From contig OZ244779.1 of assembly GCA_965219575.1 (NCBI GenBank), forward strand, positions 1,644,769 through 1,708,768: a DNA stretch of 64,000 bases. Reading direction: 5' to 3'. How positions within the stretch are numbered: position 1 is the first letter of the stretch; each line of letters starts with the position of its first letter. The notes beneath the pieces are model-generated. The model did no database searches. It saw only the letters and a program-made list of their open reading frames with translations, and had not been told where the DNA came from. Origin of the DNA: Candidatus Oxydemutatoraceae bacterium (GTDB lineage Bacteria > Pseudomonadota > Gammaproteobacteria > Poriferisulfidales > Oxydemutatoraceae). The translations under genes were made by a program, and so were the position numbers. This document shows, piece after piece, positions 1-64,000 of the stretch.

Positions 1-3000
1 TCACCCTATAAGTCTGCACATTCCCATTCTGTGCGGTCACATCTACGGTAAGCAATTTACGCTCACCGGGGTCGACCTCAACCCTAAAACTCGGTCCTAG
101 CGAGTTAAGTTCTCCGTCTTTGATCAACAATTCTGCATTTGCATCGTTGACCGTCGCAGTGAGCGTTGTACCGGCTATGTCGTTAGGCAACTCTATGGTG
201 TAGTCGGTGCCTTGGCTTGCCGAGTTCTCGTTGAATACGAATGCCGGTGCCAATAAACCCGGTGATACGCCGAGCGTTCTCAGTCTCGTATCTTGGTTTC
301 GCTCGCGGTCGATGGTCACCGTATAGGTTTTACTCGTCTGCCCGTTTTCGGCAAGTACTTTAAATGAGACTATCTTATCCTCGCCTTCGGCGTCAACGAA
401 GGAAATAGCGTCGCGTATATCGGCATCGGCACCGTCTATCGTAAAATCGATGATCGTCGCACCGGAATGTGCGGGCATCGCTCGCACTCTAATAATCGAT
501 GTCTTAATGCCGACTATCGGGTTAGGGATCGTATAGACATAGTTGGCACTCGTCGCTAGGTTGCCGAAGTCGGCGAGTGTATTCTCTCCCGATACTACCT
601 GCAGAGTCCTTAAGTTGGCATTATCGCTCGCCTCGCGGGTCGCACGCACCACATAGTTACTCGTCGTCGCACCCGGTGCTACGAGTGCTACGGTAATGTT
701 CTTGGGCTTATCCACATCGAGCGGAATTGTGGCACTTCCATTAGCGGCTTGTGACACCTCGTCTTCGGCATCGAAGATCGTATATGCTACGATACCGTTA
801 TCCCCGGAGAACAGTGTCGGACTCACAACCAGATTGTCACGCTCGTTTGCCACCGTCACCGTATAGTTTCGGGTAAAGGGATCAAAACGATAAGGATCAT
901 CGTCGCTGAGCCCGCCCAAACCTAGTGCCTGCAAAACCAGTGGACGGATGACGGTCACGCTATAGTGCTGCTCGGTATAACCGTCCTCGGTGCTATCGGC
1001 GCGTCTTACGACGAGGGTGATTCGGTTGGCACCTCGCTGCAACGGAATAGCTTCGGAAATAGGAACAGAAGCTGCATTTGCGCTTAAATCCACGGGATTA
1101 TCGTTCAAAATATAGTCGGTGTTGTCGACACCGATGCTGCGAATACTTACACCGGCGGCGATCGCCGCTGCCGACGCTACGGTTTCGGTCGCGGTGCTGA
1201 TCAGTTCGCCGCGATATTCGGTTCCGGAGTCGCTCACCGGATCAAGTGCCACATCGCTCATTCGAAGCATAAATCCTAAGGCACCTTGGGTCACCGATGC
1301 AGCTCGGGATATCACCACGGTATAAGTTGTGGCTGTTCGATCTTGTGCGGTTACCGAGATGGTAATGTCTTTGCTCATTCCGCGATTAACCGGAACCGTT
1401 AGACTTGCCGATTGCATTGCGCGACCCGAGTTTCTCATTCCGTCTCGGATCACCAGTGTTGCATTGGCATTGGCGGCGGTTGCACTCAGTTCAACATCTT
1501 CGGTGTCGTTAGGCAACTCTACGCTATATTTTCTAACCTCTTGCGTTGCCGTTGAAGCATCAAAGTCGAATTGCGGTATTAACTCACTCGACGATACCGC
1601 CAGCGTACTCAGCCGGGTATCTCGGCTCGCTGCCCGCATGATAGTCACCGTATAGGTTTTCCGGACGCTACGCTGTTGTGCGGTCACCACAATTCGGGCG
1701 CGCTTAGTCTCACCTTCGGCTAGAGAAATGCTCTCATTTATCCTATTGACACCCATAACTCTTGGGGAGGTGTCTTCGCCTATCGTAAGACTGATCGTCG
1801 CATCGGGATGTGCGGCTTGCGCTCGCAGACTAACACTCGTTATCTTATCACCGACGATCGGGTTGGGAATCGTATAGACATGGTTGACACTCGTCGCTAG
1901 GTTGTCGAAATCGGCAAGTGTATTTCTTCCCGACATGATACGCAAAGCACTCAAGTCGGCATTGCGACTGATTTCTCGGGTCGCACGCACCGTGTAGCTA
2001 TTCGTCACTCCGTTCTCTGCTTCAACAATGACGGTAATGACTTTCGGAACTCCGGCGACAAGCGCAATCGAAGCCGCACCTAATTCCAAATCCTGCGCCG
2101 CTATCTCGGTGTTTCCGTCGCGGATCGTATATATGACATTATTATTTCGATCCGTGTCGGACAATACAGGTCTCACAACGAGGCGTTTATTCTCGTTTGC
2201 AATCGTGACCGTATAGTTAGGCGTAGAGGAACCGAAACGATAAGGATCATCGGTCCTAAGTCCGGTCAAACGCAAATCCTCCAGAATCACCGGACGAATA
2301 TCGGTTACGGTATAGCGTTGTGTTGTCTCACCGGCTTCTGCGGTCACGACGATTTCGATTGTATTTTCTCCGTAAGCTCGGGTAATATCGTATGCGTTAG
2401 TACCGAGGATGGGAACAAGCAGTCTACCGCCGAGATTATCTAAGGTGCGTTGCCTAACTTCAATCCGTTGCCCTCGTTGGATATTCACACCCAGCACAAA
2501 GTTGTTTCCGCTAATACCTTTTATCTCGTAATTGGCTACATTGCCGGCAAAGTTCGGATTTAAGCGACCGGGTGCCGGCACGATACCATTCAATTCGGTG
2601 TCGGTGTTTCTGAGGGTTATCAGTACGACATAGTCTTGAGTCGTCCGTCGATCTTGTGCAGTCACGACGATAGTAATCGTCGTCGTCTCACCTTCGGTCA
2701 CTGCGATCAACGAACTCTGTCCGCTCTCGGTTATGACTTCGCCGCGATCGCTTCCCGGTGCAAAGACTTCCACTTTATTTACATAGCGCTGTGCGGTCGG
2801 TTTTACTCTAACACCGGTCACGATATCGGTGAACGATGCCCGATATTCACCGCCATCGCTTAAGCTATCAAAAATCACCAACGGCTCAACCGCAACCGAC
2901 GATTGCGGCAATAGTTCCAATGCCGACAAACGGGCATCGGTGCTGGGTGCCCGATCTACCGTCAAGGTGTAATCTGCACTGTCGTCTTCGCTACGCGATT

Positions 3001-6000
3001 GTGCGGTTATCCTAATTCGCAACTCCTTACTGTCGCCGGGGTCGTCTAGGGTGATACTCGCTTGCGCCGCACCTTCTGCGCTTCCGATCTCCGTATTGCT
3101 TGCGTCGGTAATCACCACCGTTGCAAATTCGTTGCCGGCGGTCACGGTTACGATGCTACTCGTCGTCGCCTCACCTACGGTTGCGGTATAGGTTCTGTCA
3201 CCGTTATCTATTACCGATGCACCAACCACGGTAATATCCCTCAAACTCGCATCGCGACTCGGATCACGACGCACCGTCAAGGTATAGGATTCCATCGTCC
3301 TGCCGTCTTGCGCAGTCACTACGATGCGCAGATCTCTGGAAGTACCGGTATCGGCAATGGTCACCGGTCTGCTGAGCATGTTGCGCGTGGAATTCGTCTC
3401 TCCTTCCAGGGTAATTGCCACCGTCGCTTGTGAATGGGTCGTTGTCACGGTCACGGTCGTATTCGCCGTGTGTTCGCCTAGACTCGTAGTATAAGTTCCG
3501 TCTCTACCCACCGGCAAAGTAGTACGACCGACAATAACACTTGCCAAGCTCGCATCCGCACTACTTTCTCGGGTTATCACCAAACTATAAGCCGCAGATG
3601 TAGTCCGGTCCTCGGCAATCACTTTGATCGGTATAGCCGGCTCCGGTTTATCCAATGCGGCGTTCAGCGCGACCGACTTATCGGGCATAGACTCGGCCGC
3701 ACCGCCGTCTATACTAACCGTCGCCTCTCCGTCTTCGGCACGCGGTGACACTACGATTTGTATTATGTTTTGAACCTCAAGCCCGGTTATCCCGGTGATA
3801 CGCGCCGAATAGGTTGTGCTTGCATCCTCGTCGGGTGATGTCAATGTGAACAAAGACGTACGCGTATCGTCATCCAACGAAAGCGCAATGCTCGCTAAGT
3901 TGGCATTGCTACGGTCGGCTCTGGCGCGAGTCACGGCGATGGTATAGTCTCGAGTCATGCTGTCGTCCTGAGAGCTGACCGTAATACGAATGCGTTTTTC
4001 TCTTTCCGGCACCGTCAAATCAAATGCCCTATTAATCGTGCCGGTTGCGGTCTCCGCTATACCGTCTATGACCACTTCGATTATCGCACGCGGATGAGCT
4101 TCGGCCACCACCCGAGTGCCGGTGGTGGCATTCGGAACATTAAACCTATAGACCTGTGTTTCACTCGTAGGATCAAAGTCCGGCAACAGGTTTGCATCGT
4201 TTGCATCGAGCAACCGTAAATTTCTCAAATCGGCATCCGAACTCTCGGCGCGGTTTATCGTCACGATATAAGCCCTGCTCGTCGCACCGTTTTGTGATGT
4301 CACCTCAATCCGAACTTGTGCCGAACCGCCTTCGTCTATGGATATAGGCATCGTGCTGTCGGCACCGCTTTGCACCCGTTCACCGTCGGCATCCCCCGGT
4401 GCGTGTACGGCGATGACCGCTTGGCTGTTTTCGGCAGTCGGACGAATCAATACTTGTGCCACCGAATTGGCTACATCGAAAGACGGACTTCTATTATTAC
4501 ATTCAATATCTTGGTTCACCAACAATCGGCTATCGTCTGCGTCCAGAATGGCTATCGCATCCAAACAATCGTTAGTGCTTTGTGCGCGGGCGACGGTCAA
4601 AGTATGGTCTTTGACCATCGCACCGTTCTCCGCAATCACGCGGATCAGCAAGTCTCTACGGTCGCCGGTATCGGCGAGGGTGATATCCGCCATCCCCTGT
4701 CGCTTTGCACTCACCAGCCGGGTATTGTTTTCGCTGATTGTCACCGTTGCGAATTGATCGGCGGCAACGGCGGTCACGGTCGCATCTCCCACACTTTCGC
4801 CTAGAGTTGTGGCATACATCGGAGGGTCGCCTTGTGGTATCAAGCTACCCACCGGCGATACACGCAACGATGCCAAGTTCGCATTTGATCCCAGTATAAT
4901 CCTTGCCGTCAACTTATAATTTTCGGTTGAGCCGTTTTGTGCGGTCACGGTAATAGTAATCTCTCGTTGTGCCACCGCAATGTCGTTAAGACCCATTGGA
5001 ACACCGATCGGGATATCGGTCTTCGTTGCCGTCCGACCACCGATTGCATCCGCGCCATCACCGATACTAATTGTTACCGTCGCAGCGGGATGTGCAGCCG
5101 TCGCCGACACCGAGAACCGGGTTACATTTCTGTCAATCACCGCAGTATATTCGGTATCGCTTCCCGGAACTGCGATTGCCGGAGTTATGGCGACACTAGG
5201 GATGATGATTAGCGGTGCGCGACTCAAACGGATATCGGAACTGAGCGCGCGACTTATATTGAGTCTATAGCGGTTTATCGTTTTTCTATCGGATGCGGTC
5301 ACTTTAACCTCAATCGTGTTTTGACCTGCACCTAAGCGCAGACTCGTATCGGGACATTCGATCGGGGAGTCGCTCTCGGCACCGGCAACTTTGCTAATCT
5401 CGACGGTCGCCTCGCCGTATTGATCATCCTGTAGTGCTCGTACTAAAATACAATCTATTGCGCTTTCAACGCCGGGAAGCCTATACTCCAGCTTGTCCGG
5501 CACAAAATCGCTCACACCTAAGCTTTGAGGATCCCTCTCTCCCGAGGAAGAGGACAGCGTATAGAGTATACTTCGCAACCTGGCATTTTTACTCGACAAT
5601 CGGTTGACGACCAGCGTGTAGGTTTGCGATGTGATTTTATCGTGGGCAATTATTTTCAATTCTATTTCGTTTTCGCCTAGGACAAAAAGCGGTTCGCTTT
5701 CGGGACGATCTCTGGTAACCGAACCCGTCTCCAGTCCGCTTAAACTCAACGGTATACCGTTCCATAGAATGGCGGTGATTTTGGTGTCCTGCGGTGTCAC
5801 CCTCAAGCTGACGGTTCTTTGATCGTTGGCAACCTCGACGGTATAGCTTCGTGTCGTCGGGTTAAACACACTTAGCACATTGATGTCATCGTCGTTGAGT
5901 ACTTGCAGGTCTCGCAATTCGGCATCGGTACTTCTGAGACGAGTAATCGTAAGCGTAGTAGCTTGTTGTTCTCCTAATGCCGAAGTGCCGATCACCATCG

Positions 6001-7150
6001 TATTGTCGTCGTAGTTCAACGGCACCGATACGATTTTCTCTATTCTATCGGCAAGCACTCGGGTATCGGTCGTAATCGGTGCAATATCCGCACTCAGTTC
6101 GGATACGACTTGCAGATCGGTTGCGAATGTCACCCTAACTTGCGATGTTTCGGTGGGAACGACCGCAGTATAAATGTGTCGCGTAGAAGCGAATGTCGGC
6201 ACCAGTGTAACCGTAGTCGCTTGTGCATAAGTCAATACCAAGTCCTGCAAATCCAAGCTGTATTCACGCACAACGACGAGCGTATAAACGGTGTCGGTTT
6301 CACGCGGTGCCTGCACCCTGAGTGCTATCGTGTTATCACCGATGTTCAGCGGTAAACTATCAACCCGATTACCGTCGACCTCCACATCGTTGACGAGCAC
6401 CGTGGTTCCCTCTTTGCGCTCGAATTCTATGGTCTCGGAACCCCGCTCGTTGGCGATGGTCGCAAAATATCGGGGCACTTCGGGACGGAATTTCGTAGTG
6501 AAGTCGGTCCCCACCAATCTTAGATTTCTCAATCGGGTATTGTATCGGTGCCAAACAGTTACGCTATACATGGCAACTTCCGGGTCCTCAAATGACCCGC
6601 CCGGTGCCGTCACCGTGAACGCAATGCCGTTTTCTCCCAAAGCCAAGCCACCGATCGTGGCTTGCGCAACCAGCAAGCCGGCTTGCGTCGAGGTCGTAAT
6701 CTCACCGACCGTATTGCCGTCGGATGCGATAACAATATCCACCAACTCGTTGACGCTCGCAATCACCGTGATGGTGCTTATCGCGTTGGGAATATCCGGT
6801 CGCATCCGTAGATCGGCACCCAAATCTCTGATCTCGGTGCCGTCCTCACCTTGCCATTCAACGCGCCAGCCTCGTATCGCAACATCGTACGCACGAAAGA
6901 CCGTATAGGTTCGGGTGCTGGTGTCGTCTTCACCCTGCGATACGACAGTGATTTCGTTGTCGCCGTATTCCAAATCCAGGGTTGTTGCAATTTCATCGGC
7001 AAGCGGCACACCGTTCACCGAGATTGCGCCGCCGATTGCCGTCACATCGAGACGCTCAACTTCGGTCGGCACGCTATAGTTGCGCTCCTCGAACGGGAAG
7101 TTGAAGTCCGGCGATAAATTGTCGGCAGCCAATTCCACATAGATAAAGCC
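1..7150 (-). repeat. Tandem cadherin-like beta-sandwich (~100 aa) domain array of gene B
   Basis: Recurrent [DN]AxLxxL ... VTA[QE][DN]G ... YT[VL]x[VI]xR motifs, colinear with gene A 44685-51840. Resembles the cadherin-like beta-sandwich family by motif. Boundaries are approximate. Confidence 0.75.
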
Positions 7151-10100
7151 TTCGGTATCGGCAACCGGTGTCTCTCTTAGCACCAATCCGGTAGATGCCT
7201 GTTGCGGTGGAGATGCAACCGTCCGACTATAGCCCTGCCCGTCTATATAGCTCACCGCCACCCTATAATAATCGGCAACCTCGCCGACGACGGTATAGCC
7301 GATACCGTTCGCAGCATTGATGTCCGTCCAGTTGCCTCCCGCTCGTCGCTGCCATTGGTAAGCGATATCGCCGACATCGCCGGCACCGTCGGGGTCTTCG
7401 GCCAGCTTGTCTTTGTCCAGCATCGCTGCGGTGTAAGTGAGACCTATCCGTGTCGGTGTCGTGATGCCGTCTATTGTGCCGTTATCATACTTTGCCACGC
7501 TAAACGAGTGTGCTTGAGTCACGGTTTCCCCGACGGTATCGCTAACCGCCAATGATATATTCACCGTCTCGGCAGTCTGGTCGGCAGCGATGAAATCGTC
7601 GCGCAGATAGAACGAAAGCGTAGCACGGCCCGAGCCACCCGAAACGCGACCGGCGAGCATGGTGCGGTCTAAAAGCCTCACTTGTGTGTCATCTATCGTC
7701 CATCGATAGCGCAGATCGTCGCCGTCGGCATCCGAAAGTTCGCTACTCAGCGTAATAAAATGTCCTTCTCTAATCGGCACCGAAGTGCTTAACGGCTCAC
7801 CGCGTTCATCCATTGCTGCGCGCACCGCGATCGCACTTGCCTCGGGGACTGTATTGAAGGCAATGCGATATTCCACATCCAAATTCTCCTTGCCGCCGAT
7901 CTCGTAAGGTTCGGATACCACGATGCGCACCCGCGTCGCAGTAGTGAAATCGCTGCTCGCGAAATAATTCGCCGAACCGACCGACGGCGGTGCGTCGTTT
8001 ATCTTGATAACGCCGGCGGGATTGTATGCGTCGGCAACGATACGAATTTCGGCACTGCGATCCCGCACCGACACGGTAAGTTCGTCAACCGCCGCCCTAT
8101 CAAAATCATCCTTGAATGTTGCCACCCTCGGCATCGCGGATAATTCCGGCTGCGCTAGCGCACCGATTTGACCGATCTGTAAATCTTGCAAGCCCAAGCG
8201 TTGGCGCGGTAGCACGGCACCGCAATTTACCGACGGTGTGCCACCGGCACAGGTGCCGTCGTCGTATTTGAGAACCGGGTATTGCTCGGTAGTGCCGAAA
8301 TCCCAACGCTCGGTGCTCCAGTTGCGGTACGGGTGGGCATTACTTGACCTCGATGATTTCAGGACTTCGGAATTAAAGCCGCGTAAACTCCCGAAACGCG
8401 AACCTGCGGATTGACCACTGCGTTCAATATCCCAATAATTTCCGGTGAGATTAGGACCGAAATCTAACCTTATAAATCCTCTATCGTTCGTCGGATTCCC
8501 CGAGACGCGGGCGATTGAATAGTTGTCGATGATTTGGCCGGAGGCTCGATAAATACCGATGAAGCCACCTTTCCTCGCCGCACCGACAACCGAACCGGCT
8601 GCATAACTGTCCCTAACAATTGTCGAACGACCAACCTCGAAATAGCCTAGAAAGCCACCGACTTGATTAAAATTACTGTCCCCACCTCTTGCCGTTACCG
8701 CAGCGAATGTATAATTGTTGGCGATAACCTTGCTATCCGGTCTATTAATAACATCATCATCAATAAGCCGTCCGATCAAACCGCCGACAATGTCGTCTGC
8801 TGATATGCGCCCGGTTGCATGGCTATTGTCGATCGCCGTATCATTAACATCGCCTATCAAGCCACCGACGGTGTTATCTCCGTTGACATCACCGATGGCA
8901 TAGCTGTTGCCGATCGTTGCATTTGCGGCATGGCCCACCAAACCGCCGATAAAGGTTGATCCATCGACATCACCTGCCGCATAGCTGTTGCTAATCTCGC
9001 CCCCTAAATTGCCGACTAGACCACCGGCTCTACTCCCTTCCCCTCGCACATCGCCCGTTGCATAACTATTCGTAATCATCGTGTTACTGCGACCGATGCC
9101 GACCAAGCCACCGATACCCGTACCTTGAGTAACGGTTATGCTACTACCCCCCTTTCTAACGACGGTGGCAGACGAAGCACCGTTTTCAATACGACCACCG
9201 CTTTCCAGCACACCGACCAAACCGCCGTTCGCTATGATGTCTCTTTGACCGCTGATATTGATATTCAGATTTATTGCCCCTGACGTACGACTATTGCCGA
9301 TGTTTGCATTGGAAAAACTGACCAAGCCGCCGAGAACATTGGTTCCCGTCAATGTACAGTTTGCCGAACTATCGCTAATTTGGATGTTGGTCCCATTTGC
9401 TCTGCCGATCAAACAACCGCCGTCATAATAAGTGCTAACCGTGCCACTCAATACATGGCTATCGGTGATGCTACGACCGCTGAACGAACCGACCAACGCA
9501 CCGACATTGTTGGACCCCGCTATGTTGACATCAACCAAGCGTACACCTCTGATCTCGGCATTGCCGCTTGCTGCCGCAAATAAGCCCAAATTGACTTGCC
9601 CGGCTTGCGAAGTACCGGCAAAGCTCACCGGTTGATTTATGCGTAGGTTGGATATCGTATAGCCGTTGCCTTCAAAAATAGCCGTGAAACAGTTGCTGCT
9701 TGCATCGCTACAATTGCCGAGCTGATTCTGTATGTTAACCACCGTCCCGATCGGATCCCAGTTGTTATAGTTAGCCGGACCATTGACAGTTCTATAACTC
9801 AATGTGTCGTCAAAATCCAAATCTCTGACCAATTCGTAGCCTCTGCAGACATCGCCCGGACAGCCGCGGGACGAGCGGAACGGGAACTCATCATTACTGA
9901 GATCTTCAAGCAGGGTACCATCGAGCTGATTGCGAATTAAGTCTAATTGTTCTATAAAAAAGATATCTATCAAGCCGTCTCGGTCATGATCTACGATACG
10001 ATCATCAAATGCCAGTCTGCCATTAATAACCGAGACGATGGTATTGGAATACCCTTGGTTGTCGGTATAGGTCGTCGTCAACCGATACGATGCAAATATA

Positions 10101-13100
10101 TTTCCAACCCGATAATAGGCGCGATCGAGGCCTGTCGGAGAACCGTCTAACTCCCATTGATAACTTATATCGGTGAACGGTCCACCATCGGCATCGTTGA
10201 TTTCCGAGGCAAAAATATAATTTGCGTTGGCAACACCCAAGGGACCATCCACCCAACGCAACGCTGCCATGTCACCGTCGCGGTTGGTCTTGACCACATC
10301 GATGATGATATCCCGGGATGCAAATGCATCGGGATTATTCCTTTTGACGACTTCCAGCTTGATAACCGCTTGCCCACTATCGGCTTCGGCAGCGAGCAGA
10401 TCGTCGCGCACGGTCACGCTAAGCGTCCGCTCGATATTTTGTGATGTGGGCAATAGTTCGGGACCTCTCGTTTGCCTCCATCTATAATCCAATACCGCAT
10501 TGTCCGCGGCGCGGCTTCGCGTTGCATCCAATATCAGGGTATCGCCTTCGTTCACGGTGATGGTACTCTGCACATCCAACGCCACCGCAGTCGCGTCGTT
10601 TCGTGCGTAGGTGATTACCAGCTGCGGCGGTTCGCCGGAAACCGGCGGTGCCGAGCGCGGAGATACTACCGTAGTTCTCGGCTGACCGCGTAGGAGTGCG
10701 CCACACATCGGCAACGAGGTGCTGTCGTCGAAGTCGCAAGCCGGATCGTCTCTATCGGCACCTTCGGTGTATCTGAGTAGCGGGTATTGCATATCGGTGC
10801 CGAAATCCCAGTGGTCGGTATTCCAACCTCGATATGTAATGCAACTGCGCGTCCTATTCCGGCTTGCTTCGCTTTCCCCGTCTTCGCCGCTCAAACAGGT
10901 TTGGGGTGTATTCGGCACCGACGGATTGGTCAGTGTATTATTCGATCTCCTGTTATTGACATCGGGCATTGATACGGCGTGCGTGATATAGGTAGTTCCG
11001 GAAACGGTGACCGCACATCGATACGGTTCTCTACGCCAATAACTATTCGTGGGTGCTCTACTCGGCGTGTCACGGTTTAACAAGCCGGCAACAGTAACAT
11101 TCACCGGGTTGCCGTTATAAGTTGCCGTTATATTACCGGGACAAGATGCAAAGCTTTGCGTTTGTGATGCACCGAGATCGCTAACCGAAGCGTTTGCCCC
11201 GAACAGCGTCGGCACATAGGCCCTACCGTTGGCATAGCTATTGGCAACGATGGACCTGCCGTCGATGTGCCTACCGACCAAACCGCCGAGATACGGCGTG
11301 GCACATGAAACCGCTGCCGGTATTTCCACATCACTATTAGAATGTACATAACTATTTCTGATTTCACCGATGCCGTCGGCTCTCTCGGCAGCGGATAATT
11401 GAGACCCGACCAAACCGCCGGCGATACAAGTCCCCGATACTTCGCCGGCCGAATAATAGCTGTTGTGAATTTTCCCGCCACTGCGATTCCTGCCGACCAA
11501 GCCACCTACGGTCACATTCCCGTTGTTCGCAATAGTACCGTCGGAATCCTGCACACTCACATTAATTCGTGCACGACTGTTGACTATATAACCGGCGTTG
11601 ACACCGACCAAGCCACCTGCCGAACCGAGATCGGTGCGGATGACACGCACCGATGAATTTCTAGTCACAGTACCGAACACATCACTATTGCGGATTACAC
11701 CGCCGCGCCGCAACAGCCCGGTGATAGCACCGACATTCTTGAACCCTGCCAAACCTTTGATGGCGGGAAAGTCCAGGACTAAGTTTTCAACCTTGCCGCT
11801 TGCACCGATCTCGGAAAACAAACCGACATTCGCTCTCGTGCCGGCACTGCTACGGCTTATCGACAGGCGAGCAATAGAATAACCGTTGCCGTTGAATATT
11901 GCATCGAACACGCCGCCTATAGGTTGCCAACCGTCGTCGGTGGAGACGAATTCATTTTCGCTTACCGTCCAGCGACTCATGTTCGCATCGGCATTGCGAT
12001 AGCTACCGGCAACGGTGAAGTTGAGATTCCTCGTCAACTCGTAGCCGATACAACCGGTAATCGGGCAACCGCGAGTAATCAAATCGGCATCGGCACTTGC
12101 CCTAGAGCCGCTACCGTCGAGTTGATGGCGCACCGCATCCAGATCTTCTAAATGCCTAATCTCTATCAAACCGTCGCCGTCGTCATCTATGTCGTCGGCG
12201 TTGATAATCGAATCGCCGTCAATATCGGCATTATCCATAGCGACCGACGACCCGACGGTGACAATATTGGACACGATCGGCTCGCTCGTATAGCCCTGAC
12301 CATCCGAATACAAACCGATGAAACGATATTGATACCCGGCATCCACCGTATCGCCCGCCGATAAATTCACATTCCTCCATATATCGCCCGGAAAACGCCT
12401 CTGGAATTGCCTACTTAGATTGCTCACGGTACCGTCGATATCGTTAAGATTCTCGGTGACCGTGATTCTTCGGTTCGTGTTCACCGACAGTACCGGATTT
12501 CCGGTCACCCGACCGTTATTCACTTTGTTGATACGCACCGCGATCTTTCTGCTTAAGTAGACTTGCCGGACGCGGTTATTAGGGGTAATCGATAACGACA
12601 ATTCAAACTCAAAATCGCCGTGATCTACATCCGCGGGTAGCAGGTCGACTTGCGGTGCCAACACTAGATTCAAGCTATCTGCATCGGCAATGTTCACCGG
12701 CGTGCCGCTGATCTGCGACCAGCTTAGATCCGAACTGCCGGCGTAGTCTCCGCCGACCGTGAACATGTCGCCCTCGGCGATGTCGATTGCGGCAATATTA
12801 TCCAGTCTTAGATTATCGCGGACTATATCAAAATAATATCTCGACACCCGATTGCCGGCGCTCGCTACCAGCGTGATTTCTTGTGTATTAGAATTATCCA
12901 AAATGAGTGTATCACCGCTGCCGACAAACGGACATAACGCATCGTCGCAATACAACATGGTCTCCAAACCGGCAACGGGCGGTGTGGTGGTAAATGTAAT
13001 CGGCAACGGTAATCGGGTTGCGTCTACATAGAGCCGGTATCTGTTACTATTTCTACTATATCTAAAACCGCCGGTGATACCGTTTATTCGGGCTATTGCG

Positions 13101-16100
13101 ACATTCGCCACTTCTACATTACGCACCAACGAACTATCCAATACCTGCATCGCAATGCTACCGTCGGTAGCCTTCAGTGTCGGGTACTGCGCATCAGTGC
13201 CGAAATCCCAATCGTCGCTACTCCAATTCGCATAAATACCCATCGTTGGTGTCGTCCCTTGTAGCACTGCGGTGGTTTGACCACCGAATGCGGTGGTTTC
13301 ACCGACACCCGTAGAAGCCGATTGTTTATTGTTAAGGATATTATCCCAATAGCTGTTTGTAGCGGAGGCAGTGCCACGCACCCGCCCGATCAAACCCAAG
13401 ACACCCCCCGACTGGCGCGCTGCCGCATAGCTGTCGACGATATCGGCTTGCTCCATAAAGCCGACCAAACCACCGAAACCTTGAACAAATCCTGCAACAT
13501 TGAAAACTTCATTAATGCATCTTACATTCAATATCTTATTCATGTCGACCTGTGCATAGCTGTTCTCGATGGTGCTGATATTCTCTGCGCTATCGCGGTT
13601 TGCCGAGATATGCTCGCCGACCAAGCCACCGAGCCGACAATGCCCGCTTATCGCACCGGTCGCATAGCTGTTTTTAATCTTCGCACCACCCTCGTTCCTG
13701 CCGACCAAGCCACCTACGATGTCCCCGAAAGTACCGGTGCGAGGAGAAAACGAATAAATATAGACTTGTGCAAAGCTGTGACTAATCTCACCCCCGCTAT
13801 TGACACCGACCAGACCACCGAAGCGACTTTGCTTAAGCAAATCCTGACGGTAGCCGGAACCCACCAATGCGTTGATCTCTTTTACACCGACATCGTGTAT
13901 GCGGCCACGGTTCTCGCCCGCCAAGCCCCCTTGTTTCTCCGCTCTCCTCCTATTAAAATCACGCCCGATTACATCGTAAATACCGACATTGCTCAAGCGT
14001 AGTGCCTTAACTTCGGCATTCCGACCTAAGGTATGGAACAAGCCGAGTGCGTCTTTAGTTCTAGTGCCGCGCAAACTCAAGTTGCGAATTTGATATCCGC
14101 TACCGTCGAACACGGCAGCGAACGGGGTGTCTGCGTCTCCTATCGGATCCCAGTTATCCGACCACTCGGTATTCACCACACCCGAGCGGTAGCTTGCGGC
14201 ATCTCGGAAGTCCAAGTCTCGCGTCAACTCGTAGCCGAAGCAACCGGCGGTCGGAGTGGTCGGACACCCGTCAACGATAGGCAATAATCCATCGTCGGGT
14301 AGCGCATAGATGTAGGTACTGCCGTCCAGACTATGGCGTATCGCATACAAGTCGTCCACTGTCGTGATTTCTATCAAACCGTCGCCGTCGGCATCGGCTA
14401 ATATTCTATCGTCATCAAAGCTCGAATAATCTATCTCTAAAATATATTCAATGGTCGTGCCGGCACTTCCAACCGATACGATAATCGCGTCGTCAAAACC
14501 GGGATCGAGTACGATCGAGACACTCGCACCGTCGGCAACACCGAATTCATTCCCGCCATAAGCGATAGTAATCACCGCATCGTCGCTCGCAGCATGCGGT
14601 ATCAGACGCAACGAATCGGTCACCCCGATGTATGCATCGATACGATAGCGCGGTCTAGAGGTTGCAAATTGCGGCGACAACCGCACGCTTCCCAGAACTT
14701 GTAGGTCACTCAATCCGTAGTTCCGTATACTACCGCAAGTCGGCTGACCGCCACCACCGCACGCCGGGTTGTCGCCATCGTCGCCTCGTCCATAGCGCAG
14801 TTGTGGGTAGTGTTCGGAGGTGCCGAAATCCCATAGGTTTGTATCCCAATTCGCATAGATACCGGTCGCAGTGGTCGGTGTTAGCAGTGCGACCGTCGTT
14901 TGACCGATGCCGCTGCCGTTATCCGCCACGCCGGCGGTCTCTATGTTCCAGTAGCTATTACTCACGCCACCTAAATTATCACCGACCAAACCACCGGACT
15001 CGCGTACATCGCTCACTCGTCCGATGGCATAACTATTGACAATGCTTCGGGTACCGACATTGCCGTTGACCCCGACCAAACCACCGACCCGACCTTGTGC
15101 GGAAACATCACCGCTCGCATAGGTGTCCGACACCATACCGATATTCAAACCTGCCAAGCCGCCGACGCTGTTGTTGCCCGATACCTCGCCCAACGCATAG
15201 CTTGTCAAAACCGCCGCACCTACATCGTTGCGACCGACCAAACCGCCGACCGCGCCGATGCCCGATACCGCACCGCTCGCATAGCTGTTGACGATACGCC
15301 CGTCACCGTCGGAACCGATACTATTAGTCCCGACCAAACCGCCGACATTGCTCTCGCCCGATACGCTACCGATCGCATAACCGTTATAAACCTTGTCGGT
15401 GTTATAACCGACCAAACCACCGACATTATAACTTTCGCTATCGTCGCTACCCGATCCTACAACCGCAACTTCGGCAAAACTACGGTCAACCAAACCGTCG
15501 TTCTCACCGACCAAACCGCCGACAAAAGCCCTGCCCGTGACTTCGCCTATCGCACCGCTCGCAACGATAGAACCTCCCAAGTTGCGACCGACCACGCCAC
15601 CGATCAACTCGCTATATCCGTTTTCGGAATTATAACCGACGACTTCGATCGGATCGGCAAGAACATCCGATAAATGCCCAGTGTTATAACCGATAACACC
15701 GCCGACCTCACTTTCTCCGCCGACCTCACCGCGCACCGACACATGGTCGACGCGACCATCGCTATTGCCGGCCAATCCACCGACACCATCCCGGCCTCTG
15801 ACCGACACACCCGATAAAACGAGGTTGCGGATCTCGGCATCGCGATGCAGATGCGCAAACAACCCGACATTATCCGAGTTCGGTGTAGCGATGCGCAAAC
15901 CGGAAATCGTGTAGCCCGATGATCGATTACCTTCGAATATGCCGGCAAAACATCCGTTCTCGGGATTATCGCAATCGAGCGTTTTGAGCGTTCCGATAGG
16001 TTCCCAATCGGCAGCCGAAAGCTCTATACTCGCCGCCAATTCGTAGCCGATACAGCCGGTTGTAGGCGCACACCCGACGGTGATTCTCCGATCGGCAGCC

Positions 16101-19100
16101 GACGACCTATAGCCGCTACCGTCCGGTTGATAGCGCACCGCATCCAGTTCGGTTCGGTTGTGTATTTCTATCAAACCGTCGTCGTCCACATCCACATCGC
16201 CTATGCGCAGATACGGATGGCGCGACGCGGTGAAGGTATAGACTAGATCGCCGTTTCCGAGATCGATTCCGGTACTGCCCGAAGCGGCAACCGGAATACG
16301 CGACGATGCGCTGCCACTTCGGACGATTTCGGCAACACCGCCGTCTACCGATAATCCATACGCCGCTCCCACATAAGTCGGCGTGAGTTGGAATCCGGTC
16401 TCGTCGGCTTTCAATACCAAGCTGTAGTTGTATATCTGCGGATTAAACGACGGAATAAGCTCTAAAACTTCGCTCGAGAATACCAAATCGGTCAAACCGA
16501 TATACTGACCGCGTAGCAACTCGCCGCATACCGGCAACCGCGACGAGGTATCCGACGCGACACGGCAGGTCGGCGCACGACCGAGCGCATCGGTAGCAGT
16601 CGTGTATTTGAGCCTCGGGTATTGCATATTATTGCCCAAATCCCATATCTCGGCATTCCAGTTCGTGTAAATCGCGGTTGTCGTAGATTGAAGTTCAACG
16701 GTGGTTTGGCTGCTACCGTCGCGCCCATCGACAACACCGCTGGTATTTATATCCCAGTAGCTGTCGTTGACCGCAACCGGCACATTGGCGGCATTGAAGA
16801 CCAAACCGCTACTCCGAGCCGAGCGATTCGCACCGATGGCATAACTGTTGTCAATCCGCACGCCGGTGCCTAGCGAACCGACCAACCCCCCGCCTTCGCT
16901 CGCATCGATCATAGCGGTTGCATAACTGTTTGAGATCGTCGCGTTCTCAACCGCACCGACCAAGCCGCCGCCGGACGCGGAACGCGCAGATACCGTACCG
17001 GACGCACGGCTCTTGCCGATCGCACCGCGCAATAATCTACCGATTAAGCCACCGCCGCTCGCATCGACTTCAACCGAAACACTGCTATCGCTGTTGACGA
17101 TAGTGCCGCGATAAACGCCGATTAAACCGCCACCGTTGTTGTCGGCACGCACCGTACCGGTCGCACGGCTATTGATGATCTCACTGTTGTTTCGGTCTTC
17201 GCCGACCAAGATGCCGACATCGTTGTTACCGATAACCTCGGCAGCCGACACATTAACACCTCTAATCGTCGCAGCGGAAATCGCACCGAACAAACCGACA
17301 TCGTCGGTATTATGGCGACGGATCATCAAACCCGATATCGTATGGCCGTCGGCAATAAACTGTGCGGTGAACGGGGCATCGGCATCGCCGATAGGCTGCC
17401 AACCCTTGCCGCCAGTCCACAGTGGCATCGTACGCTGCGCATCCACATAGCTGTCGACCGAGTTGAAGTCCAGATCTCTGACCAGTTCGTAGCCGAAGCA
17501 ACCGCTGTCGGGGCAACCGCCGTCTATCTCGATCGTCGTCGCCCCTAATTGATAACTGAAACCACGACCGTCCAAACCGTATCGTATCGTGTCCAACTGC
17601 TCCAAAAACGCAATTTCTATCAAACCGTCGCCGTCGGCATCGAGGGTCAAGTCGCGGTCGTCATCGACAACGATGTTGTTGTCGGCATCCACAGTCAGAA
17701 TACCACGATAGCTTGCGAAAGGCAGACGTTCTACGACGATGCGATATTCAAATCGGTAGCGTTGCCCGCCGCGCACCATCACCGTGATTTCGGTGGCACC
17801 GTCGTTCAGCACCACCTCCGCAATACCGCTGTCTTGCAGTGTTATCGGCTGCACACCGTTATCGGCAGCGATTACAATATCCACGACGGCACCCGGCAAC
17901 GGATCGCTCGTCGTCGTATTCAAGCGCACTCGCTCGGTGTCGGAATACACGATCAACCGATAGTCGCTTCTATCTCTTATAAAGTTCGGCGACAACCGCG
18001 AACCGTCCAATGCCGAAAGCTGTATGTCTATGTTGTCTTGATAATCGGTCGACCTGAAATTGATCGTGTAGCTACGGGTCGTGGCATCGGTAGCCGAGCG
18101 CACCGCCAAGCGCAGCGCATCGGTATCGGTTCTGTTTAGGTCGATCTCGGCACTGCGGGTGTTGTCGGCAATCATTTGTTCGCTGTCTCCGGCTATCAGG
18201 GTGACGGTGTCGGCACGGTAATAGGCGGTCGGTGTGGTGTGGAATACGGTGATTGCCCCGTTAGTTATCAAGTTGTACGACTCCACTTCGGGGCTGAACT
18301 CCGGCACCAACCGTACACCGGCGGGTAATTCCAGTGCAATCAAGCCACGGCGGTTTTGATACGGCACCAAGGTGCCGCAATACGGTGGGTCTGTTCTGTC
18401 CCTAAGCAAACGGTCGCGACAAATAACCGCACGGTCGGCTCCCGACAATGTTTCTGAAACCAGCGTATCACAGCTTTGCAGTTGTGCCGCAGTCGGCTGT
18501 GTACACAAACCGGCACCGTGATACAGCACCGTCGGGTATTGGTCGGCATTGCCGAAATGCCATCGCTCGGTGTCCCATCCGGTATAAACATTATCGGTAC
18601 TATTCTCTTCTCTATCGGCGAGTTGCAGTGCTATCGTCGTTCTAGCGGCACCGGCGGCACCGGTGGCTCCGGGTGCGGCGGTATCCCGATCCCAGTAACT
18701 GTTTTCGACTTCGGGACTACCCGAAGCGGCGCGCACCAAAGGCCCGCCGGTTGCATAGCTATTATTAACGGCACCCCCGTTTGTATCGATTAGACCGGCA
18801 CCGGTGCTATCGGAAATAATACGCTGCGCATAACTATTATCTACATTGCCGTTGCCGTTATTTGTTAACAATAAACCCGCTGCAATATTTTCGGAACCTC
18901 TACTTCTAATAGGGATCGTTGCAAAACTACCGAGAATAGCACCGTTATTGGTATGTACCAAACCTGCGGCAACACTTCGATTATCTATCGTGCCGCCGAC
19001 CGCACCGCTATTGATAATGCGACCGAAGTTTTGATAAACCAAAGTACTGCCACCCAACTCGTTTCGCAAAAGGATAGTGGCATTTTCGATGCGACTATTG

Positions 19101-19292
19101 AAGATCGTGCCGTAGTTGCGTACTGCCAAAGCAGCGATTGCACTTGTCGCTCTACGACTACGGATAGAGGCATCTTTGAGGTGTATATCCTCCAGCCTCG
19201 CATTCGCACCCAAATAAGCAAACATAGCGACATCGATAAGAGTTGGGTTGCTTATAGTCAGGTTGGATATCGCATAGCCGTTGCCTTTGAAA
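1..19292. repeat. Long diverged direct repeat, copy 1 (paralogous to 44685-64000; offset ~44.7 kb)
   Basis: 1 tcaccctataagtctg..ctgtgcggtcacatctacgg matches 44685 tcacggtataagtctg..ctgtgcggtcacatctacgg. catagccgttgcctttgaaa ends at 19292 and at 64000. Many shadow ORFs in the track are duplicated at the same offset. Confidence 0.97.
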
Positions 19293-22200
19293 TGCGCATT
19301 GAAGCGCGCATCATTGCGACCGATGGGCTGCCAATTTATCCCTGCCAAGTCTATATCGGCTGTCAACTCATAACCGCGACAGCCGACACGGCAATAAATC
19401 CTAGTACTATTACCGGTGCTACCTGCCCTATAAAAATTACCGTCCAAACTATGACGCATCGCATCCAACTGTTCGGGGGTGGCAACATCTATCAAACCGT
19501 CGTTGTCGCCGTCTATTGCGGCAAAGTCTATCCGCTCGTTCAGACGCGAGATGTTGAAGCGGTAACGATACGATTTGCGATCCTCGCCCTCTTCTACGAC
19601 CACATCCAATAGCGTATCACCGCCGGTGTCCAATGCAATCGGTGGTGTCGCAACGCCGCTTTTTACTCTGAGCACTTCGGCAGCGGTGGTTGTTTTATAG
19701 ACCACAATATCGGCATTCGGAGCAAACGCCTCGGCAACAAAGCGCAGACTTTGTTGGTCGGCAGCGACCACAATCTCGTAATCGTTGAATGTCGCAAAGT
19801 CAAAAGGTCGGCTGAGACCGGCATTGCCGAGTAGCTCAAAACGCGCCATCAAGCTCCCTTGATACGGGAGTATCTTGCCGCACAACGGGTTGTCGTGTCG
19901 TGCGCGTTGACATTCATCGGAATTATACTTGATCACCGGAGATTGACCGGCACCACCGAAATCCCAATCGTCGGCATCCCAGTTCGCAAAAATACCGGTC
20001 ATCGTCGTTGCCCGCAACTCGGCACCGCTTCTCGCTCGACTTGCCGGCACATCAACCCTCGCAATGTCGCGATCAAAATAGCTGTTCGTTATACGCGCTA
20101 GGCCATTACTCAAGTTTCCTTGCGCCACGCCCGCTCTAGTCATCAGCATAGAGGCATAGCTATTGCCGATGTTCAAACTTCGTGTAGAGTCCACTCCTAA
20201 CATCGCGGTATCTATAAATTCATTTTCGATCGCGGTTTCGATTCTTCCGATCGCACGGCTGTTTCCGAGTGAATCGGAAGAGAAACCTGCACTAGCAGTC
20301 ACCAGTCCATTTGCACTAACGATAACATTATCTCGTCTGTTATTTCCCAGTAATCTCAGCGTGCCGATAAAGTAGCTGTTACTTACCGAATACCCCACTG
20401 CTCGATAGGTAAGACCGGATATATTTGCCGATCCTGCGCCTCTTATATCGCCGATCACATAACTATTGCGGATTGTGCCGCGGTTGTCTCTTTGGTTGAC
20501 GAATACGCCAACTAGTCCCGCTAGCTCTACGCTATGTGGGTTGGCAGCATTATCGGCACTGATATCCACATTGACTAAACCCAAGCCGTCTATATCGGTG
20601 CCGAAGGCTAGATGGAAAAATGCATCATTTCTGTCTGTATTGCCGGTCACTTTCAGATTGGATATCTCATAGCCGTTGCCTTTGAATACGGCATTAGATA
20701 AGTTAGGCGAATCCCAGCCTTGCCCGGTCCAGCGGCGCATAACACCGTTTCGAGCCGGGTCTCGGTAGCTGTTCGGGTCGTTGAAATCCAAGTCCCGCAT
20801 CAACTCGTAGCCACGGCATACACCATTCGGACAGCCTAGGGTATTGAGTTCACCTCCTATTCTATAACCTATCTCTCTTTGGAAATTAGAATGTACCATT
20901 GCCACATCTTCCAGATAATGAAGGTCTACCAAACCATCGTTGTCGGCATCTATCGATGTCTCGGGTCGGTAATCCAAATAGACCGTATAACGCACCGTCT
21001 CGGTGCCGTGAACCACGATGACGACTTCGGTGGTGCCGCCGGCGGTCAGCGCAATCTCGCCACTGGGATTACCGCCGGCAATTTCGGTGTTCTCGAGTGT
21101 TCGGACACCGCCGATATAAACGCTATAAGTGGCACCTGCTTCGCGTGTCGTGGCAACCAGTTGCACGCGCGGCGTATCGTTTAGCACCGTGGTGTAATAA
21201 GCACCATCGATATCCGATAATGCGTCGTCGAAGGGTACGGTGAGTTGTGCGTAGCGAGCGGTGAGTGCGCTCAAGCCGTAGCGTGTTTTGGAGGCAATCA
21301 GGGTGTCGCACAGCGGAAGTCGCGACGGGGTGTCCTCGGCACTACGACACGCCGGGCTATCCAGCACATCGGTCGCTGCGGTATATTTGAGAAGCGGGTA
21401 TTGCATCGCAGTGCCGAAATCCCAGTCGGCAGGACTCCAACGGTAATAAATCTGACCCGAGTTTCTACCGGCTTCGGTCGGTGCGCGCAGCTGTCGCATC
21501 GTTCTGCCTTGGAATACTCGCGCGGGAGCGGGTAAATCTTGTGTAACAGTATCTGAATTGTAATAATTCGCTCTGCTAATATTAATCCGTACTAGATCCG
21601 ATATAAAACCGGCATAAGCGAGGCTCGACGGCCCGATTGAATAATTGGCATTTATCGATAAGTTATTGTTCTCAATGAATAACGCACCAAAAAATCCGCC
21701 GTTGGCATTGCTTCTTAAGTTAGTACTAAATGGCCCACCACTCACATCGACCCATGCATAGTTGTTGCCGATGTTAGATGTACCTCCCGCCCTACCGACA
21801 AACCCTCCGATGTTGTCCGCCGAACCAATTCCTGTAACCGAACCGACCGCAAAACTGTTCAATATCGTGCAACCGTCGCATCTACCGAGCATGCCACCGG
21901 CATTTATTCCGGTTGCCGATAACCGAATACCGCTACGGCTATTGACGATAACGCCGGTGCCGGCAGCAACCCCGGCGATGCCGCCGACATCACCGACACC
22001 GGACACCGCTCCGGTCGCATAACTGTTGACAATTTTACCGCGAACGGTGCCGGCGATACCACCGAGCTGCGAGCCGGCTTCCACCATCAGATTCGGCAAA
22101 CCCAGATTGCGTACGACACCGCTACTGTCGATCACGCCGAATAAGCCTTGATTATTTTGACTGCTTCGGTTGATCTGTAGACGCGCGATTGCGTAGCCGT

Positions 22201-25200
22201 TGCCGTCGAAGGTGCCGGTGAACGGGGTTGTTGTATCACCTATCGGCAGCCAGCCGGTATCGGTCGCATCGGTGAAGTCCACGACCCAATCGTTGTTTAT
22301 TTCACCCGAGAGGTAGCTGTTCGGGTCGTTGAAATCAAGGTCGCGCATCAATTCGTATCGACCCGCTAGAGTGGAGGTGCTGGCAGCGATGGCATGAAAG
22401 TGATCCAAATAATAGATTTCGGTGAACCCGTTTCTGTTGCGATCCGCAAGCATAGGATCGTTTTGGTGGCGTATATAAAGCGGATAGTATGCCGGCGGTT
22501 TGCCTTCTATTTCCAGTATAATGTGGTTGATGCCGTCGTCTAAAAAGATCGGGTTGCTCGTGCCACCACCGATAATCGTCTGAAAGGGATCGCGTTTGAC
22601 GAAATTAAGGTGAATGTTGATCTTTGTATTATCGTCTCTCGCAGTCGCTACGATGCGGATCGGGTTGCGGTAGACTTCACCGAAATAGTCGGCGGAACCC
22701 TCGGCAAAAGACGGATTCAATATTCCCGATGCCAAACGCAAATCTTGCAAGCCGTTGCGGATTTGGGGGGCAATCAAATCACCGCACACCGGCAATCGCG
22801 ACACCGCATTGCGGTCGAGGCGGCACGCCGGGTTGCCGAATATATCCGGTTCGGCGGTGTACTTGAGTATCGGATACTCATCGGTGTCACCGAAATCCCA
22901 ATCGTCGGCACGCCAATTCATGTAGATACCGGTCGGACCGGTCGGCATTTGCAACTGCACCGTCGTTCGACTGGTGCCGCCGGCACTTGTATTTAGCCCA
23001 CCGGTTTCGCTGTTCCAGTAGCTCGCATCGGTATTGGTTCCGACCCTGTTATTGGCGGCAACTAGACCACCGAGGGTGCCGGAACCCGTTACACCCGATA
23101 GCGTATAGCTATTACGAGTCCCTATCTCAATCGATTGAGTTCCCGAAATAGAACCGACTAAACCACCGCCGTTATTTACATCGGCATGAACCGATCCCGT
23201 CGCATAACCATTGACGACCAAACCGTTTACGAGAATATCCCCTATCAATCCGCCGACATTGTCGTCGGCTCGGATATTCACGCCGGCATAACTATTGTAA
23301 ATTTCCGTACTAAAAGCACCTGTGCCTCTTAAGCTACGACCGACAAGCCCTCCTGCATAACGAATGTTGCCGACAATACTGCCGTAAGCGCGGCTGTTAA
23401 TAATCATACCACTGGAGGCAAACCCGACTAATCCGCCATAGTTGTTCGCTCTACTACCGGGGAGTGCTTCTATATGAATCGCTGCATAGCTATTGAGGAT
23501 TTCGGCATTGTTCGACGGATTGGTTAAGCCGACTAATCCGCCGACATTGTTGCCCGTTGCGGTTATCTCGCCGATCGCATAACTACCGATAATCTCTCCT
23601 TCTAAAATACCTGCCACTGCGCCGGTCGTGCCACCGGTATCTATTTTTACACTCAACAGACCGAGATCGCGTACGACACCGCTATTTCCGATTACACCGA
23701 ATAAACCTTGATTATTTCCGCTATCTCGGTTGATTTGTAGATTGGATATCGTATAGCCGTTGCCGTCGAAGGTGCCGGAGAATCGGTTAGTATTATTGCC
23801 TATAGGTTGCCAACCGAAATCGTCGTCGTCGTTAAAATCGTCCACCGTCCATTCGCGATTTATACGACCCAAGCGGTAGCTGGTCGGGTCGTCAAAATCC
23901 AGATTACGCATCAACTTATAATGACCGCTCGGGTTATTGCGTATTCGATCGACGCCCTCTAAATCGTGTATTTCGGTAGATTCGTTATAGCGTATATAAA
24001 GCGGATAGCGAACCGTCGAGTTGCCTTTTATTTCCAGTACGATACGGTTGACACCCTCGGCTAAGGTGATCCGACTACTGGTCGTACCGCTGATAACGGT
24101 CTGGTCGGGACGGCTTTTACCTTTGACAGTGCCCAAATAGATATTGATCATTGCATTATCTTCTTTTGCAGTCGCTACGATACGAATAGGGTTCGGGTTG
24201 CTACGTCCCGGGTCGGTGGCAACGACACGACCGGAATAATTGCCGTTCAGACTTCTATGGGTGTCGCCGAAGGGCGGATATAATTCGTCGCCGTCGGCTA
24301 ATGTTAAATCTTCGAGACCGTTACGGATTTGAGGTGCGATCACATCGCCGCAGTCGGGCAAACCGTTGCCGTCGCAAGTCCGCATCCCGTCGGCAACGGG
24401 ATTGGGGGCATATTTGAGTATCGGGTATTGCATGTCATTGCCGAAATGCCAGTTGTCCTCGCTCCAGTTGTGATAAATCTGGGTTGAATTCGTTCCCTTT
24501 GCAATCGCCGATTGCAGTTCCCGGGTACTCCTGCCGCTTACGCCCACCCTCGAATCGCCGAGACGAGACTGTCCTTCGGCAGTATCGCTGTTCCAATAAT
24601 TCGGTGCACTTACCGAAGGTCTATTAAAACCGGATAATCTATCGTAAAAACTTCCGTTGGTTCGTCCGATGGAATAATTGGCGGTTAAGGTTGCAGTACT
24701 GTTGAGACCGAGCACTCCGACAAATCCACCGTTAGCGTATCCCGAAGGGTTAAGTGCTTGCCTTATGTTGCTTTGTGCATAGTTGTTTGCAATGTTAAAT
24801 GTGTGTTGCGCGCTACCGACTAAGCCGCCGGTCGGTAGGCTAAGACTCCCGGTATTGACGATCGCACCGATTGCAAAACTATTTTGTATGTTACAGCCGT
24901 TGCAGTTGCCGACCAAGCCGCCCAGATTAGATTGATTTGTCGACACCGCAACATCGCTATAGCTGTTGACGACGGTGCCGAGACTATCGCCGACCAAACC
25001 ACCGATATCATTGAAATACCCGTTCACCGTTCCGATAACATAGCTGTTGGCAATCAAACCCGAGTCGGTATTGGTACCGACCAAACCACCGATATTGTTG
25101 GCATAGCCGGCAATCTCGCCGGTCGCATAGTTGCCGATGGCAACACCGGCGTTGTAGCCGATCAAAGCTCCGACATGACTATAGATTGCACCCGAAGTAT

Positions 25201-28200
25201 CGATGCGTCCTACCTTCACATCCAGCAAGCCGAGGTCGCGTATCACGCCGTCTTTGCCAACCGTGCCGAACAGCCCTTGGCGGTCGGTTGTGCGGTTGAT
25301 TTGCAAACCGGATATCGTATAGCCGTTACCGTTAAATTGTCCGGTAAATGTTGTATTGCGCTCGCCTATAGGAAGCCAGCCGGTATCGCTCGCATCGTTA
25401 AAGTCTTCCACCGTCCATTCACGGTTTATCCGATTTCCGGCATAGCTGTCCGGGTCGTTGAAGTTCAGGTGTCGAGTCAATTCGTAGTTGCCCGCCGGTC
25501 GGGTCGCTATAAACCGAAGTTTGTCCAGATTATCGATCTCGGCAAAGCCGTTGCCGTCGCGATCCGACGGCGTGTCATCCTCTTGAAAACTTATAAAGAG
25601 CGAATACCGTAGCGGCGGTGTTGCGACGATTTCCAGAACGATGCGGTTGATATCGTCTTGATCCAATACGATCGGCATGCCGGTCATACCACTGACGACA
25701 CTCTGGTCGGGCGTGCCGTCGACGGCACCGAGATAGATATTGATAACGGCATCGTCTTGCATTGCGGTCGGGATCAAGGCGATGGTATCCATGCCGACCG
25801 TACCGAGATAACGGCTATTGCTTGCGGTGAAAGCCGGTACCAATTCGCCCGATGCCAATTCCAAGCTCTTCAAACCGTTGCGAATTTGCGGTGCTATCAG
25901 ATCGCCGCAGTTCGGCAGACCGCTGCCGTCGCAAACCGTAACGGCAGCTATAGATGCGTATTTTAATATCGGGTATTGCTCGGTCGTGCCGAAATCCCAG
26001 TCGGCAGGACTCCAGCTCGCATAGATGCCGGCGTCGGCAGTTTGATTGGTCGGTGCTTGCAGTTGTGTTGTCGTTCGACTGCTACCGGAAGCACTTGTGT
26101 TCAGTCCACTGGTCTGCCCATCCCAGTAGCTGTTGCCAGCGGTGCCCGATCCGGTCCCTATCAAACCCCCGATTGCAGACCCGCCGGCGGATACGCGACC
26201 GGTTGCATAGCTATTTCTTATCGTGTTCGCACCCGACGCATTACCGACCAAACCGCCGACAGCGGACGCATCGCCGGCAGCAATCGCACCCGTCGCATAG
26301 CTGTTTCTAATGACGGTAGTGGTGAATTTTCGACCGACCAAGCCGCCTATATTTTGATTGGTCGCGGCATCTATCACATCGATACGACCGGTCGCATAGC
26401 TATTTCTAATTTCACTATTTGCGTGTGAACCGACCAAACCACCGATATTCCACTCACCCGAAACATTACCGCTCGCATGACTGTTGACGATATCGGCACG
26501 ACCGGTGCCGACTAATCCTCCGACCCCTTGTCGACCTACAACATTAACGGCTGCATCGCTGTTGGCAATCGAACCCCTATCATGAGTACCGACCAAACCG
26601 CCGACAACATTGTTGGTTGCGGAGATGTCACCGCTTGCATAGCTACCGATGATGGTACCTTGATTGCCACCGACCAGTGCACCGATAATATCGGAACCTT
26701 CTATTTTTACACCGACCAAATCGAGATGGCGCACCACAGCACCGGGACCGGTAGCACCGAACAAGCCTCGATAAATAGCATTGTCTCGGTTGATTTGTAG
26801 ATTGGCTATCGTATAGCCGTTGCCGTCGAAGCGACCGCTGTATCGGTCGGTAATATTACCTATGGACTCCCAACCGAGAGCGTCGTCATCGTCAAAATCA
26901 TCCACCGTCCAATCGCCGTTGACCGTGCCCGAGAGATAACTGTCGGCATCGTTGAAGTCCAGATCGCGCATCAATTCGTAGTTGCCCGCTAAAGTGGAAG
27001 TACTAGTACCGACGGCATGAAGGTGATCCAGATAATAGAGCTCGACGAACCCGTTGCCGTCTCGGTCCGCCAACACACGATCACCTATATAGTTTATATA
27101 GAGCGGGTATTGAACGCGCGTCGTGCCGCTGGTGATCTCTAGGACGATGCGGTTGACACCTTCGTCTCGATCCAATACGATCGGCATGCCGGTCATACCA
27201 CTGACGATACTTTGGTCGGGCGTGCCGTCGACGCTGCCGAGATAGATATTGATAACGGCACCGTCGTGCATTGCGGTCGGGATCAAGGCGATGGTATCGA
27301 GGGTTGCTTCGCCTCGATAGTTGCTACTGCCGGCACTGAAAGCCGGTATCAGTGTCCCCGATGCCAATTCCAGATTCCTCAAGCCGTTGCGAATTTGCGG
27401 TGATATTAGATCGCCGCAGTTCGGCAAGCCGTTGCCGTCGCAAACCGTAATGGTATCGGTGGATGCGTATTTTAATATCGGATATTGCTCGGCAGTGCCG
27501 AAATCCCAATCGGCACTACTCCAGTTGTAATAAACATCGGTCGGTGTAGTTCCCGGCGTAATCGGCAATTGCATCTGTTCGGTGTTAAAACCGAGACCTC
27601 GCTCGTCGTTAAAACTTGTACCACTGGCTTGTATATCCCAGTAACTGTTTTGGACACGACCATCGGTGTTATTAAACCTGTTTCCCAAGAAACCACCTAT
27701 ATTTACTCCGCTATCCGGTACACTACCGATAGAATAACTATCGGCAACTAATCCGCTTGCTACATTTTGCCACAGAGTACCGATGAAACCACCGACCGAT
27801 TCTTGGCCGATAACCGAACCGGTCGCATAGCTATTTCTAATGACGGTATTACCTACTTTATCGCCTACAAAACCACCTACCGACCTCAAGGTACGACCCA
27901 TGACATTACCGGTCGCATAGCTATTTCTGATTTCTCCGTCCCTATGTACGCCGACGAAACCACCGCAAAAGCCATCTGCAGAAACGCTGCCGGTCGCATA
28001 ACTATTGATGATCAAATTGGGGATTCCATCGAAAAAACCGGAAGCACCGGCCAATCCCCCGACATTAACATTTCCGGTGACATCGACGGCAGCGTAGCTG
28101 TTGATAATCCAACCCGATCTCAAATGTCCGCCGACCAAACCGCCGACAATATCGGTTCCGGTGACTTTGCCGGTTGCATAACTGCCGATGATGGTGCCTC

Positions 28201-31200
28201 GGTTTGCACTGGCCAGTGCACCGGTATACGCCCTACCCTCTATAGAGACACCGATCAAACCGAGGTCGCGTATGCTACCTTCGATACTACCGAACAGACT
28301 TTGATCATTAACATTTCTATTGATTTGCAAATTGGATATTACAAAGCCGTTGCCGTTGAACTCGCCTCTGAATCGGGCGGCATCGGTGCCTATGGGTTGC
28401 CAGCCGGTATCGGCAGGGTCGTCGAAATCGTCCACCGTCCATGCGGCTTTATTTGTAGCATCCTCGTAGCTGGCATCGTCCAGAAAATCCAGATCTCCGG
28501 TCAATATATAATTGGCACTCGGATTGTTGCGTATGTTATCGAGGTCTTCCAAAGTATCGATTACGATCGCCGGATTGCCGTCGTCACCCAATAGCGCAGG
28601 GCGATAGCGAAGCGATAAGTTGTAGCGGTCGACACCGCCGCTTCGGCCGTCGCCACCGGGCGTGATCACTTCTATCGCAACATAAGTCGCAGTGCTTTGA
28701 CTCAGTGTTATTTCTCGGCTAACAATACCGCCGACACCGCCGGCAACGGCGGTCATCGGCTCGCTACGACCGGTCTCGTTGTACGCGTCGTCAAAGTAGA
28801 TAAAGGTGATTTGTGCATTCGGGTCGGCAGCAACGGCAACCAGACTCGCGCTCGGGGTGTCGCGTTCGACGACACCGATGTAGCTCCGATAGCGGGTGTC
28901 AAGCGGAGGAACCAGTCTGCTTCGGCGTTCCGACACACGCAGTGCGCTCAGTGCGCGTCGCGGTATCACCGCACCGCAATTCGGCAAACCGTCGCCGTCG
29001 CAAGCTCGGCTACGCCCGGTAGTATTAGCAGCGTATTTCAGAACCGGGTATTGCTCGGCATTGCCGAAATCCCAATTCGCATTGTTCCAGTTGTAATAAA
29101 CATCGCTCACATTTCCCAATTGGGCACTACCGGCCCGCAACTCGGCAGTCGTTGCCGAAGCCGAATTGCGGATTGTTGCCCCCGAACTTATGTTGTTCAC
29201 CAGCGGTCGCGACGATAGATCGGAGTTTGCATAGCTATTGATTAGCGACGCATTGGAATTGCTCAAGCGACCTATCAGGCTACCGCCGACATCCACTCTG
29301 CCGATGCCGTAGCTGTTTTGGTATAAACCACGGTTGTTCGTACCCGCTAATCCGCCGACCTCGCTACGACCGCGAACCCAACCGGTGGCATAAATGTTTC
29401 TATAGTTTGAATAGCTACTCCCGAATAATCCGCCGACATTGCTATTACCGCTAACAAAACTATCGGCATAGCTATTGTAGCCGGTTGCCGGGGTCGGTGT
29501 GAAAGCACTACGACCGACCAAGCCGCCGACCGAGTCTTGACCGCGAACGATACTCGCCGCATAGCTGTTTCCGATGATGTTCCGGTCTTCACCGACCAAG
29601 CCGCCGGCAACACTATCGCTCGCCGAACTCTGAACGGTGCATACCGCATGGCTATTTAGGATTTCACCGTCGTCGGCATTGCGTCCGACCAAGCCACCCA
29701 AGCCTCTGCTACCGCGCACTGTGCCGTGCGCATAACTGCCGATCACCGTGCCGTCGTTCATGCCGGCCAAGGTGCCGACACCGGGGTAATCGTCGGCGTG
29801 CCGATTGCCGTTGTAGTCTTCTATCTCGGCATCCACCAAACCCAGATTGCGCACCGTCCCGACACTGCCGATGACCCCGAACAAACCTTTGTGCATGGCG
29901 TTATCGTCGTTGTTGATTTGCAGATTGGCTATCGTATAGCCGTTGCCGTCGAAAGTGCCGGTGAACGGTGTGTCGGCATCGCCTATCGGTGTCCAGCCGA
30001 GGTCGGTCGCATCGCGATAGTCGTCCACCGTCCAAAGTGCTTTGAATACGGTGCTGTCGTAGCTGGCATCGTCTGCAAAATCCAAGTTGCGGGTCAATAC
30101 ATAATTCCCGTGCAGACGGTTGCGCACCGCATCGAGATCCTCCAGCGAGTCTATCGCAGTGCCGGGGCGGTAGCGCAGATAGAGCGGATATTCTACGGTC
30201 GGTTGACCGGCAACACTCGGGTTGATTTCAATGACGACATATTGGATCGTGTCTTGTTTTAGCCGAAACGGTGCACTGAGGTCGCCGCTGTCGAGCGCAT
30301 CGCCGAGTTGCCGGCGGGCGGTGCCGTCGTATAGATAGATTTTGATCTCGGCGGCACTATCGAATGCGACCGGGCGCAGACGGATCGTGTCGCGCAACGA
30401 CAATACCTCACCCGAATAATTGCTTTGTCCGACGGCAAAGCGAGGCAACAATTCACCGTCGACTATGGATAAATCCTGCAACAAGCCGAAGCGCAACTGC
30501 GGTGCTATCAGGCTCCCGCAGACCGGTAAACCGCCGACACCGGCAGCATTACAAGTGCGCGCACCGGCGATGTCCGGATTTTGTGCGTATTTGAGTGTCG
30601 GGTATTGCTCGGCATTGCCGAAATCCCAGTCGTCGCTACTCCAGCCGGTATATCGGGGAGGACTCGTTGCATCCGGTGCAATCGGCGATTGCATCTGTTC
30701 GGTGTTAAGACCGCGACCGCGTTGGCTGGCACTTCGACCACTGGTTTGTATGTTCCAATAGCTGTTTTGGACGCGACCATCGGTGTTGTCAAATCTGCTT
30801 CCCAAGAAACCGCCTATATTCGATCCGCTACCCGATACACTGCCGATAGAATAGCTATCGGCGATTAATCCGTTTGCTGCATTTTGCCACAGATTACCGA
30901 TGAAACCACCGACCGAGCTTGTGCCGATAACCGAACCGGTTGCATAGCTATTTCTAATGACGGTATTACCTACTTTATCACCTACAAAAGCACCTACGGA
31001 CCTCACACTACGACCGCTAACATGACCGGTCGCATAGCTATTTCTGATTTCACCTATTCTTTGTACACCGATGAAACCACCGCAAAAACCGTTGGCGGAG
31101 ACGTTTCCGGTCGCATGACTGTTGATAATCAAATTGGGAGCTTCTCTGTTAAGACCGGCAACACCGACTAAGCCTCCGACCCCCGTGTTCCCGGTGACAT

Positions 31201-34200
31201 CGACGGCAGCGTAGCTGTTGATAATCCGACTCGATTGAAGATGTGCACCGACCAAACCGCCGACATTATCGGTTCCGGTAACTTTACCGACCGCATAACT
31301 GCCGATGACGGTGCCTCGGTTTGAACCGACCAGTGCGCCGGTGAACTGCGTACCCTCTATATTGACAGCGGTCAAACCAAGGTTGCGTACGGTACCGGTG
31401 ATACTACCGAATAGACTGTGATCGGCACTACCGCTTCTATTAATCTGCAAATTGGATATCACGAAGCCGTTGCCGTCGAACTCGCCGCCGAATCGGGCAT
31501 CATCGGTGCCTATCGATTGCCAACCGGTATCGGCACGATCGTCGAAATCGTCCACCGTCCAGGTCGTTTTATTTGCCAAATCGTCGTAGCTGTCATCGTC
31601 TAGGAAATCCAAGTTGCGGGTCAATAGATAACGCGCGTTGCGACGGTTGCGTATGTTGTCGAGGTCTTCCAGCGAGTCTATTTCAATAACCGCGTTGCGC
31701 GACCGGTATCGCAGATACAACGGATATTCTACGGTCGGTTCGCCGTCGGCACTCGGGTTGATTTCAACGATGAGGTACCGGGGGGCATCGGTGTCCAACA
31801 GGATCGGCGCGCTGCGATTGCCACCGGCGAGAGTGTTGCCGATCTGCGTCTTGACGCCGGCAACGAACCGGAAGATTTTGATCTCGGCAGCAAGGTCGAA
31901 TGTGATCGGTTGCAAACGGATCGGATTTTCCGAAGACAATACGCGACCGCGATAACTGCCGTGATTCGACGCATGGAACGCCGGCTCCAATTCGCCGTCG
32001 ACGACGAGTATATCCTCCAATAAGCCGTAGCGGAGTTGCGGCGATATCAGGCTTCCGCAGATCGGCAACCCGTCGCTGCCGTCGGCGTTGCAACTTTGCG
32101 GTCCGTCGCTACTCGGATTAGCTCTATATTTGAGTGTCGGGTATTGCCTATCGGTGCCGAAATCCCAATCGTCGGGGTTCCAGTCGGTATATCGGAGAGG
32201 ACTCGTTGCACTCGGTGCGGTCGGCGATTGCATCTCTTCGGTGGTGAGACCGCTGCCCGCAGCACTGGTAGCTCGACCGCTGGTTTGCGTATCCCAATAG
32301 CTGTTGCGAGCGGTACCCGACCCACTTCCTATTAACCCCCCTATCGCCGACCCGATAGCGGATACATTACCGATTGCATAGCTATCGCTTATCGTGTTCG
32401 CACCCGACGACAAACCGGCAAAACCGCCCACATCGGATGCATCGCCGGCAGCAATCGCACCCGTCGCATAGCTGTTTCTAATGACGGCATTGTCCGATTT
32501 TTCACCGACAAAACCGCCTACATGCTCATTCGTAGTGACATCCGTAACACGAACACGGCCGGTCGCATAGCTATTTATGATTTCCCCGCTGCTGAATAAA
32601 CCGATAAAACCACCGGAAAGACCCTCTGCCGAAACGCTGCCGGTCGCATAACTGTTGATGACCAAATTGGGGGTCGTTCCTTCGGCAATACCGACCAAGC
32701 CTCCGACGCTAGTGTTTCCGGTGACATCGACGGCAGCGTAGCTGTTGATAATCCAACCCGAGGCTAGATGTGCGCCGACCAAACCGCCGACATGATCGGT
32801 TCCGGCAACTTCGCCGATCGCATAACTACCGATGACGGTGCCTCGGTTTGCACCGACCAGAGCACCGATATTCGTACCCTCTATATTGATATTGACATCG
32901 GTCAAACCGAGATTGCGGACAATACCGGTGATACTACCGAACAAACCTTGATTAATATTACTTCTATTGATCTGCAAATTGGATATCACGAAGCCGTTGC
33001 CGTCGAGGCTACCGCTGAAATTGTCTATCGGCTGCCAACCTTGATCGAGCGTGTCGTTAAAATCGTCCACCGTCCACGCGGCTTTATTTACCAAGTCTTT
33101 ATAGCTTTCGTTGTCTAGAAAATCCAGACTTCGGGTCAATAGATAACGCGCATTCGGGTTGTTGCGTATTCTATACAAATCCTCCAGCGAGTCTATTTCT
33201 ATGACGAGGTCTACGGGTCCGGGATCACTCACGGCATAGGATCGCGGCGGCGATATCAAAGTCCCGCAATCGGGGGCACCGGCGACATCGCAAACATTGC
33301 CGAACGGACCTGCGGTATATTTAAGTCTCGGATACTCGCTTTCGGTGCCGAAATCCCAGATCTCGTCGCTCCAGTTCTCGTAAAGACCGACGGCAGCAGT
33401 CGGCATTTGTAGTTGCATCGTTGTCCTGCCCCTAGCGTCTCCGGCACTCGCCCCGCTATCCGAGTAGCTGTCGTTAAAAATTAACGGAGGGAAACCGCTC
33501 GCCCTGGAAGATATTTGAGCACCAAGCAGATTTGTGACACCCGGCGATGAACCGGTTGCATAACTATTCTCTATCACGCCACCGTTAACCAGACCGAGTA
33601 GCTTGCCTCTGGCACCAATTCTACAGCTTTCGGTGGACGATGCTAAAGTGACATCGGCATAGCTGTTTTTAATCGTGCTCGACGGGCCGAATTGATTGCC
33701 GATCAAACCGCCGACATGACAATATCCTGCAACGGTCGTCGCTTGCACAAAACTATTGTAGATCTCTGCATAAAAATTTCTGCCGACCAAACCACCGATG
33801 TGGTGGGTAGCGTTTGCCACCGCCGGGTTGACTCGTATCTCGGAATCTACTACGAAACTGTTGCCGATGTAGGCGATGTCGTTGGAACCAAGACCATTTC
33901 TGCCGACCAAACCGCCGATATAATTATGATTACCTCCTCCTCTAGTATTACCGACCCCTTCTACGATACTTGCTATTACGCCGCTGTTCAATACCAAACC
34001 TCTGTTGTGACCGACCAACGCAGCGACCTGTACGGCAGCGGAATTGGAAGCTCTAACATCGGCATCGTTGAGGATCAGATTTTTAACCGTTCCCCGCACC
34101 CCGATCGTTCCGAACAGACCGACCGCAACCGTATCGGCATCACCCACTTTGATTTGTAAGTTGGATATCGCAAAACCGTTGCCGTCGAAGGTGCCGGTGA

Positions 34201-37200
34201 AATTGTTTATCGGTTGCCAGCCGTCGTCGCCGGCAGCACCGAAATCGTCCACCGTCCAATCGCTGTTGACCCGCCTCGTGCGATAGCTTGAGGCATCCTC
34301 AAAATCCAGATTTCTGGTTAATCTGTAGGTGCCGGTCGGGTTGTTGCGTAGCGCATCCAGGTCTTCCAGAGTGTTGATCTCTATCGGTGTTCGCGGCACA
34401 CGGTAGCTCAAACGGAAGTTATATCGGCGTTTGCGTGCCGAAGGATCCGACGGGGTGAGCTCGACGACGATGTGGTTTTCACCGTCCTCCAAAATAATTT
34501 CCTCGCTCAACTCGCCGGCACCGAACTCGGAAACCAGTGCCGTGTTATCCTCGCCACGCAAGGCGCGGAACCGCGCACCGGCATCCTGCGACCCGACAAT
34601 CAATCGGATCGTGTTGTCGGCACCGACACCGACGACATGCGTTCGGTAATCACTCAACCTGCCGTTAAAGTTTAGGCGCGGTGAAAATCTACCGGGGGAT
34701 ACGCTTAATTCGTTCAGATCATAGCTCGGTTTCGGTGCTATCAGACTGCCGCAGACCGGCAAGCCGTCGCCACCGGCATCGCTACAAGTGCGCCGACCGC
34801 TGCTATCGGGGTTTCGGGCATATTTGAGACGCGGATATTGACGGTTGGTGCCGAAATCCCAGTTGTCGGTACTCCAGCCGGTATAGCGGGTAGGGCTCGC
34901 TGCATCCGGTGCAGTCGGCGATTGCATCTGTTGTGTGTCAAGACCGCTACCTCTTTCGCTATTGCTTAGACCGCTGGTTTCTGTATTCCAATAGCTGTTT
35001 TGAACGCGACCATCGGTGCCGGCAAACCTGTTTCCCAAGAAACCGCCTATATTCGGTCCGCTTGCCGATACACTGCCTATGGAGTAACTATCGGCAATTA
35101 ATCCGTTTGTTTCGTTTTGCCATAGATTGCCGATGAAACCACCCACTTGGTTTATGCCGGTAACCGAACCGCTTGCATAGCTATTCCTAATGACGGTATT
35201 GTTTAATTTTTCACCTACAAAACCTCCGATAGCCCTAGTACCGTCGGTAGTGCTCATCACATTACCGGTTGCATAGCTATTTCTGATTTCACCCCTTCTT
35301 TGCACACCGACGAAACCACCGGAAAAACCGACTGCCGAAACGCTGCCGGTCGCATAACTGTTGATAATCAAATTGGGAGTATCGTCGGCAAGACCGACCA
35401 AACCCCCGACTGCCGTGTTTCCGGTGACATCGACGCCGGCGTAGCTGTTGATAATCCAGCCCGAACGAAGATGCGCACCGACCAAACCGCCGATGTTATT
35501 GCGTCCGTTGATCTCGCCGGTTGCATAACTGCCGATGATGGTACCTCGGTTTGCACCTGCCAGCGCACCGCTATAATTATTGCTACCGACATCTATTCTG
35601 ACATCGGTCAAACCGAGGTTGCGCACCGTGCCGGTGATACTACCGAACAGACTTTGATCGTTGTCATTTCTATTGATTTGCAAATTGGATATTACGAAGC
35701 CGTTGCCGTCGAAGGTGCCGGAGAATCGGTTAGCATCGGTGCCTATGGGTTGCCAGCCGAAGTTGGTTTGACCGTCAAAGTTCTCCGGCCTCGTCCACCA
35801 TAAAGGTCTGTTTGTTGCCGCATCTTCATAACTGGCATTATTGCCGAAGTCCAGATCTCTGAGCAGGCAATAGCTACCGTCTCGGCGGTTGCGTATTTTG
35901 TTAAGGTCTTCCAAAGTGTTGATCGGCGTGAAATTACTCAACTCCGAACACTCTCTCGTTTCAACGACATCGGCGACGACGACACGGTTGAGAATGATCG
36001 ACTGGCGCACCGTTTGACTACTCTTGACTTCTATTACGAGGTGGCGCATCGGTTCGCCGGCAGTCAGAGTCAATGCCCTGCTAGGTTCGCCGCTGGCTAG
36101 ACCGGATTGCAATAGGCTCCCGTTTGCATCGTAGATATCAATGACGGCATTGTCCTCGAAGGCGGTGGCAATCAGGCGAATCTCGGAAACCGACGCAGAT
36201 ACCCGGATGTTGCCCGAATAACTGCCACCGGTGAACGGCGGCGATAGGGTGCCGTTGACTGCCGTTAAAAACCGCAAGCCGCGACGCAATTCGGGCGCGA
36301 TCAGCGTGCCACATTCGGGGGTGTCCGGCGTGCCGCACGCCGGTTGACCGGCGAGGTCGGGGTTCGGTGCATGTTTGAGGACCGGGTATTGAGCATCGCT
36401 ACCGAAATCCCAATCGTCGGGCTCCCAACCGAAATATACCCCGTCGGTGTTACTATACTGTGCAATGCCGGTCCGTAGCTCTGCCGTTGTTTTGCCGTTG
36501 CCGCCGGCCGAGGTTGACACACCGCCGGCGATTGTATCCCAGTAACTCGCGTCGACGGTAGAAGAAACTGCGAGCCGACCGATTAATCCCCCGAGTGGAA
36601 AAGTGCTGGGAAGACTAGGTCTCACCACCCTAACCGTTGCATAACTGTTGCGTACGCTACTGTCCTGTCGCTGAAAACCGACCAACCCACCGACAGAGGC
36701 ACCGATGTTAGCAGGATTATTGAGGGAACCTTGCGCATAACTATTGACGACTTGGCTCGTATTCTCCAAACTCCCTACCAATGTTCCTGCATGATTATCA
36801 CTATTGTTTGTGGTGACATCGGCAACCGCATAACTATTGATAATCCTAGAGGCTTGTACATGACCGACCAACCCGGCAACATGAAGCATGCCGCTGGTAA
36901 TTCTACCGATGGCATAGCTGTTGATAATCAGACCGTTCTGCGACATTCGCCCGACCAAAATAGCGGAAGCACTGAGTCCCCTAGAGACATTCGAGGAACG
37001 GACTATATCCATGAACGCACCGCTGTTGATAATCTCTCCGCCTAAGTTCTCGGCAACCAAACCGCCTATTAGATTACTTGCCGTGCCGGCGGCGGTTATT
37101 TCACCCTGCACATAGCAATTAACGACCGCGCCGCTATTGATTACCGCTAGACCGGAGAGTCTTTGACTAATCGACGGCGATCCCGCTATCTCTAGACCTG

Positions 37201-40200
37201 CTATGCGGAGGTTGCGTATCACACCCGAATTGGCGGAGAATAAACCTTTGTCACCGGTTGCCGCACTATTCATTCGTAAATTGTAGAGCGTGTTGCGGTT
37301 GCCTTCGAAAGTGCCGGTGAACGGGGTGCTACGATCTCCTATCGCTCTCCAGCTGTCGTTGTCTTCAAAATCCAAGTCTCTCATCAGTTCGTAGCCGAAG
37401 CAACCGCTGTCGGGACACCCGCCGCTTAGCTCGTTTGCCGTCGCGCGCGCTCTATAACCGCTACCGGATAGCTCGTAGCGGATTGCGTTCAACGCCTCCA
37501 AATCGTAAATCTCTATCAGACCGTCGCGGTCTTTATCTACGATTGCAGTCGGTGTCTGCGCTGTTAGAGTGTTATCGTAGCCTTGCCGGTCTATATAGTA
37601 TATTTGCAGGCGGTAGCGAGCAGTGTCTACTTCGTGCGTGCCGACATCGAATGTCGCATCGGTTGCTCCGTCTATGCCGATCCAGCTATCGGCTTCACCG
37701 GTTTCGCTGAATTGCCATTGATATAGCCGACCTTGTTCGGCAATCGAGCCGACACCGTCGGCATCCGCGGCGATGACTTCCTCAAAACCCGGCGAGTGCA
37801 ATAACGAAGTGCCGTTCACGAAGGCTAAGGGAGCCAAAACCGGACTGCCGTTATCCATTTTGGCAACGACGAGCTGCTCGGAGCCAATATCGCGGTTGCC
37901 GAAGCGACCGTCGCTTATCTCCACACGCAGTGTTGCAATACGCCCGGTTTCGGTTATTGATGCCACGAAATCGCCGGCTATTGTTAGATCGAAGTCGGGT
38001 TGGTTTATGGTGATGCCGGTGTCTAGACCGTCCATCAACAGCGGCATCTGCGGTGCGGTTTGTCTCCACATGTAAGTTAAGGGAACGATCTCATCGGTGT
38101 TGCTCGCTACATTGAAGCGCACCGTTTGACCTTCTCTCACCTGCCTGTTGCTCGGATCTACCGTCACGCTCGCAGCGAAGCTACGGAGGATTTTCATACT
38201 ATAATTTCGGGCAACGATTAGCTCGGTCGACGCAGGTGTCGCATCGAGGCTGATCGATAGATCGTTATCGCTACCGGTGACCGTAATTGGGTTGGCTTCG
38301 TCGCCGACTTTTAAGACCGTGAATGTAGCATCGTTATCGCTTGCGGCAACATCCAAGCTAATCGCAGTCGGGTTGTCGCCTACCACCACATAGTAGTTGT
38401 TAATCTCGGGGGTGAACTCGGGAACCAATGTGAAGCCACCGTTGACCGCTAGGGTGACTATGCGAGCGACTTGTTGCCTTAGGGCGGTGCCGTCGACATC
38501 GCGCAGTATCGGGTATTCGGTGGTGGAACCGAAATTCCAGTCGTTGCGACTCCACAAATAAAAAGCATCGGATACCTGCTCGCCGGGCGCAACCGCTGCC
38601 TTGAGATCGGCAATGCCGCGACCACCGTCGCTCGTCGTGATACCGGCCTCGATGGTATCCCAATAGCTACGCACTACGCGACCCGAATTGATACCGACCA
38701 AGCCACCGACATCATCGCCGCTGCCGACCACCCGCCCGGCAGCATAAGCGGTGCGAACTTCGCCGCTGTTCTCGCCGATCAAACCGCCGACGCGATCGGC
38801 ACCGACGACCGAACTCAACGCATAGCACAGCTCCACCGTGCTGCCGAATTTCCTGCCGACCAAACCGCCGACTCTATCGGCACCGGAAACCTGCGGATTG
38901 ACCGCATAGCTACTGCGTATCATTCCATTGTCGGCTCTACCGACCAAACCACCGACATTGTTCACATCGTTGTCTATGCCGGGGTCGTCGCTGTTGTCTC
39001 CTACGACCGAACCCGTCGCATAGCTGAACATAATACCGCCGCCGAACGAATAACCGACTAAACCGCCGACACCGATGCCGGTGCCTCGTATATCGCCGCT
39101 CGCATAGCTGTTTTCAATTCGGTTGTTCTCGGCGGTGCCGACCAAACCACCGACATTCGAAACACCTACTACAACGACAGTCGCATAACTGTTGTTGATC
39201 GTGCCTTCGTTATTCATCCCGATTAAGCCACCGACATCGGTGTTACCGACGACCATGCCGCTCGTGAAACTACCGACGACGACGCTCCCGGTTTCGTCTA
39301 CAGTACCGATCAAACCGCCGACATTGTCGCTACCGTCAATGCCGATTTCGGTTGCCGAACAGTCGGCTAGGCGCTTGCCCGCATAAAAACCGACCAAACC
39401 GCCGACATGCGTATTGCCGGAAACCTCGATGTCGTTTGTCGTGCTGTCGGTAATCGTGTTGTCGCTATAGCCGACCAAACCGCCGACATGCGTATTGCCG
39501 GAAACCTCCATATCGTTTGTCGTGCTGTCGGTAATCGTATTGTCGCTGTAGCCGACCAAACCGCCGATGTAGTTGACCCCGCCAACCGCACCGCTTGCCG
39601 AATTATCGGTCAAGCGGAAGGTCTGCAGACTATCGGCTGCGATAACTTCTTCGGACGACGGACAACGACGGCTGCCGGTGATGCTCAAACACGCATAGCC
39701 GATCAAACCGCCGGCATAATCGCCGGCTACCAACACATCGGCACTCACATTGTTGCCGACGATAGAACCGATGGTGTAGCCGACCAACCCCCCGACATAA
39801 CCGTTGCCGTGTATGTTGCCTCTGATATCGTTGCCACCGAGGATGCGCCCGGAATTGAAACCGACCAAACCGCCGACCCGCTCACCACCCAGCACATCGG
39901 TCGATGCAAAATTATCCGATACGATGCCGAAGTTGTCGCCGATCAAACCACCGACGGTATTGCCGTCGCGTATCACCGTCGCAATCTGCTCCGCCGCCTC
40001 GCAGTTGCTCGTCGCGCGGTTATCGCGACAACGGCTTTCAAAAATACCGCCGGCAACTTGTTCCAGCAGTATATTGTTGTTGACCACGGTGCCTCTGTTG
40101 ACGGCAACCAACCCTCCGACGGTTCCGACACTGCCGATTACACGACCACGCACGACATTAACATTACTCACGATGCCTTCGTTGACGGCAACCAAAGCAC

Positions 40201-41080
40201 CGACCTGCGACCGGCCGGTGATATTCGAACGTAACAATGTTAACGCATTGATTTGTGCTGTCGGCGCAGTGTGTGCGAAAAACCCGACACCGTCTACCGG
40301 ACGGTTGATATAGAGGTTCGAAATCGTGAAACCTCTCGCCTCGAAGTAGCCGGAAAACGGACTCGCTCTCGTGCCGATCGGCTGCCAACCCAAACCTTCG
40401 TTCCACTCCCGATTGATGCGACCGGCAAGATAGCTTCCGGCATCGCCGAAGTTTAAGTTCCTCGTTAACTCGTAGCCCCTGCAGACACCGTCGTTGCCTT
40501 CGGCGTCTTCGGCACAACCTCGGTTGAACAACGGCGCAGTGGGGCTTGCCCTATAGCCACTTCCGTCCGGAACATATCGGATCGCATTCAAGTCCTCTAA
40601 ATCGCAAATTTCTATCAAGCCATCGTCGTCCACATCGATATCGACGGCATAGCCACAGTTGCGATCTACGATAACGACCGAGATCGCAGCCGTCTCGCCG
40701 AAGCTGTAATTTGCTCCGTCTCTCGGCTCGGCGATGCTTAAATCTAAACGGCTGGAGACCGTCCTGTCGCCGGGGTCGGTATTTCTGGTGGGGATGCTCA
40801 GCGCAAGTCGGGTGCTACCGGCGGGAACGACGACCGTCCTCATACCCTCGAGTTCGTCGGGGACGAGATCGTTGTTGCCCTCTTCTTCTACCCTCAGAGT
40901 AACCGAAATGTTTCTATTAGTCACCGCATCGAGCGTTATCGCATAGTTTATGGTGTCGCCTTTGTAGACCGCAGACGGCGCACTAAGAGATACGGATTGC
41001 GCAAATACTTCACCAGCCAGTAGTACGAACGATACAACGATAATCCAAAAATAGCTACTTGGCGGTTTCATATAAAGCAT
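1..41080 (-). CDS. Giant secreted repetitive surface protein / putative adhesin (gene B): GLUG beta-helix modules plus cadherin-like beta-sandwich stalk; >=13,690 aa, 3' end outside the window
   Basis: The reverse complement from 41080/41071 reads (MLY)MKPPSSYFWIIVVSFVLLAGEVFAQSVSLSAPSAVYKGDTINYAITLD... The window end reads ...VTAQNGNVQTYRV in the same frame (codon starts = 1 mod 3 at both ends). The ORF track lists no ORF from this start, which is expected if there is no in-frame stop before the edge. 1-19292 is colinear with the 6902-aa ORF. I did not translate every codon by hand. Confidence 0.93.
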   Translation of the reverse strand, partial: MLYMKPPSSYFWIIVVSFVLLAGEVFAQSVSLSAPSAVYKGDTINYAITLDAVTNRNISVTLRVEEEGNNDLVPDELEGMRTVVVPAGSTRLALSIPTRNTDPGDRTVSSRLDLSIAEPRDGANYSFGETAAISVVIVDRNCGYAVDIDVDDDGLIEICDLEDLNAIRYVPDGSGYRASPTAPLFNRGCAEDAEGNDGVCRGYELTRNLNFGDAGSYLAGRINREWNEGLGWQPIGTRASPFSGYFEARGFTISNLYINRPVDGVGFFAHTAPTAQINALTLLRSNITGRSQVGALVAVNEGIVSNVNVVRGRVIGSVGTVGGLVAVNRGTVVNNNILLEQVAGGIFESRCRDNRATSNCEAAEQIATVIRDGNTVGGLIGDNFGIVSDNFASTDVLGGERVGGLVGFNSGRILGGNDIRGNIHGNGYVGGLVGYTIGSIVGNNVSADVLVAGDYAGGLIGYACLSITGSRRCPSSEEVIAADSLQTFRLTDNSASGAVGGVNYIGGLVGYSDNTITDSTTNDMEVSGNTHVGGLVGYSDNTITDSTTNDIEVSGNTHVGGLVGFYAGKRLADCSATEIGIDGSDNVGGLIGTVDETGSVVVGSFTSGMVVGNTDVGGLIGMNNEGTINNSYATVVVVGVSNVGGLVGTAENNRIENSYASGDIRGTGIGVGGLVGYSFGGGIMFSYATGSVVGDNSDDPGIDNDVNNVGGLVGRADNGMIRSSYAVNPQVSGADRVGGLVGRKFGSTVELCYALSSVVGADRVGGLIGENSGEVRTAYAAGRVVGSGDDVGGLVGINSGRVVRSYWDTIEAGITTSDGGRGIADLKAAVAPGEQVSDAFYLWSRNDWNFGSTTEYPILRDVDGTALRQQVARIVTLAVNGGFTLVPEFTPEINNYYVVVGDNPTAISLDVAASDNDATFTVLKVGDEANPITVTGSDNDLSISLDATPASTELIVARNYSMKILRSFAASVTVDPSNRQVREGQTVRFNVASNTDEIVPLTYMWRQTAPQMPLLMDGLDTGITINQPDFDLTIAGDFVASITETGRIATLRVEISDGRFGNRDIGSEQLVVAKMDNGSPVLAPLAFVNGTSLLHSPGFEEVIAADADGVGSIAEQGRLYQWQFSETGEADSWIGIDGATDATFDVGTHEVDTARYRLQIYYIDRQGYDNTLTAQTPTAIVDKDRDGLIEIYDLEALNAIRYELSGSGYRARATANELSGGCPDSGCFGYELMRDLDFEDNDSWRAIGDRSTPFTGTFEGNRNTLYNLRMNSAATGDKGLFSANSGVIRNLRIAGLEIAGSPSISQRLSGLAVINSGAVVNCYVQGEITAAGTASNLIGGLVAENLGGEIINSGAFMDIVRSSNVSRGLSASAILVGRMSQNGLIINSYAIGRITSGMLHVAGLVGHVQASRIINSYAVADVTTNNSDNHAGTLVGSLENTSQVVNSYAQGSLNNPANIGASVGGLVGFQRQDSSVRNSYATVRVVRPSLPSTFPLGGLIGRLAVSSTVDASYWDTIAGGVSTSAGGNGKTTAELRTGIAQYSNTDGVYFGWEPDDWDFGSDAQYPVLKHAPNPDLAGQPACGTPDTPECGTLIAPELRRGLRFLTAVNGTLSPPFTGGSYSGNIRVSASVSEIRLIATAFEDNAVIDIYDANGSLLQSGLASGEPSRALTLTAGEPMRHLVIEVKSSQTVRQSIILNRVVVADVVETRECSELSNFTPINTLEDLNKIRNRRDGSYCLLRDLDFGNNASYEDAATNRPLWWTRPENFDGQTNFGWQPIGTDANRFSGTFDGNGFVISNLQINRNDNDQSLFGSITGTVRNLGLTDVRIDVGSNNYSGALAGANRGTIIGSYATGEINGRNNIGGLVGAHLRSGWIINSYAGVDVTGNTAVGGLVGLADDTPNLIINSYATGSVSAVGFSGGFVGVQRRGEIRNSYATGNVMSTTDGTRAIGGFVGEKLNNTVIRNSYASGSVTGINQVGGFIGNLWQNETNGLIADSYSIGSVSASGPNIGGFLGNRFAGTDGRVQNSYWNTETSGLSNSERGSGLDTQQMQSPTAPDAASPTRYTGWSTDNWDFGTNRQYPRLKYARNPDSSGRRTCSDAGGDGLPVCGSLIAPKPSYDLNELSVSPGRFSPRLNFNGRLSDYRTHVVGVGADNTIRLIVGSQDAGARFRALRGEDNTALVSEFGAGELSEEIILEDGENHIVVELTPSDPSARKRRYNFRLSYRVPRTPIEINTLEDLDALRNNPTGTYRLTRNLDFEDASSYRTRRVNSDWTVDDFGAAGDDGWQPINNFTGTFDGNGFAISNLQIKVGDADTVAVGLFGTIGVRGTVKNLILNDADVRASNSAAVQVAALVGHNRGLVLNSGVIASIVEGVGNTRGGGNHNYIGGLVGRNGLGSNDIAYIGNSFVVDSEIRVNPAVANATHHIGGLVGRNFYAEIYNSFVQATTVAGYCHVGGLIGNQFGPSSTIKNSYADVTLASSTESCRIGARGKLLGLVNGGVIENSYATGSSPGVTNLLGAQISSRASGFPPLIFNDSYSDSGASAGDARGRTTMQLQMPTAAVGLYENWSDEIWDFGTESEYPRLKYTAGPFGNVCDVAGAPDCGTLISPPRSYAVSDPGPVDLVIEIDSLEDLYRIRNNPNARYLLTRSLDFLDNESYKDLVNKAAWTVDDFNDTLDQGWQPIDNFSGSLDGNGFVISNLQINRSNINQGLFGSITGIVRNLGLTDVNINIEGTNIGALVGANRGTVIGSYAIGEVAGTDHVGGLVGAHLASGWIINSYAAVDVTGNTSVGGLVGIAEGTTPNLVINSYATGSVSAEGLSGGFIGLFSSGEIINSYATGRVRVTDVTTNEHVGGFVGEKSDNAVIRNSYATGAIAAGDASDVGGFAGLSSGANTISDSYAIGNVSAIGSAIGGLIGSGSGTARNSYWDTQTSGRATSAAGSGLTTEEMQSPTAPSATSPLRYTDWNPDDWDFGTDRQYPTLKYRANPSSDGPQSCNADGSDGLPICGSLISPQLRYGLLEDILVVDGELEPAFHASNHGSYRGRVLSSENPIRLQPITFDLAAEIKIFRFVAGVKTQIGNTLAGGNRSAPILLDTDAPRYLIVEINPSADGEPTVEYPLYLRYRSRNAVIEIDSLEDLDNIRNRRNARYLLTRNLDFLDDDSYDDLANKTTWTVDDFDDRADTGWQSIGTDDARFGGEFDGNGFVISNLQINRSGSADHSLFGSITGTVRNLGLTAVNIEGTQFTGALVGSNRGTVIGSYAVGKVTGTDNVGGLVGAHLQSSRIINSYAAVDVTGNTGVGGLVGVAGLNREAPNLIINSHATGNVSANGFCGGFIGVQRIGEIRNSYATGHVSGRSVRSVGAFVGDKVGNTVIRNSYATGSVIGTSSVGGFIGNLWQNAANGLIADSYSIGSVSGSGSNIGGFLGSRFDNTDGRVQNSYWNIQTSGRSASQRGRGLNTEQMQSPIAPDATSPPRYTGWSSDDWDFGNAEQYPTLKYAQNPDIAGARTCNAAGVGGLPVCGSLIAPQLRFGLLQDLSIVDGELLPRFAVGQSNYSGEVLSLRDTIRLRPVAFDSAAEIKIYLYDGTARRQLGDALDSGDLSAPFRLKQDTIQYVVIEINPSVAGQPTVEYPLYLRYRPGTAIDSLEDLDAVRNRLHGNYVLTRNLDFADDASYDSTVFKALWTVDDYRDATDLGWTPIGDADTPFTGTFDGNGYTIANLQINNDDNAMHKGLFGVIGSVGTVRNLGLVDAEIEDYNGNRHADDYPGVGTLAGMNDGTVIGSYAHGTVRGSRGLGGLVGRNADDGEILNSHAVCTVQSSASDSVAGGLVGEDRNIIGNSYAASIVRGQDSVGGLVGRSAFTPTPATGYNSYADSFVSGNSNVGGLFGSSYSNYRNIYATGWVRGRSEVGGLAGTNNRGLYQNSYGIGRVDVGGSLIGRLSNSNASLINSYANSDLSSRPLVNNISSGATIRNSASATTAELRAGSAQLGNVSDVYYNWNNANWDFGNAEQYPVLKYAANTTGRSRACDGDGLPNCGAVIPRRALSALRVSERRSRLVPPLDTRYRSYIGVVERDTPSASLVAVAADPNAQITFIYFDDAYNETGRSEPMTAVAGGVGGIVSREITLSQSTATYVAIEVITPGGDGRSGGVDRYNLSLRYRPALLGDDGNPAIVIDTLEDLDNIRNNPSANYILTGDLDFLDDASYEDATNKAAWTVDDFDDPADTGWQPIGTDAARFRGEFNGNGFVISNLQINRNVNDQSLFGSIEGSIRDLGLIGVSIEGRAYTGALASANRGTIIGSYATGKVTGTDIVGGLVGGHLRSGWIINSYAAVDVTGNVNVGGLAGASGFFDGIPNLIINSYATGSVSADGFCGGFVGVHRDGEIRNSYATGNVMGRTLRSVGGFVGDKVGNTVIRNSYATGSVIGQESVGGFIGTLWQNVASGLVADSYSIGSVPDSGVNIGGFLGNRFNNTDGRVQNSYWDIQASGTSFNDERGLGFNTEQMQLPITPGTTPTDVYYNWSSADWDFGTAEQYPILKYASTDTITVCDGNGLPNCGDLISPQIRNGLRNLELASGTLIPAFSAGSSNYRGEATLDTIALIPTAMHDGAVINIYLGSVDGTPDQSIVSGMTGMPIVLDRDEGVNRIVLEITSGTTRVQYPLYINYIGDRVLADRDGNGFVELYYLDHLHAVGTSTSTLAGNYELMRDLDFNDADSYLSGTVNGDWTVDDFDDDDALGWESIGNITDRYSGRFDGNGYTIANLQINRDNAIYRGLFGATGPGAVVRHLDLVGVKIEGSDIIGALVGGNQGTIIGSYASGDISATNNVVGGLVGTHDRGSIANSDAAVNVVGRQGVGGLVGTGRADIVNSHASGNVSGEWNIGGLVGSHANSEIRNSYATGRIDVIDAATNQNIGGLVGRKFTTTVIRNSYATGAIAAGDASAVGGLVGNASGANTIRNSYATGRVSAGGSAIGGLIGTGSGTAGNSYWDGQTSGLNTSASGSSRTTTQLQAPTNQTADAGIYASWSPADWDFGTTEQYPILKYASIAAVTVCDGSGLPNCGDLIAPQIRNGLKSLELASGELVPAFTASNSRYLGTVGMDTIALIPTAMQDDAVINIYLGAVDGTPDQSVVSGMTGMPIVLDQDDINRIVLEIVATPPLRYSLFISFQEDDTPSDRDGNGFAEIDNLDKLRFIATRPAGNYELTRHLNFNDPDSYAGNRINREWTVEDFNDASDTGWLPIGERNTTFTGQFNGNGYTISGLQINRTTDRQGLFGTVGKDGVIRDLGLLDVKVGRIDTSGAIYSHVGALIGYNAGVAIGNYATGEIAGYANNIGGLVGTNTDSGLIANSYVIGTVNGYFNDIGGLVGDSLGTVVNSYSDVAVSTNQSNLGGLVGNCNGCNIQNSFAIGAIVNTGSLSLPTGGLVGSAQHTFNIANNYAQSNIRQALNPSGYANGGFVGVLGLNSTATLTANYSIGRTNGSFYDRLSGFNRPSVSAPNYWNSDTAEGQSRLGDSRVGVSGRSTRELQSAIAKGTNSTQIYHNWSEDNWHFGNDMQYPILKYAPNPVADGMRTCDGNGLPDCGDVIAPQIRNGLEDLTLADGDELYPPFGDTHRSLNGNYSGRVVATDPGRSNPNPIRIVATAKEDNAMINIYLGTVKGKSRPDQTVISGTTSSRITLAEGVNRIVLEIKGNSTVRYPLYIRYNESTEIHDLEGVDRIRNNPSGHYKLMRNLDFDDPTSYRLGRINREWTVDDFNDDDDFGWQPIGNNTNRFSGTFDGNGYTISNLQINRDSGNNQGLFGVIGNSGVVRDLGLLSVKIDTGGTTGAVAGILEGEIIGSYAIGEITATGNNVGGLVGLTNPSNNAEILNSYAAIHIEALPGSRANNYGGLVGFASSGMIINSRAYGSIVGNIRYAGGLVGRSLRGTGAFSTEIYNSYAGVNIRADDNVGGLIGDILVNGLVVNGYATGSVHADVNNGGGLVGSISGTQSIEIGTRNSYTLSGVTGSGTLGGLVAANNRVGTNTDASYWNSETGGLNTSAGGTSRTTVQLQMPTGPTGIYMNWRADDWDFGDTDEYPILKYTAEPDIFGNPACRLDRNAVSRLPVCGDLIAPQIRNGLQDLRLASGILNPSFAEGSADYFGEVYRNPIRIVATARDDNTKINIHLNFVKRDPFQTIIGGGTSNPIFLDDGINHIILEIEGKPPAYYPLYIRHQNDPMLADRNRNGFTEIYYLDHFHAIAASTSTLAGRYELMRDLDFNDPNSYLSGEINNDWVVDFTDATDTGWLPIGDTTTPFTGTFDGNGYAIARLQINRSSQNNQGLFGVIDSSGVVRNLGLPNLMVEAGSQLGGIAGTVRGKIVNSYATGAVSGVGDVGGIAGVAAGTGVIVNSRSGIRLSATGINAGGMLGRCDGCTILNSFAVGSVTGIGSADNIGGFVGRAGGTSNIGNNYAWVDVSGGPFSTNLRSNANGGFFGALFIENNNLSINANYSIGPSSLAYAGFISDLVRINISRANYYNSDTVTQDLPAPARVFQGRTMRQLRAPTEAGRNSGQIYYRWSPADWDFGTAMQYPLLKYTAATDVLDSPACRSAEDTPSRLPLCDTLIASKTRYGLSALTARYAQLTVPFDDALSDIDGAYYTTVLNDTPRVQLVATTREAGATYSVYIGGVRTLENTEIAGGNPSGEIALTAGGTTEVVIVVHGTETVRYTVYLDYRPETSIDADNDGLVDLHYLEDVAMVHSNFQREIGYRIGGELNTLGCPNGVCRGYELMRDLDFNDPNSYRDPARNGVMRRWTGQGWDSPNLSNAVFKGNGYEISNLKVTGNTDRNDAFFHLAFGTDIDGLGLVNVDISADNAANPHSVELAGLVGVFVNQRDNRGTIRNSYVIGDIRGAGSANISGLTYRAVGYSVSNSYFIGTLRLLGNNRRDNVIVSANGLVTASAGFSSDSLGNSRAIGRIETAIENEFIDTAMLGVDSTRSLNIGNSYASMLMTRAGVAQGNLSNGLARITNSYFDRDIARVDVPASRARSGAELRATTMTGIFANWDADDWDFGGAGQSPVIKYNSDECQRARHDNPLCGKILPYQGSLMARFELLGNAGLSRPFDFATFNDYEIVVAADQQSLRFVAEAFAPNADIVVYKTTTAAEVLRVKSGVATPPIALDTGGDTLLDVVVEEGEDRKSYRYRFNISRLNERIDFAAIDGDNDGLIDVATPEQLDAMRHSLDGNFYRAGSTGNSTRIYCRVGCRGYELTADIDLAGINWQPIGRNDARFNAHFKGNGYAISNLTISNPTLIDVAMFAYLGANARLEDIHLKDASIRSRRATSAIAALAVRNYGTIFNSRIENATILLRNELGGSTLVYQNFGRIINSGAVGGTIDNRSVAAGLVHTNNGAILGSFATIPIRSRGSENIAAGLLLTNNGNGNVDNSYAQRIISDSTGAGLIDTNGGAVNNSYATGGPLVRAASGSPEVENSYWDRDTAAPGATGAAGAARTTIALQLADREENSTDNVYTGWDTERWHFGNADQYPTVLYHGAGLCTQPTAAQLQSCDTLVSETLSGADRAVICRDRLLRDRTDPPYCGTLVPYQNRRGLIALELPAGVRLVPEFSPEVESYNLITNGAITVFHTTPTAYYRADTVTLIAGDSEQMIADNTRSAEIDLNRTDTDALRLAVRSATDATTRSYTINFRSTDYQDNIDIQLSALDGSRLSPNFIRDRSDYRLIVYSDTERVRLNTTTSDPLPGAVVDIVIAADNGVQPITLQDSGIAEVVLNDGATEITVMVRGGQRYRFEYRIVVERLPFASYRGILTVDADNNIVVDDDRDLTLDADGDGLIEIAFLEQLDTIRYGLDGRGFSYQLGATTIEIDGGCPDSGCFGYELVRDLDFNSVDSYVDAQRTMPLWTGGKGWQPIGDADAPFTAQFIADGHTISGLMIRRHNTDDVGLFGAISAATIRGVNVSAAEVIGNNDVGILVGEDRNNSEIINSRATGTVRADNNGGGLIGVYRGTIVNSDSSVSVEVDASGGGLIGRLLRGAIGKSRASGTVSARSASGGGLVGAVENATISNSYATAMIDASEGGGLVGSLGTGVRIDNSYAIGANRSARSSGLVFNAANVPVAVNDSYWDINTSGVVDGRDGSSQTTVELQSTTTAIYTNWNAEIWDLGNNMQYPRLKYTTATDALGRAPTCRVASDTSSRLPVCGELLRGQYIGLTDLVFSSEVLELIPSFNPQIYNYSLVLKADETGFQLTPTYVGAAYGLSVDGGVAEIVRSGSASSRIPVAASGSTGIDLGNGDLVYTFTASRHPYLRIGDVDVDDDGLIEIHNRTELDAVRYQPDGSGYRSSAADRRITVGCAPTTGCIGYELAASIELSAADWEPIGTLKTLDCDNPENGCFAGIFEGNRSSGYTISGLRIATPNSDNVGLFAHLHRDAEIRNLVLSGVSVRGRDGVGGLAGNSDGRVDHVSVRGEVGGESEVGGVIGYNTGHLSDVLADPIEVVGYNSENGYSELIGGVVGRNLGGSIVASGAIGEVTGRAFVGGLVGENDGLVDRSFAEVAVVGSGSDDSESYNVGGLVGYNTDKVYNGYAIGSVSGESNVGGLVGTNSIGSDGDGRIVNSYASGAVSGIGAVGGLVGRNDVGAAVLTSYALGEVSGNNSVGGLAGLNIGMVSDTYASGDVSAQGRVGGLVGVNGNVGTRSIVNSYAIGRVSDVRESGGLVGDNLGGVSNSYWNIETAGVADNGSGIGQTTVALLTPTTATGIYANWDTNLWDFGTSEHYPQLRYGRGDDGDNPACGGGGQPTCGSIRNYGLSDLQVLGSVRLSPQFATSRPRYRIDAYIGVTDSLRLIPHAASDDAVITIAYGGNEFGVADGASVSIVLDPGFDDAIIVSVGSAGTTIEYILEIDYSSFDDDRILADADGDGLIEITTVDDLYAIRHSLDGSTYIYALPDDGLLPIVDGCPTTPTAGCFGYELTRDLDFRDAASYRSGVVNTEWSDNWDPIGDADTPFAAVFDGSGYQIRNLSLRGTRTKDALGLFHTLGRNAEVKALRLSNVGIYDVIGRDFNRRRAEKQGGLAGENRGRIHDVGVKEINALVGSGYRQDLLKQSRFGGLVGVNSGGEISHSFAQVYIYSFSPRTGTFGDIVGGLVGRNEGGAKIKNSYATGAISGHCRLGGLVGEHISANRDSAENISTIENSYAQVDMNKILNVRCINEVFNVAGFVQGFGGLVGFMEQADIVDSYAAARQSGGVLGLIGRVRGTASATNSYWDNILNNKQSASTGVGETTAFGGQTTAVLQGTTPTMGIYANWSSDDWDFGTDAQYPTLKATDGSIAMQVLDSSLVRNVEVANVAIARINGITGGFRYSRNSNRYRLYVDATRLPLPITFTTTPPVAGLETMLYCDDALCPFVGSGDTLILDNSNTQEITLVASAGNRVSRYYFDIVRDNLRLDNIAAIDIAEGDMFTVGGDYAGSSDLSWSQISGTPVNIADADSLNLVLAPQVDLLPADVDHGDFEFELSLSITPNNRVRQVYLSRKIAVRINKVNNGRVTGNPVLSVNTNRRITVTENLNDIDGTVSNLSRQFQRRFPGDIWRNVNLSAGDTVDAGYQYRFIGLYSDGQGYTSEPIVSNIVTVGSSVAMDNADIDGDSIINADDIDDDGDGLIEIRHLEDLDAVRHQLDGSGSRASADADLITRGCPITGCIGYELTRNLNFTVAGSYRNADANMSRWTVSENEFVSTDDGWQPIGGVFDAIFNGNGYSIARLSISRSSAGTRANVGLFSEIGASGKVENLVLDFPAIKGLAGFKNVGAITGLLRRGGVIRNSDVFGTVTRNSSVRVIRTDLGSAGGLVGVNAGYIVNSRARINVSVQDSDGTIANNGNVTVGGLVGRNRSGGKIHNSYYSAGEVSGTCIAGGLVGSQLSAAERADGIGEIRNSYVHSNSDVEIPAAVSCATPYLGGLVGRHIDGRSIVANSYANGRAYVPTLFGANASVSDLGASQTQSFASCPGNITATYNGNPVNVTVAGLLNRDTPSRAPTNSYWRREPYRCAVTVSGTTYITHAVSMPDVNNRRSNNTLTNPSVPNTPQTCLSGEDGESEASRNRTRSCITYRGWNTDHWDFGTDMQYPLLRYTEGADRDDPACDFDDSTSLPMCGALLRGQPRTTVVSPRSAPPVSGEPPQLVITYARNDATAVALDVQSTITVNEGDTLILDATRSRAADNAVLDYRWRQTRGPELLPTSQNIERTLSVTVRDDLLAAEADSGQAVIKLEVVKRNNPDAFASRDIIIDVVKTNRDGDMAALRWVDGPLGVANANYIFASEINDADGGPFTDISYQWELDGSPTGLDRAYYRVGNIFASYRLTTTYTDNQGYSNTIVSVINGRLAFDDRIVDHDRDGLIDIFFIEQLDLIRNQLDGTLLEDLSNDEFPFRSSRGCPGDVCRGYELVRDLDFDDTLSYRTVNGPANYNNWDPIGTVVNIQNQLGNCSDASSNCFTAIFEGNGYTISNLRINQPVSFAGTSQAGQVNLGLFAAASGNAEIRGVRLVDVNIAGSNNVGALVGSFSGRSITDSHVLSGTVSTYYDGGCLIGRANGTNIQISDSSANCTLTGTNVLGGLVSFSNANIGNSRTSGAINLNINISGQRDIIANGGLVGVLESGGRIENGASSATVVRKGGSSITVTQGTGIGGLVGIGRSNTMITNSYATGDVRGEGSRAGGLVGNLGGEISNSYAAGDVDGSTFIGGLVGHAANATIGNSYAIGDVNGDNTVGGLIGDVNDTAIDNSHATGRISADDIVGGLIGRLIDDDVINRPDSKVIANNYTFAAVTARGGDSNFNQVGGFLGYFEVGRSTIVRDSYAAGSVVGAARKGGFIGIYRASGQIIDNYSIARVSGNPTNDRGFIRLDFGPNLTGNYWDIERSGQSAGSRFGSLRGFNSEVLKSSRSSNAHPYRNWSTERWDFGTTEQYPVLKYDDGTCAGGTPSVNCGAVLPRQRLGLQDLQIGQIGALAQPELSAMPRVATFKDDFDRAAVDELTVSVRDRSAEIRIVADAYNPAGVIKINDAPPSVGSANYFASSDFTTATRVRIVVSEPYEIGGKENLDVEYRIAFNTVPEASAIAVRAAMDERGEPLSTSVPIREGHFITLSSELSDADGDDLRYRWTIDDTQVRLLDRTMLAGRVSGGSGRATLSFYLRDDFIAADQTAETVNISLAVSDTVGETVTQAHSFSVAKYDNGTIDGITTPTRIGLTYTAAMLDKDKLAEDPDGAGDVGDIAYQWQRRAGGNWTDINAANGIGYTVVGEVADYYRVAVSYIDGQGYSRTVASPPQQASTGLVLRETPVADTEGFIYVELAADNLSPDFNFPFEERNYSVPTEVERLDVTAIGGAISVNGVPLADEIATTLDLEYGDNEITVVSQGEDDTSTRTYTVFRAYDVAIRGWRVEWQGEDGTEIRDLGADLRMRPDIPNAISTITVIASVNELVDIVIASDGNTVGEITTSTQAGLLVAQATIGGLALGENGIAFTVTAPGGSFEDPEVAMYSVTVWHRYNTRLRNLRLVGTDFTTKFRPEVPRYFATIANERGSETIEFERKEGTTVLVNDVEVDGNRVDSLPLNIGDNTIALRVQAPRETDTVYTLVVVREYSLDLQDLVLTYAQATTVTLVPTFASTRHIYTAVVPTETSQVRVTFATDLQVVSELSADIAPITTDTRVLADRIEKIVSVPLNYDDNTMVIGTSALGEQQATTLTITRLRSTDAELRDLQVLNDDDINVLSVFNPTTRSYTVEVANDQRTVSLRVTPQDTKITAILWNGIPLSLSGLETGSVTRDRPESEPLFVLGENEIELKIIAHDKITSQTYTLVVNRLSSKNARLRSILYTLSSSSGERDPQSLGVSDFVPDKLEYRLPGVESAIDCILVRALQDDQYGEATVEISKVAGAESDSPIECPDTSLRLGAGQNTIEVKVTASDRKTINRYRLNISRALSSDIRLSRAPLIIIPSVAITPAIAVPGSDTEYTAVIDRNVTRFSVSATAAHPAATVTISIGDGADAIGGRTATKTDIPIGVPMGLNDIAVAQREITITVTAQNGSTENYKLTARIILGSNANLASLRVSPVGSLIPQGDPPMYATTLGESVGDATVTAVAADQFATVTISENNTRLVSAKRQGMADITLADTGDRRDLLIRVIAENGAMVKDHTLTVARAQSTNDCLDAIAILDADDSRLLVNQDIECNNRSPSFDVANSVAQVLIRPTAENSQAVIAVHAPGDADGERVQSGADSTMPISIDEGGSAQVRIEVTSQNGATSRAYIVTINRAESSDADLRNLRLLDANDANLLPDFDPTSETQVYRFNVPNATTGTRVVAEAHPRAIIEVVIDGIAETATGTINRAFDLTVPEREKRIRITVSSQDDSMTRDYTIAVTRARADRSNANLASIALSLDDDTRTSLFTLTSPDEDASTTYSARITGITGLEVQNIIQIVVSPRAEDGEATVSIDGGAAESMPDKSVALNAALDKPEPAIPIKVIAEDRTTSAAYSLVITRESSADASLASVIVGRTTLPVGRDGTYTTSLGEHTANTTVTVTTTHSQATVAITLEGETNSTRNMLSRPVTIADTGTSRDLRIVVTAQDGRTMESYTLTVRRDPSRDASLRDITVVGASVIDNGDRTYTATVGEATTSSIVTVTAGNEFATVVITDASNTEIGSAEGAAQASITLDDPGDSKELRIRITAQSRSEDDSADYTLTVDRAPSTDARLSALELLPQSSVAVEPLVIFDSLSDGGEYRASFTDIVTGVRVKPTAQRYVNKVEVFAPGSDRGEVITESGQSSLIAVTEGETTTITIVVTAQDRRTTQDYVVLITLRNTDTELNGIVPAPGRLNPNFAGNVANYEIKGISGNNFVLGVNIQRGQRIEVRQRTLDNLGGRLLVPILGTNAYDITRAYGENTIEIVVTAEAGETTQRYTVTDIRPVILEDLRLTGLRTDDPYRFGSSTPNYTVTIANENKRLVVRPVLSDTDRNNNVIYTIRDGNTEIAAQDLELGAASIALVAGVPKVITVIVEAENGVTNSYTVRATREISRNADLSALRIMSGRNTLADFDNLATSVNHVYTIPNPIVGDKITSVSLRAQAAHPDATISLTIGEDTSPRVMGVNRINESISLAEGETKRARIVVTAQQRSVRKTYTVTIMRAASRDTRLSTLAVSSSELIPQFDFDASTATQEVRKYSVELPNDTEDVELSATAANANATLVIRDGMRNSGRAMQSASLTVPVNRGMSKDITISVTAQDRTATTYTVVISRAASVTQGALGFMLRMSDVALDPVSDSGTEYRGELISTATETVASAAAIAAGVSIRSIGVDNTDYILNDNPVDLSANAASVPISEAIPLQRGANRITLVVRRADSTEDGYTEQHYSVTVIRPLVLQALGLGGLSDDDPYRFDPFTRNYTVTVANERDNLVVSPTLFSGDNGIVAYTIFDAEDEVSQAANGSATIPLDVDKPKNITVALVAPGATTSNYVVRATREASDNANLRTLQVVSGENTLADFGNLATSANYVYTIPNPIVGIKTSIIRVRAMPAHSGATIIDFTIDGADADIRDAISFVDAEGEDKIVSFKVLAENGQTSKTYTVTIDRERNQDTRLRTLGVSPGLLAPAFVFNENSASQGTDYTIELPNDIAGTTLTATVNDANAELLIKDGELNSLGPSFRVEVDPGERKLLTVDVTAQNGNVQTYRV
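8200..40650 (-). repeat. About 19 tandem GLUG/GGLVG beta-helix modules of gene B (typical period ~1.5 kb)
   Basis: W[DHN][FL]G-x4-[YS]P cap motif (mostly ccgaaatccca on +) counted near 8294, 10800, 13200, 14823, 16635, 18552, 19956, 21414, 22890, 24441, 25989, 27498, 29064, 30618, 32157, 33348, 34851, 36402 and 38529. The modules examined carry Y.L.R.L[DN]F, W.PIG, F[DE]GNG[YF].I..L, GLF and multiple GGLVG/NSYATG repeats. Confidence 0.85.
39390..39568. repeat. 81-bp (27-aa) near-perfect tandem duplication of one GLUG coil
   Basis: ccgaccaaaccgccgacatgcgtattgccggaaacctc...gtcgtgctgtcggtaatcgt at 39390 and 39471. ccgaccaaaccgccga recurs at 39552. Confidence 0.92.
41000..41071 (-). other. Predicted Sec/SPase I signal peptide of gene B
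   Basis: MKPPSSYFWIIVVSFVLLAGEVFA|QSV: basic N-region, hydrophobic core, V-x-A cleavage motif, no lipobox Cys. Confidence 0.8.
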
Positions 41081-41105
41081 GTCATAGGCGAAAACTGATA
41101 GTAAA

Positions 41106-41114
41106 ATTATAACA
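41106..41114 (-). promoter_or_regulatory. Putative extended -10 promoter (TGnTATAAT) for gene B
   Basis: The minus strand reads TGTTATAAT 25 nt upstream of ATG 41080. No good -35 box or Shine-Dalgarno sequence seen. Confidence 0.55.
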
Positions 41115-41187
41115 TTTTCTAACCCGTAATAGGCGATTCTTGTGCTGACATTGTTGCACATTAACACTGTAGCTATGCAGACACGCA

Positions 41188-41396
41188 GGGCTGTTGAAAA
41201 AGTATCGCTCGGCACGATTTATACATTCATCCACCCGATTTATGGAAACCAAACCCAAACGGCGCAAGCGGTTGAGCTTGTGCAGAATGGTATCGTTTTG
41301 GGCAGACACACAGGTCTGCCCCTACGACTTTGTGGTTATCATACATGTGGCGCAAAGCGGTTGAATTCGTGCAGAGCGATACTTTTTCAACAGCCC
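41188..41396. mobile_element. MITE-like non-autonomous element, 209 bp, with 30-bp terminal inverted repeats
   Basis: Left gggctgttgaaaaagtatcgctcggcacga (41188-41217) and right tcgtgcagagcgatactttttcaacagccc (41367-41396) are complementary at 29/30 positions. No coding capacity. No clear target-site duplication. Confidence 0.75.
41300..41325 (-). repeat. GTAG-type REP hairpin
   Basis: GTAG GGGCAGAC CTGTGT GTCTGCCC: GTAG tetranucleotide plus a perfect 8-bp stem. Confidence 0.85.
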
Positions 41397-41444
41397 CCCC
41401 TTAGCGACCACCCCGTCAGGTGCAATAGCCCCATGTTCTTGGCA

Positions 41445-41999
41445 TTAGTTCACCAAAAGCACGGCCACACTGAGAATAGAACATACCGAAACAAAAATGC
41501 CGATAGCGAGCCCAACACCCCATTTATAAATGTCATCTCTCAATTTAGATTGATCTCTTGCAATGGTTGCAATGTCCCTTTTCATTTCTACAATATCAGC
41601 TTTTATATTCAAGATGTCGGTTTTCATAGCCGCCATATCAACTTCAACATTGTTTAGTCTCAGTTCTATACTTTTTATATCGGCTTTGATATTTACAATC
41701 TCGGATTCAACATTGCTTAGTCTCAGTTCTATACCTTTTATATCGGCTTTGATATTTATAATCTCAGAATCAACATTGTTTAGTCTCAGTTCTATACTCT
41801 TTATATCGGCTTTCATATCTGCGATGTCGGTTTCAATATTGTTTAATCTCGGTTCTGTACTTTCCGTGTATAAACCTGCTTTGTCCGACTGTGGGGCATG
41901 TGTTTCCGATTCTAGAGAGTCTAGCTTTGACTTCATTTCGAGCACCATTTCATAAATAGTTTCAATCGTCAATTTATCTACATTTTCTATATTTTCCAT
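41445..41999 (-). CDS. 184-aa coiled-coil protein with 21-aa tandem repeats and a C-terminal transmembrane anchor (DUF1640/CCDC90/Bdr-like architecture)
   Basis: Heptad repeats (DIKSIELRLNNVDSEIINIKA) x3+, C-terminal WGVGLAIGIFVSVCSILSVAVLLV, SD-like GAAGAGG just upstream of the ATG, own promoter. The family assignment is by architecture only. Confidence 0.88.
   Translation of the reverse strand: MENIENVDKLTIETIYEMVLEMKSKLDSLESETHAPQSDKAGLYTESTEPRLNNIETDIADMKADIKSIELRLNNVDSEIINIKADIKGIELRLSNVESEIVNIKADIKSIELRLNNVEVDMAAMKTDILNIKADIVEMKRDIATIARDQSKLRDDIYKWGVGLAIGIFVSVCSILSVAVLLVN
41645..41856. repeat. 63-bp tandem repeat (3 copies plus a partial) inside the coiled-coil gene
   Basis: caacattg(t/c)ttagtctcagttctatac..tttatatcggcttt at 41645, 41708 and 41771, with a degenerate start at 41834. 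Confidence 0.93.
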
Positions 42000-42018
42000 T
42001 TTTAGCCTCTTCAGTTGA

Positions 42019-42047
42019 ATTATAAGAAAGAGCCTGCTTTATAGCAA
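42019..42047 (-). promoter_or_regulatory. Putative sigma70 promoter of the coiled-coil gene
   Basis: The minus strand reads TTGCTA-17 nt-TATAAT, ending 19 nt upstream of ATG 41999. Confidence 0.7.
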
Positions 42048-42209
42048 GCCGTCTAATCGTAATCGGATTATAAATTCGGCTATAGGGTGCTTTTTCGCGT
42101 TTCCGATGAACAGCACTAAAAAAATGGATGAATGGTAAAAGCTATTATGTACACTCGGTTTTGACTCCCATAAATCAATGAGAAAACGCGTTAATCGTGC
42201 AGACCCTCA

Positions 42210-42506
42210 GAGGCTGTTGAAAAAGTGTGGATATCGTATAAATCCAACCGCTGTGCGCCATTTAGTTTTGGTTTCCATAAATCGGGTGAATGAATGTATA
42301 AATCTTGCAGATACGACGGGGCTGTTGAAAAGTATCGTTGCACAACCGTAGCCGCTTGCGCCATGAATTTATGCAAACCACCGAGTCGTAGGGGCGGACT
42401 GGCATGTCCGCCCGAACACGCGTCATGTTTGCACGAACCCAACCGCTTGCGCCATTTGGTTTTGGTTTCCATAAATTGGATGAATGTATAAACTGTGCTG
42501 ATACGC
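42210..42506. mobile_element. Two partial/degenerate copies of the MITE-like family in tandem
   Basis: gaggctgttgaaaaagt at 42210 and ggggctgttgaaaagtatcg at 42318. Each is followed by the conserved core aaccgc..gcgccattt.gttttggtttccataaat.gg.tgaatg..tataaa, which is the reverse complement of the core at ~41218-41275. Confidence 0.65.
42388..42413 (+). repeat. GTAG-type REP hairpin
   Basis: GTAG GGGCGGAC TGGCAT GTCCGCCC. Confidence 0.85.
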
Positions 42507-42682
42507 AGCAACCACCCCGTCAGGCTGAATAGAACCGCCGATTGAACCGGTAGGTCAATCGGCAACTCTGATGTCTGCCCTTAAGTACCGTTCTGCACGA
42601 CACCAACCACTTGCGCCATTTTGTTTTGGTTTCCATAAATTGGATGGATGAATGTATAAATCGTGTAGGCACAACGCGTTAC

Positions 42683-42708
42683 GGGCGGACATGTTAGTCC
42701 GCCCCTAC
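42683..42708 (-). repeat. GTAG-type REP hairpin
   Basis: GTAG GGGCGGAC TAACAT GTCCGCCC. Confidence 0.85.
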
Positions 42709-42957
42709 AGGTGGGTTGGATAATTATGCGGCGCAAGCGGTTACGGTTTTGCAGAACAGTATTTTTTCAACAGTCCCCCTTAGCAACCACCCCGTCAGGC
42801 TGAATAGAACCGCCGATTGAACCGGTAGGTCAATCGGCAACTCTGATGTCTGCCCTTAAGTACCGTTCTGCACGACACCAACCACTTGCGCCATTTTGTT
42901 TTGGTTTCCATAAATTGGATGGATGAATGTATAAATCGTGTAGGCACAACGCGTTAC

Positions 42958-42983
42958 GGGCGGACATGTTAGTCCGCCCCTAC
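42958..42983 (-). repeat. GTAG-type REP hairpin
   Basis: Identical to 42683-42708. Confidence 0.85.
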
Positions 42984-43234
42984 AGGTGGGTTGGATAATT
43001 ATGCGGCGCAAGCGGTTACGGTTTTGCAGAACAGTATTTTTTCAACAGTCCCCCTTAGCGACCACCCCGTCAGGCTGAATAGAACCGCCGATTGAACCGG
43101 TAGGTCAATCGGCAACTCTGATGTCTGCCCTTAAGTACCGTTCTGCACGACACCAACCGCTTGCGCCATTTGGTTTTGGTTTCCATAAACTGGATGAATA
43201 AATGTATAAATCGTGCCGGCAAACGCGTTGTTAC

Positions 43235-43260
43235 GGGCGGACATACAAGTCCGCCCCTAC
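43235..43260 (-). repeat. GTAG-type REP hairpin 12 nt downstream of the gene A stop codon
   Basis: GTAG GGGCGGAC TTGTAT GTCCGCCC. The stop TAG is at 43273-43275. Confidence 0.85.
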
Positions 43261-43272
43261 GACTTGGCGGTA

Positions 43273-46200
43273 CTACTGGAGAGGGCCTTCTAAAAAGACT
43301 TTGGCGCGGATGCGTATCGCATCCGTCGCCGAGACTCGCGACAGAGTCACGGTATAGGGTCGGCTATCCCCACTCTGTGCGGTCACCTCTATGGTAATAT
43401 CTCTGCTCATTCCGGGATCAATAGAAACCCTGAGGCTTGCCGATTGCATTGCGCGACCCGAGTCTATCGTTCCGTCTCGGATCACCAGTACTGTATTTTC
43501 GGCGTTGACCGTCGCAGTGAGCGTTGTACCGGCTATGTCGTTAGGCAACTCTACGGTGTAGTTGATGCGTTGGCTTTCCGAGGTCTCGTCAAATATAAAT
43601 TCCGGCACTACACCTTGAGATGTACTTAGCATACTCAACCTCGTATCTTGATTTTGCTCGCGGTCGATAGTCACGGTATAGGCTTTAGTCGTCTGTCGGT
43701 CTTCGGCAAGCACGACAATTCTAGCTACCCTAGTCTGGCCTTCGTTCAACGAGAAAGGGTCATCAATATTTGCCGATTGCATGTTTATCATAAAGCTCAT
43801 AATTTCGGCAATGGGATGTTCACGTTCCGCTTGTACTCTAATATTCCGTATCTTATCACCGACTATCGGGTTAGGAATCGTATAGACATAGTTGGCACTC
43901 GTCGCCAGGTTGTCGAATTCGATAAGTGGACCTGCTCCCGAAGCGGGCAGGATATTCAAAGTTTGCAAGTTGGCATTATTGCTCACCTCGCGAGTCGCAC
44001 GCACTACATAGTTACTCGTCGTCACACCCGGTGCGCTAAGTGCCACGACAATCTCTCTAGTCTCTCTCGTCCGTTCTACGGGAAACGGAATCGTAGCACT
44101 CCCGTCGGTTAAGTTTTGCAATCGGCGGTCGACCGATATCGTATATGTAGTGTTGCTTTCGCCGTCCGGCAATACCGGACTCACAACCAGATTCCCACCC
44201 TCGCTTGCCACTGCTACCTCATAGCTTCTCACCGAAGCATCAAAATTATAAGGATCATCCGAACTAAGTCCGGTCAAATCTAGACTCTGCAGGGTTAACG
44301 GACGGAATATATTGACGGTATAGGTCGCTTCGGTAAAGCCGTCGAGAGTGCTATCAGTGCGTCTTACAACGAGGGTGATTCGGTTCTCACCTCTTGCCAG
44401 CGGAATAGCTAGAGAAATAGAGACAGTGGCATTTGCATTCAGCGACACAGTATCACGATTCAAAGTATAGTTGAAGGAGTTACTACCTATGCGAATACTC
44501 CGAATACGCACCCCGTCGATATCCACCGATGCCGTTGCCGTAGTGGCTACGATATCCCCACCCGAGAGTGTGCCTATGTATTCGGTTCCCGAATCGTCTT
44601 CGGGGTCTTCGGTTAAGGTGATACCGGACATTTGAAGCATAAACCCTAGCGCAGCTCTATCGACTGGCGAGTCGCGATAGAGCGTCACGGTATAAGTCTG
44701 CGTACTGCCGCTCTGTGCGGTCACATCTACGGTGACCGATTTACGCGCACCGGGGTCGACCTCAACTCTCAAACTCGGTCCCAGCGAGATAAGGTTTCCT
44801 TCTCCGTCTCTGATTGACAATTTTGCATTTGCAGCGTTGACCGTCGCAGTGAGCGTCGTACCGGCTATGTCGTTAGGCAACTCTACGGTGTAGTCGGTGC
44901 GTTGGCTTGCCGAACGCTCGTTGAATACGAATGTCGGTGCCAATGAACCCGGTGATACACCGAGCGTCCTCAGTCTCGTATCTTGATTTTGCTCGCGGTC
45001 GATAGTCACGGTATAGGCTTTAGTCGTCTGTCGGTCTTCGGCAAGCACGACAATTCTAGCTACCCTAGTCTGGCCTTCGTTCAACGAGAAAGGGTCATCA
45101 ATATTTGCCGATTGCATGTTTATCATAAAGCTCATAATTTCGGCATTGGGATGTTCACGTTCCGCTTGTACTCTAATATTCCGTATCTTATCACCGACTA
45201 TCGGGTTAGGAATCGTATAGACATAGTTGGCACTCGTCGCCAGGTTGTCGAATTCGATAAGTGGACCTGCTCCCGAAGCGGGCAGGATATTCAAAGTTTG
45301 CAAGTTGGCATTATCGCTCGCCTCGCGGGTCGCACGCACCACATAGTTACTCGTCGTCGCACCCGGTGCTACGAGTGCTACGGTAATGTCCTTAGTTTCA
45401 TTGACATTGAATGGAATTGTAGCACTTCCGTTAGCGGCTTGTGTCACCTCCTCGTCGGCATCAAATATCGTATATTCTACGATACCGTTATCTCTATCGA
45501 GCAGTACCGGACTCACGACCAGATTGTCGCTATCGCGTGCCACCGTCACCGTATAGTTGCGGGTAAAGGCATCAAAACGATAAGGGTCATCGTCGCTAAG
45601 CCCGTCCAAACCTAGTGTCTGCAAAATCAGCGGACGAATGACGGTTGCGGTATAGGTCGCTTCGGTATAACCGTCCTCGGTGCTATCGGTGCGTCTTAGG
45701 ACGAGAGTGATGCGGTTGGCACCTCGCTGCAATGGAATAGCCTTGGAAATAGGAGCAGAAGCTGCATTTGCGCTTAAATCTACCGGATTATCGTTCAAGA
45801 TATAGTCGGTGCCACCCAAAAGGATGCTCCGAATACTTACACCGGCGGCGGTCGCCGCTGCCGACGCTACGGTTTCGGTCGCGGTGCTGATCAGTTCGCC
45901 GCGATATTCGGTTTCGGAGTCACCCTCCGGATCAAGTTCCACATCGCTCATTCGAAGCATAAACCCTAAGGCACTTCGGGTCACCGATGCGGCTCGGGAT
46001 ATCACCACGGTATAAGTTGTGATTGTTCGATCCTGTGCGGTTGCCGAGATGGTAATGTCTTTGCTCATTCCGCGATTAACCGGAACCGTTAGGCTTGCCG
46101 ATTGCATTGCGCGACCCGAGTTTCTCATTCCGTCTCGGATCACCAGTGTTGCGTTCGCATTGGCGGCGGTTGCACTCAGTTCAACATCTTCGGTGTCGTT

Positions 46201-49200
46201 AGGCAACTCTACGCTATATTTTCTAACCTCTTGAGTTGCCGTCGAAGGGTCAAAGTCGAATTGCGGCATTAATTGACCCGACGATACCGCTAGCGTACTC
46301 AGCCGGGTATCTCGGCTCGGTGCCCGCACGATAGTCACCGTATAGGTTTTCTGCACGCTACGCTGTTGTGCGGTCACCACAATTCGGGCGCGCTTAGTCT
46401 CACCTTCGGCTAGAGAAATGTTCTCATTTATCCTATTGACACCCATAACTCTTGGGGGGGTGTCTTCGCCTATCGTAAGACTTAGCGTCGCATCGGGATG
46501 TGCGGCTTGCGCTTGCAGACTAACACTCGTTATCTTGTCACCGACGATCGGGTTGGAAATTCTATACTCGTAGCTATCACGCATTGCCAAATTTTCAAAG
46601 CCGGTAGGCGCACCTCGGTTCGGCACGATATCCAAAGCACTCAAGTCGGCATTGCGACTGATTTCTCGGGTCGCACGCACCGTGTAGCTATTCGTCACTC
46701 CGTTCTCTGCTTCAACAATGACGGTAATGACTTTCGGCTCTCCGGCGACGAGCGCAATTGAAGCCGCACCTGATTCTAAATCCTCCGCCGCTATCTCGGT
46801 GTTTTCGTCGCGGATCGTATACACGACATTATTACTTTGATCTATACCGGACAATACGGGTCTCACAACGAGGCGTTTATTCTCGTTTGCAATCGTGACC
46901 GTATAGCTACGCGTAGAGGAACCGAAACGATAAGGATCATCGGTCCTAAGTCCGGTCAGACGCAAATCCTCCAAAATCACCGGACGAATATCGGTTACGG
47001 TATAGCGTCGGGTGGTCTCACCGGCTTCTGCGGTTACGACGATTTCAATCGTATTTTCTCCGTAAGCTCGGGTAATATCGTATGTGTTAGTAGGATTGGG
47101 GGTAAACAATCTACCGCCGGGATTATCAATGTCGCGGTTGCGTTGCCTAACTTCAATCTGTTGCCCGCGTTGGATATTCACACCCAGCACAAAGTTGTTT
47201 CCGCTAAGGTCTTCTATCTCGTAATCCTCTACATTGCCGGCAAAGTTCGGATTTAAGCGACCGGGTGACAATACAATATCATTCAATTCGGCTTCGGTGT
47301 TTCTGAGGGTTATCAGCACGATATAGTCTTGGGTGGTCCGTCGATCTTGTGCGGTCACGACGATGGTAATCGTCGTCGTCCGATCCTCGGTCACCGCGAT
47401 CAGCGAACTCTGTCCACTCTCGGCTATGACTTCGCCGCGATCGCGCCCCGGTGCAAAAACTTCCACTTTATCTACATAGGGCTGTGCGGTCGGTCTCACT
47501 CTAACACCGGTCACACTATCGCTGAACGATGCCGAATATCGACCGCCATTGCGCACGCTATCAAAAATCACCAACGACGCAACCTCAAACGACGATTGCG
47601 GCAATAATTCCAATGCCGACAAACGCGCATCGGTACTGGGTGCCCGATCTACCGTCAAGGTGTAATCCGCGCGGTCGTCTTCGCTACCGGATTGTGCGGT
47701 TATCGTAATTCGCAATACCATGCGGTCGCCGGGATCGTCTAAGGTGATGCGTGCTTGTGCTACACCCACTGCCCTTCCGACCTCCGTATTGCTTGCATCG
47801 GTAATCACCACCGTTGCAAATTCGTCGCCGGCGGTCACGGTTACGATGCTACTCGTCGTCGCTTGGTTTAAGGTCGCGTTATAGGTTCCGTCACCGTTAT
47901 CTACGACCGATGCATCAACCACAGTAATATCTGCCAAGCTCGCATCGCTACTCGGGTCACGACTTAGCTCCAAGGTATAGCGTTCGATCGTCTCACTATC
48001 CTGCGCAGTCACTACGATGATCAGGGTTTGGGAGGTACCGGTATCGGCAATGGTCACTTGCCTGCCGAGCATGTTGCGAGCGGAATTCGTCTCTCCGTCC
48101 AAAGTGATTGCCACAGTCGCTTGCGAATGGGTCGTTGTCACGGTCACGGTCGTATTCGATGTGTTTTCGTCTAGGCTCCTACGGTAAATCCCGTCTCTAC
48201 CCACCGTTATAGTATCGCCACCGACAATGACACTTGCCAAACTCGCATCCGCACTGCTCACCCGAATTATCCGTAGGCTATAGGTCGCAGATGTAGTCTG
48301 ATTTTCGGCAATCACTTTGATCGCTATGGTTCGCTCCGGTGTATCCAAGTCGGCGCGCAGCGTGATGAGCTTATCGGGCATAGATTCCGGCGTACCGCCG
48401 TCTATACTAACCGTCGCCTCTCCGTCTTCGGCACGCGGCGATACCACGATTCGCATTATGTCTTGAACCTCAAGCCCGGCTATCCCCATGATACGCGCCG
48501 AGTAGGTTCTCTCTCCTTCTTCGTCGGGTGATGTCAATGTAAGCAGACGACGCATATTGTTATCCAACGAAAGCGCAATGCTCGCTAAGTTTGCATTGCT
48601 ACGGTCGGCTTCGGCGCGGGTCACGGCTACGGTATAACCTCGGGTCGTGCTGTCGTCCTGGGAGCTGACCGTGATGCGAATGAGTTTTTCTATTTCCGGC
48701 ACCGTCAAATCAAAGGCCCTGTCAATCGTGCCGGTTGCGACCTCCTCTTTACCGTCTATGACCACTTCGATTCTCGCACGCGGATGGGCTTCGGCAATCA
48801 CCCGAGTGCCGGTGGTGGCATTCGGAACCGCAAAGCTATAGACCTGTGTTCTGCTCGTAGGATCAAAGCCCGGCAGTAGGTTTGCATCGTTTGCATCCAG
48901 CAACCGTAAATCTCTCAAATCGGCATCCGAACTCTCGGCGCGGTTTATGGTCACGGTATAAGTCTCGCTCGTCGCACCGTTTTGTGCAGTCACCTCAATC
49001 CGAACTTGTGCCGAACCGCCTTCGTCTATGGATATAGGGATCGTGCTGTCGGCACCGCTTTGCACCCGTTCACCATCGGCATCCCCCGGTGCGTGTACAT
49101 CGATGACCGCTTGGCTGTTTTCGGCAGTCGGGCGAATCAATACTTGTGCCACCGAATTGGCTATATTGAAAGACGGTCGGGTCTCATTACATCCAATGTC

Positions 49201-52200
49201 CTCGTTCACCAACGATCGGCTATCGTCTGCGTCTAGAATTGCTATCGCATCCAGACAATCGTTAGTGCTTTGTGCGCGGGTGACGGTCAAAGTATGGTCT
49301 TTGAACACCTCACCGTTCTCCGCAATCACGCGGATCAGCAAGTCTCTACGGTCGCCGGTCTCGGCGAGGGTGATATCCACCATCCCCTGTTGTCTTGCAC
49401 TCACCAGCCGGGTATTGTTTTCGCTGATTGTCACCGTTGCTAATTGATCGCCGGCAACGGCGGTCACGGTCGCATTCATCACACTCTCGGCTACGGTTGT
49501 GCTATACATCGGTGGGTCGCCTTGCGGTATCAAGCTATCCGCACCCGGCGACACACGCAACGATGCCAAGTTTGCATTCGATCCCAGTATAATCCTTGCC
49601 GTCAACTTATAATCTTCGGTCATGCCGTTTTGCGCGGTCACGGTAATAGTAATCTCTCGTTGTGCCACCGCAATGTCGTTAAGACCCATTGGAACACCTA
49701 TCGGGATGTTGGTTTTCGTAGCAGTCCGACCACCGATTGCATCCGCGCCACCATTAATACTAATCGTCACCGTCGCACTGGAATGTGCTGCCGTCGCCGA
49801 CACCGAGAACGAGGTTACACTTCTGTCAATCACCGCAGTATATTCGCTATCGCTTCCCGAAACTGCGGTTGCCGTAGTCTCACCGACACCGGGGATGATG
49901 ATTATCGGTGCGCCACTCAAGCGGGTATCGGAACTGAGCGCGCGACTTATATTGAGTCTATAGCGGTTTATCGTTTCTCCGTCGGATGCGGTCACTTTAA
50001 CCTCAATCGTATTTCGACCGACACCTAAACGCAGGCTCGTATCGAGACATTCAATCGGGGAGTCGCTCTCGGCACCGGCAACTTTGCTAATCTCGACAGT
50101 CGCCTCGCCGTATTGATCATCCTGTAGTGCTTGTACTAAAATACAATCTATTGCACTTTCAACAGTGGGAAGCGTGTACTCCAGTGTGTCGGACATAAAA
50201 TCGCTCACACCTAAGGATCGAGAGGGTCTCTCTTCCGAAGTGGAAGACAGTGTGTAGAGTATACTTCGCAACCTGGCATTTTTACTCGACAGCCGATCGA
50301 CAGTCAACTTATAGGTTTGCGATGTGACTCCGTCGTGAGCAATTATTTTCAATTCTATTTCGTTTTCACCTATGACAAAAAGCGGTTCGCTTTCGGGTCG
50401 ATCTCTGGTAACCGAACCCGTCTCCAGTCCGCTTAAACTCAACGGTATACCGTTCCATAGAATGGCGGTGATTTTGGTGTCCTGCGGTGTCACCCTCAAG
50501 CTGACGGTTCTTTGATCGTTGGCAACCTCGACGGTATAGTTCTGTGTCGTCGGGTTAAACACACTTAGCACATTGATATCGTCGTCGTTCAGCACTTGCA
50601 AGTCTTGCAATTCGGCATCGGTACTTCTGAGACGAGTAATCGTAAGCGTGGTAGCTTGTTGTGTTCCCAATGCCGAAGTGGCGATCACCATCGTATTGTC
50701 GTCGTAGTTCAACGGCACCGATACGATTTTCTCTATCCTATCGGCAAGCACTCGGGTATCGGTCGTAGTCGGTGCAATGTCCGCTCTCAGTTCGGACACG
50801 ACTTGCAGATCGGTTGCGAATGTCACCCTAACTTGCGATGTCTCGGTGGGAACGACTGCGGTATAAATGTGCTGCGTAGAAGCGAATGTCGGCACCAAGG
50901 TGACCGTAGTCGCCGGTGCATAAGTCAATACCAAGTCCTGCAAATCCAAGCTGTATTCACGCACAACGACGAGCGTATAAACGGTGTCGGTTTCACGCGG
51001 TGCCTGCACTCTAAGTGTTATCGTGTTATTGCCGATATTCAGCGGTGAACTATCAACCCGATTACCGTCGACCTCCACATCGTTGACGAGCACCGTGGTT
51101 CCCTCTTTGCGCTCGAATTCTATGGTCTCGGAACCCCGCTCGTTGGCGATGGTCGCAAAATATCGGGGCACTTCGGGATCGAATTCTCTGCCGAAGTCGG
51201 TCCCCGCCAATCTTAGACTTCTCAATCGGGTATTGTATCGACGCCAAACATTTACGCTATACATGGCAACTTCCGGGTCCGCGAATGACCCGCCCGGTGC
51301 CGTCACCGTGAACGCAATGCCGTTTTCTCCCAAAGCCAAGCCACCGATCGTTGCTTGCGCAACCAGCAAGCCGGCTTGCGTCGAGGTCGTAATCTCACCG
51401 ACCGTATTGCCGTCGGATGCGATAACAATATCCACCAACTCGTTGACGCTCGCAATCACCGTGATGGTGCTTATCGCGTTGGGAATATCCGGTCGCATCC
51501 GTAGATCGGCACCCAAATCTCTGATCTCGGTGCCGTCCTCACCTTGCCATTCAACGCGCCAGCCTCGTATCGCAACATCGTAGCCACGAAAGACCGTATA
51601 GGTTCGGGTGCTGGTGTCGTCTTCACCCTGCGATACGATAGTGATTTCGTTGTCGCCGTATTCCAAATCCAGGGTTGTTGCAATTTCATCGGCAAGCGGC
51701 ACACCGTTCACCGAGATTGCGCCGCCGATTGCCGTCACACCGAGGTGCTCGACTTCGGTCGGCACGCGATAGTTTCGCACCTCAAAGTCGAAGTCCGGCG
51801 ATAAATCGTCGGCAGCCAATTCCACGAAGATAAAGCCTTCGGTATCGGCAACCAGTGTCTCTCTCAGCACCAATCCGGTAGATGCTCGTTGCGGTGGAGA
51901 TGCAATCGTCCGGCTATAACCTTGCCCGTCTGTGTAGCTCACCACCACTCTGTAATGATCGGCAACCTCGCCGACGACGGTATAGCCGATACCGTTCGCA
52001 TTATTAATGTCCGTCCAGTTGCCTCCCGATCGTTGCTGCCACCGGTATGCGACAGCGCGAGGATCGCCGGCACCGTCGGGGTCTTCCGCGAGCTTGTCTC
52101 TATCCAGTGTCGGGGCGGTATAAGTAAAGCCTACCTGTGTCGGTGTCGTGATGCCGTCTATTGTGCCGTTATCGTACTTTGCCACACTAAACGAGCGTGC

Positions 52201-55200
52201 TTGAATCACGGTTTCCCCGACGCCATCGTCGACCGCCAACGCTACATTGACCGTCTCGGCGCTTTGATCGGCAGCGATGAAATCGTCGCGCAGATAGAAC
52301 GACAGCGTAGCACGACCCGAACCACCTGAAACGCGACCGGCGAGCATGGTGCGGTCTAAAAGCCTCACTTGCGTTTCATCCGCCGTCCATCGATAGCGCA
52401 GATTACCGCCGTCGGCATCCGAAAGCTCGCTGCTCAGCGTAATGAAATGCCCCTCTCTGATCGGCACCGAAGTGCTTAACGGCTCACCGCGCTCATCCAT
52501 TGCTGCGCGCACCGCAATCGCACTTGCTTCGGGGAATGTATTAAAGCTAATGCGATATTCCACATCCAAATTCTCCTTGCCGCCGATCTCGTAAGGTTCG
52601 GATATCACGATGCGCACCCGCGTCGCGGTAGTAACATCGCCGCTCAAAGAATAACTCGCCGAACCGATCGACGGCGGTGCATCGTTTATCTTGATAATGC
52701 CGGCGGGATTGTATGCGTCGGCAACGATACGAATTTCGGCACTGCGATCCCGCACCGACACGGTAATTTCGTCAACCGCCGCACGATTAAAATCATCCTT
52801 GAATGTTGCCACCCTCGGCATCGACGATAATTCCGGCTGCGCTAGCGCACCGATTTGACCGATTTGTAAATCTTGCAAGCCCAGGCGTTGGCGCGGTAGC
52901 ACGGCACCACAATTCACCGACGGTGTGCCGCCGGCACAGCTGCCGTCGTTATATTTGAGGACCGGGTATTGCTCGATGGTGCCGAAATCCCAACGCTCGG
53001 TGCTCCAGTTGCGGTACGGGTGGGCATTACTTGACCTCGATGATTTCAGGACTTCGGAATTAAAGCCGCGTAAACTCCCGAAACGCGAACCTGCGGATTG
53101 ACCACTGCGTTCAATATCCCAATAATTTCCGATGAGATTAGGACCGAAATCTAACCTTATAAATCCTCTATCGTTCGTCGGATTCCCCGAGACGCGGGCG
53201 ATTGAATAGTTGTCGATGATTTGGCCGGAGGCTCGATAAATACCGATGAAGCCACCTTTCCTCGCCGCACCGACAACCGAACCGGCTGCATAACTGTCCC
53301 TAACAATTGTCGAACGACCAACCTCGAAATAGCCTAGAAAGCCACCGACTTGATTAAAATCACTGTCCCCACCTCTTGCCGTTACCGCAGCGAATGTATA
53401 ATTGTTGGCGATAACCTTGCTATCCGGTCTATTAATAGCATCATCATCAATAAGCCGTCCGATCAAACCGCCGACAATGTCGTCTGCCGATACGCGCCCG
53501 GTTGAATGGCTATTGTCGATCGCCGTATTATTAACATTGCCTATCAAGCCACCGACAGTGTTATCTCCGTTGACATCACCGATGGCATAGCTGTTGCTAA
53601 TCGTTGCATTTGCGGCATGGCCCACCAAACCGCCGATAAAGGTTGATCCATCGACATCACCTGCCGCATAGCTGTTGCTAATCCTGCCTCCAGAATCGCC
53701 GACTAGACCACCGGCTCTACTCCCTTCCCCTCGCACATCGCCCGTTGCATAACTATCGCGGATATTGCCGGACGACCTACCGACCAAGCCGCCGTTATAA
53801 CCTTGACCTGAATCATTGGTCACATTGCCCGTTGCATAACTATTCATAATCATCGTGTTACTGAGGCCGATGCCGACCAAGCCACCGATACCCGTACCTT
53901 GAGTAACGGTTATGCTACTACCCCCCTTTCTAACGACGGTGGCAGACGAAGCACCGTTTTCAATACGACCACCGCTTTCCAGCACACCGACCAAACCGCC
54001 GTTCGCTATGATGTCTCTTTGACCGGTAATATTGATATTCAGATTTATTGCCCCTGACGTACGACTATTGCCGATGGTTGCATTGGAAAAACTGACCAAG
54101 CCTCCGAGAACATTGGTTCCCGTCAATGTACAGTTTGCCGAACTATCGCTAATTTGGATGTTGGTCCCATTTGCTCTGCCGATCAAACAACCGCCGTCAT
54201 AATAAGTGCTAACCCTGCCACTCAATACATGGCTATCGGTGATGCTACGACCGCTGAACGAACCGACCAACGCACCGACATTATTGGAACCCGCTATGTC
54301 CACATCGGCTAAGCGCACACCTCTGATCTCGGCATTGCCGCTTGCTGCCGCAAATAAGCCCAAATTGACTTGACCGGCTTGCGAAGTACCGGCGAAACTC
54401 ACCGGTTGATTTATGCGTAGGTTGGATATCGTATAGCCGTTGCCTTCAAAAATAGCCGTGAAGCAGTTGCTGGTTGCATGGCTACAATCACCGATCTGAT
54501 TTTGTCTGTTAACCACCGTCCCGATCGGATCCCAGTTGTTATAGGTATCCGGAACATTGAAACTTCGATAACTGGACGCGTCGTCAAAATCCAAATCTCT
54601 GACCAATTCGTAACCTCTGCAGACATCGCCCGGACAGCCGCGGAACGATAACGCACTATTATCGGGATCTAGAAGCCTGGTGCCATCGGGCTGATTACGA
54701 ATTAAGTCTAATTGTTCTATAAAAAAGATATCTATCAAGCCGTCTCGGTCATGATCTACGATACGATCATCAAATGCCAGTCTGCCATTAATAACCGAGA
54801 CGATGGTATTGGAATACCCTTGGTTGTCGGTATAGGTCGTTGTCAACCGATACGATGCAAATATATTTCCAACTCGATAATAGGCACTATCAACACCTGT
54901 CGGAGAACCGTCTATCTCCCATTGATAGCTTATATCGGTGAACGGTCCACCGTCGGCATCGTTGATTTCGGAGGCAAAAATATAATTTGCGTTGGCAACA
55001 CCAAAGGGACCATCCACCCAACGCAACGCTGCCATCTCACCGTCGCGGTTGGTCTTGACCACATTGATGATGATATCCCGAGACGCAAATGCATCGGGAT
55101 TATTCCTTTTGACGACTTCCAGCCTGATAACCGCTTGCCCACTGACGGCTTCGGCAGCGAGCAGATCGTTGCGCACCGGCACCCTCAGCGTCCGCTCGAT

Positions 55201-58200
55201 ATTTTGCGGTGTGGGCAATAGTTCGGGGCCTCCGGTTTGCCTCCATCTATAATCCAATGCCGCATTGCCCGCGGCGCGGCTCTGCGCCGCATCCAATATC
55301 AGGGTATCGCCTTCGTTCACGGTGATGGTACTTTGCGCAGCCAACGCCACCGAAGCAGCGTCGTTTCGTGCGTATGTGATTACCAGCTGCGGCGGTTCGC
55401 CGGAAACCGGCGGTGCCGAGCGCGGAGATACTGCCACCCTAGTTGCCGACTGACCGCGTAGTAGTGCGCCACACATCGGCAACGAGGTGTCGTCGTCGAA
55501 GTCGCAAGCAGGGTCGTCTCTATCGGCACCTTCGGTATATCTCAGTAGCGGGTATTGCATATCGGTGCCGAAATCCCAGGCGTCGGTGTTCCAACCTCGA
55601 TATGTAATGCAACTGCGCGTCCTATTCCGGCTTGCTACGGTGCGCCCGTCTTCACCGCTCAAACAGGTTTGAGGTGTGTTCGGCACCGACGGATTGGTTA
55701 ATGTATTATTCGATCTCCTGTTATTGATATCGGGCACCGATACGACATGTGTGACATAAGTATTTCCGGAAACGGTGACCACACACCGATACGGTTCTCT
55801 ACGCCAATAGCTATTCGTAGGTGCTCTACTCGGCGTGCCACGGTTTAACAAGCCGGCAACATTAACATCGAATGTGTTGCCGTTATAAGTTCCCTCTAAA
55901 TTAGCCGGGGTGCAAACAGGCACATTGACCGGTCTTGAACCAAGATCGGTATTAGTTAACGGTAAAGCGAAGTTCGCCGATGAAAAGCTACCATTGGCAT
56001 AGCTGTTGGCAACAATGGATCTGCCGTCGATGTGCCTACCGACCAAACCACCGAAATACGGCACCGCACATGAAACAGCGATCGGTGATGGTTGTGGGGT
56101 TCTTACTTGACTATCGACATACACATAACTATTTTTGATTTCGCTGATGCCGTCGGCTCTCTCGGCATCGGATAACTGGGACCCGACCAAACCACCGACG
56201 ATGCAAGTCCCGAATACTTCACCCGCCGCATAATAGCTGTTGTGAATTCTCCCGCCACGCCGATTCCTACCGACCAAGCCGCCTACGGTCACATTACCGT
56301 TATTGGAGATATCACCGTCGGAATCCTGCACACCGACATTAATGCGTGCGCTACTGCCGACTATATATCCTTCGTTGACACCGACCAAGCCACCGGCCGA
56401 ACCTCGATCGGTTTGGATTATATGGAACATTAGACTCAATATTCTAGTTACAGTGCCGCGCACATCACTATTGCGGATCACACCGCCGCGCCGCAACAGC
56501 CCGGTGATACCACCGACATTCTTAATCCCTGCCAAACCTTTGATGGCGGGAGAGTCCAGGACTAAGTTTTCAATCTTACCGTTTGCACCGATCTCGGAAA
56601 ACAAGCCGACATTCGCTTTGCTGCCGGCACTGCTACGGCTGATAGCCAGGCGGGCAATAGAATAACCGTTGCCGTTGAATGTTGCATTGAACACGCCCCC
56701 TATCGGTTGCCAACCGTCGGCGGTGGAGACGAATTCATTTTCGTCTACCGTCCACGCATCATTCACCTCGCCCGAGCGATAGTCGCCGCTCGTGGTGAAA
56801 TTGAGATTCCCGGTCAACTCGTAGCCGATACAACCGGTGATCGGGCAACCGCGAGTAATCAATTCGCCATCGGCACTTGCCCTATAGCCGCTACCGTCGA
56901 GCTGATAACGTACCGCATTCAGATCTTCTAAATGCCTAATCTCTATCAAACCGTCGCCGTCGTCATCTATGTCGTCGGCGTTGGCAATCGAATCGCCATC
57001 AATATCGGCATTATCCATAGCGACCGACAACCCGACGGTGACGCTATTCGATACGATTGGCTCGCTCGTATAACCCTGACCATCCGAATACAAACCGATA
57101 AAACGATATTGATACCCGCCATCGACCGTATCGCCCGGTGATAAATCGACATTCCTCCATGCATCGCCCGGAAAACGCCGCTGGAACTGCCTACTTAGAT
57201 TGCTCACGGTACCGTCGATATCGTTAAGATTCTCGGTGACCGTGATTCTTCGGTTCGTGTTCACCGACAGTACCGGATTTCCGGTCACCCGACCGTTATT
57301 CACTTTGTTGATACGCACCGCGATCTCTCTGCTCAAGTAGACTTGACGGACACCGTTATCGGGGGTAATCGATACCGATAATTCAAACTCAAAATCGCCG
57401 TGATCCACATTCGCGGGTAGCAGGTCCACTTGCGGTGCCAACACTAGGTTCAAACTATCTGCATCGGCAATGTTCACCGGCGTGCCGCTGATCTGAGACC
57501 AGCTTAGATCCGAACTACCGGCGTAGTCTCCGCCGATCGTGAAAGTGGCACCCTCGTCGATGTCGATTGCGGCAATATTATCCAGTCTTAGATTATCGCG
57601 GACTATATCAAAATAATATCTCGACACCCGATTGCCGGCACTCGCTACCAGCGTGATTTCTTGTGTATTAGAATTATCCAAAATGAGCGTATCGTCGCTG
57701 CCGACAAGCGGACATAACGCATCGTCGCAATACAACATGGTCTCCAAACCGGCAACGGTCGATGTGGTGATGAATGTGATCGGCAACGGTAATCGGGTCG
57801 CGTCTACATAGAGCCGGTATCTGTTACTATTTCCACTATATCTAAAACCGCCGGTGATACCGTTTATTCGGGCTATTGCGGCATTCGCCACCTCTACAAT
57901 ACCCACCAACGAACTATCCAATACCTGCATCGCAATGCGACCGTCGGCAGCCTTCAGTGTCGGGTACTGCCGATTAGTGCCGAAATCCCAATCGTCGCTA
58001 CTCCAATTCGCATAAATACCCATCGTTGGCGTCGTCCCTTGTAGCACTGCGGTGGTTTGACCACCGAATGCGGTGGTTTCACCGATCGTCGTAGAAGCCG
58101 ATTGTTGATCGTTAAGGATATTATCCCAATAGCTGTTGATAACGGAGACGGTGCCGGTGGTACCCCCGATCAGACCTAAAACACCCCCCGACTGGCGCGC

Positions 58201-61200
58201 TGCCGCATAGCTGTTGACGATATCGGCTTGCTCCATAAAGCCGACCAAACCACCGAACCCTTGAACGAACCCTGCAATCTCGAAGTCTTGATCGATACAC
58301 TCTAGATCGAGTATCTTGTTCATATCCACCTGTGCATAGCTGTTCTCGATAGTACTGATATTCTCTGCGCTATCGCGGTTTGCCGAGATATGCTCCCCGA
58401 CCAAGCCACCAAGCCGACAATGCCCGCTTATCGCACCGGTCGTATAGCTGTTTTTAATCTTCGCACCACGCTCGTTCCTGCCGACCAAGCCGCCTACGAT
58501 GTCCCCTAAAGCATCACCGTCAGGAGAAAACGAATGGACATAGACCTGTGCAAAGCTGTGGCTAATCTCACCCCCGCTATTGACACCGACCAGACCACCG
58601 AAACGACTTTGTTTAAGCGCACGCCGACTGTAGTTGGAACCTACCAGTGCGGTGACATCGCTTACACCGATATCGTATATGCGACCACGGTTCTCGCCTG
58701 CCAAGCTCCCTTGTCGCTCCGCTCTCCTACTATTAAGGTCACGCCCGATGACATCGTAAATCCCGACATTGCGCAAGCGGAGTGCCTTAACTTCGGCATT
58801 CCGACCTAGGGTATGGAATAATCCGATTGCATCTTTGGTTTCCGTGCCGCGCAAACTCAAATTGCGAATGTGATATCCGCTACCGTCGAACACGGCATCA
58901 AACGAGTTATCATTATCTCCTATAGGATCCCAGTTATCCGCCCATTCGGTATTGACCACACCCGAGCGATAGCTTGCGGCATCGCCGAAGTCCAAGTCTC
59001 GCGTCAATTCGTAGCCGAAGCAACCGACAGTCGGGGTGGTCGGACACCCTTCAACGATAGGCAATAATCCACCGTCGGGTAGTGTATAGGTGTAGGTACT
59101 GCCGTCTAAACTATAGCGTATCGCATACAGATCGTCCACTGTCGTGATTTCTATCAAACCGTCGTCGTCGGCATCGGCTAACACTCTATCGTCGTCAAAG
59201 CCGAAATAATCTATCTCTAAAATATATTCAACGGTCGCACCGGCACTTTCAACCGACACGATAATCGCATCGCCGACGCCGGGGTCGGGTACGATCGGGG
59301 TGCTGACGGCACCGTCGACAACACCGAATTCATCTCCGCCGTAAGCGATAGTAATCATCGCATCGTCGCTCGCAGCATTCGGTATCAGACGCAACGAGCC
59401 GGTCACCCCGATATACGCACCGATACGATAACGCAGTCTAGGAGTTGCAAATTGCGGCGACAACTGCATTATGCTTCCCAAAACTTGTAGGTCGCTCAAC
59501 CCGTAGCTCCGTACGCTACCGCAAATCGGCTGACCGCTACCACCGCACGCCGGGTTGTCGCCATCGTCTCCGCGTCCATAGCGCAGTTGGGGATAGTGTT
59601 CGGTGCTACCGAAATCCCACAGGTTTGTATCCCATCTATAGTAGGCGGTATCGGTGCTATTATTCTGGGCAACACCGGCTTGCAGTGCAACCGTCGTTTG
59701 GCTGCTACCGATGCCGTTGTCCGCCACGCCGGCGGTCTCTATGTTCCAGTAGCTATTACTCACGCCACCTAAACTGTCACCGATCAAGCCACCGGACCGA
59801 GGCACATCGCTCACTCGCCCGATAGCGTAACTATTGACGATGCCTCGCTCGCCGACATTGTTGTTGACCCCGACCAAACCGCCGACCCGACTTTGTGCGG
59901 AAACACCACCGCTCGCATAGGTATCCGACACCGTACCGTTATTCAAACCTGCCAAACCACCGACGCGGTTGCTGCCCGATACCTCACCCAAGGCATAGCT
60001 CGTCAAAACCGCCGCACCTACCTCGTTGCGACCGACCAAACCACCGACCGCACCGATGCCCGATACCGCACCGCTCGCATAGCTGTTGACGATACGCCCG
60101 TTGCTGTCGGAACCGATACCATTAGCCCCGACTAAACCGCCGACATTGTTCTCACCCGATACGCTACCGATCGCATAACCGTTATAAACCTTGTCGGTGT
60201 TATAACCGACCAAACCGCCGACATGATAACTTTCGCTATCGTCGCTACCCGATCCTACAACCATAACTTCGGCAAAACTACGGTCAACCAAACCATCGTT
60301 CTCACCGACCAAACCACCGACAAAGGCCCTGCCCGTGACCTCGCCTAGCGCACCGCTTGCGACGATAGAGCCTCCCAAGTTGCGACCGACCATACCACCG
60401 ACCTCGCTTTCGCCGCCGACCTCACCGCTTAACGACACATTGTCGACGCGACCGTTGCTATTGCCGGCCAATCCACCGACACCGTCCCGGCCGGTGACCG
60501 ACACACCCGATAAAACGAGGTTGCGGATCTCGGCATCGGCATGCAGATGCGCAAACAACCCGACATTGTCCGTGTTCGGTGCGGCAATACGCAAGCCGGA
60601 AATCGTATAGCCCGATGACCGATTGCCCTCGAATATGCCGGTAAAACATCCGTTCTCGGAGTTATCGCAATCGAGCGTTCCGATAGATTCCCAATCGGCA
60701 GCGGAAAGCTCTATACTCGCCGCCAATTCGTAGCCGATACAGCCGGTCGTAGGGGCACAACCGACGGTGATTCTTTGATCGGCAGCCGACGACCTATAGC
60801 CGCTACCGTCCGGTTGATAGCGCACCGCATCCAGTTCGGTTCGGTTGTATATCTCTATCAAACCGTCGTCGTCTACATCCAAGTCGTCCACGCGCAGATA
60901 CGGATGGCGCAACGCAGTGAAGGTATAGACTAGATCGCCGTTTCCGAGATTGATTCCGGTACTGCCCGAAGCGGCAACCGGAATACGCAACGATGCGCTG
61001 CCGCTTCGGACAACTTCGGCAATACCGCCGTCTACCGACAATCCATACGCCGCTCCCACATAAGTTGGCGTGAGTTGGAATCCGGTCTCGTCGGCTTTCA
61101 ATACCAAGCTGTAGTTGTATATCTGCGGATTAAACGACGGAATAAGCTCTAAAACTTCGCTCGAGAATGTCAAATCGGTCAAACCGATATACTGACCGCG

Positions 61201-64000
61201 TAGCAACTCGCCGCACACCGGCAACCGCGACGAGGTATCCGACGCGACACGACAGGTCGGCGCACGATCGATGAAAAGTGTATCGGTGGCAGTCGTGTAT
61301 TTGAGCCTCGGGTATTGCATATTATTGCCCAAATCCCATATCTCGGTATTCCAGTTCGTATAAATCGCGGTTGTCGCGGATTGCAGTTCCACGGTGGTTT
61401 GGCTGGTGCCGTCGCGCCCGTTGACAACACCGCTGGTATTTACATCCCAGTAGCTGTCGTTGACTGCAACCGGCACATTGGCGGCATTGAACACCAAACC
61501 GCTACTCCGAGCGGAGCGATTCGCACCGATGGCATAACTGTTGTCAATCCTTACGCCGGTGCCTAGCGAACCGACCAACCCCCCGCCTTCGCTCGCATCG
61601 ATCGTTGCGGTCGCATAACTATTCGAAATCGTTGCGTTCTCAACCGCACCGACCAAGCCGCCGCCGGACCCGGAACGCGCAGATACCGTACCGGACGCAC
61701 GACTCTTGTCGATCGCACCGCGCAATACTCTACCGATTAAACCACCGCCGATGGCATTGACTTGAACCGAAACACCGGCACCGCTGTTGACGATGTTACC
61801 GCGATAAACGCCGATTAAACCGCCGCCGTTGTTGTCGGCACGCACCGTGCCGGTCGCACGGCTATTGATGATGTCGCTGTTGTTTCGGTCTTCGCCGACC
61901 AAGATGCCGACATCGTTGTCACCGATAACCTCGGCAGCCGACACATTGATGCCGCGAATCGTCGCCGTGGAAATCGCACCGAACAAACCGACATCGTCGG
62001 TAGTATGGCGACGGATCATCAAACCCGATATCGTATGGCCGTCGGCAATAAACTGTGCGGTGAACGGGGCATCGGCATCGCCGATCGGCTGCCAACCCTT
62101 GCCTTCGGTCCACAGCGGCATCGAACGCTGTGCATCGACATAGCTGTTATCGTCGTTGAAGTCTAAATCTCTGACCAGTTCGTAGCCGAAACAACCGCTG
62201 TCGGGGCAACCACTGTCTATCTCGATCGTAGTCGTCGTTGTCTCTGATTGATAACTAAAACCGCGCCCGTCCAAGCCGTGTCGTATCGTGTCCAACTGCT
62301 CCAGAAACGCAATTTCTATCAACCCGTCGCCGTCGGTATCGAGGGTCAAGTCGCGGTCGGCATCGGCAACGATGTTGTTGTCGTCATCCACGGTGAGAAT
62401 ACCACGATAGCTTGCAAAAGGCAGACGTTCTACAGCGATGCGATATTCAAATCGGTAGCGGTGCCCGCCATTCACCGCCACCGTGATTTCGCTTGCACCG
62501 TCGTTGAGCAACACTTCGGCAATACCGCGGTCTTGCAATGTTATCGGCTGCAAACCGTTATCGGCGGTGATTACAATATCGACGACGGCACCCGGCAACG
62601 GATCGCGCACCGCCGTATTCAAGCGCACTCGCTCGGTGTCGGAATACACGATCAACCGATAGTCGCTTCTGTCTCTTGCAAAGTTCGGCGACAACCGCGA
62701 ACCGTCCAGTGCCGAAAGCCGTATGTCTATGTTGTCTTGATAATCGGTCGACCTGAAGCGGATCGTGTAGCTACGGGTCGTGGCATCGGTTGCCGAGCGC
62801 ACCGCCAAGCGCACCGCATCGGTGTCGGTTCTGTTTAGGTCGATCTCGGCACTGCGGGTGTTATCGGCAATGATTTGTTCGCTGTCTCCGGCTATCAGGG
62901 TGACGGTGTCGGTGCGATAATAGGCGGTCGGTGTGGTATGGAATACGGTGACTGCCTCGTCGGTCATCAAGTTGTACGACTCTACTTCGGGACTGAACTC
63001 CGGCACCAGCATTGCGCCGGCGGGTAATTCCAGTGCAATCAAGCCACGGCGGTCTTGATACGGCACCAAGGTACCGCAATACGGTGCGTCCGCTCTATCT
63101 CTAAGTAAACGGTCGCGACAGACAACCGCACGGTCGGCTTCCGACAACCCCGGTGAAACCAGCATAGCGCAGCTTTGCAGTTGCTCCGCAGTTGGCTGTG
63201 TGCACAAACCGGCACTCCCGTCTTGATATAGTGCCGCAGGGTATTGGTCGGCATTGCCGAAATGCCAAAGTGCCGAATCCCAACGATAGTAGACGGTATC
63301 GGTGCTATTATTCTGTGCAACGCCGGATTGCAGTGCTACCGTCGTTTTGCTCGTACCACCGGCAGCGGTCGCTCCGGGTGCGGCGGTATCCCGATCCCAG
63401 TAACTGTCTAGAATTTGAGGGCTACCCGATGCGGTGCGCACCAAAGGCCCGCCGGTTGCATAGCTATTATTAACGGCACCTTCGTTTGTATCGATTAAAC
63501 CGGCAATAGCCCCGGTGTTGTCGGAAATGATAGGCTGCGCATAACTATTTTCTATATTGCCGGAAATATTATTTTCTAACGACAAACCCGCCGCAGCAGT
63601 ATTCGAACCTCTACTTCTAATAGCGATCGTTGCAAAACTACCGAGAATAGCACCGTCGTTGGTATGTACCAAACCTGCAGCAGCACCTTGATTATCTATC
63701 GTGCCGCCGACCGCACCGCTGTTGATAATGCGACCGAGATTTTGATAAACCAAAGCACCGACACTCCCGTTCTGCAAAAGGATAGCGGCATTTTCGACGC
63801 GACTATTGAAAATAGTGCCGTAGTTGTATACTGCCAAAGCGGCGATTGCACCGGTCGCTCTACTACTACGGATAGAGACATCTTTGAGGTGGATATCTTC
63901 CAGCCTTGCATTCTCACCCAAATAAGCAAACATGCCTATCCCGTCAAAAGCGGGGTCGTGTAAGGTCAGGTTGGATATCACATAGCCGTTGCCTTTGAAA
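43273..64000 (-). CDS. Giant repetitive surface protein / putative adhesin (gene A), 5'-partial: 6 GLUG modules plus ~26 cadherin-like domains visible; ends IRIRAKVFLEGPLQ
   Basis: 6902-aa ORF in the track. Its apparent start (GTG 63981) is internal: the frame stays open to the edge (FKGNGYVISNL), in the middle of a module. Confidence 0.96.
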   Translation of the reverse strand, partial: FKGNGYVISNLTLHDPAFDGIGMFAYLGENARLEDIHLKDVSIRSSRATGAIAALAVYNYGTIFNSRVENAAILLQNGSVGALVYQNLGRIINSGAVGGTIDNQGAAAGLVHTNDGAILGSFATIAIRSRGSNTAAAGLSLENNISGNIENSYAQPIISDNTGAIAGLIDTNEGAVNNSYATGGPLVRTASGSPQILDSYWDRDTAAPGATAAGGTSKTTVALQSGVAQNNSTDTVYYRWDSALWHFGNADQYPAALYQDGSAGLCTQPTAEQLQSCAMLVSPGLSEADRAVVCRDRLLRDRADAPYCGTLVPYQDRRGLIALELPAGAMLVPEFSPEVESYNLMTDEAVTVFHTTPTAYYRTDTVTLIAGDSEQIIADNTRSAEIDLNRTDTDAVRLAVRSATDATTRSYTIRFRSTDYQDNIDIRLSALDGSRLSPNFARDRSDYRLIVYSDTERVRLNTAVRDPLPGAVVDIVITADNGLQPITLQDRGIAEVLLNDGASEITVAVNGGHRYRFEYRIAVERLPFASYRGILTVDDDNNIVADADRDLTLDTDGDGLIEIAFLEQLDTIRHGLDGRGFSYQSETTTTTIEIDSGCPDSGCFGYELVRDLDFNDDNSYVDAQRSMPLWTEGKGWQPIGDADAPFTAQFIADGHTISGLMIRRHTTDDVGLFGAISTATIRGINVSAAEVIGDNDVGILVGEDRNNSDIINSRATGTVRADNNGGGLIGVYRGNIVNSGAGVSVQVNAIGGGLIGRVLRGAIDKSRASGTVSARSGSGGGLVGAVENATISNSYATATIDASEGGGLVGSLGTGVRIDNSYAIGANRSARSSGLVFNAANVPVAVNDSYWDVNTSGVVNGRDGTSQTTVELQSATTAIYTNWNTEIWDLGNNMQYPRLKYTTATDTLFIDRAPTCRVASDTSSRLPVCGELLRGQYIGLTDLTFSSEVLELIPSFNPQIYNYSLVLKADETGFQLTPTYVGAAYGLSVDGGIAEVVRSGSASLRIPVAASGSTGINLGNGDLVYTFTALRHPYLRVDDLDVDDDGLIEIYNRTELDAVRYQPDGSGYRSSAADQRITVGCAPTTGCIGYELAASIELSAADWESIGTLDCDNSENGCFTGIFEGNRSSGYTISGLRIAAPNTDNVGLFAHLHADAEIRNLVLSGVSVTGRDGVGGLAGNSNGRVDNVSLSGEVGGESEVGGMVGRNLGGSIVASGALGEVTGRAFVGGLVGENDGLVDRSFAEVMVVGSGSDDSESYHVGGLVGYNTDKVYNGYAIGSVSGENNVGGLVGANGIGSDSNGRIVNSYASGAVSGIGAVGGLVGRNEVGAAVLTSYALGEVSGSNRVGGLAGLNNGTVSDTYASGGVSAQSRVGGLVGVNNNVGERGIVNSYAIGRVSDVPRSGGLIGDSLGGVSNSYWNIETAGVADNGIGSSQTTVALQAGVAQNNSTDTAYYRWDTNLWDFGSTEHYPQLRYGRGDDGDNPACGGSGQPICGSVRSYGLSDLQVLGSIMQLSPQFATPRLRYRIGAYIGVTGSLRLIPNAASDDAMITIAYGGDEFGVVDGAVSTPIVPDPGVGDAIIVSVESAGATVEYILEIDYFGFDDDRVLADADDDGLIEITTVDDLYAIRYSLDGSTYTYTLPDGGLLPIVEGCPTTPTVGCFGYELTRDLDFGDAASYRSGVVNTEWADNWDPIGDNDNSFDAVFDGSGYHIRNLSLRGTETKDAIGLFHTLGRNAEVKALRLRNVGIYDVIGRDLNSRRAERQGSLAGENRGRIYDIGVSDVTALVGSNYSRRALKQSRFGGLVGVNSGGEISHSFAQVYVHSFSPDGDALGDIVGGLVGRNERGAKIKNSYTTGAISGHCRLGGLVGEHISANRDSAENISTIENSYAQVDMNKILDLECIDQDFEIAGFVQGFGGLVGFMEQADIVNSYAAARQSGGVLGLIGGTTGTVSVINSYWDNILNDQQSASTTIGETTAFGGQTTAVLQGTTPTMGIYANWSSDDWDFGTNRQYPTLKAADGRIAMQVLDSSLVGIVEVANAAIARINGITGGFRYSGNSNRYRLYVDATRLPLPITFITTSTVAGLETMLYCDDALCPLVGSDDTLILDNSNTQEITLVASAGNRVSRYYFDIVRDNLRLDNIAAIDIDEGATFTIGGDYAGSSDLSWSQISGTPVNIADADSLNLVLAPQVDLLPANVDHGDFEFELSVSITPDNGVRQVYLSREIAVRINKVNNGRVTGNPVLSVNTNRRITVTENLNDIDGTVSNLSRQFQRRFPGDAWRNVDLSPGDTVDGGYQYRFIGLYSDGQGYTSEPIVSNSVTVGLSVAMDNADIDGDSIANADDIDDDGDGLIEIRHLEDLNAVRYQLDGSGYRASADGELITRGCPITGCIGYELTGNLNFTTSGDYRSGEVNDAWTVDENEFVSTADGWQPIGGVFNATFNGNGYSIARLAISRSSAGSKANVGLFSEIGANGKIENLVLDSPAIKGLAGIKNVGGITGLLRRGGVIRNSDVRGTVTRILSLMFHIIQTDRGSAGGLVGVNEGYIVGSSARINVGVQDSDGDISNNGNVTVGGLVGRNRRGGRIHNSYYAAGEVFGTCIVGGLVGSQLSDAERADGISEIKNSYVYVDSQVRTPQPSPIAVSCAVPYFGGLVGRHIDGRSIVANSYANGSFSSANFALPLTNTDLGSRPVNVPVCTPANLEGTYNGNTFDVNVAGLLNRGTPSRAPTNSYWRREPYRCVVTVSGNTYVTHVVSVPDINNRRSNNTLTNPSVPNTPQTCLSGEDGRTVASRNRTRSCITYRGWNTDAWDFGTDMQYPLLRYTEGADRDDPACDFDDDTSLPMCGALLRGQSATRVAVSPRSAPPVSGEPPQLVITYARNDAASVALAAQSTITVNEGDTLILDAAQSRAAGNAALDYRWRQTGGPELLPTPQNIERTLRVPVRNDLLAAEAVSGQAVIRLEVVKRNNPDAFASRDIIINVVKTNRDGEMAALRWVDGPFGVANANYIFASEINDADGGPFTDISYQWEIDGSPTGVDSAYYRVGNIFASYRLTTTYTDNQGYSNTIVSVINGRLAFDDRIVDHDRDGLIDIFFIEQLDLIRNQPDGTRLLDPDNSALSFRGCPGDVCRGYELVRDLDFDDASSYRSFNVPDTYNNWDPIGTVVNRQNQIGDCSHATSNCFTAIFEGNGYTISNLRINQPVSFAGTSQAGQVNLGLFAAASGNAEIRGVRLADVDIAGSNNVGALVGSFSGRSITDSHVLSGRVSTYYDGGCLIGRANGTNIQISDSSANCTLTGTNVLGGLVSFSNATIGNSRTSGAINLNINITGQRDIIANGGLVGVLESGGRIENGASSATVVRKGGSSITVTQGTGIGGLVGIGLSNTMIMNSYATGNVTNDSGQGYNGGLVGRSSGNIRDSYATGDVRGEGSRAGGLVGDSGGRISNSYAAGDVDGSTFIGGLVGHAANATISNSYAIGDVNGDNTVGGLIGNVNNTAIDNSHSTGRVSADDIVGGLIGRLIDDDAINRPDSKVIANNYTFAAVTARGGDSDFNQVGGFLGYFEVGRSTIVRDSYAAGSVVGAARKGGFIGIYRASGQIIDNYSIARVSGNPTNDRGFIRLDFGPNLIGNYWDIERSGQSAGSRFGSLRGFNSEVLKSSRSSNAHPYRNWSTERWDFGTIEQYPVLKYNDGSCAGGTPSVNCGAVLPRQRLGLQDLQIGQIGALAQPELSSMPRVATFKDDFNRAAVDEITVSVRDRSAEIRIVADAYNPAGIIKINDAPPSIGSASYSLSGDVTTATRVRIVISEPYEIGGKENLDVEYRISFNTFPEASAIAVRAAMDERGEPLSTSVPIREGHFITLSSELSDADGGNLRYRWTADETQVRLLDRTMLAGRVSGGSGRATLSFYLRDDFIAADQSAETVNVALAVDDGVGETVIQARSFSVAKYDNGTIDGITTPTQVGFTYTAPTLDRDKLAEDPDGAGDPRAVAYRWQQRSGGNWTDINNANGIGYTVVGEVADHYRVVVSYTDGQGYSRTIASPPQRASTGLVLRETLVADTEGFIFVELAADDLSPDFDFEVRNYRVPTEVEHLGVTAIGGAISVNGVPLADEIATTLDLEYGDNEITIVSQGEDDTSTRTYTVFRGYDVAIRGWRVEWQGEDGTEIRDLGADLRMRPDIPNAISTITVIASVNELVDIVIASDGNTVGEITTSTQAGLLVAQATIGGLALGENGIAFTVTAPGGSFADPEVAMYSVNVWRRYNTRLRSLRLAGTDFGREFDPEVPRYFATIANERGSETIEFERKEGTTVLVNDVEVDGNRVDSSPLNIGNNTITLRVQAPRETDTVYTLVVVREYSLDLQDLVLTYAPATTVTLVPTFASTQHIYTAVVPTETSQVRVTFATDLQVVSELRADIAPTTTDTRVLADRIEKIVSVPLNYDDNTMVIATSALGTQQATTLTITRLRSTDAELQDLQVLNDDDINVLSVFNPTTQNYTVEVANDQRTVSLRVTPQDTKITAILWNGIPLSLSGLETGSVTRDRPESEPLFVIGENEIELKIIAHDGVTSQTYKLTVDRLSSKNARLRSILYTLSSTSEERPSRSLGVSDFMSDTLEYTLPTVESAIDCILVQALQDDQYGEATVEISKVAGAESDSPIECLDTSLRLGVGRNTIEVKVTASDGETINRYRLNISRALSSDTRLSGAPIIIIPGVGETTATAVSGSDSEYTAVIDRSVTSFSVSATAAHSSATVTISINGGADAIGGRTATKTNIPIGVPMGLNDIAVAQREITITVTAQNGMTEDYKLTARIILGSNANLASLRVSPGADSLIPQGDPPMYSTTVAESVMNATVTAVAGDQLATVTISENNTRLVSARQQGMVDITLAETGDRRDLLIRVIAENGEVFKDHTLTVTRAQSTNDCLDAIAILDADDSRSLVNEDIGCNETRPSFNIANSVAQVLIRPTAENSQAVIDVHAPGDADGERVQSGADSTIPISIDEGGSAQVRIEVTAQNGATSETYTVTINRAESSDADLRDLRLLDANDANLLPGFDPTSRTQVYSFAVPNATTGTRVIAEAHPRARIEVVIDGKEEVATGTIDRAFDLTVPEIEKLIRITVSSQDDSTTRGYTVAVTRAEADRSNANLASIALSLDNNMRRLLTLTSPDEEGERTYSARIMGIAGLEVQDIMRIVVSPRAEDGEATVSIDGGTPESMPDKLITLRADLDTPERTIAIKVIAENQTTSATYSLRIIRVSSADASLASVIVGGDTITVGRDGIYRRSLDENTSNTTVTVTTTHSQATVAITLDGETNSARNMLGRQVTIADTGTSQTLIIVVTAQDSETIERYTLELSRDPSSDASLADITVVDASVVDNGDGTYNATLNQATTSSIVTVTAGDEFATVVITDASNTEVGRAVGVAQARITLDDPGDRMVLRITITAQSGSEDDRADYTLTVDRAPSTDARLSALELLPQSSFEVASLVIFDSVRNGGRYSASFSDSVTGVRVRPTAQPYVDKVEVFAPGRDRGEVIAESGQSSLIAVTEDRTTTITIVVTAQDRRTTQDYIVLITLRNTEAELNDIVLSPGRLNPNFAGNVEDYEIEDLSGNNFVLGVNIQRGQQIEVRQRNRDIDNPGGRLFTPNPTNTYDITRAYGENTIEIVVTAEAGETTRRYTVTDIRPVILEDLRLTGLRTDDPYRFGSSTRSYTVTIANENKRLVVRPVLSGIDQSNNVVYTIRDENTEIAAEDLESGAASIALVAGEPKVITVIVEAENGVTNSYTVRATREISRNADLSALDIVPNRGAPTGFENLAMRDSYEYRISNPIVGDKITSVSLQAQAAHPDATLSLTIGEDTPPRVMGVNRINENISLAEGETKRARIVVTAQQRSVQKTYTVTIVRAPSRDTRLSTLAVSSGQLMPQFDFDPSTATQEVRKYSVELPNDTEDVELSATAANANATLVIRDGMRNSGRAMQSASLTVPVNRGMSKDITISATAQDRTITTYTVVISRAASVTRSALGFMLRMSDVELDPEGDSETEYRGELISTATETVASAAATAAGVSIRSILLGGTDYILNDNPVDLSANAASAPISKAIPLQRGANRITLVLRRTDSTEDGYTEATYTATVIRPLILQTLGLDGLSDDDPYRFDAFTRNYTVTVARDSDNLVVSPVLLDRDNGIVEYTIFDADEEVTQAANGSATIPFNVNETKDITVALVAPGATTSNYVVRATREASDNANLQTLNILPASGAGPLIEFDNLATSANYVYTIPNPIVGDKIRNIRVQAEREHPNAEIMSFMINMQSANIDDPFSLNEGQTRVARIVVLAEDRQTTKAYTVTIDREQNQDTRLRTLGVSPGSLAPTFVFNERSASQRTDYTVELPNDIAGTTLTATVNAANAKLSIRDGEGNLISLGPSLRVEVDPGARKSVTVDVTAQSGSTQTYTVTLYRDSPVDRAALGFMLQMSGITLTEDPEDDSGTEYIGTLSGGDIVATTATASVDIDGVRIRSIRIGSNSFNYTLNRDTVSLNANATVSISLAIPLARGENRITLVVRRTDSTLDGFTEATYTVNIFRPLTLQSLDLTGLSSDDPYNFDASVRSYEVAVASEGGNLVVSPVLPDGESNTTYTISVDRRLQNLTDGSATIPFPVERTRETREIVVALSAPGVTTSNYVVRATREVSNNANLQTLNILPASGAGPLIEFDNLATSANYVYTIPNPIVGDKIRNIRVQAEREHPIAEIMSFMINMQSANIDDPFSLNEGQTRVARIVVLAEDRQTTKAYTVTIDREQNQDTRLSMLSTSQGVVPEFIFDETSESQRINYTVELPNDIAGTTLTATVNAENTVLVIRDGTIDSGRAMQSASLRVSIDPGMSRDITIEVTAQSGDSRPYTVTLSRVSATDAIRIRAKVFLEGPLQ
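43330..51840 (-). repeat. About 26 tandem cadherin-like beta-sandwich domains of gene A; the last ~11 form a 4-domain higher-order repeat (~1.33 kb)
   Basis: Domain starts counted in the translation (e.g. DAELQDL, NARLRSI, NANLASL, DADLRDL, DASLASV). The order xLxxLxLxGL..DDPY / NAxL / DTRL / ALGFML recurs 2.75 times. Confidence 0.75.
43640..45314. repeat. 340-bp near-exact internal duplication in gene A (43640-43979 = 44975-45314)
   Basis: ctcgtatcttgattttgctcgcgg...gtttgcaagttggcattat appears twice, 1335 bp apart. Only one difference noticed (HPIA vs HPNA). Confidence 0.95.
44685..64000. repeat. Long diverged direct repeat, copy 2 (paralogous to 1-19292)
   Basis: Colinear with copy 1 throughout. 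Confidence 0.97.

What the first reader, a model, noticed from the sequence alone, without database searches (positions are those of the whole stretch)
1..41080. Hidden >=41-kb single ORF (>=13,690 aa) missed by the ORF track
Seen: an ATG plus signal peptide at 41071-41080 and the same reading frame at position 1, with no listed ORF from that start. Inference: one protein of ~1.4-1.5 MDa. If it follows gene A to the end it stops ~1.4 kb left of the window (~14,100 aa). This is in the size range of the largest bacterial adhesins. Unlike LapA/SiiE-type T1SS giants, it has an N-terminal signal peptide and many paired cysteines.
Basis: partly seen in the sequence, partly recalled or inferred. Interest (0 to 1): 0.8.

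Follow-up and report, generated by a model that had tools for sequence, protein, structure and literature searches.

The report
Giant symbiont surface protein, split anchor
This is a real, unbroken 48-kb bacterial gene for a 16,023-residue secreted, fibre-like surface protein of a sponge symbiont, one of three neighbouring copies, and it ends in a 14-residue tail that looks like the missing first strand of a separately encoded docking protein.

Summary
The open frame is real. The minus strand has no stop from window 41215 to 2. In the genome the gene runs from the ATG at 41080 for 16,023 codons (1.70 MDa) and stops 6,991 bases left of the window, not about 1.4 kb as guessed.

It is the middle gene of a tandem trio (13,356, 16,023 and 15,426 aa), 88-93% identical in DNA, dN/dS 0.41-0.44.

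Architecture: Sec signal peptide, then about 19 supermodules, then 40 tandem cadherin-like sandwiches. Each supermodule is a cadherin-like sandwich, a Ca-loop and a GLUG beta-helix of IgA1-protease type.

The protein ends in IRIRAKVFLEGPLQ-stop. This tail closes 43 frames, 19% of the 2.37-Mb genome.

New here: the tail matches strand 1 of an X-module-dockerin-like end domain. That domain is intact on giants of a sister genome. In this genome the rest of it is two separate secreted ~290-aa proteins. A complex model scores 0.86 against 0.00 for the best control.

No expression data exist.

The scan had flagged this tail in this genome (e1-1213585), and similar tails and an intact dockerin-like end on other DNA.

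The parts
1..41080 (-). Giant gene B, first 13,693 of 16,023 codons. The gene continues 6,991 nt beyond the window's left end (genome 1637777-1685848). Its last 14 codons, the tail IRIRAKVFLEGPLQ, and its stop lie outside the window.
   Evidence: 0 stops in frame against 305-904 in the other frames.
40997..41080 (-). Start codon (ATG 41080; alternative ATG 41071) and Sec-type signal peptide, residues 1-27/28, predicted cleavage VFA|Q.
   Evidence: The same N-terminus is found in paralogues A and C. Read from sequence features; no signal-peptide predictor was run.
8231..40660 (-). About 19 supermodules of roughly 500-735 aa (residues ~141-10,950). Each is a cadherin-like beta-sandwich, then a DxDxDGLIEI/LEDLxAIR Ca-loop with short helix, then a GLUG-repeat right-handed beta-helix ending in a WDFG..QYP.LKY cap. 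Most carry one or two close Cys pairs.
   Evidence: Self-comparison, alignment A1, Pfam Glug PF07581 and Cadherin-like PF12733. Model pLDDT 82.8. In Foldseek all 6 hits with E<=0.001 are IgA1-protease-type beta-helices (3n6z, 6xja, 7uvl, 7uvk, 6xjb, 7jgj).
7145..8230 (-). Stretch with few internal repeats (residues ~10,950-11,312) between the two repeat regions.
   Evidence: windows 10951 and 11251 hit only themselves; only a Cadherin-like hit at its end.
2..7144 (-). Window part of the C-terminal array of 40 tandem cadherin-like beta-sandwich domains (residues 11,313-15,995; the array runs on outside the window).
   Evidence: Pfam PF12733, 3.4e-102 and 2.4e-133. A profile built from the protein itself finds 56 such domains, 40 of them in this array.
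41445..41999 (-). 184-aa ORF between genes A and B: repeated coiled-coil-like units plus a C-terminal transmembrane helix. A promoter-like site (10 of 12) lies at 42047-42019.
   Evidence: The promoter count in the region is not above shuffles (6 against 4.6 +/- 2.2). Whether this ORF belongs to the system is unknown.
42000..43272 (.). Intergenic array of ~275-nt repeat units (REP/MITE-like), not part of the protein.
   Evidence: Identical ORF-lets at 42520-42672 and 42795-42947; repeated hairpins at 42550, 42825 and 43100.
43273..64000 (-). 3' 6,908 codons of paralogue 'gene A' (15,426 aa in the genome, 1688044-1734321). Its tail IRIRAKVFLEGPLQ is at 43276-43317 and its stop at 43273-43275.

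Best explanation
Gene B is an intact gene for a 1.70-MDa, acidic, disulfide-rich protein. It is exported by Sec and forms a long modular fibre on or around the cell of a sponge-associated gammaproteobacterium (congeneric records are titled 'candidatus Porisulfidus').

Shown: the frame, the domain architecture, the paralogue trio, homologous giant frames in congeners, and the shared C-terminal tail.

Also shown by comparison: the tail corresponds in sequence and position to beta-strand 1 of a ~270-aa C-terminal domain. This domain is a beta-sandwich plus dockerin with the fold of the cellulosomal type II X-module-dockerin. It is intact at the ends of giant proteins in a sister-genus genome. In this genome the giants stop right after strand 1. 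The remainder is encoded as two free-standing proteins, X1 and X2, whose signal peptide replaces exactly strand 1.

Inferred: after export, the tail inserts as the missing strand into X (trans beta-strand complementation). X's dockerin then plugs the fibre onto an unidentified surface partner. One or two adaptors would thus serve 43 tagged cargo proteins.

Inferred more weakly: outer-membrane passage uses one of the type II secretion-type systems. One of these lies beside X1 and another beside other giants. The fibre mediates adhesion to host matrix or to other cells.
For: Gene reality:
- 0 stops in 16,023 codons, 305-904 in the other frames.
- Pfam domains are found along the whole length.
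- Paralogues A and C are collinear at 88-93% nt identity with dN/dS 0.41-0.44.
- About 116 stops per lineage would be expected under neutrality since the B-C split; none is seen.
- Three congeners hold nine open frames of 10,138-18,986 aa whose N-termini are 44-64% identical to B's first 700 aa.
- Short contigs of runs from 3 further studies cover all 30 bins of window 10001-30000. Many pieces are identical, and the listed indels are mostly multiples of 3 or compensating +1/-1 pairs.

Tail:
- 24 of 26 frames of at least 1,500 aa end in it.
- 43 pattern hits against 0 for the reversed-pattern control. Synonymous variation, and nothing conserved after the stop.

Split domain:
- In 4 of the 7 non-Porisulfidus loci, KVFLEGPFQ starts a longer domain.
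- A profile of that domain finds in G000 two ~290-aa proteins, matching only positions 44-95 (E 3e-10 and 1e-7).
- 6 of 6 G014 giant ends that were inspected carry the whole domain.
- In alignment A3 the signal peptides of X take the place of strand 1.
- G014 has 26 matches, all in frames of at least 687 aa except one partial hit (model positions 6-46, 394-aa frame), and no free X. The other 16 family genomes with a match (17 of 19 matched) have X in frames of 265-439 aa, apart from one 650-aa fused form in G008 and two fragmentary G007 hits of 103 and 117 aa.
- In three congeners an ORF ending KLFLEGPFR-stop directly abuts an X gene.

Fold and docking:
- Intact-domain model pLDDT 76.7, pTM 0.81, strand 1 above 90.
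- All 10 Foldseek hits with E<=0.001 are C. thermocellum type II XDoc entries.
- X2 scores 33.5 bits on Dockerin_1 (cut-off 22.9).

Complex of X1 (residues 29-289) with B's last 40 residues:
- Score 0.86 (three runs: 0.86, 0.86, 0.87). Best of 3 controls 0.00.
- The mark was reached by 58 of 80 solved complexes and 2 of 110 mismatched pairs.
- The runs share at least 87% of contacts; partner pLDDT at least 53.
- The interface is exactly the last 16 residues, GAIRIRAKVFLEGPLQ. They lie against X1's conserved IDWVLVEL, AFLLQNGRV, KYVYDFSD and IHVMRS segments and its mature N-terminus.

Context: on one strand, gspC-gspD-gspA-gspB ... gspE-rhodanese-X1-(GlyGly-CTERM-like protein)-rhomboid.
Against: - No RNA or protein evidence of expression is available.
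- Long-range assembly was not verified with long reads. The public contigs laid on it are mostly under 700 nt, the longest listed 1,554 nt.
- dN/dS of about 0.4 is relaxed.
- No Pfam cohesin was found in G000, so the dockerin's partner and any membrane anchor for X are unknown.
- X-like genes occur in 5 family genomes with no tail detected (G007, G008, G009, G012, G013). Two others have only 1-3 hits (G005, G010). X may therefore work without tails, or the tails there have diverged beyond my patterns.
- The complex pass concerns two halves of one domain. It may reflect the model rebuilding a fold it recognises, not real binding. My own alignments were used, so the calibration counts hold only roughly.
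- How a 1.7-MDa folded fibre would cross the outer membrane is unexplained.
- Adhesion itself is inferred from domain types only.
Confidence: 0.6

Rival explanations
1. The gene and the tail are real, but the tail is read by other machinery. Candidates are a PilK/GspK-type minor pseudopilin of a neighbouring type II secretion or type IV filament cluster, or an unknown sorting enzyme. X would then be an unrelated secreted dockerin protein.
For: [quoted passage not shown] A secretin/T2SSE/T2SSF/pseudopilin cluster lies between the 15,560-aa giant and the five ~5,800-aa giants. Five family genomes have X but no detected tail.
Against: The tail matches strand 1 of the X-type domain in sequence (KVFLEGP[LF]Q) and in position. 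X lacks exactly that strand. Fused and split states exclude each other per genome. The complex scores 0.86 against 0.00. No pseudopilin pairing was tested.
Confidence: 0.15
2. The tail is an evolutionary leftover of C-terminal domains that were deleted, with no present function. The giants are simply released or held by other means.
For: The fused form in G014 and outside the order shows that the ancestors carried the whole domain. No partner for the dockerin was found.
Against: The tail is kept at the protein level through synonymous changes on 43 frames in G000. It is also kept on 13-23 frames in each of four congeners and on 26 in genus g3. A leftover would decay, and it always stops at the same residue.
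Confidence: 0.1
3. The 48-kb frame is partly an assembly artefact: repeat units collapsed, expanded or joined between the three paralogues. The true gene would then differ in length or be broken.
For: The gene is highly repetitive and has two ~90% identical neighbours. Short-read contigs shatter here and show many short-sided joints between repeats.
Against: No internal or paralogous repeat exceeds 93% identity over kilobases, apart from 97% over the first 1.6 kb. The genome is one 2.37-Mb contig without N. A chimera keeping 16,023 codons open is unlikely. Three other assemblies of congeners hold frames of 10,138-18,986 aa.
Confidence: 0.05
4. The protein is not an adhesin. It is a structural envelope or sheath component, or a host-manipulating factor delivered to sponge cells.
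For: 19% of the genome is invested in tailed proteins. A preprint reports giant virulence-factor-like proteins passed between partners of a bacterial symbiosis (10.64898/2026.03.19.712371, abstract start seen in the search listing only). T3SS genes are present.
Against: No enzymatic, toxin or effector domain was found over 16,023 residues. The content is only sandwiches, Ca-loops and beta-helices, typical of surface fibres.
Confidence: 0.1

Closest known systems
Type II X-module-dockerin (XDoc) of Clostridium thermocellum scaffoldin CipA/ScaA, which binds type II cohesins of cell-surface anchor proteins (PDB 2b59, 3kcp, 4fl4, 5g5d, 5k39)
   Same: The intact C-terminal domain of the sister-genome giants has this fold. 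All 10 Foldseek hits with E<=0.001 are XDoc entries. It sits at the very C-terminus of a huge modular extracellular protein. X2 passes Pfam Dockerin_1.
   Different: The organism is a Gram-negative gammaproteobacterium, not a cellulolytic Firmicute. Sequence identity is only 12-14%. No cohesin was found in the genome. In this genome the X-module is split: strand 1 is on the cargo and the rest on a separate secreted protein.
PilC/PilY1 C-terminal beta-strand complementing PilK-family minor pilins (preprint 10.64898/2026.02.14.705861; abstract and outline read)
   Same: The last ~10-15 residues of a large adhesin supply, in trans, a beta-strand that other systems supply in cis.
   Different: The receiving fold differs: a minor pilin there, an X-module beta-sandwich here. 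There it is the final strand of the pilin sheet; here it is the first strand of the domain. There one adhesin loads one filament tip; here 43 different cargo frames share one tail. Here nothing has been tested at the bench.
GLUG beta-helix of the N-terminal region of IgA1 proteases / ZmpA-type M26 metalloproteases (PDB 3n6z, 6xja, 6xjb, 7uvk)
   Same: The beta-helix of each supermodule matches in sequence (Pfam Glug 1.5e-61; NCBIfam ZmpA 2.8e-10, far below its 3,000-bit cut-off) and in fold.
   Different: No M26 catalytic domain was found, only weak Peptidase_M26_N hits. There are about 19 copies in one chain instead of one. The module is widespread: 42,508 cluster representatives at E<=0.001.
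Giant repetitive surface proteins of bacteria: T1SS adhesins of LapA/SiiE type (recalled), Chlorobium chlorochromatii 36,805-aa protein and other >10,000-aa proteins (preprint 10.1101/2023.11.21.568195, sections 5 and 12 read), Apilactobacillus kunkeei Giant1-5 (PMC12863079, abstract start in listing)
   Same: Very long chains of Ig-like or beta-helical repeats. Tandem paralogues, as in A. kunkeei. Proximity to type II secretion genes, as reported for Omnitrophota giants.
   Different: A Sec signal instead of a T1SS signal. No transmembrane regions or SecA-like domains, unlike the Omnitrophota giants. The share of the genome is larger: 19% of 2.37 Mb here, 6% of 1.5 Mb stated for A. kunkeei. 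The short strand-1 tail is specific to this case.
Tripartite C-terminal sorting signals (LPXTG/sortase, PEP-CTERM/exosortase, GlyGly-CTERM/rhombosortase)
   Same: A short conserved signal at the extreme C-terminus of many unrelated secreted proteins of one genome.
   Different: The tail has no transmembrane helix and no basic cluster after the motif. No NCBIfam CTERM model hits it. A genuine GlyGly-CTERM-like protein with a rhomboid gene sits next to X1 and looks quite different.

Membership tests
T1SS RTX-type giant adhesins (LapA/SiiE/BapA) | C-terminal T1SS signal with RTX/Ca nonapeptide repeats and no Sec signal peptide | tested here: not met
   No RTX or T1SS-type family was among the Pfam or NCBIfam hits over the whole protein. 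An N-terminal Sec-type signal peptide is present. The only related hit is a weak LapA-domain match at 18.9 bits, below the cut-off of 27.
T1SS RTX-type giant adhesins (LapA/SiiE/BapA) | Adjacent ABC transporter, membrane-fusion protein and TolC-type genes | tested here: not met
   The flanks of the trio hold trpA/B, alaS, guaA/B, xseA, hisG, an EPSP-synthase-family gene, mlaC, rne, cysS and secDF. One TolC-like gene lies far away at 2.33 Mb.
M26 IgA1-specific metalloproteases (ZmpA/ZmpB/ZmpC) | M26 catalytic zinc-metalloprotease domain | tested here: not met
   Only Glug and weak Peptidase_M26_N hits. NCBIfam ZmpA scores 38 bits against a cut-off of 3,000.
M26 IgA1-specific metalloproteases (ZmpA/ZmpB/ZmpC) | GLUG-repeat beta-helix | tested here: met
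   Pfam PF07581 at 1.5e-61. Foldseek finds 3n6z at E 5.6e-7 and 6xja, 6xjb and 7uvk at about 1e-6.
Type II X-module-dockerin (XDoc) | Ig-like X-module packed against a dockerin with two Ca-binding loops, at the C-terminus | tested here: met
   Tested on the intact G014 domain: model pLDDT 76.7 and pTM 0.81, and all top 10 PDB matches are XDoc. Dockerin_1 scores 33.5 bits in X2, above the cut-off, and 16.4 bits in the G014 domain, below it.
Type II X-module-dockerin (XDoc) | A cohesin partner encoded in the genome | tested here: not met
   Pfam Cohesin PF00963 gives 0 matches in G000 at E<=0.1, while the control genomes rang in 3 of 14. A divergent cohesin cannot be excluded. One distant relative, P0185, has a cohesin and the intact domain in one chain.
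Tripartite C-terminal sorting signals (LPXTG, PEP-CTERM, GlyGly-CTERM and the like) | Motif followed by a hydrophobic helix and a basic cluster | tested here: not met
   All 43 tails end 3-4 residues after the EG of the motif. There was no NCBIfam hit.
Trans beta-strand complementation (as PilY1-PilK, pilus donor strand) | Receiver domain lacks one strand that the partner's terminal peptide supplies | tested here: inconclusive
   Sequence: the mature N-terminus of X starts 0-5 residues before the motif that follows strand 1 in intact domains. Model: score 0.86 against a best control of 0.00, with the interface on the last 16 residues. There is no experimental structure or binding test.
Type II secretion substrates | Dependence on a Gsp system | not testable with these tools
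   Only proximity: X1 lies downstream of gspC-D-A-B...E, and a second secretin/T2SSE/T2SSF/pseudopilin cluster lies beside other giants.

The most novel reading that the evidence does not exclude
A natural split-domain sorting system. The 14-residue C-terminal tail on 43 secreted proteins, including three of 13-16 thousand residues, is the detached first beta-strand of an X-module-dockerin. One or two free 'X-module-minus-strand-1 plus dockerin' proteins capture any tailed cargo by strand complementation and dock it at the cell surface. The many undescribed short tails on giant adhesins that this scan noted in other phyla might be of the same kind.
Probability: 0.5. Interest if true: 0.85.

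Novelty: new variant of a known kind. Interest (0 to 1): 0.7.

Why it matters
Proteins above 10,000 residues are rare in bacteria and nearly all are unstudied. Here a 2.37-Mb symbiont genome spends about a fifth of its DNA on proteins that share one tail. Three tandem copies of 13-16 thousand residues are among them, so they are probably central to life inside the sponge.

The comparison of fused and split forms gives a concrete, testable answer to an open question: what reads these short tails on giant adhesins? The proposed reader is a separate adaptor protein that the tail completes.

If confirmed, this would be a new way of sorting or anchoring surface proteins in Gram-negative bacteria. 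It would extend cohesin-dockerin-type logic beyond cellulosomes. It would also provide a natural small peptide/protein docking pair of possible use as a laboratory tag.

Tried and rejected
- Expression: the look-up of sequencing runs listed 13 holders in 7 studies, with no RNA holder. Nothing can be said about expression.
- Read laying used assembled short contigs, mostly under 700 nt (longest listed 1,554 nt). They show presence and local identity but cannot confirm long-range order. The many 'joints' have 20-40-nt sides and are repeat cross-matches.
- Promoter and terminator scans around the start and the B-C gap were not above shuffles.
- The NCBIfam scan found no sorting-domain model.
- Pfam found nothing for the first 113 residues of the end domain or for X1.
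- The cohesin search was blank.
- The ShlB/TpsB search was blank, but its control rang nowhere, so it is uninformative.
- look_up_taxonomy has no entry for 'Candidatus Porisulfidus'.
- The genus label rests on record titles of congeneric loci, a genome note (PMC12988363, passages read) and earlier scan notes. G000's own record title was not shown.
- Prior description in print:
  - 'Porisulfidus' gave 4 papers. None had giant proteins in its title or the abstract start shown; passages of one were read.
  - 'giant genes/giant proteins/sponge symbiont' gave nothing on sponge symbionts.
  - The X-module/dockerin/Gram-negative search gave only engineering papers.
  - The sponge/symbiont/adhesin/cadherin search gave one unrelated paper.
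  - The GLUG/beta-helix/adhesin search gave nothing relevant.
  - Subscription journals are not covered.
One search lists the tails.
- Considered and rejected:
  - Stop-codon read-through or another genetic code at the tail: stops are TAG or TAA here and TGA in G006, and nothing is conserved downstream.
  - T9SS: no model hit.
  - Pseudogene: see the stop expectation.
Full report
OBSERVATION. With open ends allowed, the minus strand of the window has a single frame open from 41215 down to 2 (13,738 codons). An ATG at 41080 and a second at 41071 are followed by a typical Sec signal, MKPPSSYFWIIVVSFVLLAGEVFA|QS. The window is G000:C1:1644769-1708768 of a one-contig, 2,369,097-bp genome with 47% GC and no N. 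In the genome the frame runs from that ATG for 16,023 codons to a TAG 6,991 nt left of the window. The product is 1.696 MDa with pI 4.6. It has 98 Cys, of which 46 form close pairs. The coding frame has 0 stops and the other five frames have 305-904. Its guess of the end (1.4 kb left, about 14,100 aa) is not.

IS IT A REAL GENE? B is the middle of three tandem, co-directional paralogues:
- C: 13,356 aa, genome 1597332-1637402.
- B: 16,023 aa.
- A: 15,426 aa, genome 1688044-1734321. The window holds its last 6,908 codons.

The three genes are collinear at 88-93% nucleotide identity, and 97% over the first 1.6 kb. Internal repeats are at most 88% identical, so nothing here is a near-identical repeat that would invite collapse. 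Codon alignments give amino-acid identities of 79-85% and dN/dS of 0.41-0.44. If the sequence had drifted neutrally at the synonymous rate since the B-C split, about 116 stop codons per lineage would be expected. None is seen in any copy.

A search of 19 genomes of the family with B's first 700 residues hit 12 of them. Three congeners, assembled in 1-3 contigs, hold nine open frames of 10,138-18,986 aa starting with a 44-64% identical N-terminus.

Public runs support local sequence only. Thirteen runs from 7 studies hold words of window 12001-22000, none of them RNA. Contigs of three runs from three studies cover all 30 bins of window 10001-30000, many with zero differences. The indels listed are multiples of three or +1/-1 pairs within 9 nt, with one lone -1. 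These contigs are mostly under 700 nt (longest listed 1,554 nt), so they do not test long-range order. There is no expression evidence.

ARCHITECTURE. Self-comparison, Pfam, an alignment of 18 internal units (A1) and a profile built from the protein itself give this order:
1. Signal peptide.
2. A small N-terminal sandwich.
3. About 19 supermodules of 500-735 residues, reaching to about residue 10,950.
4. A stretch of roughly 360 residues with few repeats.
5. Forty tandem cadherin-like sandwiches (PF12733), residues 11,313-15,995.
6. The tail.

Each supermodule is a cadherin-like sandwich, a DxDxDGLIEI..LEDLxAIR calcium-loop/helix, and a beta-helix of GGLVG...I.NSYA.G coils (Pfam Glug, 1.5e-61). 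It ends in NSYWD...WDFG..QYP.LKY. An AlphaFold2 model of one unit has pLDDT 82.8. Its only Foldseek matches with E<=0.001 (6 of 6) are the beta-helix of IgA1-protease-type proteins: 3n6z, 6xja, 7uvl, 7uvk, 6xjb and 7jgj. There is no protease domain, no RTX repeat and no enzymatic or toxin domain. The supermodule is common in nature: 42,508 cluster representatives at E<=0.001 and 5,288 at E<=1e-30 among 1.84 billion. In kind, the protein is a modular, Ca-binding, disulfide-stapled fibre. From usual domain sizes (my estimate) it would be several hundred nanometres long.

THE TAIL. Of the 26 stop-to-stop frames of at least 1,500 codons in the genome, 24 end in [IV]R[IV]R.K[VI]FLEG[PL]LQ or the variant IHIRVFPEGLLR. 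A degenerate DNA pattern for the tail plus a stop finds 43 sites in G000, against 0 for the reversed-pattern control. The frames they close range from 28 to 16,069 codons, 24 of them at least 1,000 codons. Together they sum to 151,371 codons, 19.2% of the genome. The tail varies synonymously, the stops are TAG or TAA, and nothing is conserved after them. Selection therefore acts on the peptide.

Tails in other genomes of the family:
- The four congeners have 13-23 tails each.
- Three of five genomes of genus g2 have 7-12.
- G006 of genus g3 has 26 under a looser pattern, against 1 for the control.
- G005 has 3 hits (2 plausible) and G010 has 1.
- G003, G007, G008, G009, G012 and G013 have none.

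WHAT THE TAIL IS. A scan of 185,579 species genomes for DNA encoding KVFLEGP[LF]Q gave 33 loci.
- 26 lie in three MAGs titled 'uncultured candidatus Porisulfidus sp.', and all 26 are followed at once by a stop.
- 3 are out-of-frame chance hits.
- In 4 (two Bacteroidales, one Calditrichia, one Bacteroidetes) the motif is not terminal. It opens a longer conserved domain, which has no Pfam family.

A profile of that domain finds two ~290-aa signal-peptide proteins in G000. They match only profile positions 44-95 (E 3.1e-10 and 1.2e-7). X1 is at 2246059-2246925. X2 is at 2216893-2217657, directly upstream of a 4,598-aa tailed protein.

In a complete genome of a sister genus (G014), all 6 giant-protein ends inspected carry the whole ~270-aa domain at their C-terminus. 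It begins ..VQARAYLQGAY....AGVFLEGAY.. or similar. In the joint alignment, the hydrophobic core and cleavage site of X's signal peptide lie where the intact domains have strand 1. Mature X begins 0-5 residues before the M..IPL.DPYC motif that follows it.

Across the order, the domain occurs in 17 of 53 genomes, all in this family (other families 0 of 34). G014 has 26 copies, all in frames of at least 687 aa apart from one partial hit in a 394-aa frame, and it has no free X. The other 16 family genomes with a match have X in frames of 265-439 aa, apart from one 650-aa fused form in G008 and two fragmentary G007 hits of 103 and 117 aa. In three congeners an ORF ending KLFLEGPFR-stop abuts, and even overlaps, an X gene that has its own signal peptide. 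This looks like a fission caught in place.

The intact-domain model has pLDDT 76.7 and pTM 0.81, with strand 1 above 90. It matches only the type II X-module-dockerin of the C. thermocellum scaffoldin: all 10 hits with E<=0.001. X2 passes Pfam Dockerin_1 at 33.5 bits against a cut-off of 22.9. An earlier scan note (e1-3061582) described a similar intact 'sandwich plus dockerin' end on giants of a Saprospiraceae-like genome. I did not compare the two directly.

DOES THE TAIL FIT X? A complex prediction of mature X1 (residues 29-289, alignment A3) with B's last 40 residues (alignment A4) scored 0.86 (three runs: 0.86, 0.86, 0.87). The best of 3 controls scored 0.00. That mark was reached by 58 of 80 solved complexes and 2 of 110 mismatched pairs. 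The runs share at least 87% of contacts, and the partner's pLDDT is at least 53. The confident interface on the partner is exactly its last 16 residues, GAIRIRAKVFLEGPLQ. They run in register along X1's KYVYDFSD and AFLLQNGRV segments and touch IDWVLVEL, IHVMRS and X1's mature N-terminus, as strand 1 in cis would. This supports binding but does not show it. These are two halves of one domain, so the model may simply be rebuilding a fold it recognises. My own alignments were used.

CONTEXT AND EXPORT. The trio sits among housekeeping genes with no secretion genes beside it. X1 lies on one strand with gspC, gspD, gspA, gspB, a transposase, gspE and a rhodanese gene upstream. Downstream are a 1,484-aa protein ending in a GlyGly-CTERM-like signal and a rhomboid gene. 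A second cluster, with a divergent secretin, T2SSE, T2SSF and two pseudopilins, lies between the 15,560-aa giant and the five ~5,800-aa giants. Giant genes near type II secretion genes were also reported for Omnitrophota (preprint 10.1101/2023.11.21.568195, abstract). No cohesin was found. X relatives are few and unnamed: 41 of similar length and 14 longer at E<=1e-5. The longer, fused ones carry varied passenger domains, including cohesin.

MECHANISM. Shown: the gene, its modules, the shared tail, and the fused-versus-split distribution of an XDoc-like end domain. Inferred (about 0.5-0.6): the tail completes X by trans strand insertion, and X's dockerin holds the fibre at the surface. Weakly inferred: passage through a type II secretion-type system, and adhesion to sponge matrix or neighbouring cells. 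A 2026 preprint gives a precedent for the principle. The last ~10 residues of PilC/PilY1 adhesins complement a minor pilin in trans, whereas type II secretion systems do it in cis (10.64898/2026.02.14.705861, abstract read). That work also suggests the main rival: the tail may fit a pseudopilin instead.

VERDICT. The hidden ORF is real and larger than proposed. As a giant repetitive surface protein it is a new member of a known kind. The strand-1 tail paired with a free X-module-dockerin makes it a new variant worth bench work.

Noticed in passing
window 41445-41999 (-): 184-aa ORF between the two giant genes: five or so repeats of ..IKADIKSIELRLNNV.. (coiled-coil-like) and a C-terminal transmembrane helix. 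There are only weak coiled-coil Pfam hits. A 10-of-12 promoter-like site lies just upstream at 42047-42019.
   Followed up: partly
window 42000-43272: Tandem ~275-nt repeat units with a recurring hairpin (CCGGTTCAATCGG) fill the 2-kb gap between genes A and B. They are the same kind of REP/MITE arrays that earlier scan notes describe for this genome.
   Followed up: no
L086:3572-8023 (-) and L086:2779-3384 (-) (G000 about 2240778-2246022): A 1,484-aa secreted protein ending in a GlyGly-CTERM-like signal (Gly run, hydrophobic helix, RRRR) is followed by a rhomboid-family gene, a likely rhombosortase pair. It lies directly downstream of X1 and of a gspCDAB...E cluster.
   Followed up: partly
L087:16332-19479 (-) (G000 about 2263231-2266378): A YscD/PrgH-like inner-ring protein and a secretin with a SPI-1-type N0 domain: type III secretion genes in this sponge symbiont.
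   Followed up: no
L088:3887-12156 (+) (G000 about 1222786-1231055): A divergent secretin, T2SSE ATPase, T2SSF-like protein and two N-methyl pseudopilins lie between the 15,560-aa giant and five tandem ~5,800-aa giants.
   Followed up: partly
G000 1232366-1331801 (+): Five ~5,800-aa paralogues in a row, interrupted by a 1,752-aa protein without the tail. They carry a variant tail..IHIRVFPEGLL[RKL]. Similar five-fold arrays are seen in congeners G016-G018.
   Followed up: no
L009:3099-4043 (+) and L087:3383-4333 (-): Two copies of a PD-(D/E)XK_2 family transposase gene. One is near the downstream end of the giant trio and one is inside the gsp cluster.
   Followed up: no
P0185 (393 aa): A distant relative from another organism joins a cohesin domain (PF00963) to the intact X-type domain, which begins LELKIFLEGPF. 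This hints that the domain family works within cohesin-dockerin-type networks.
   Followed up: partly
G006:C3:498891-519394 (-): In the g3 genome, 15 tail-plus-stop sites (VFLEGPLR, all but one with a TGA stop) lie within 21 kb, some only 156 nt apart. This is an array of small tailed genes or gene fragments.
   Followed up: no
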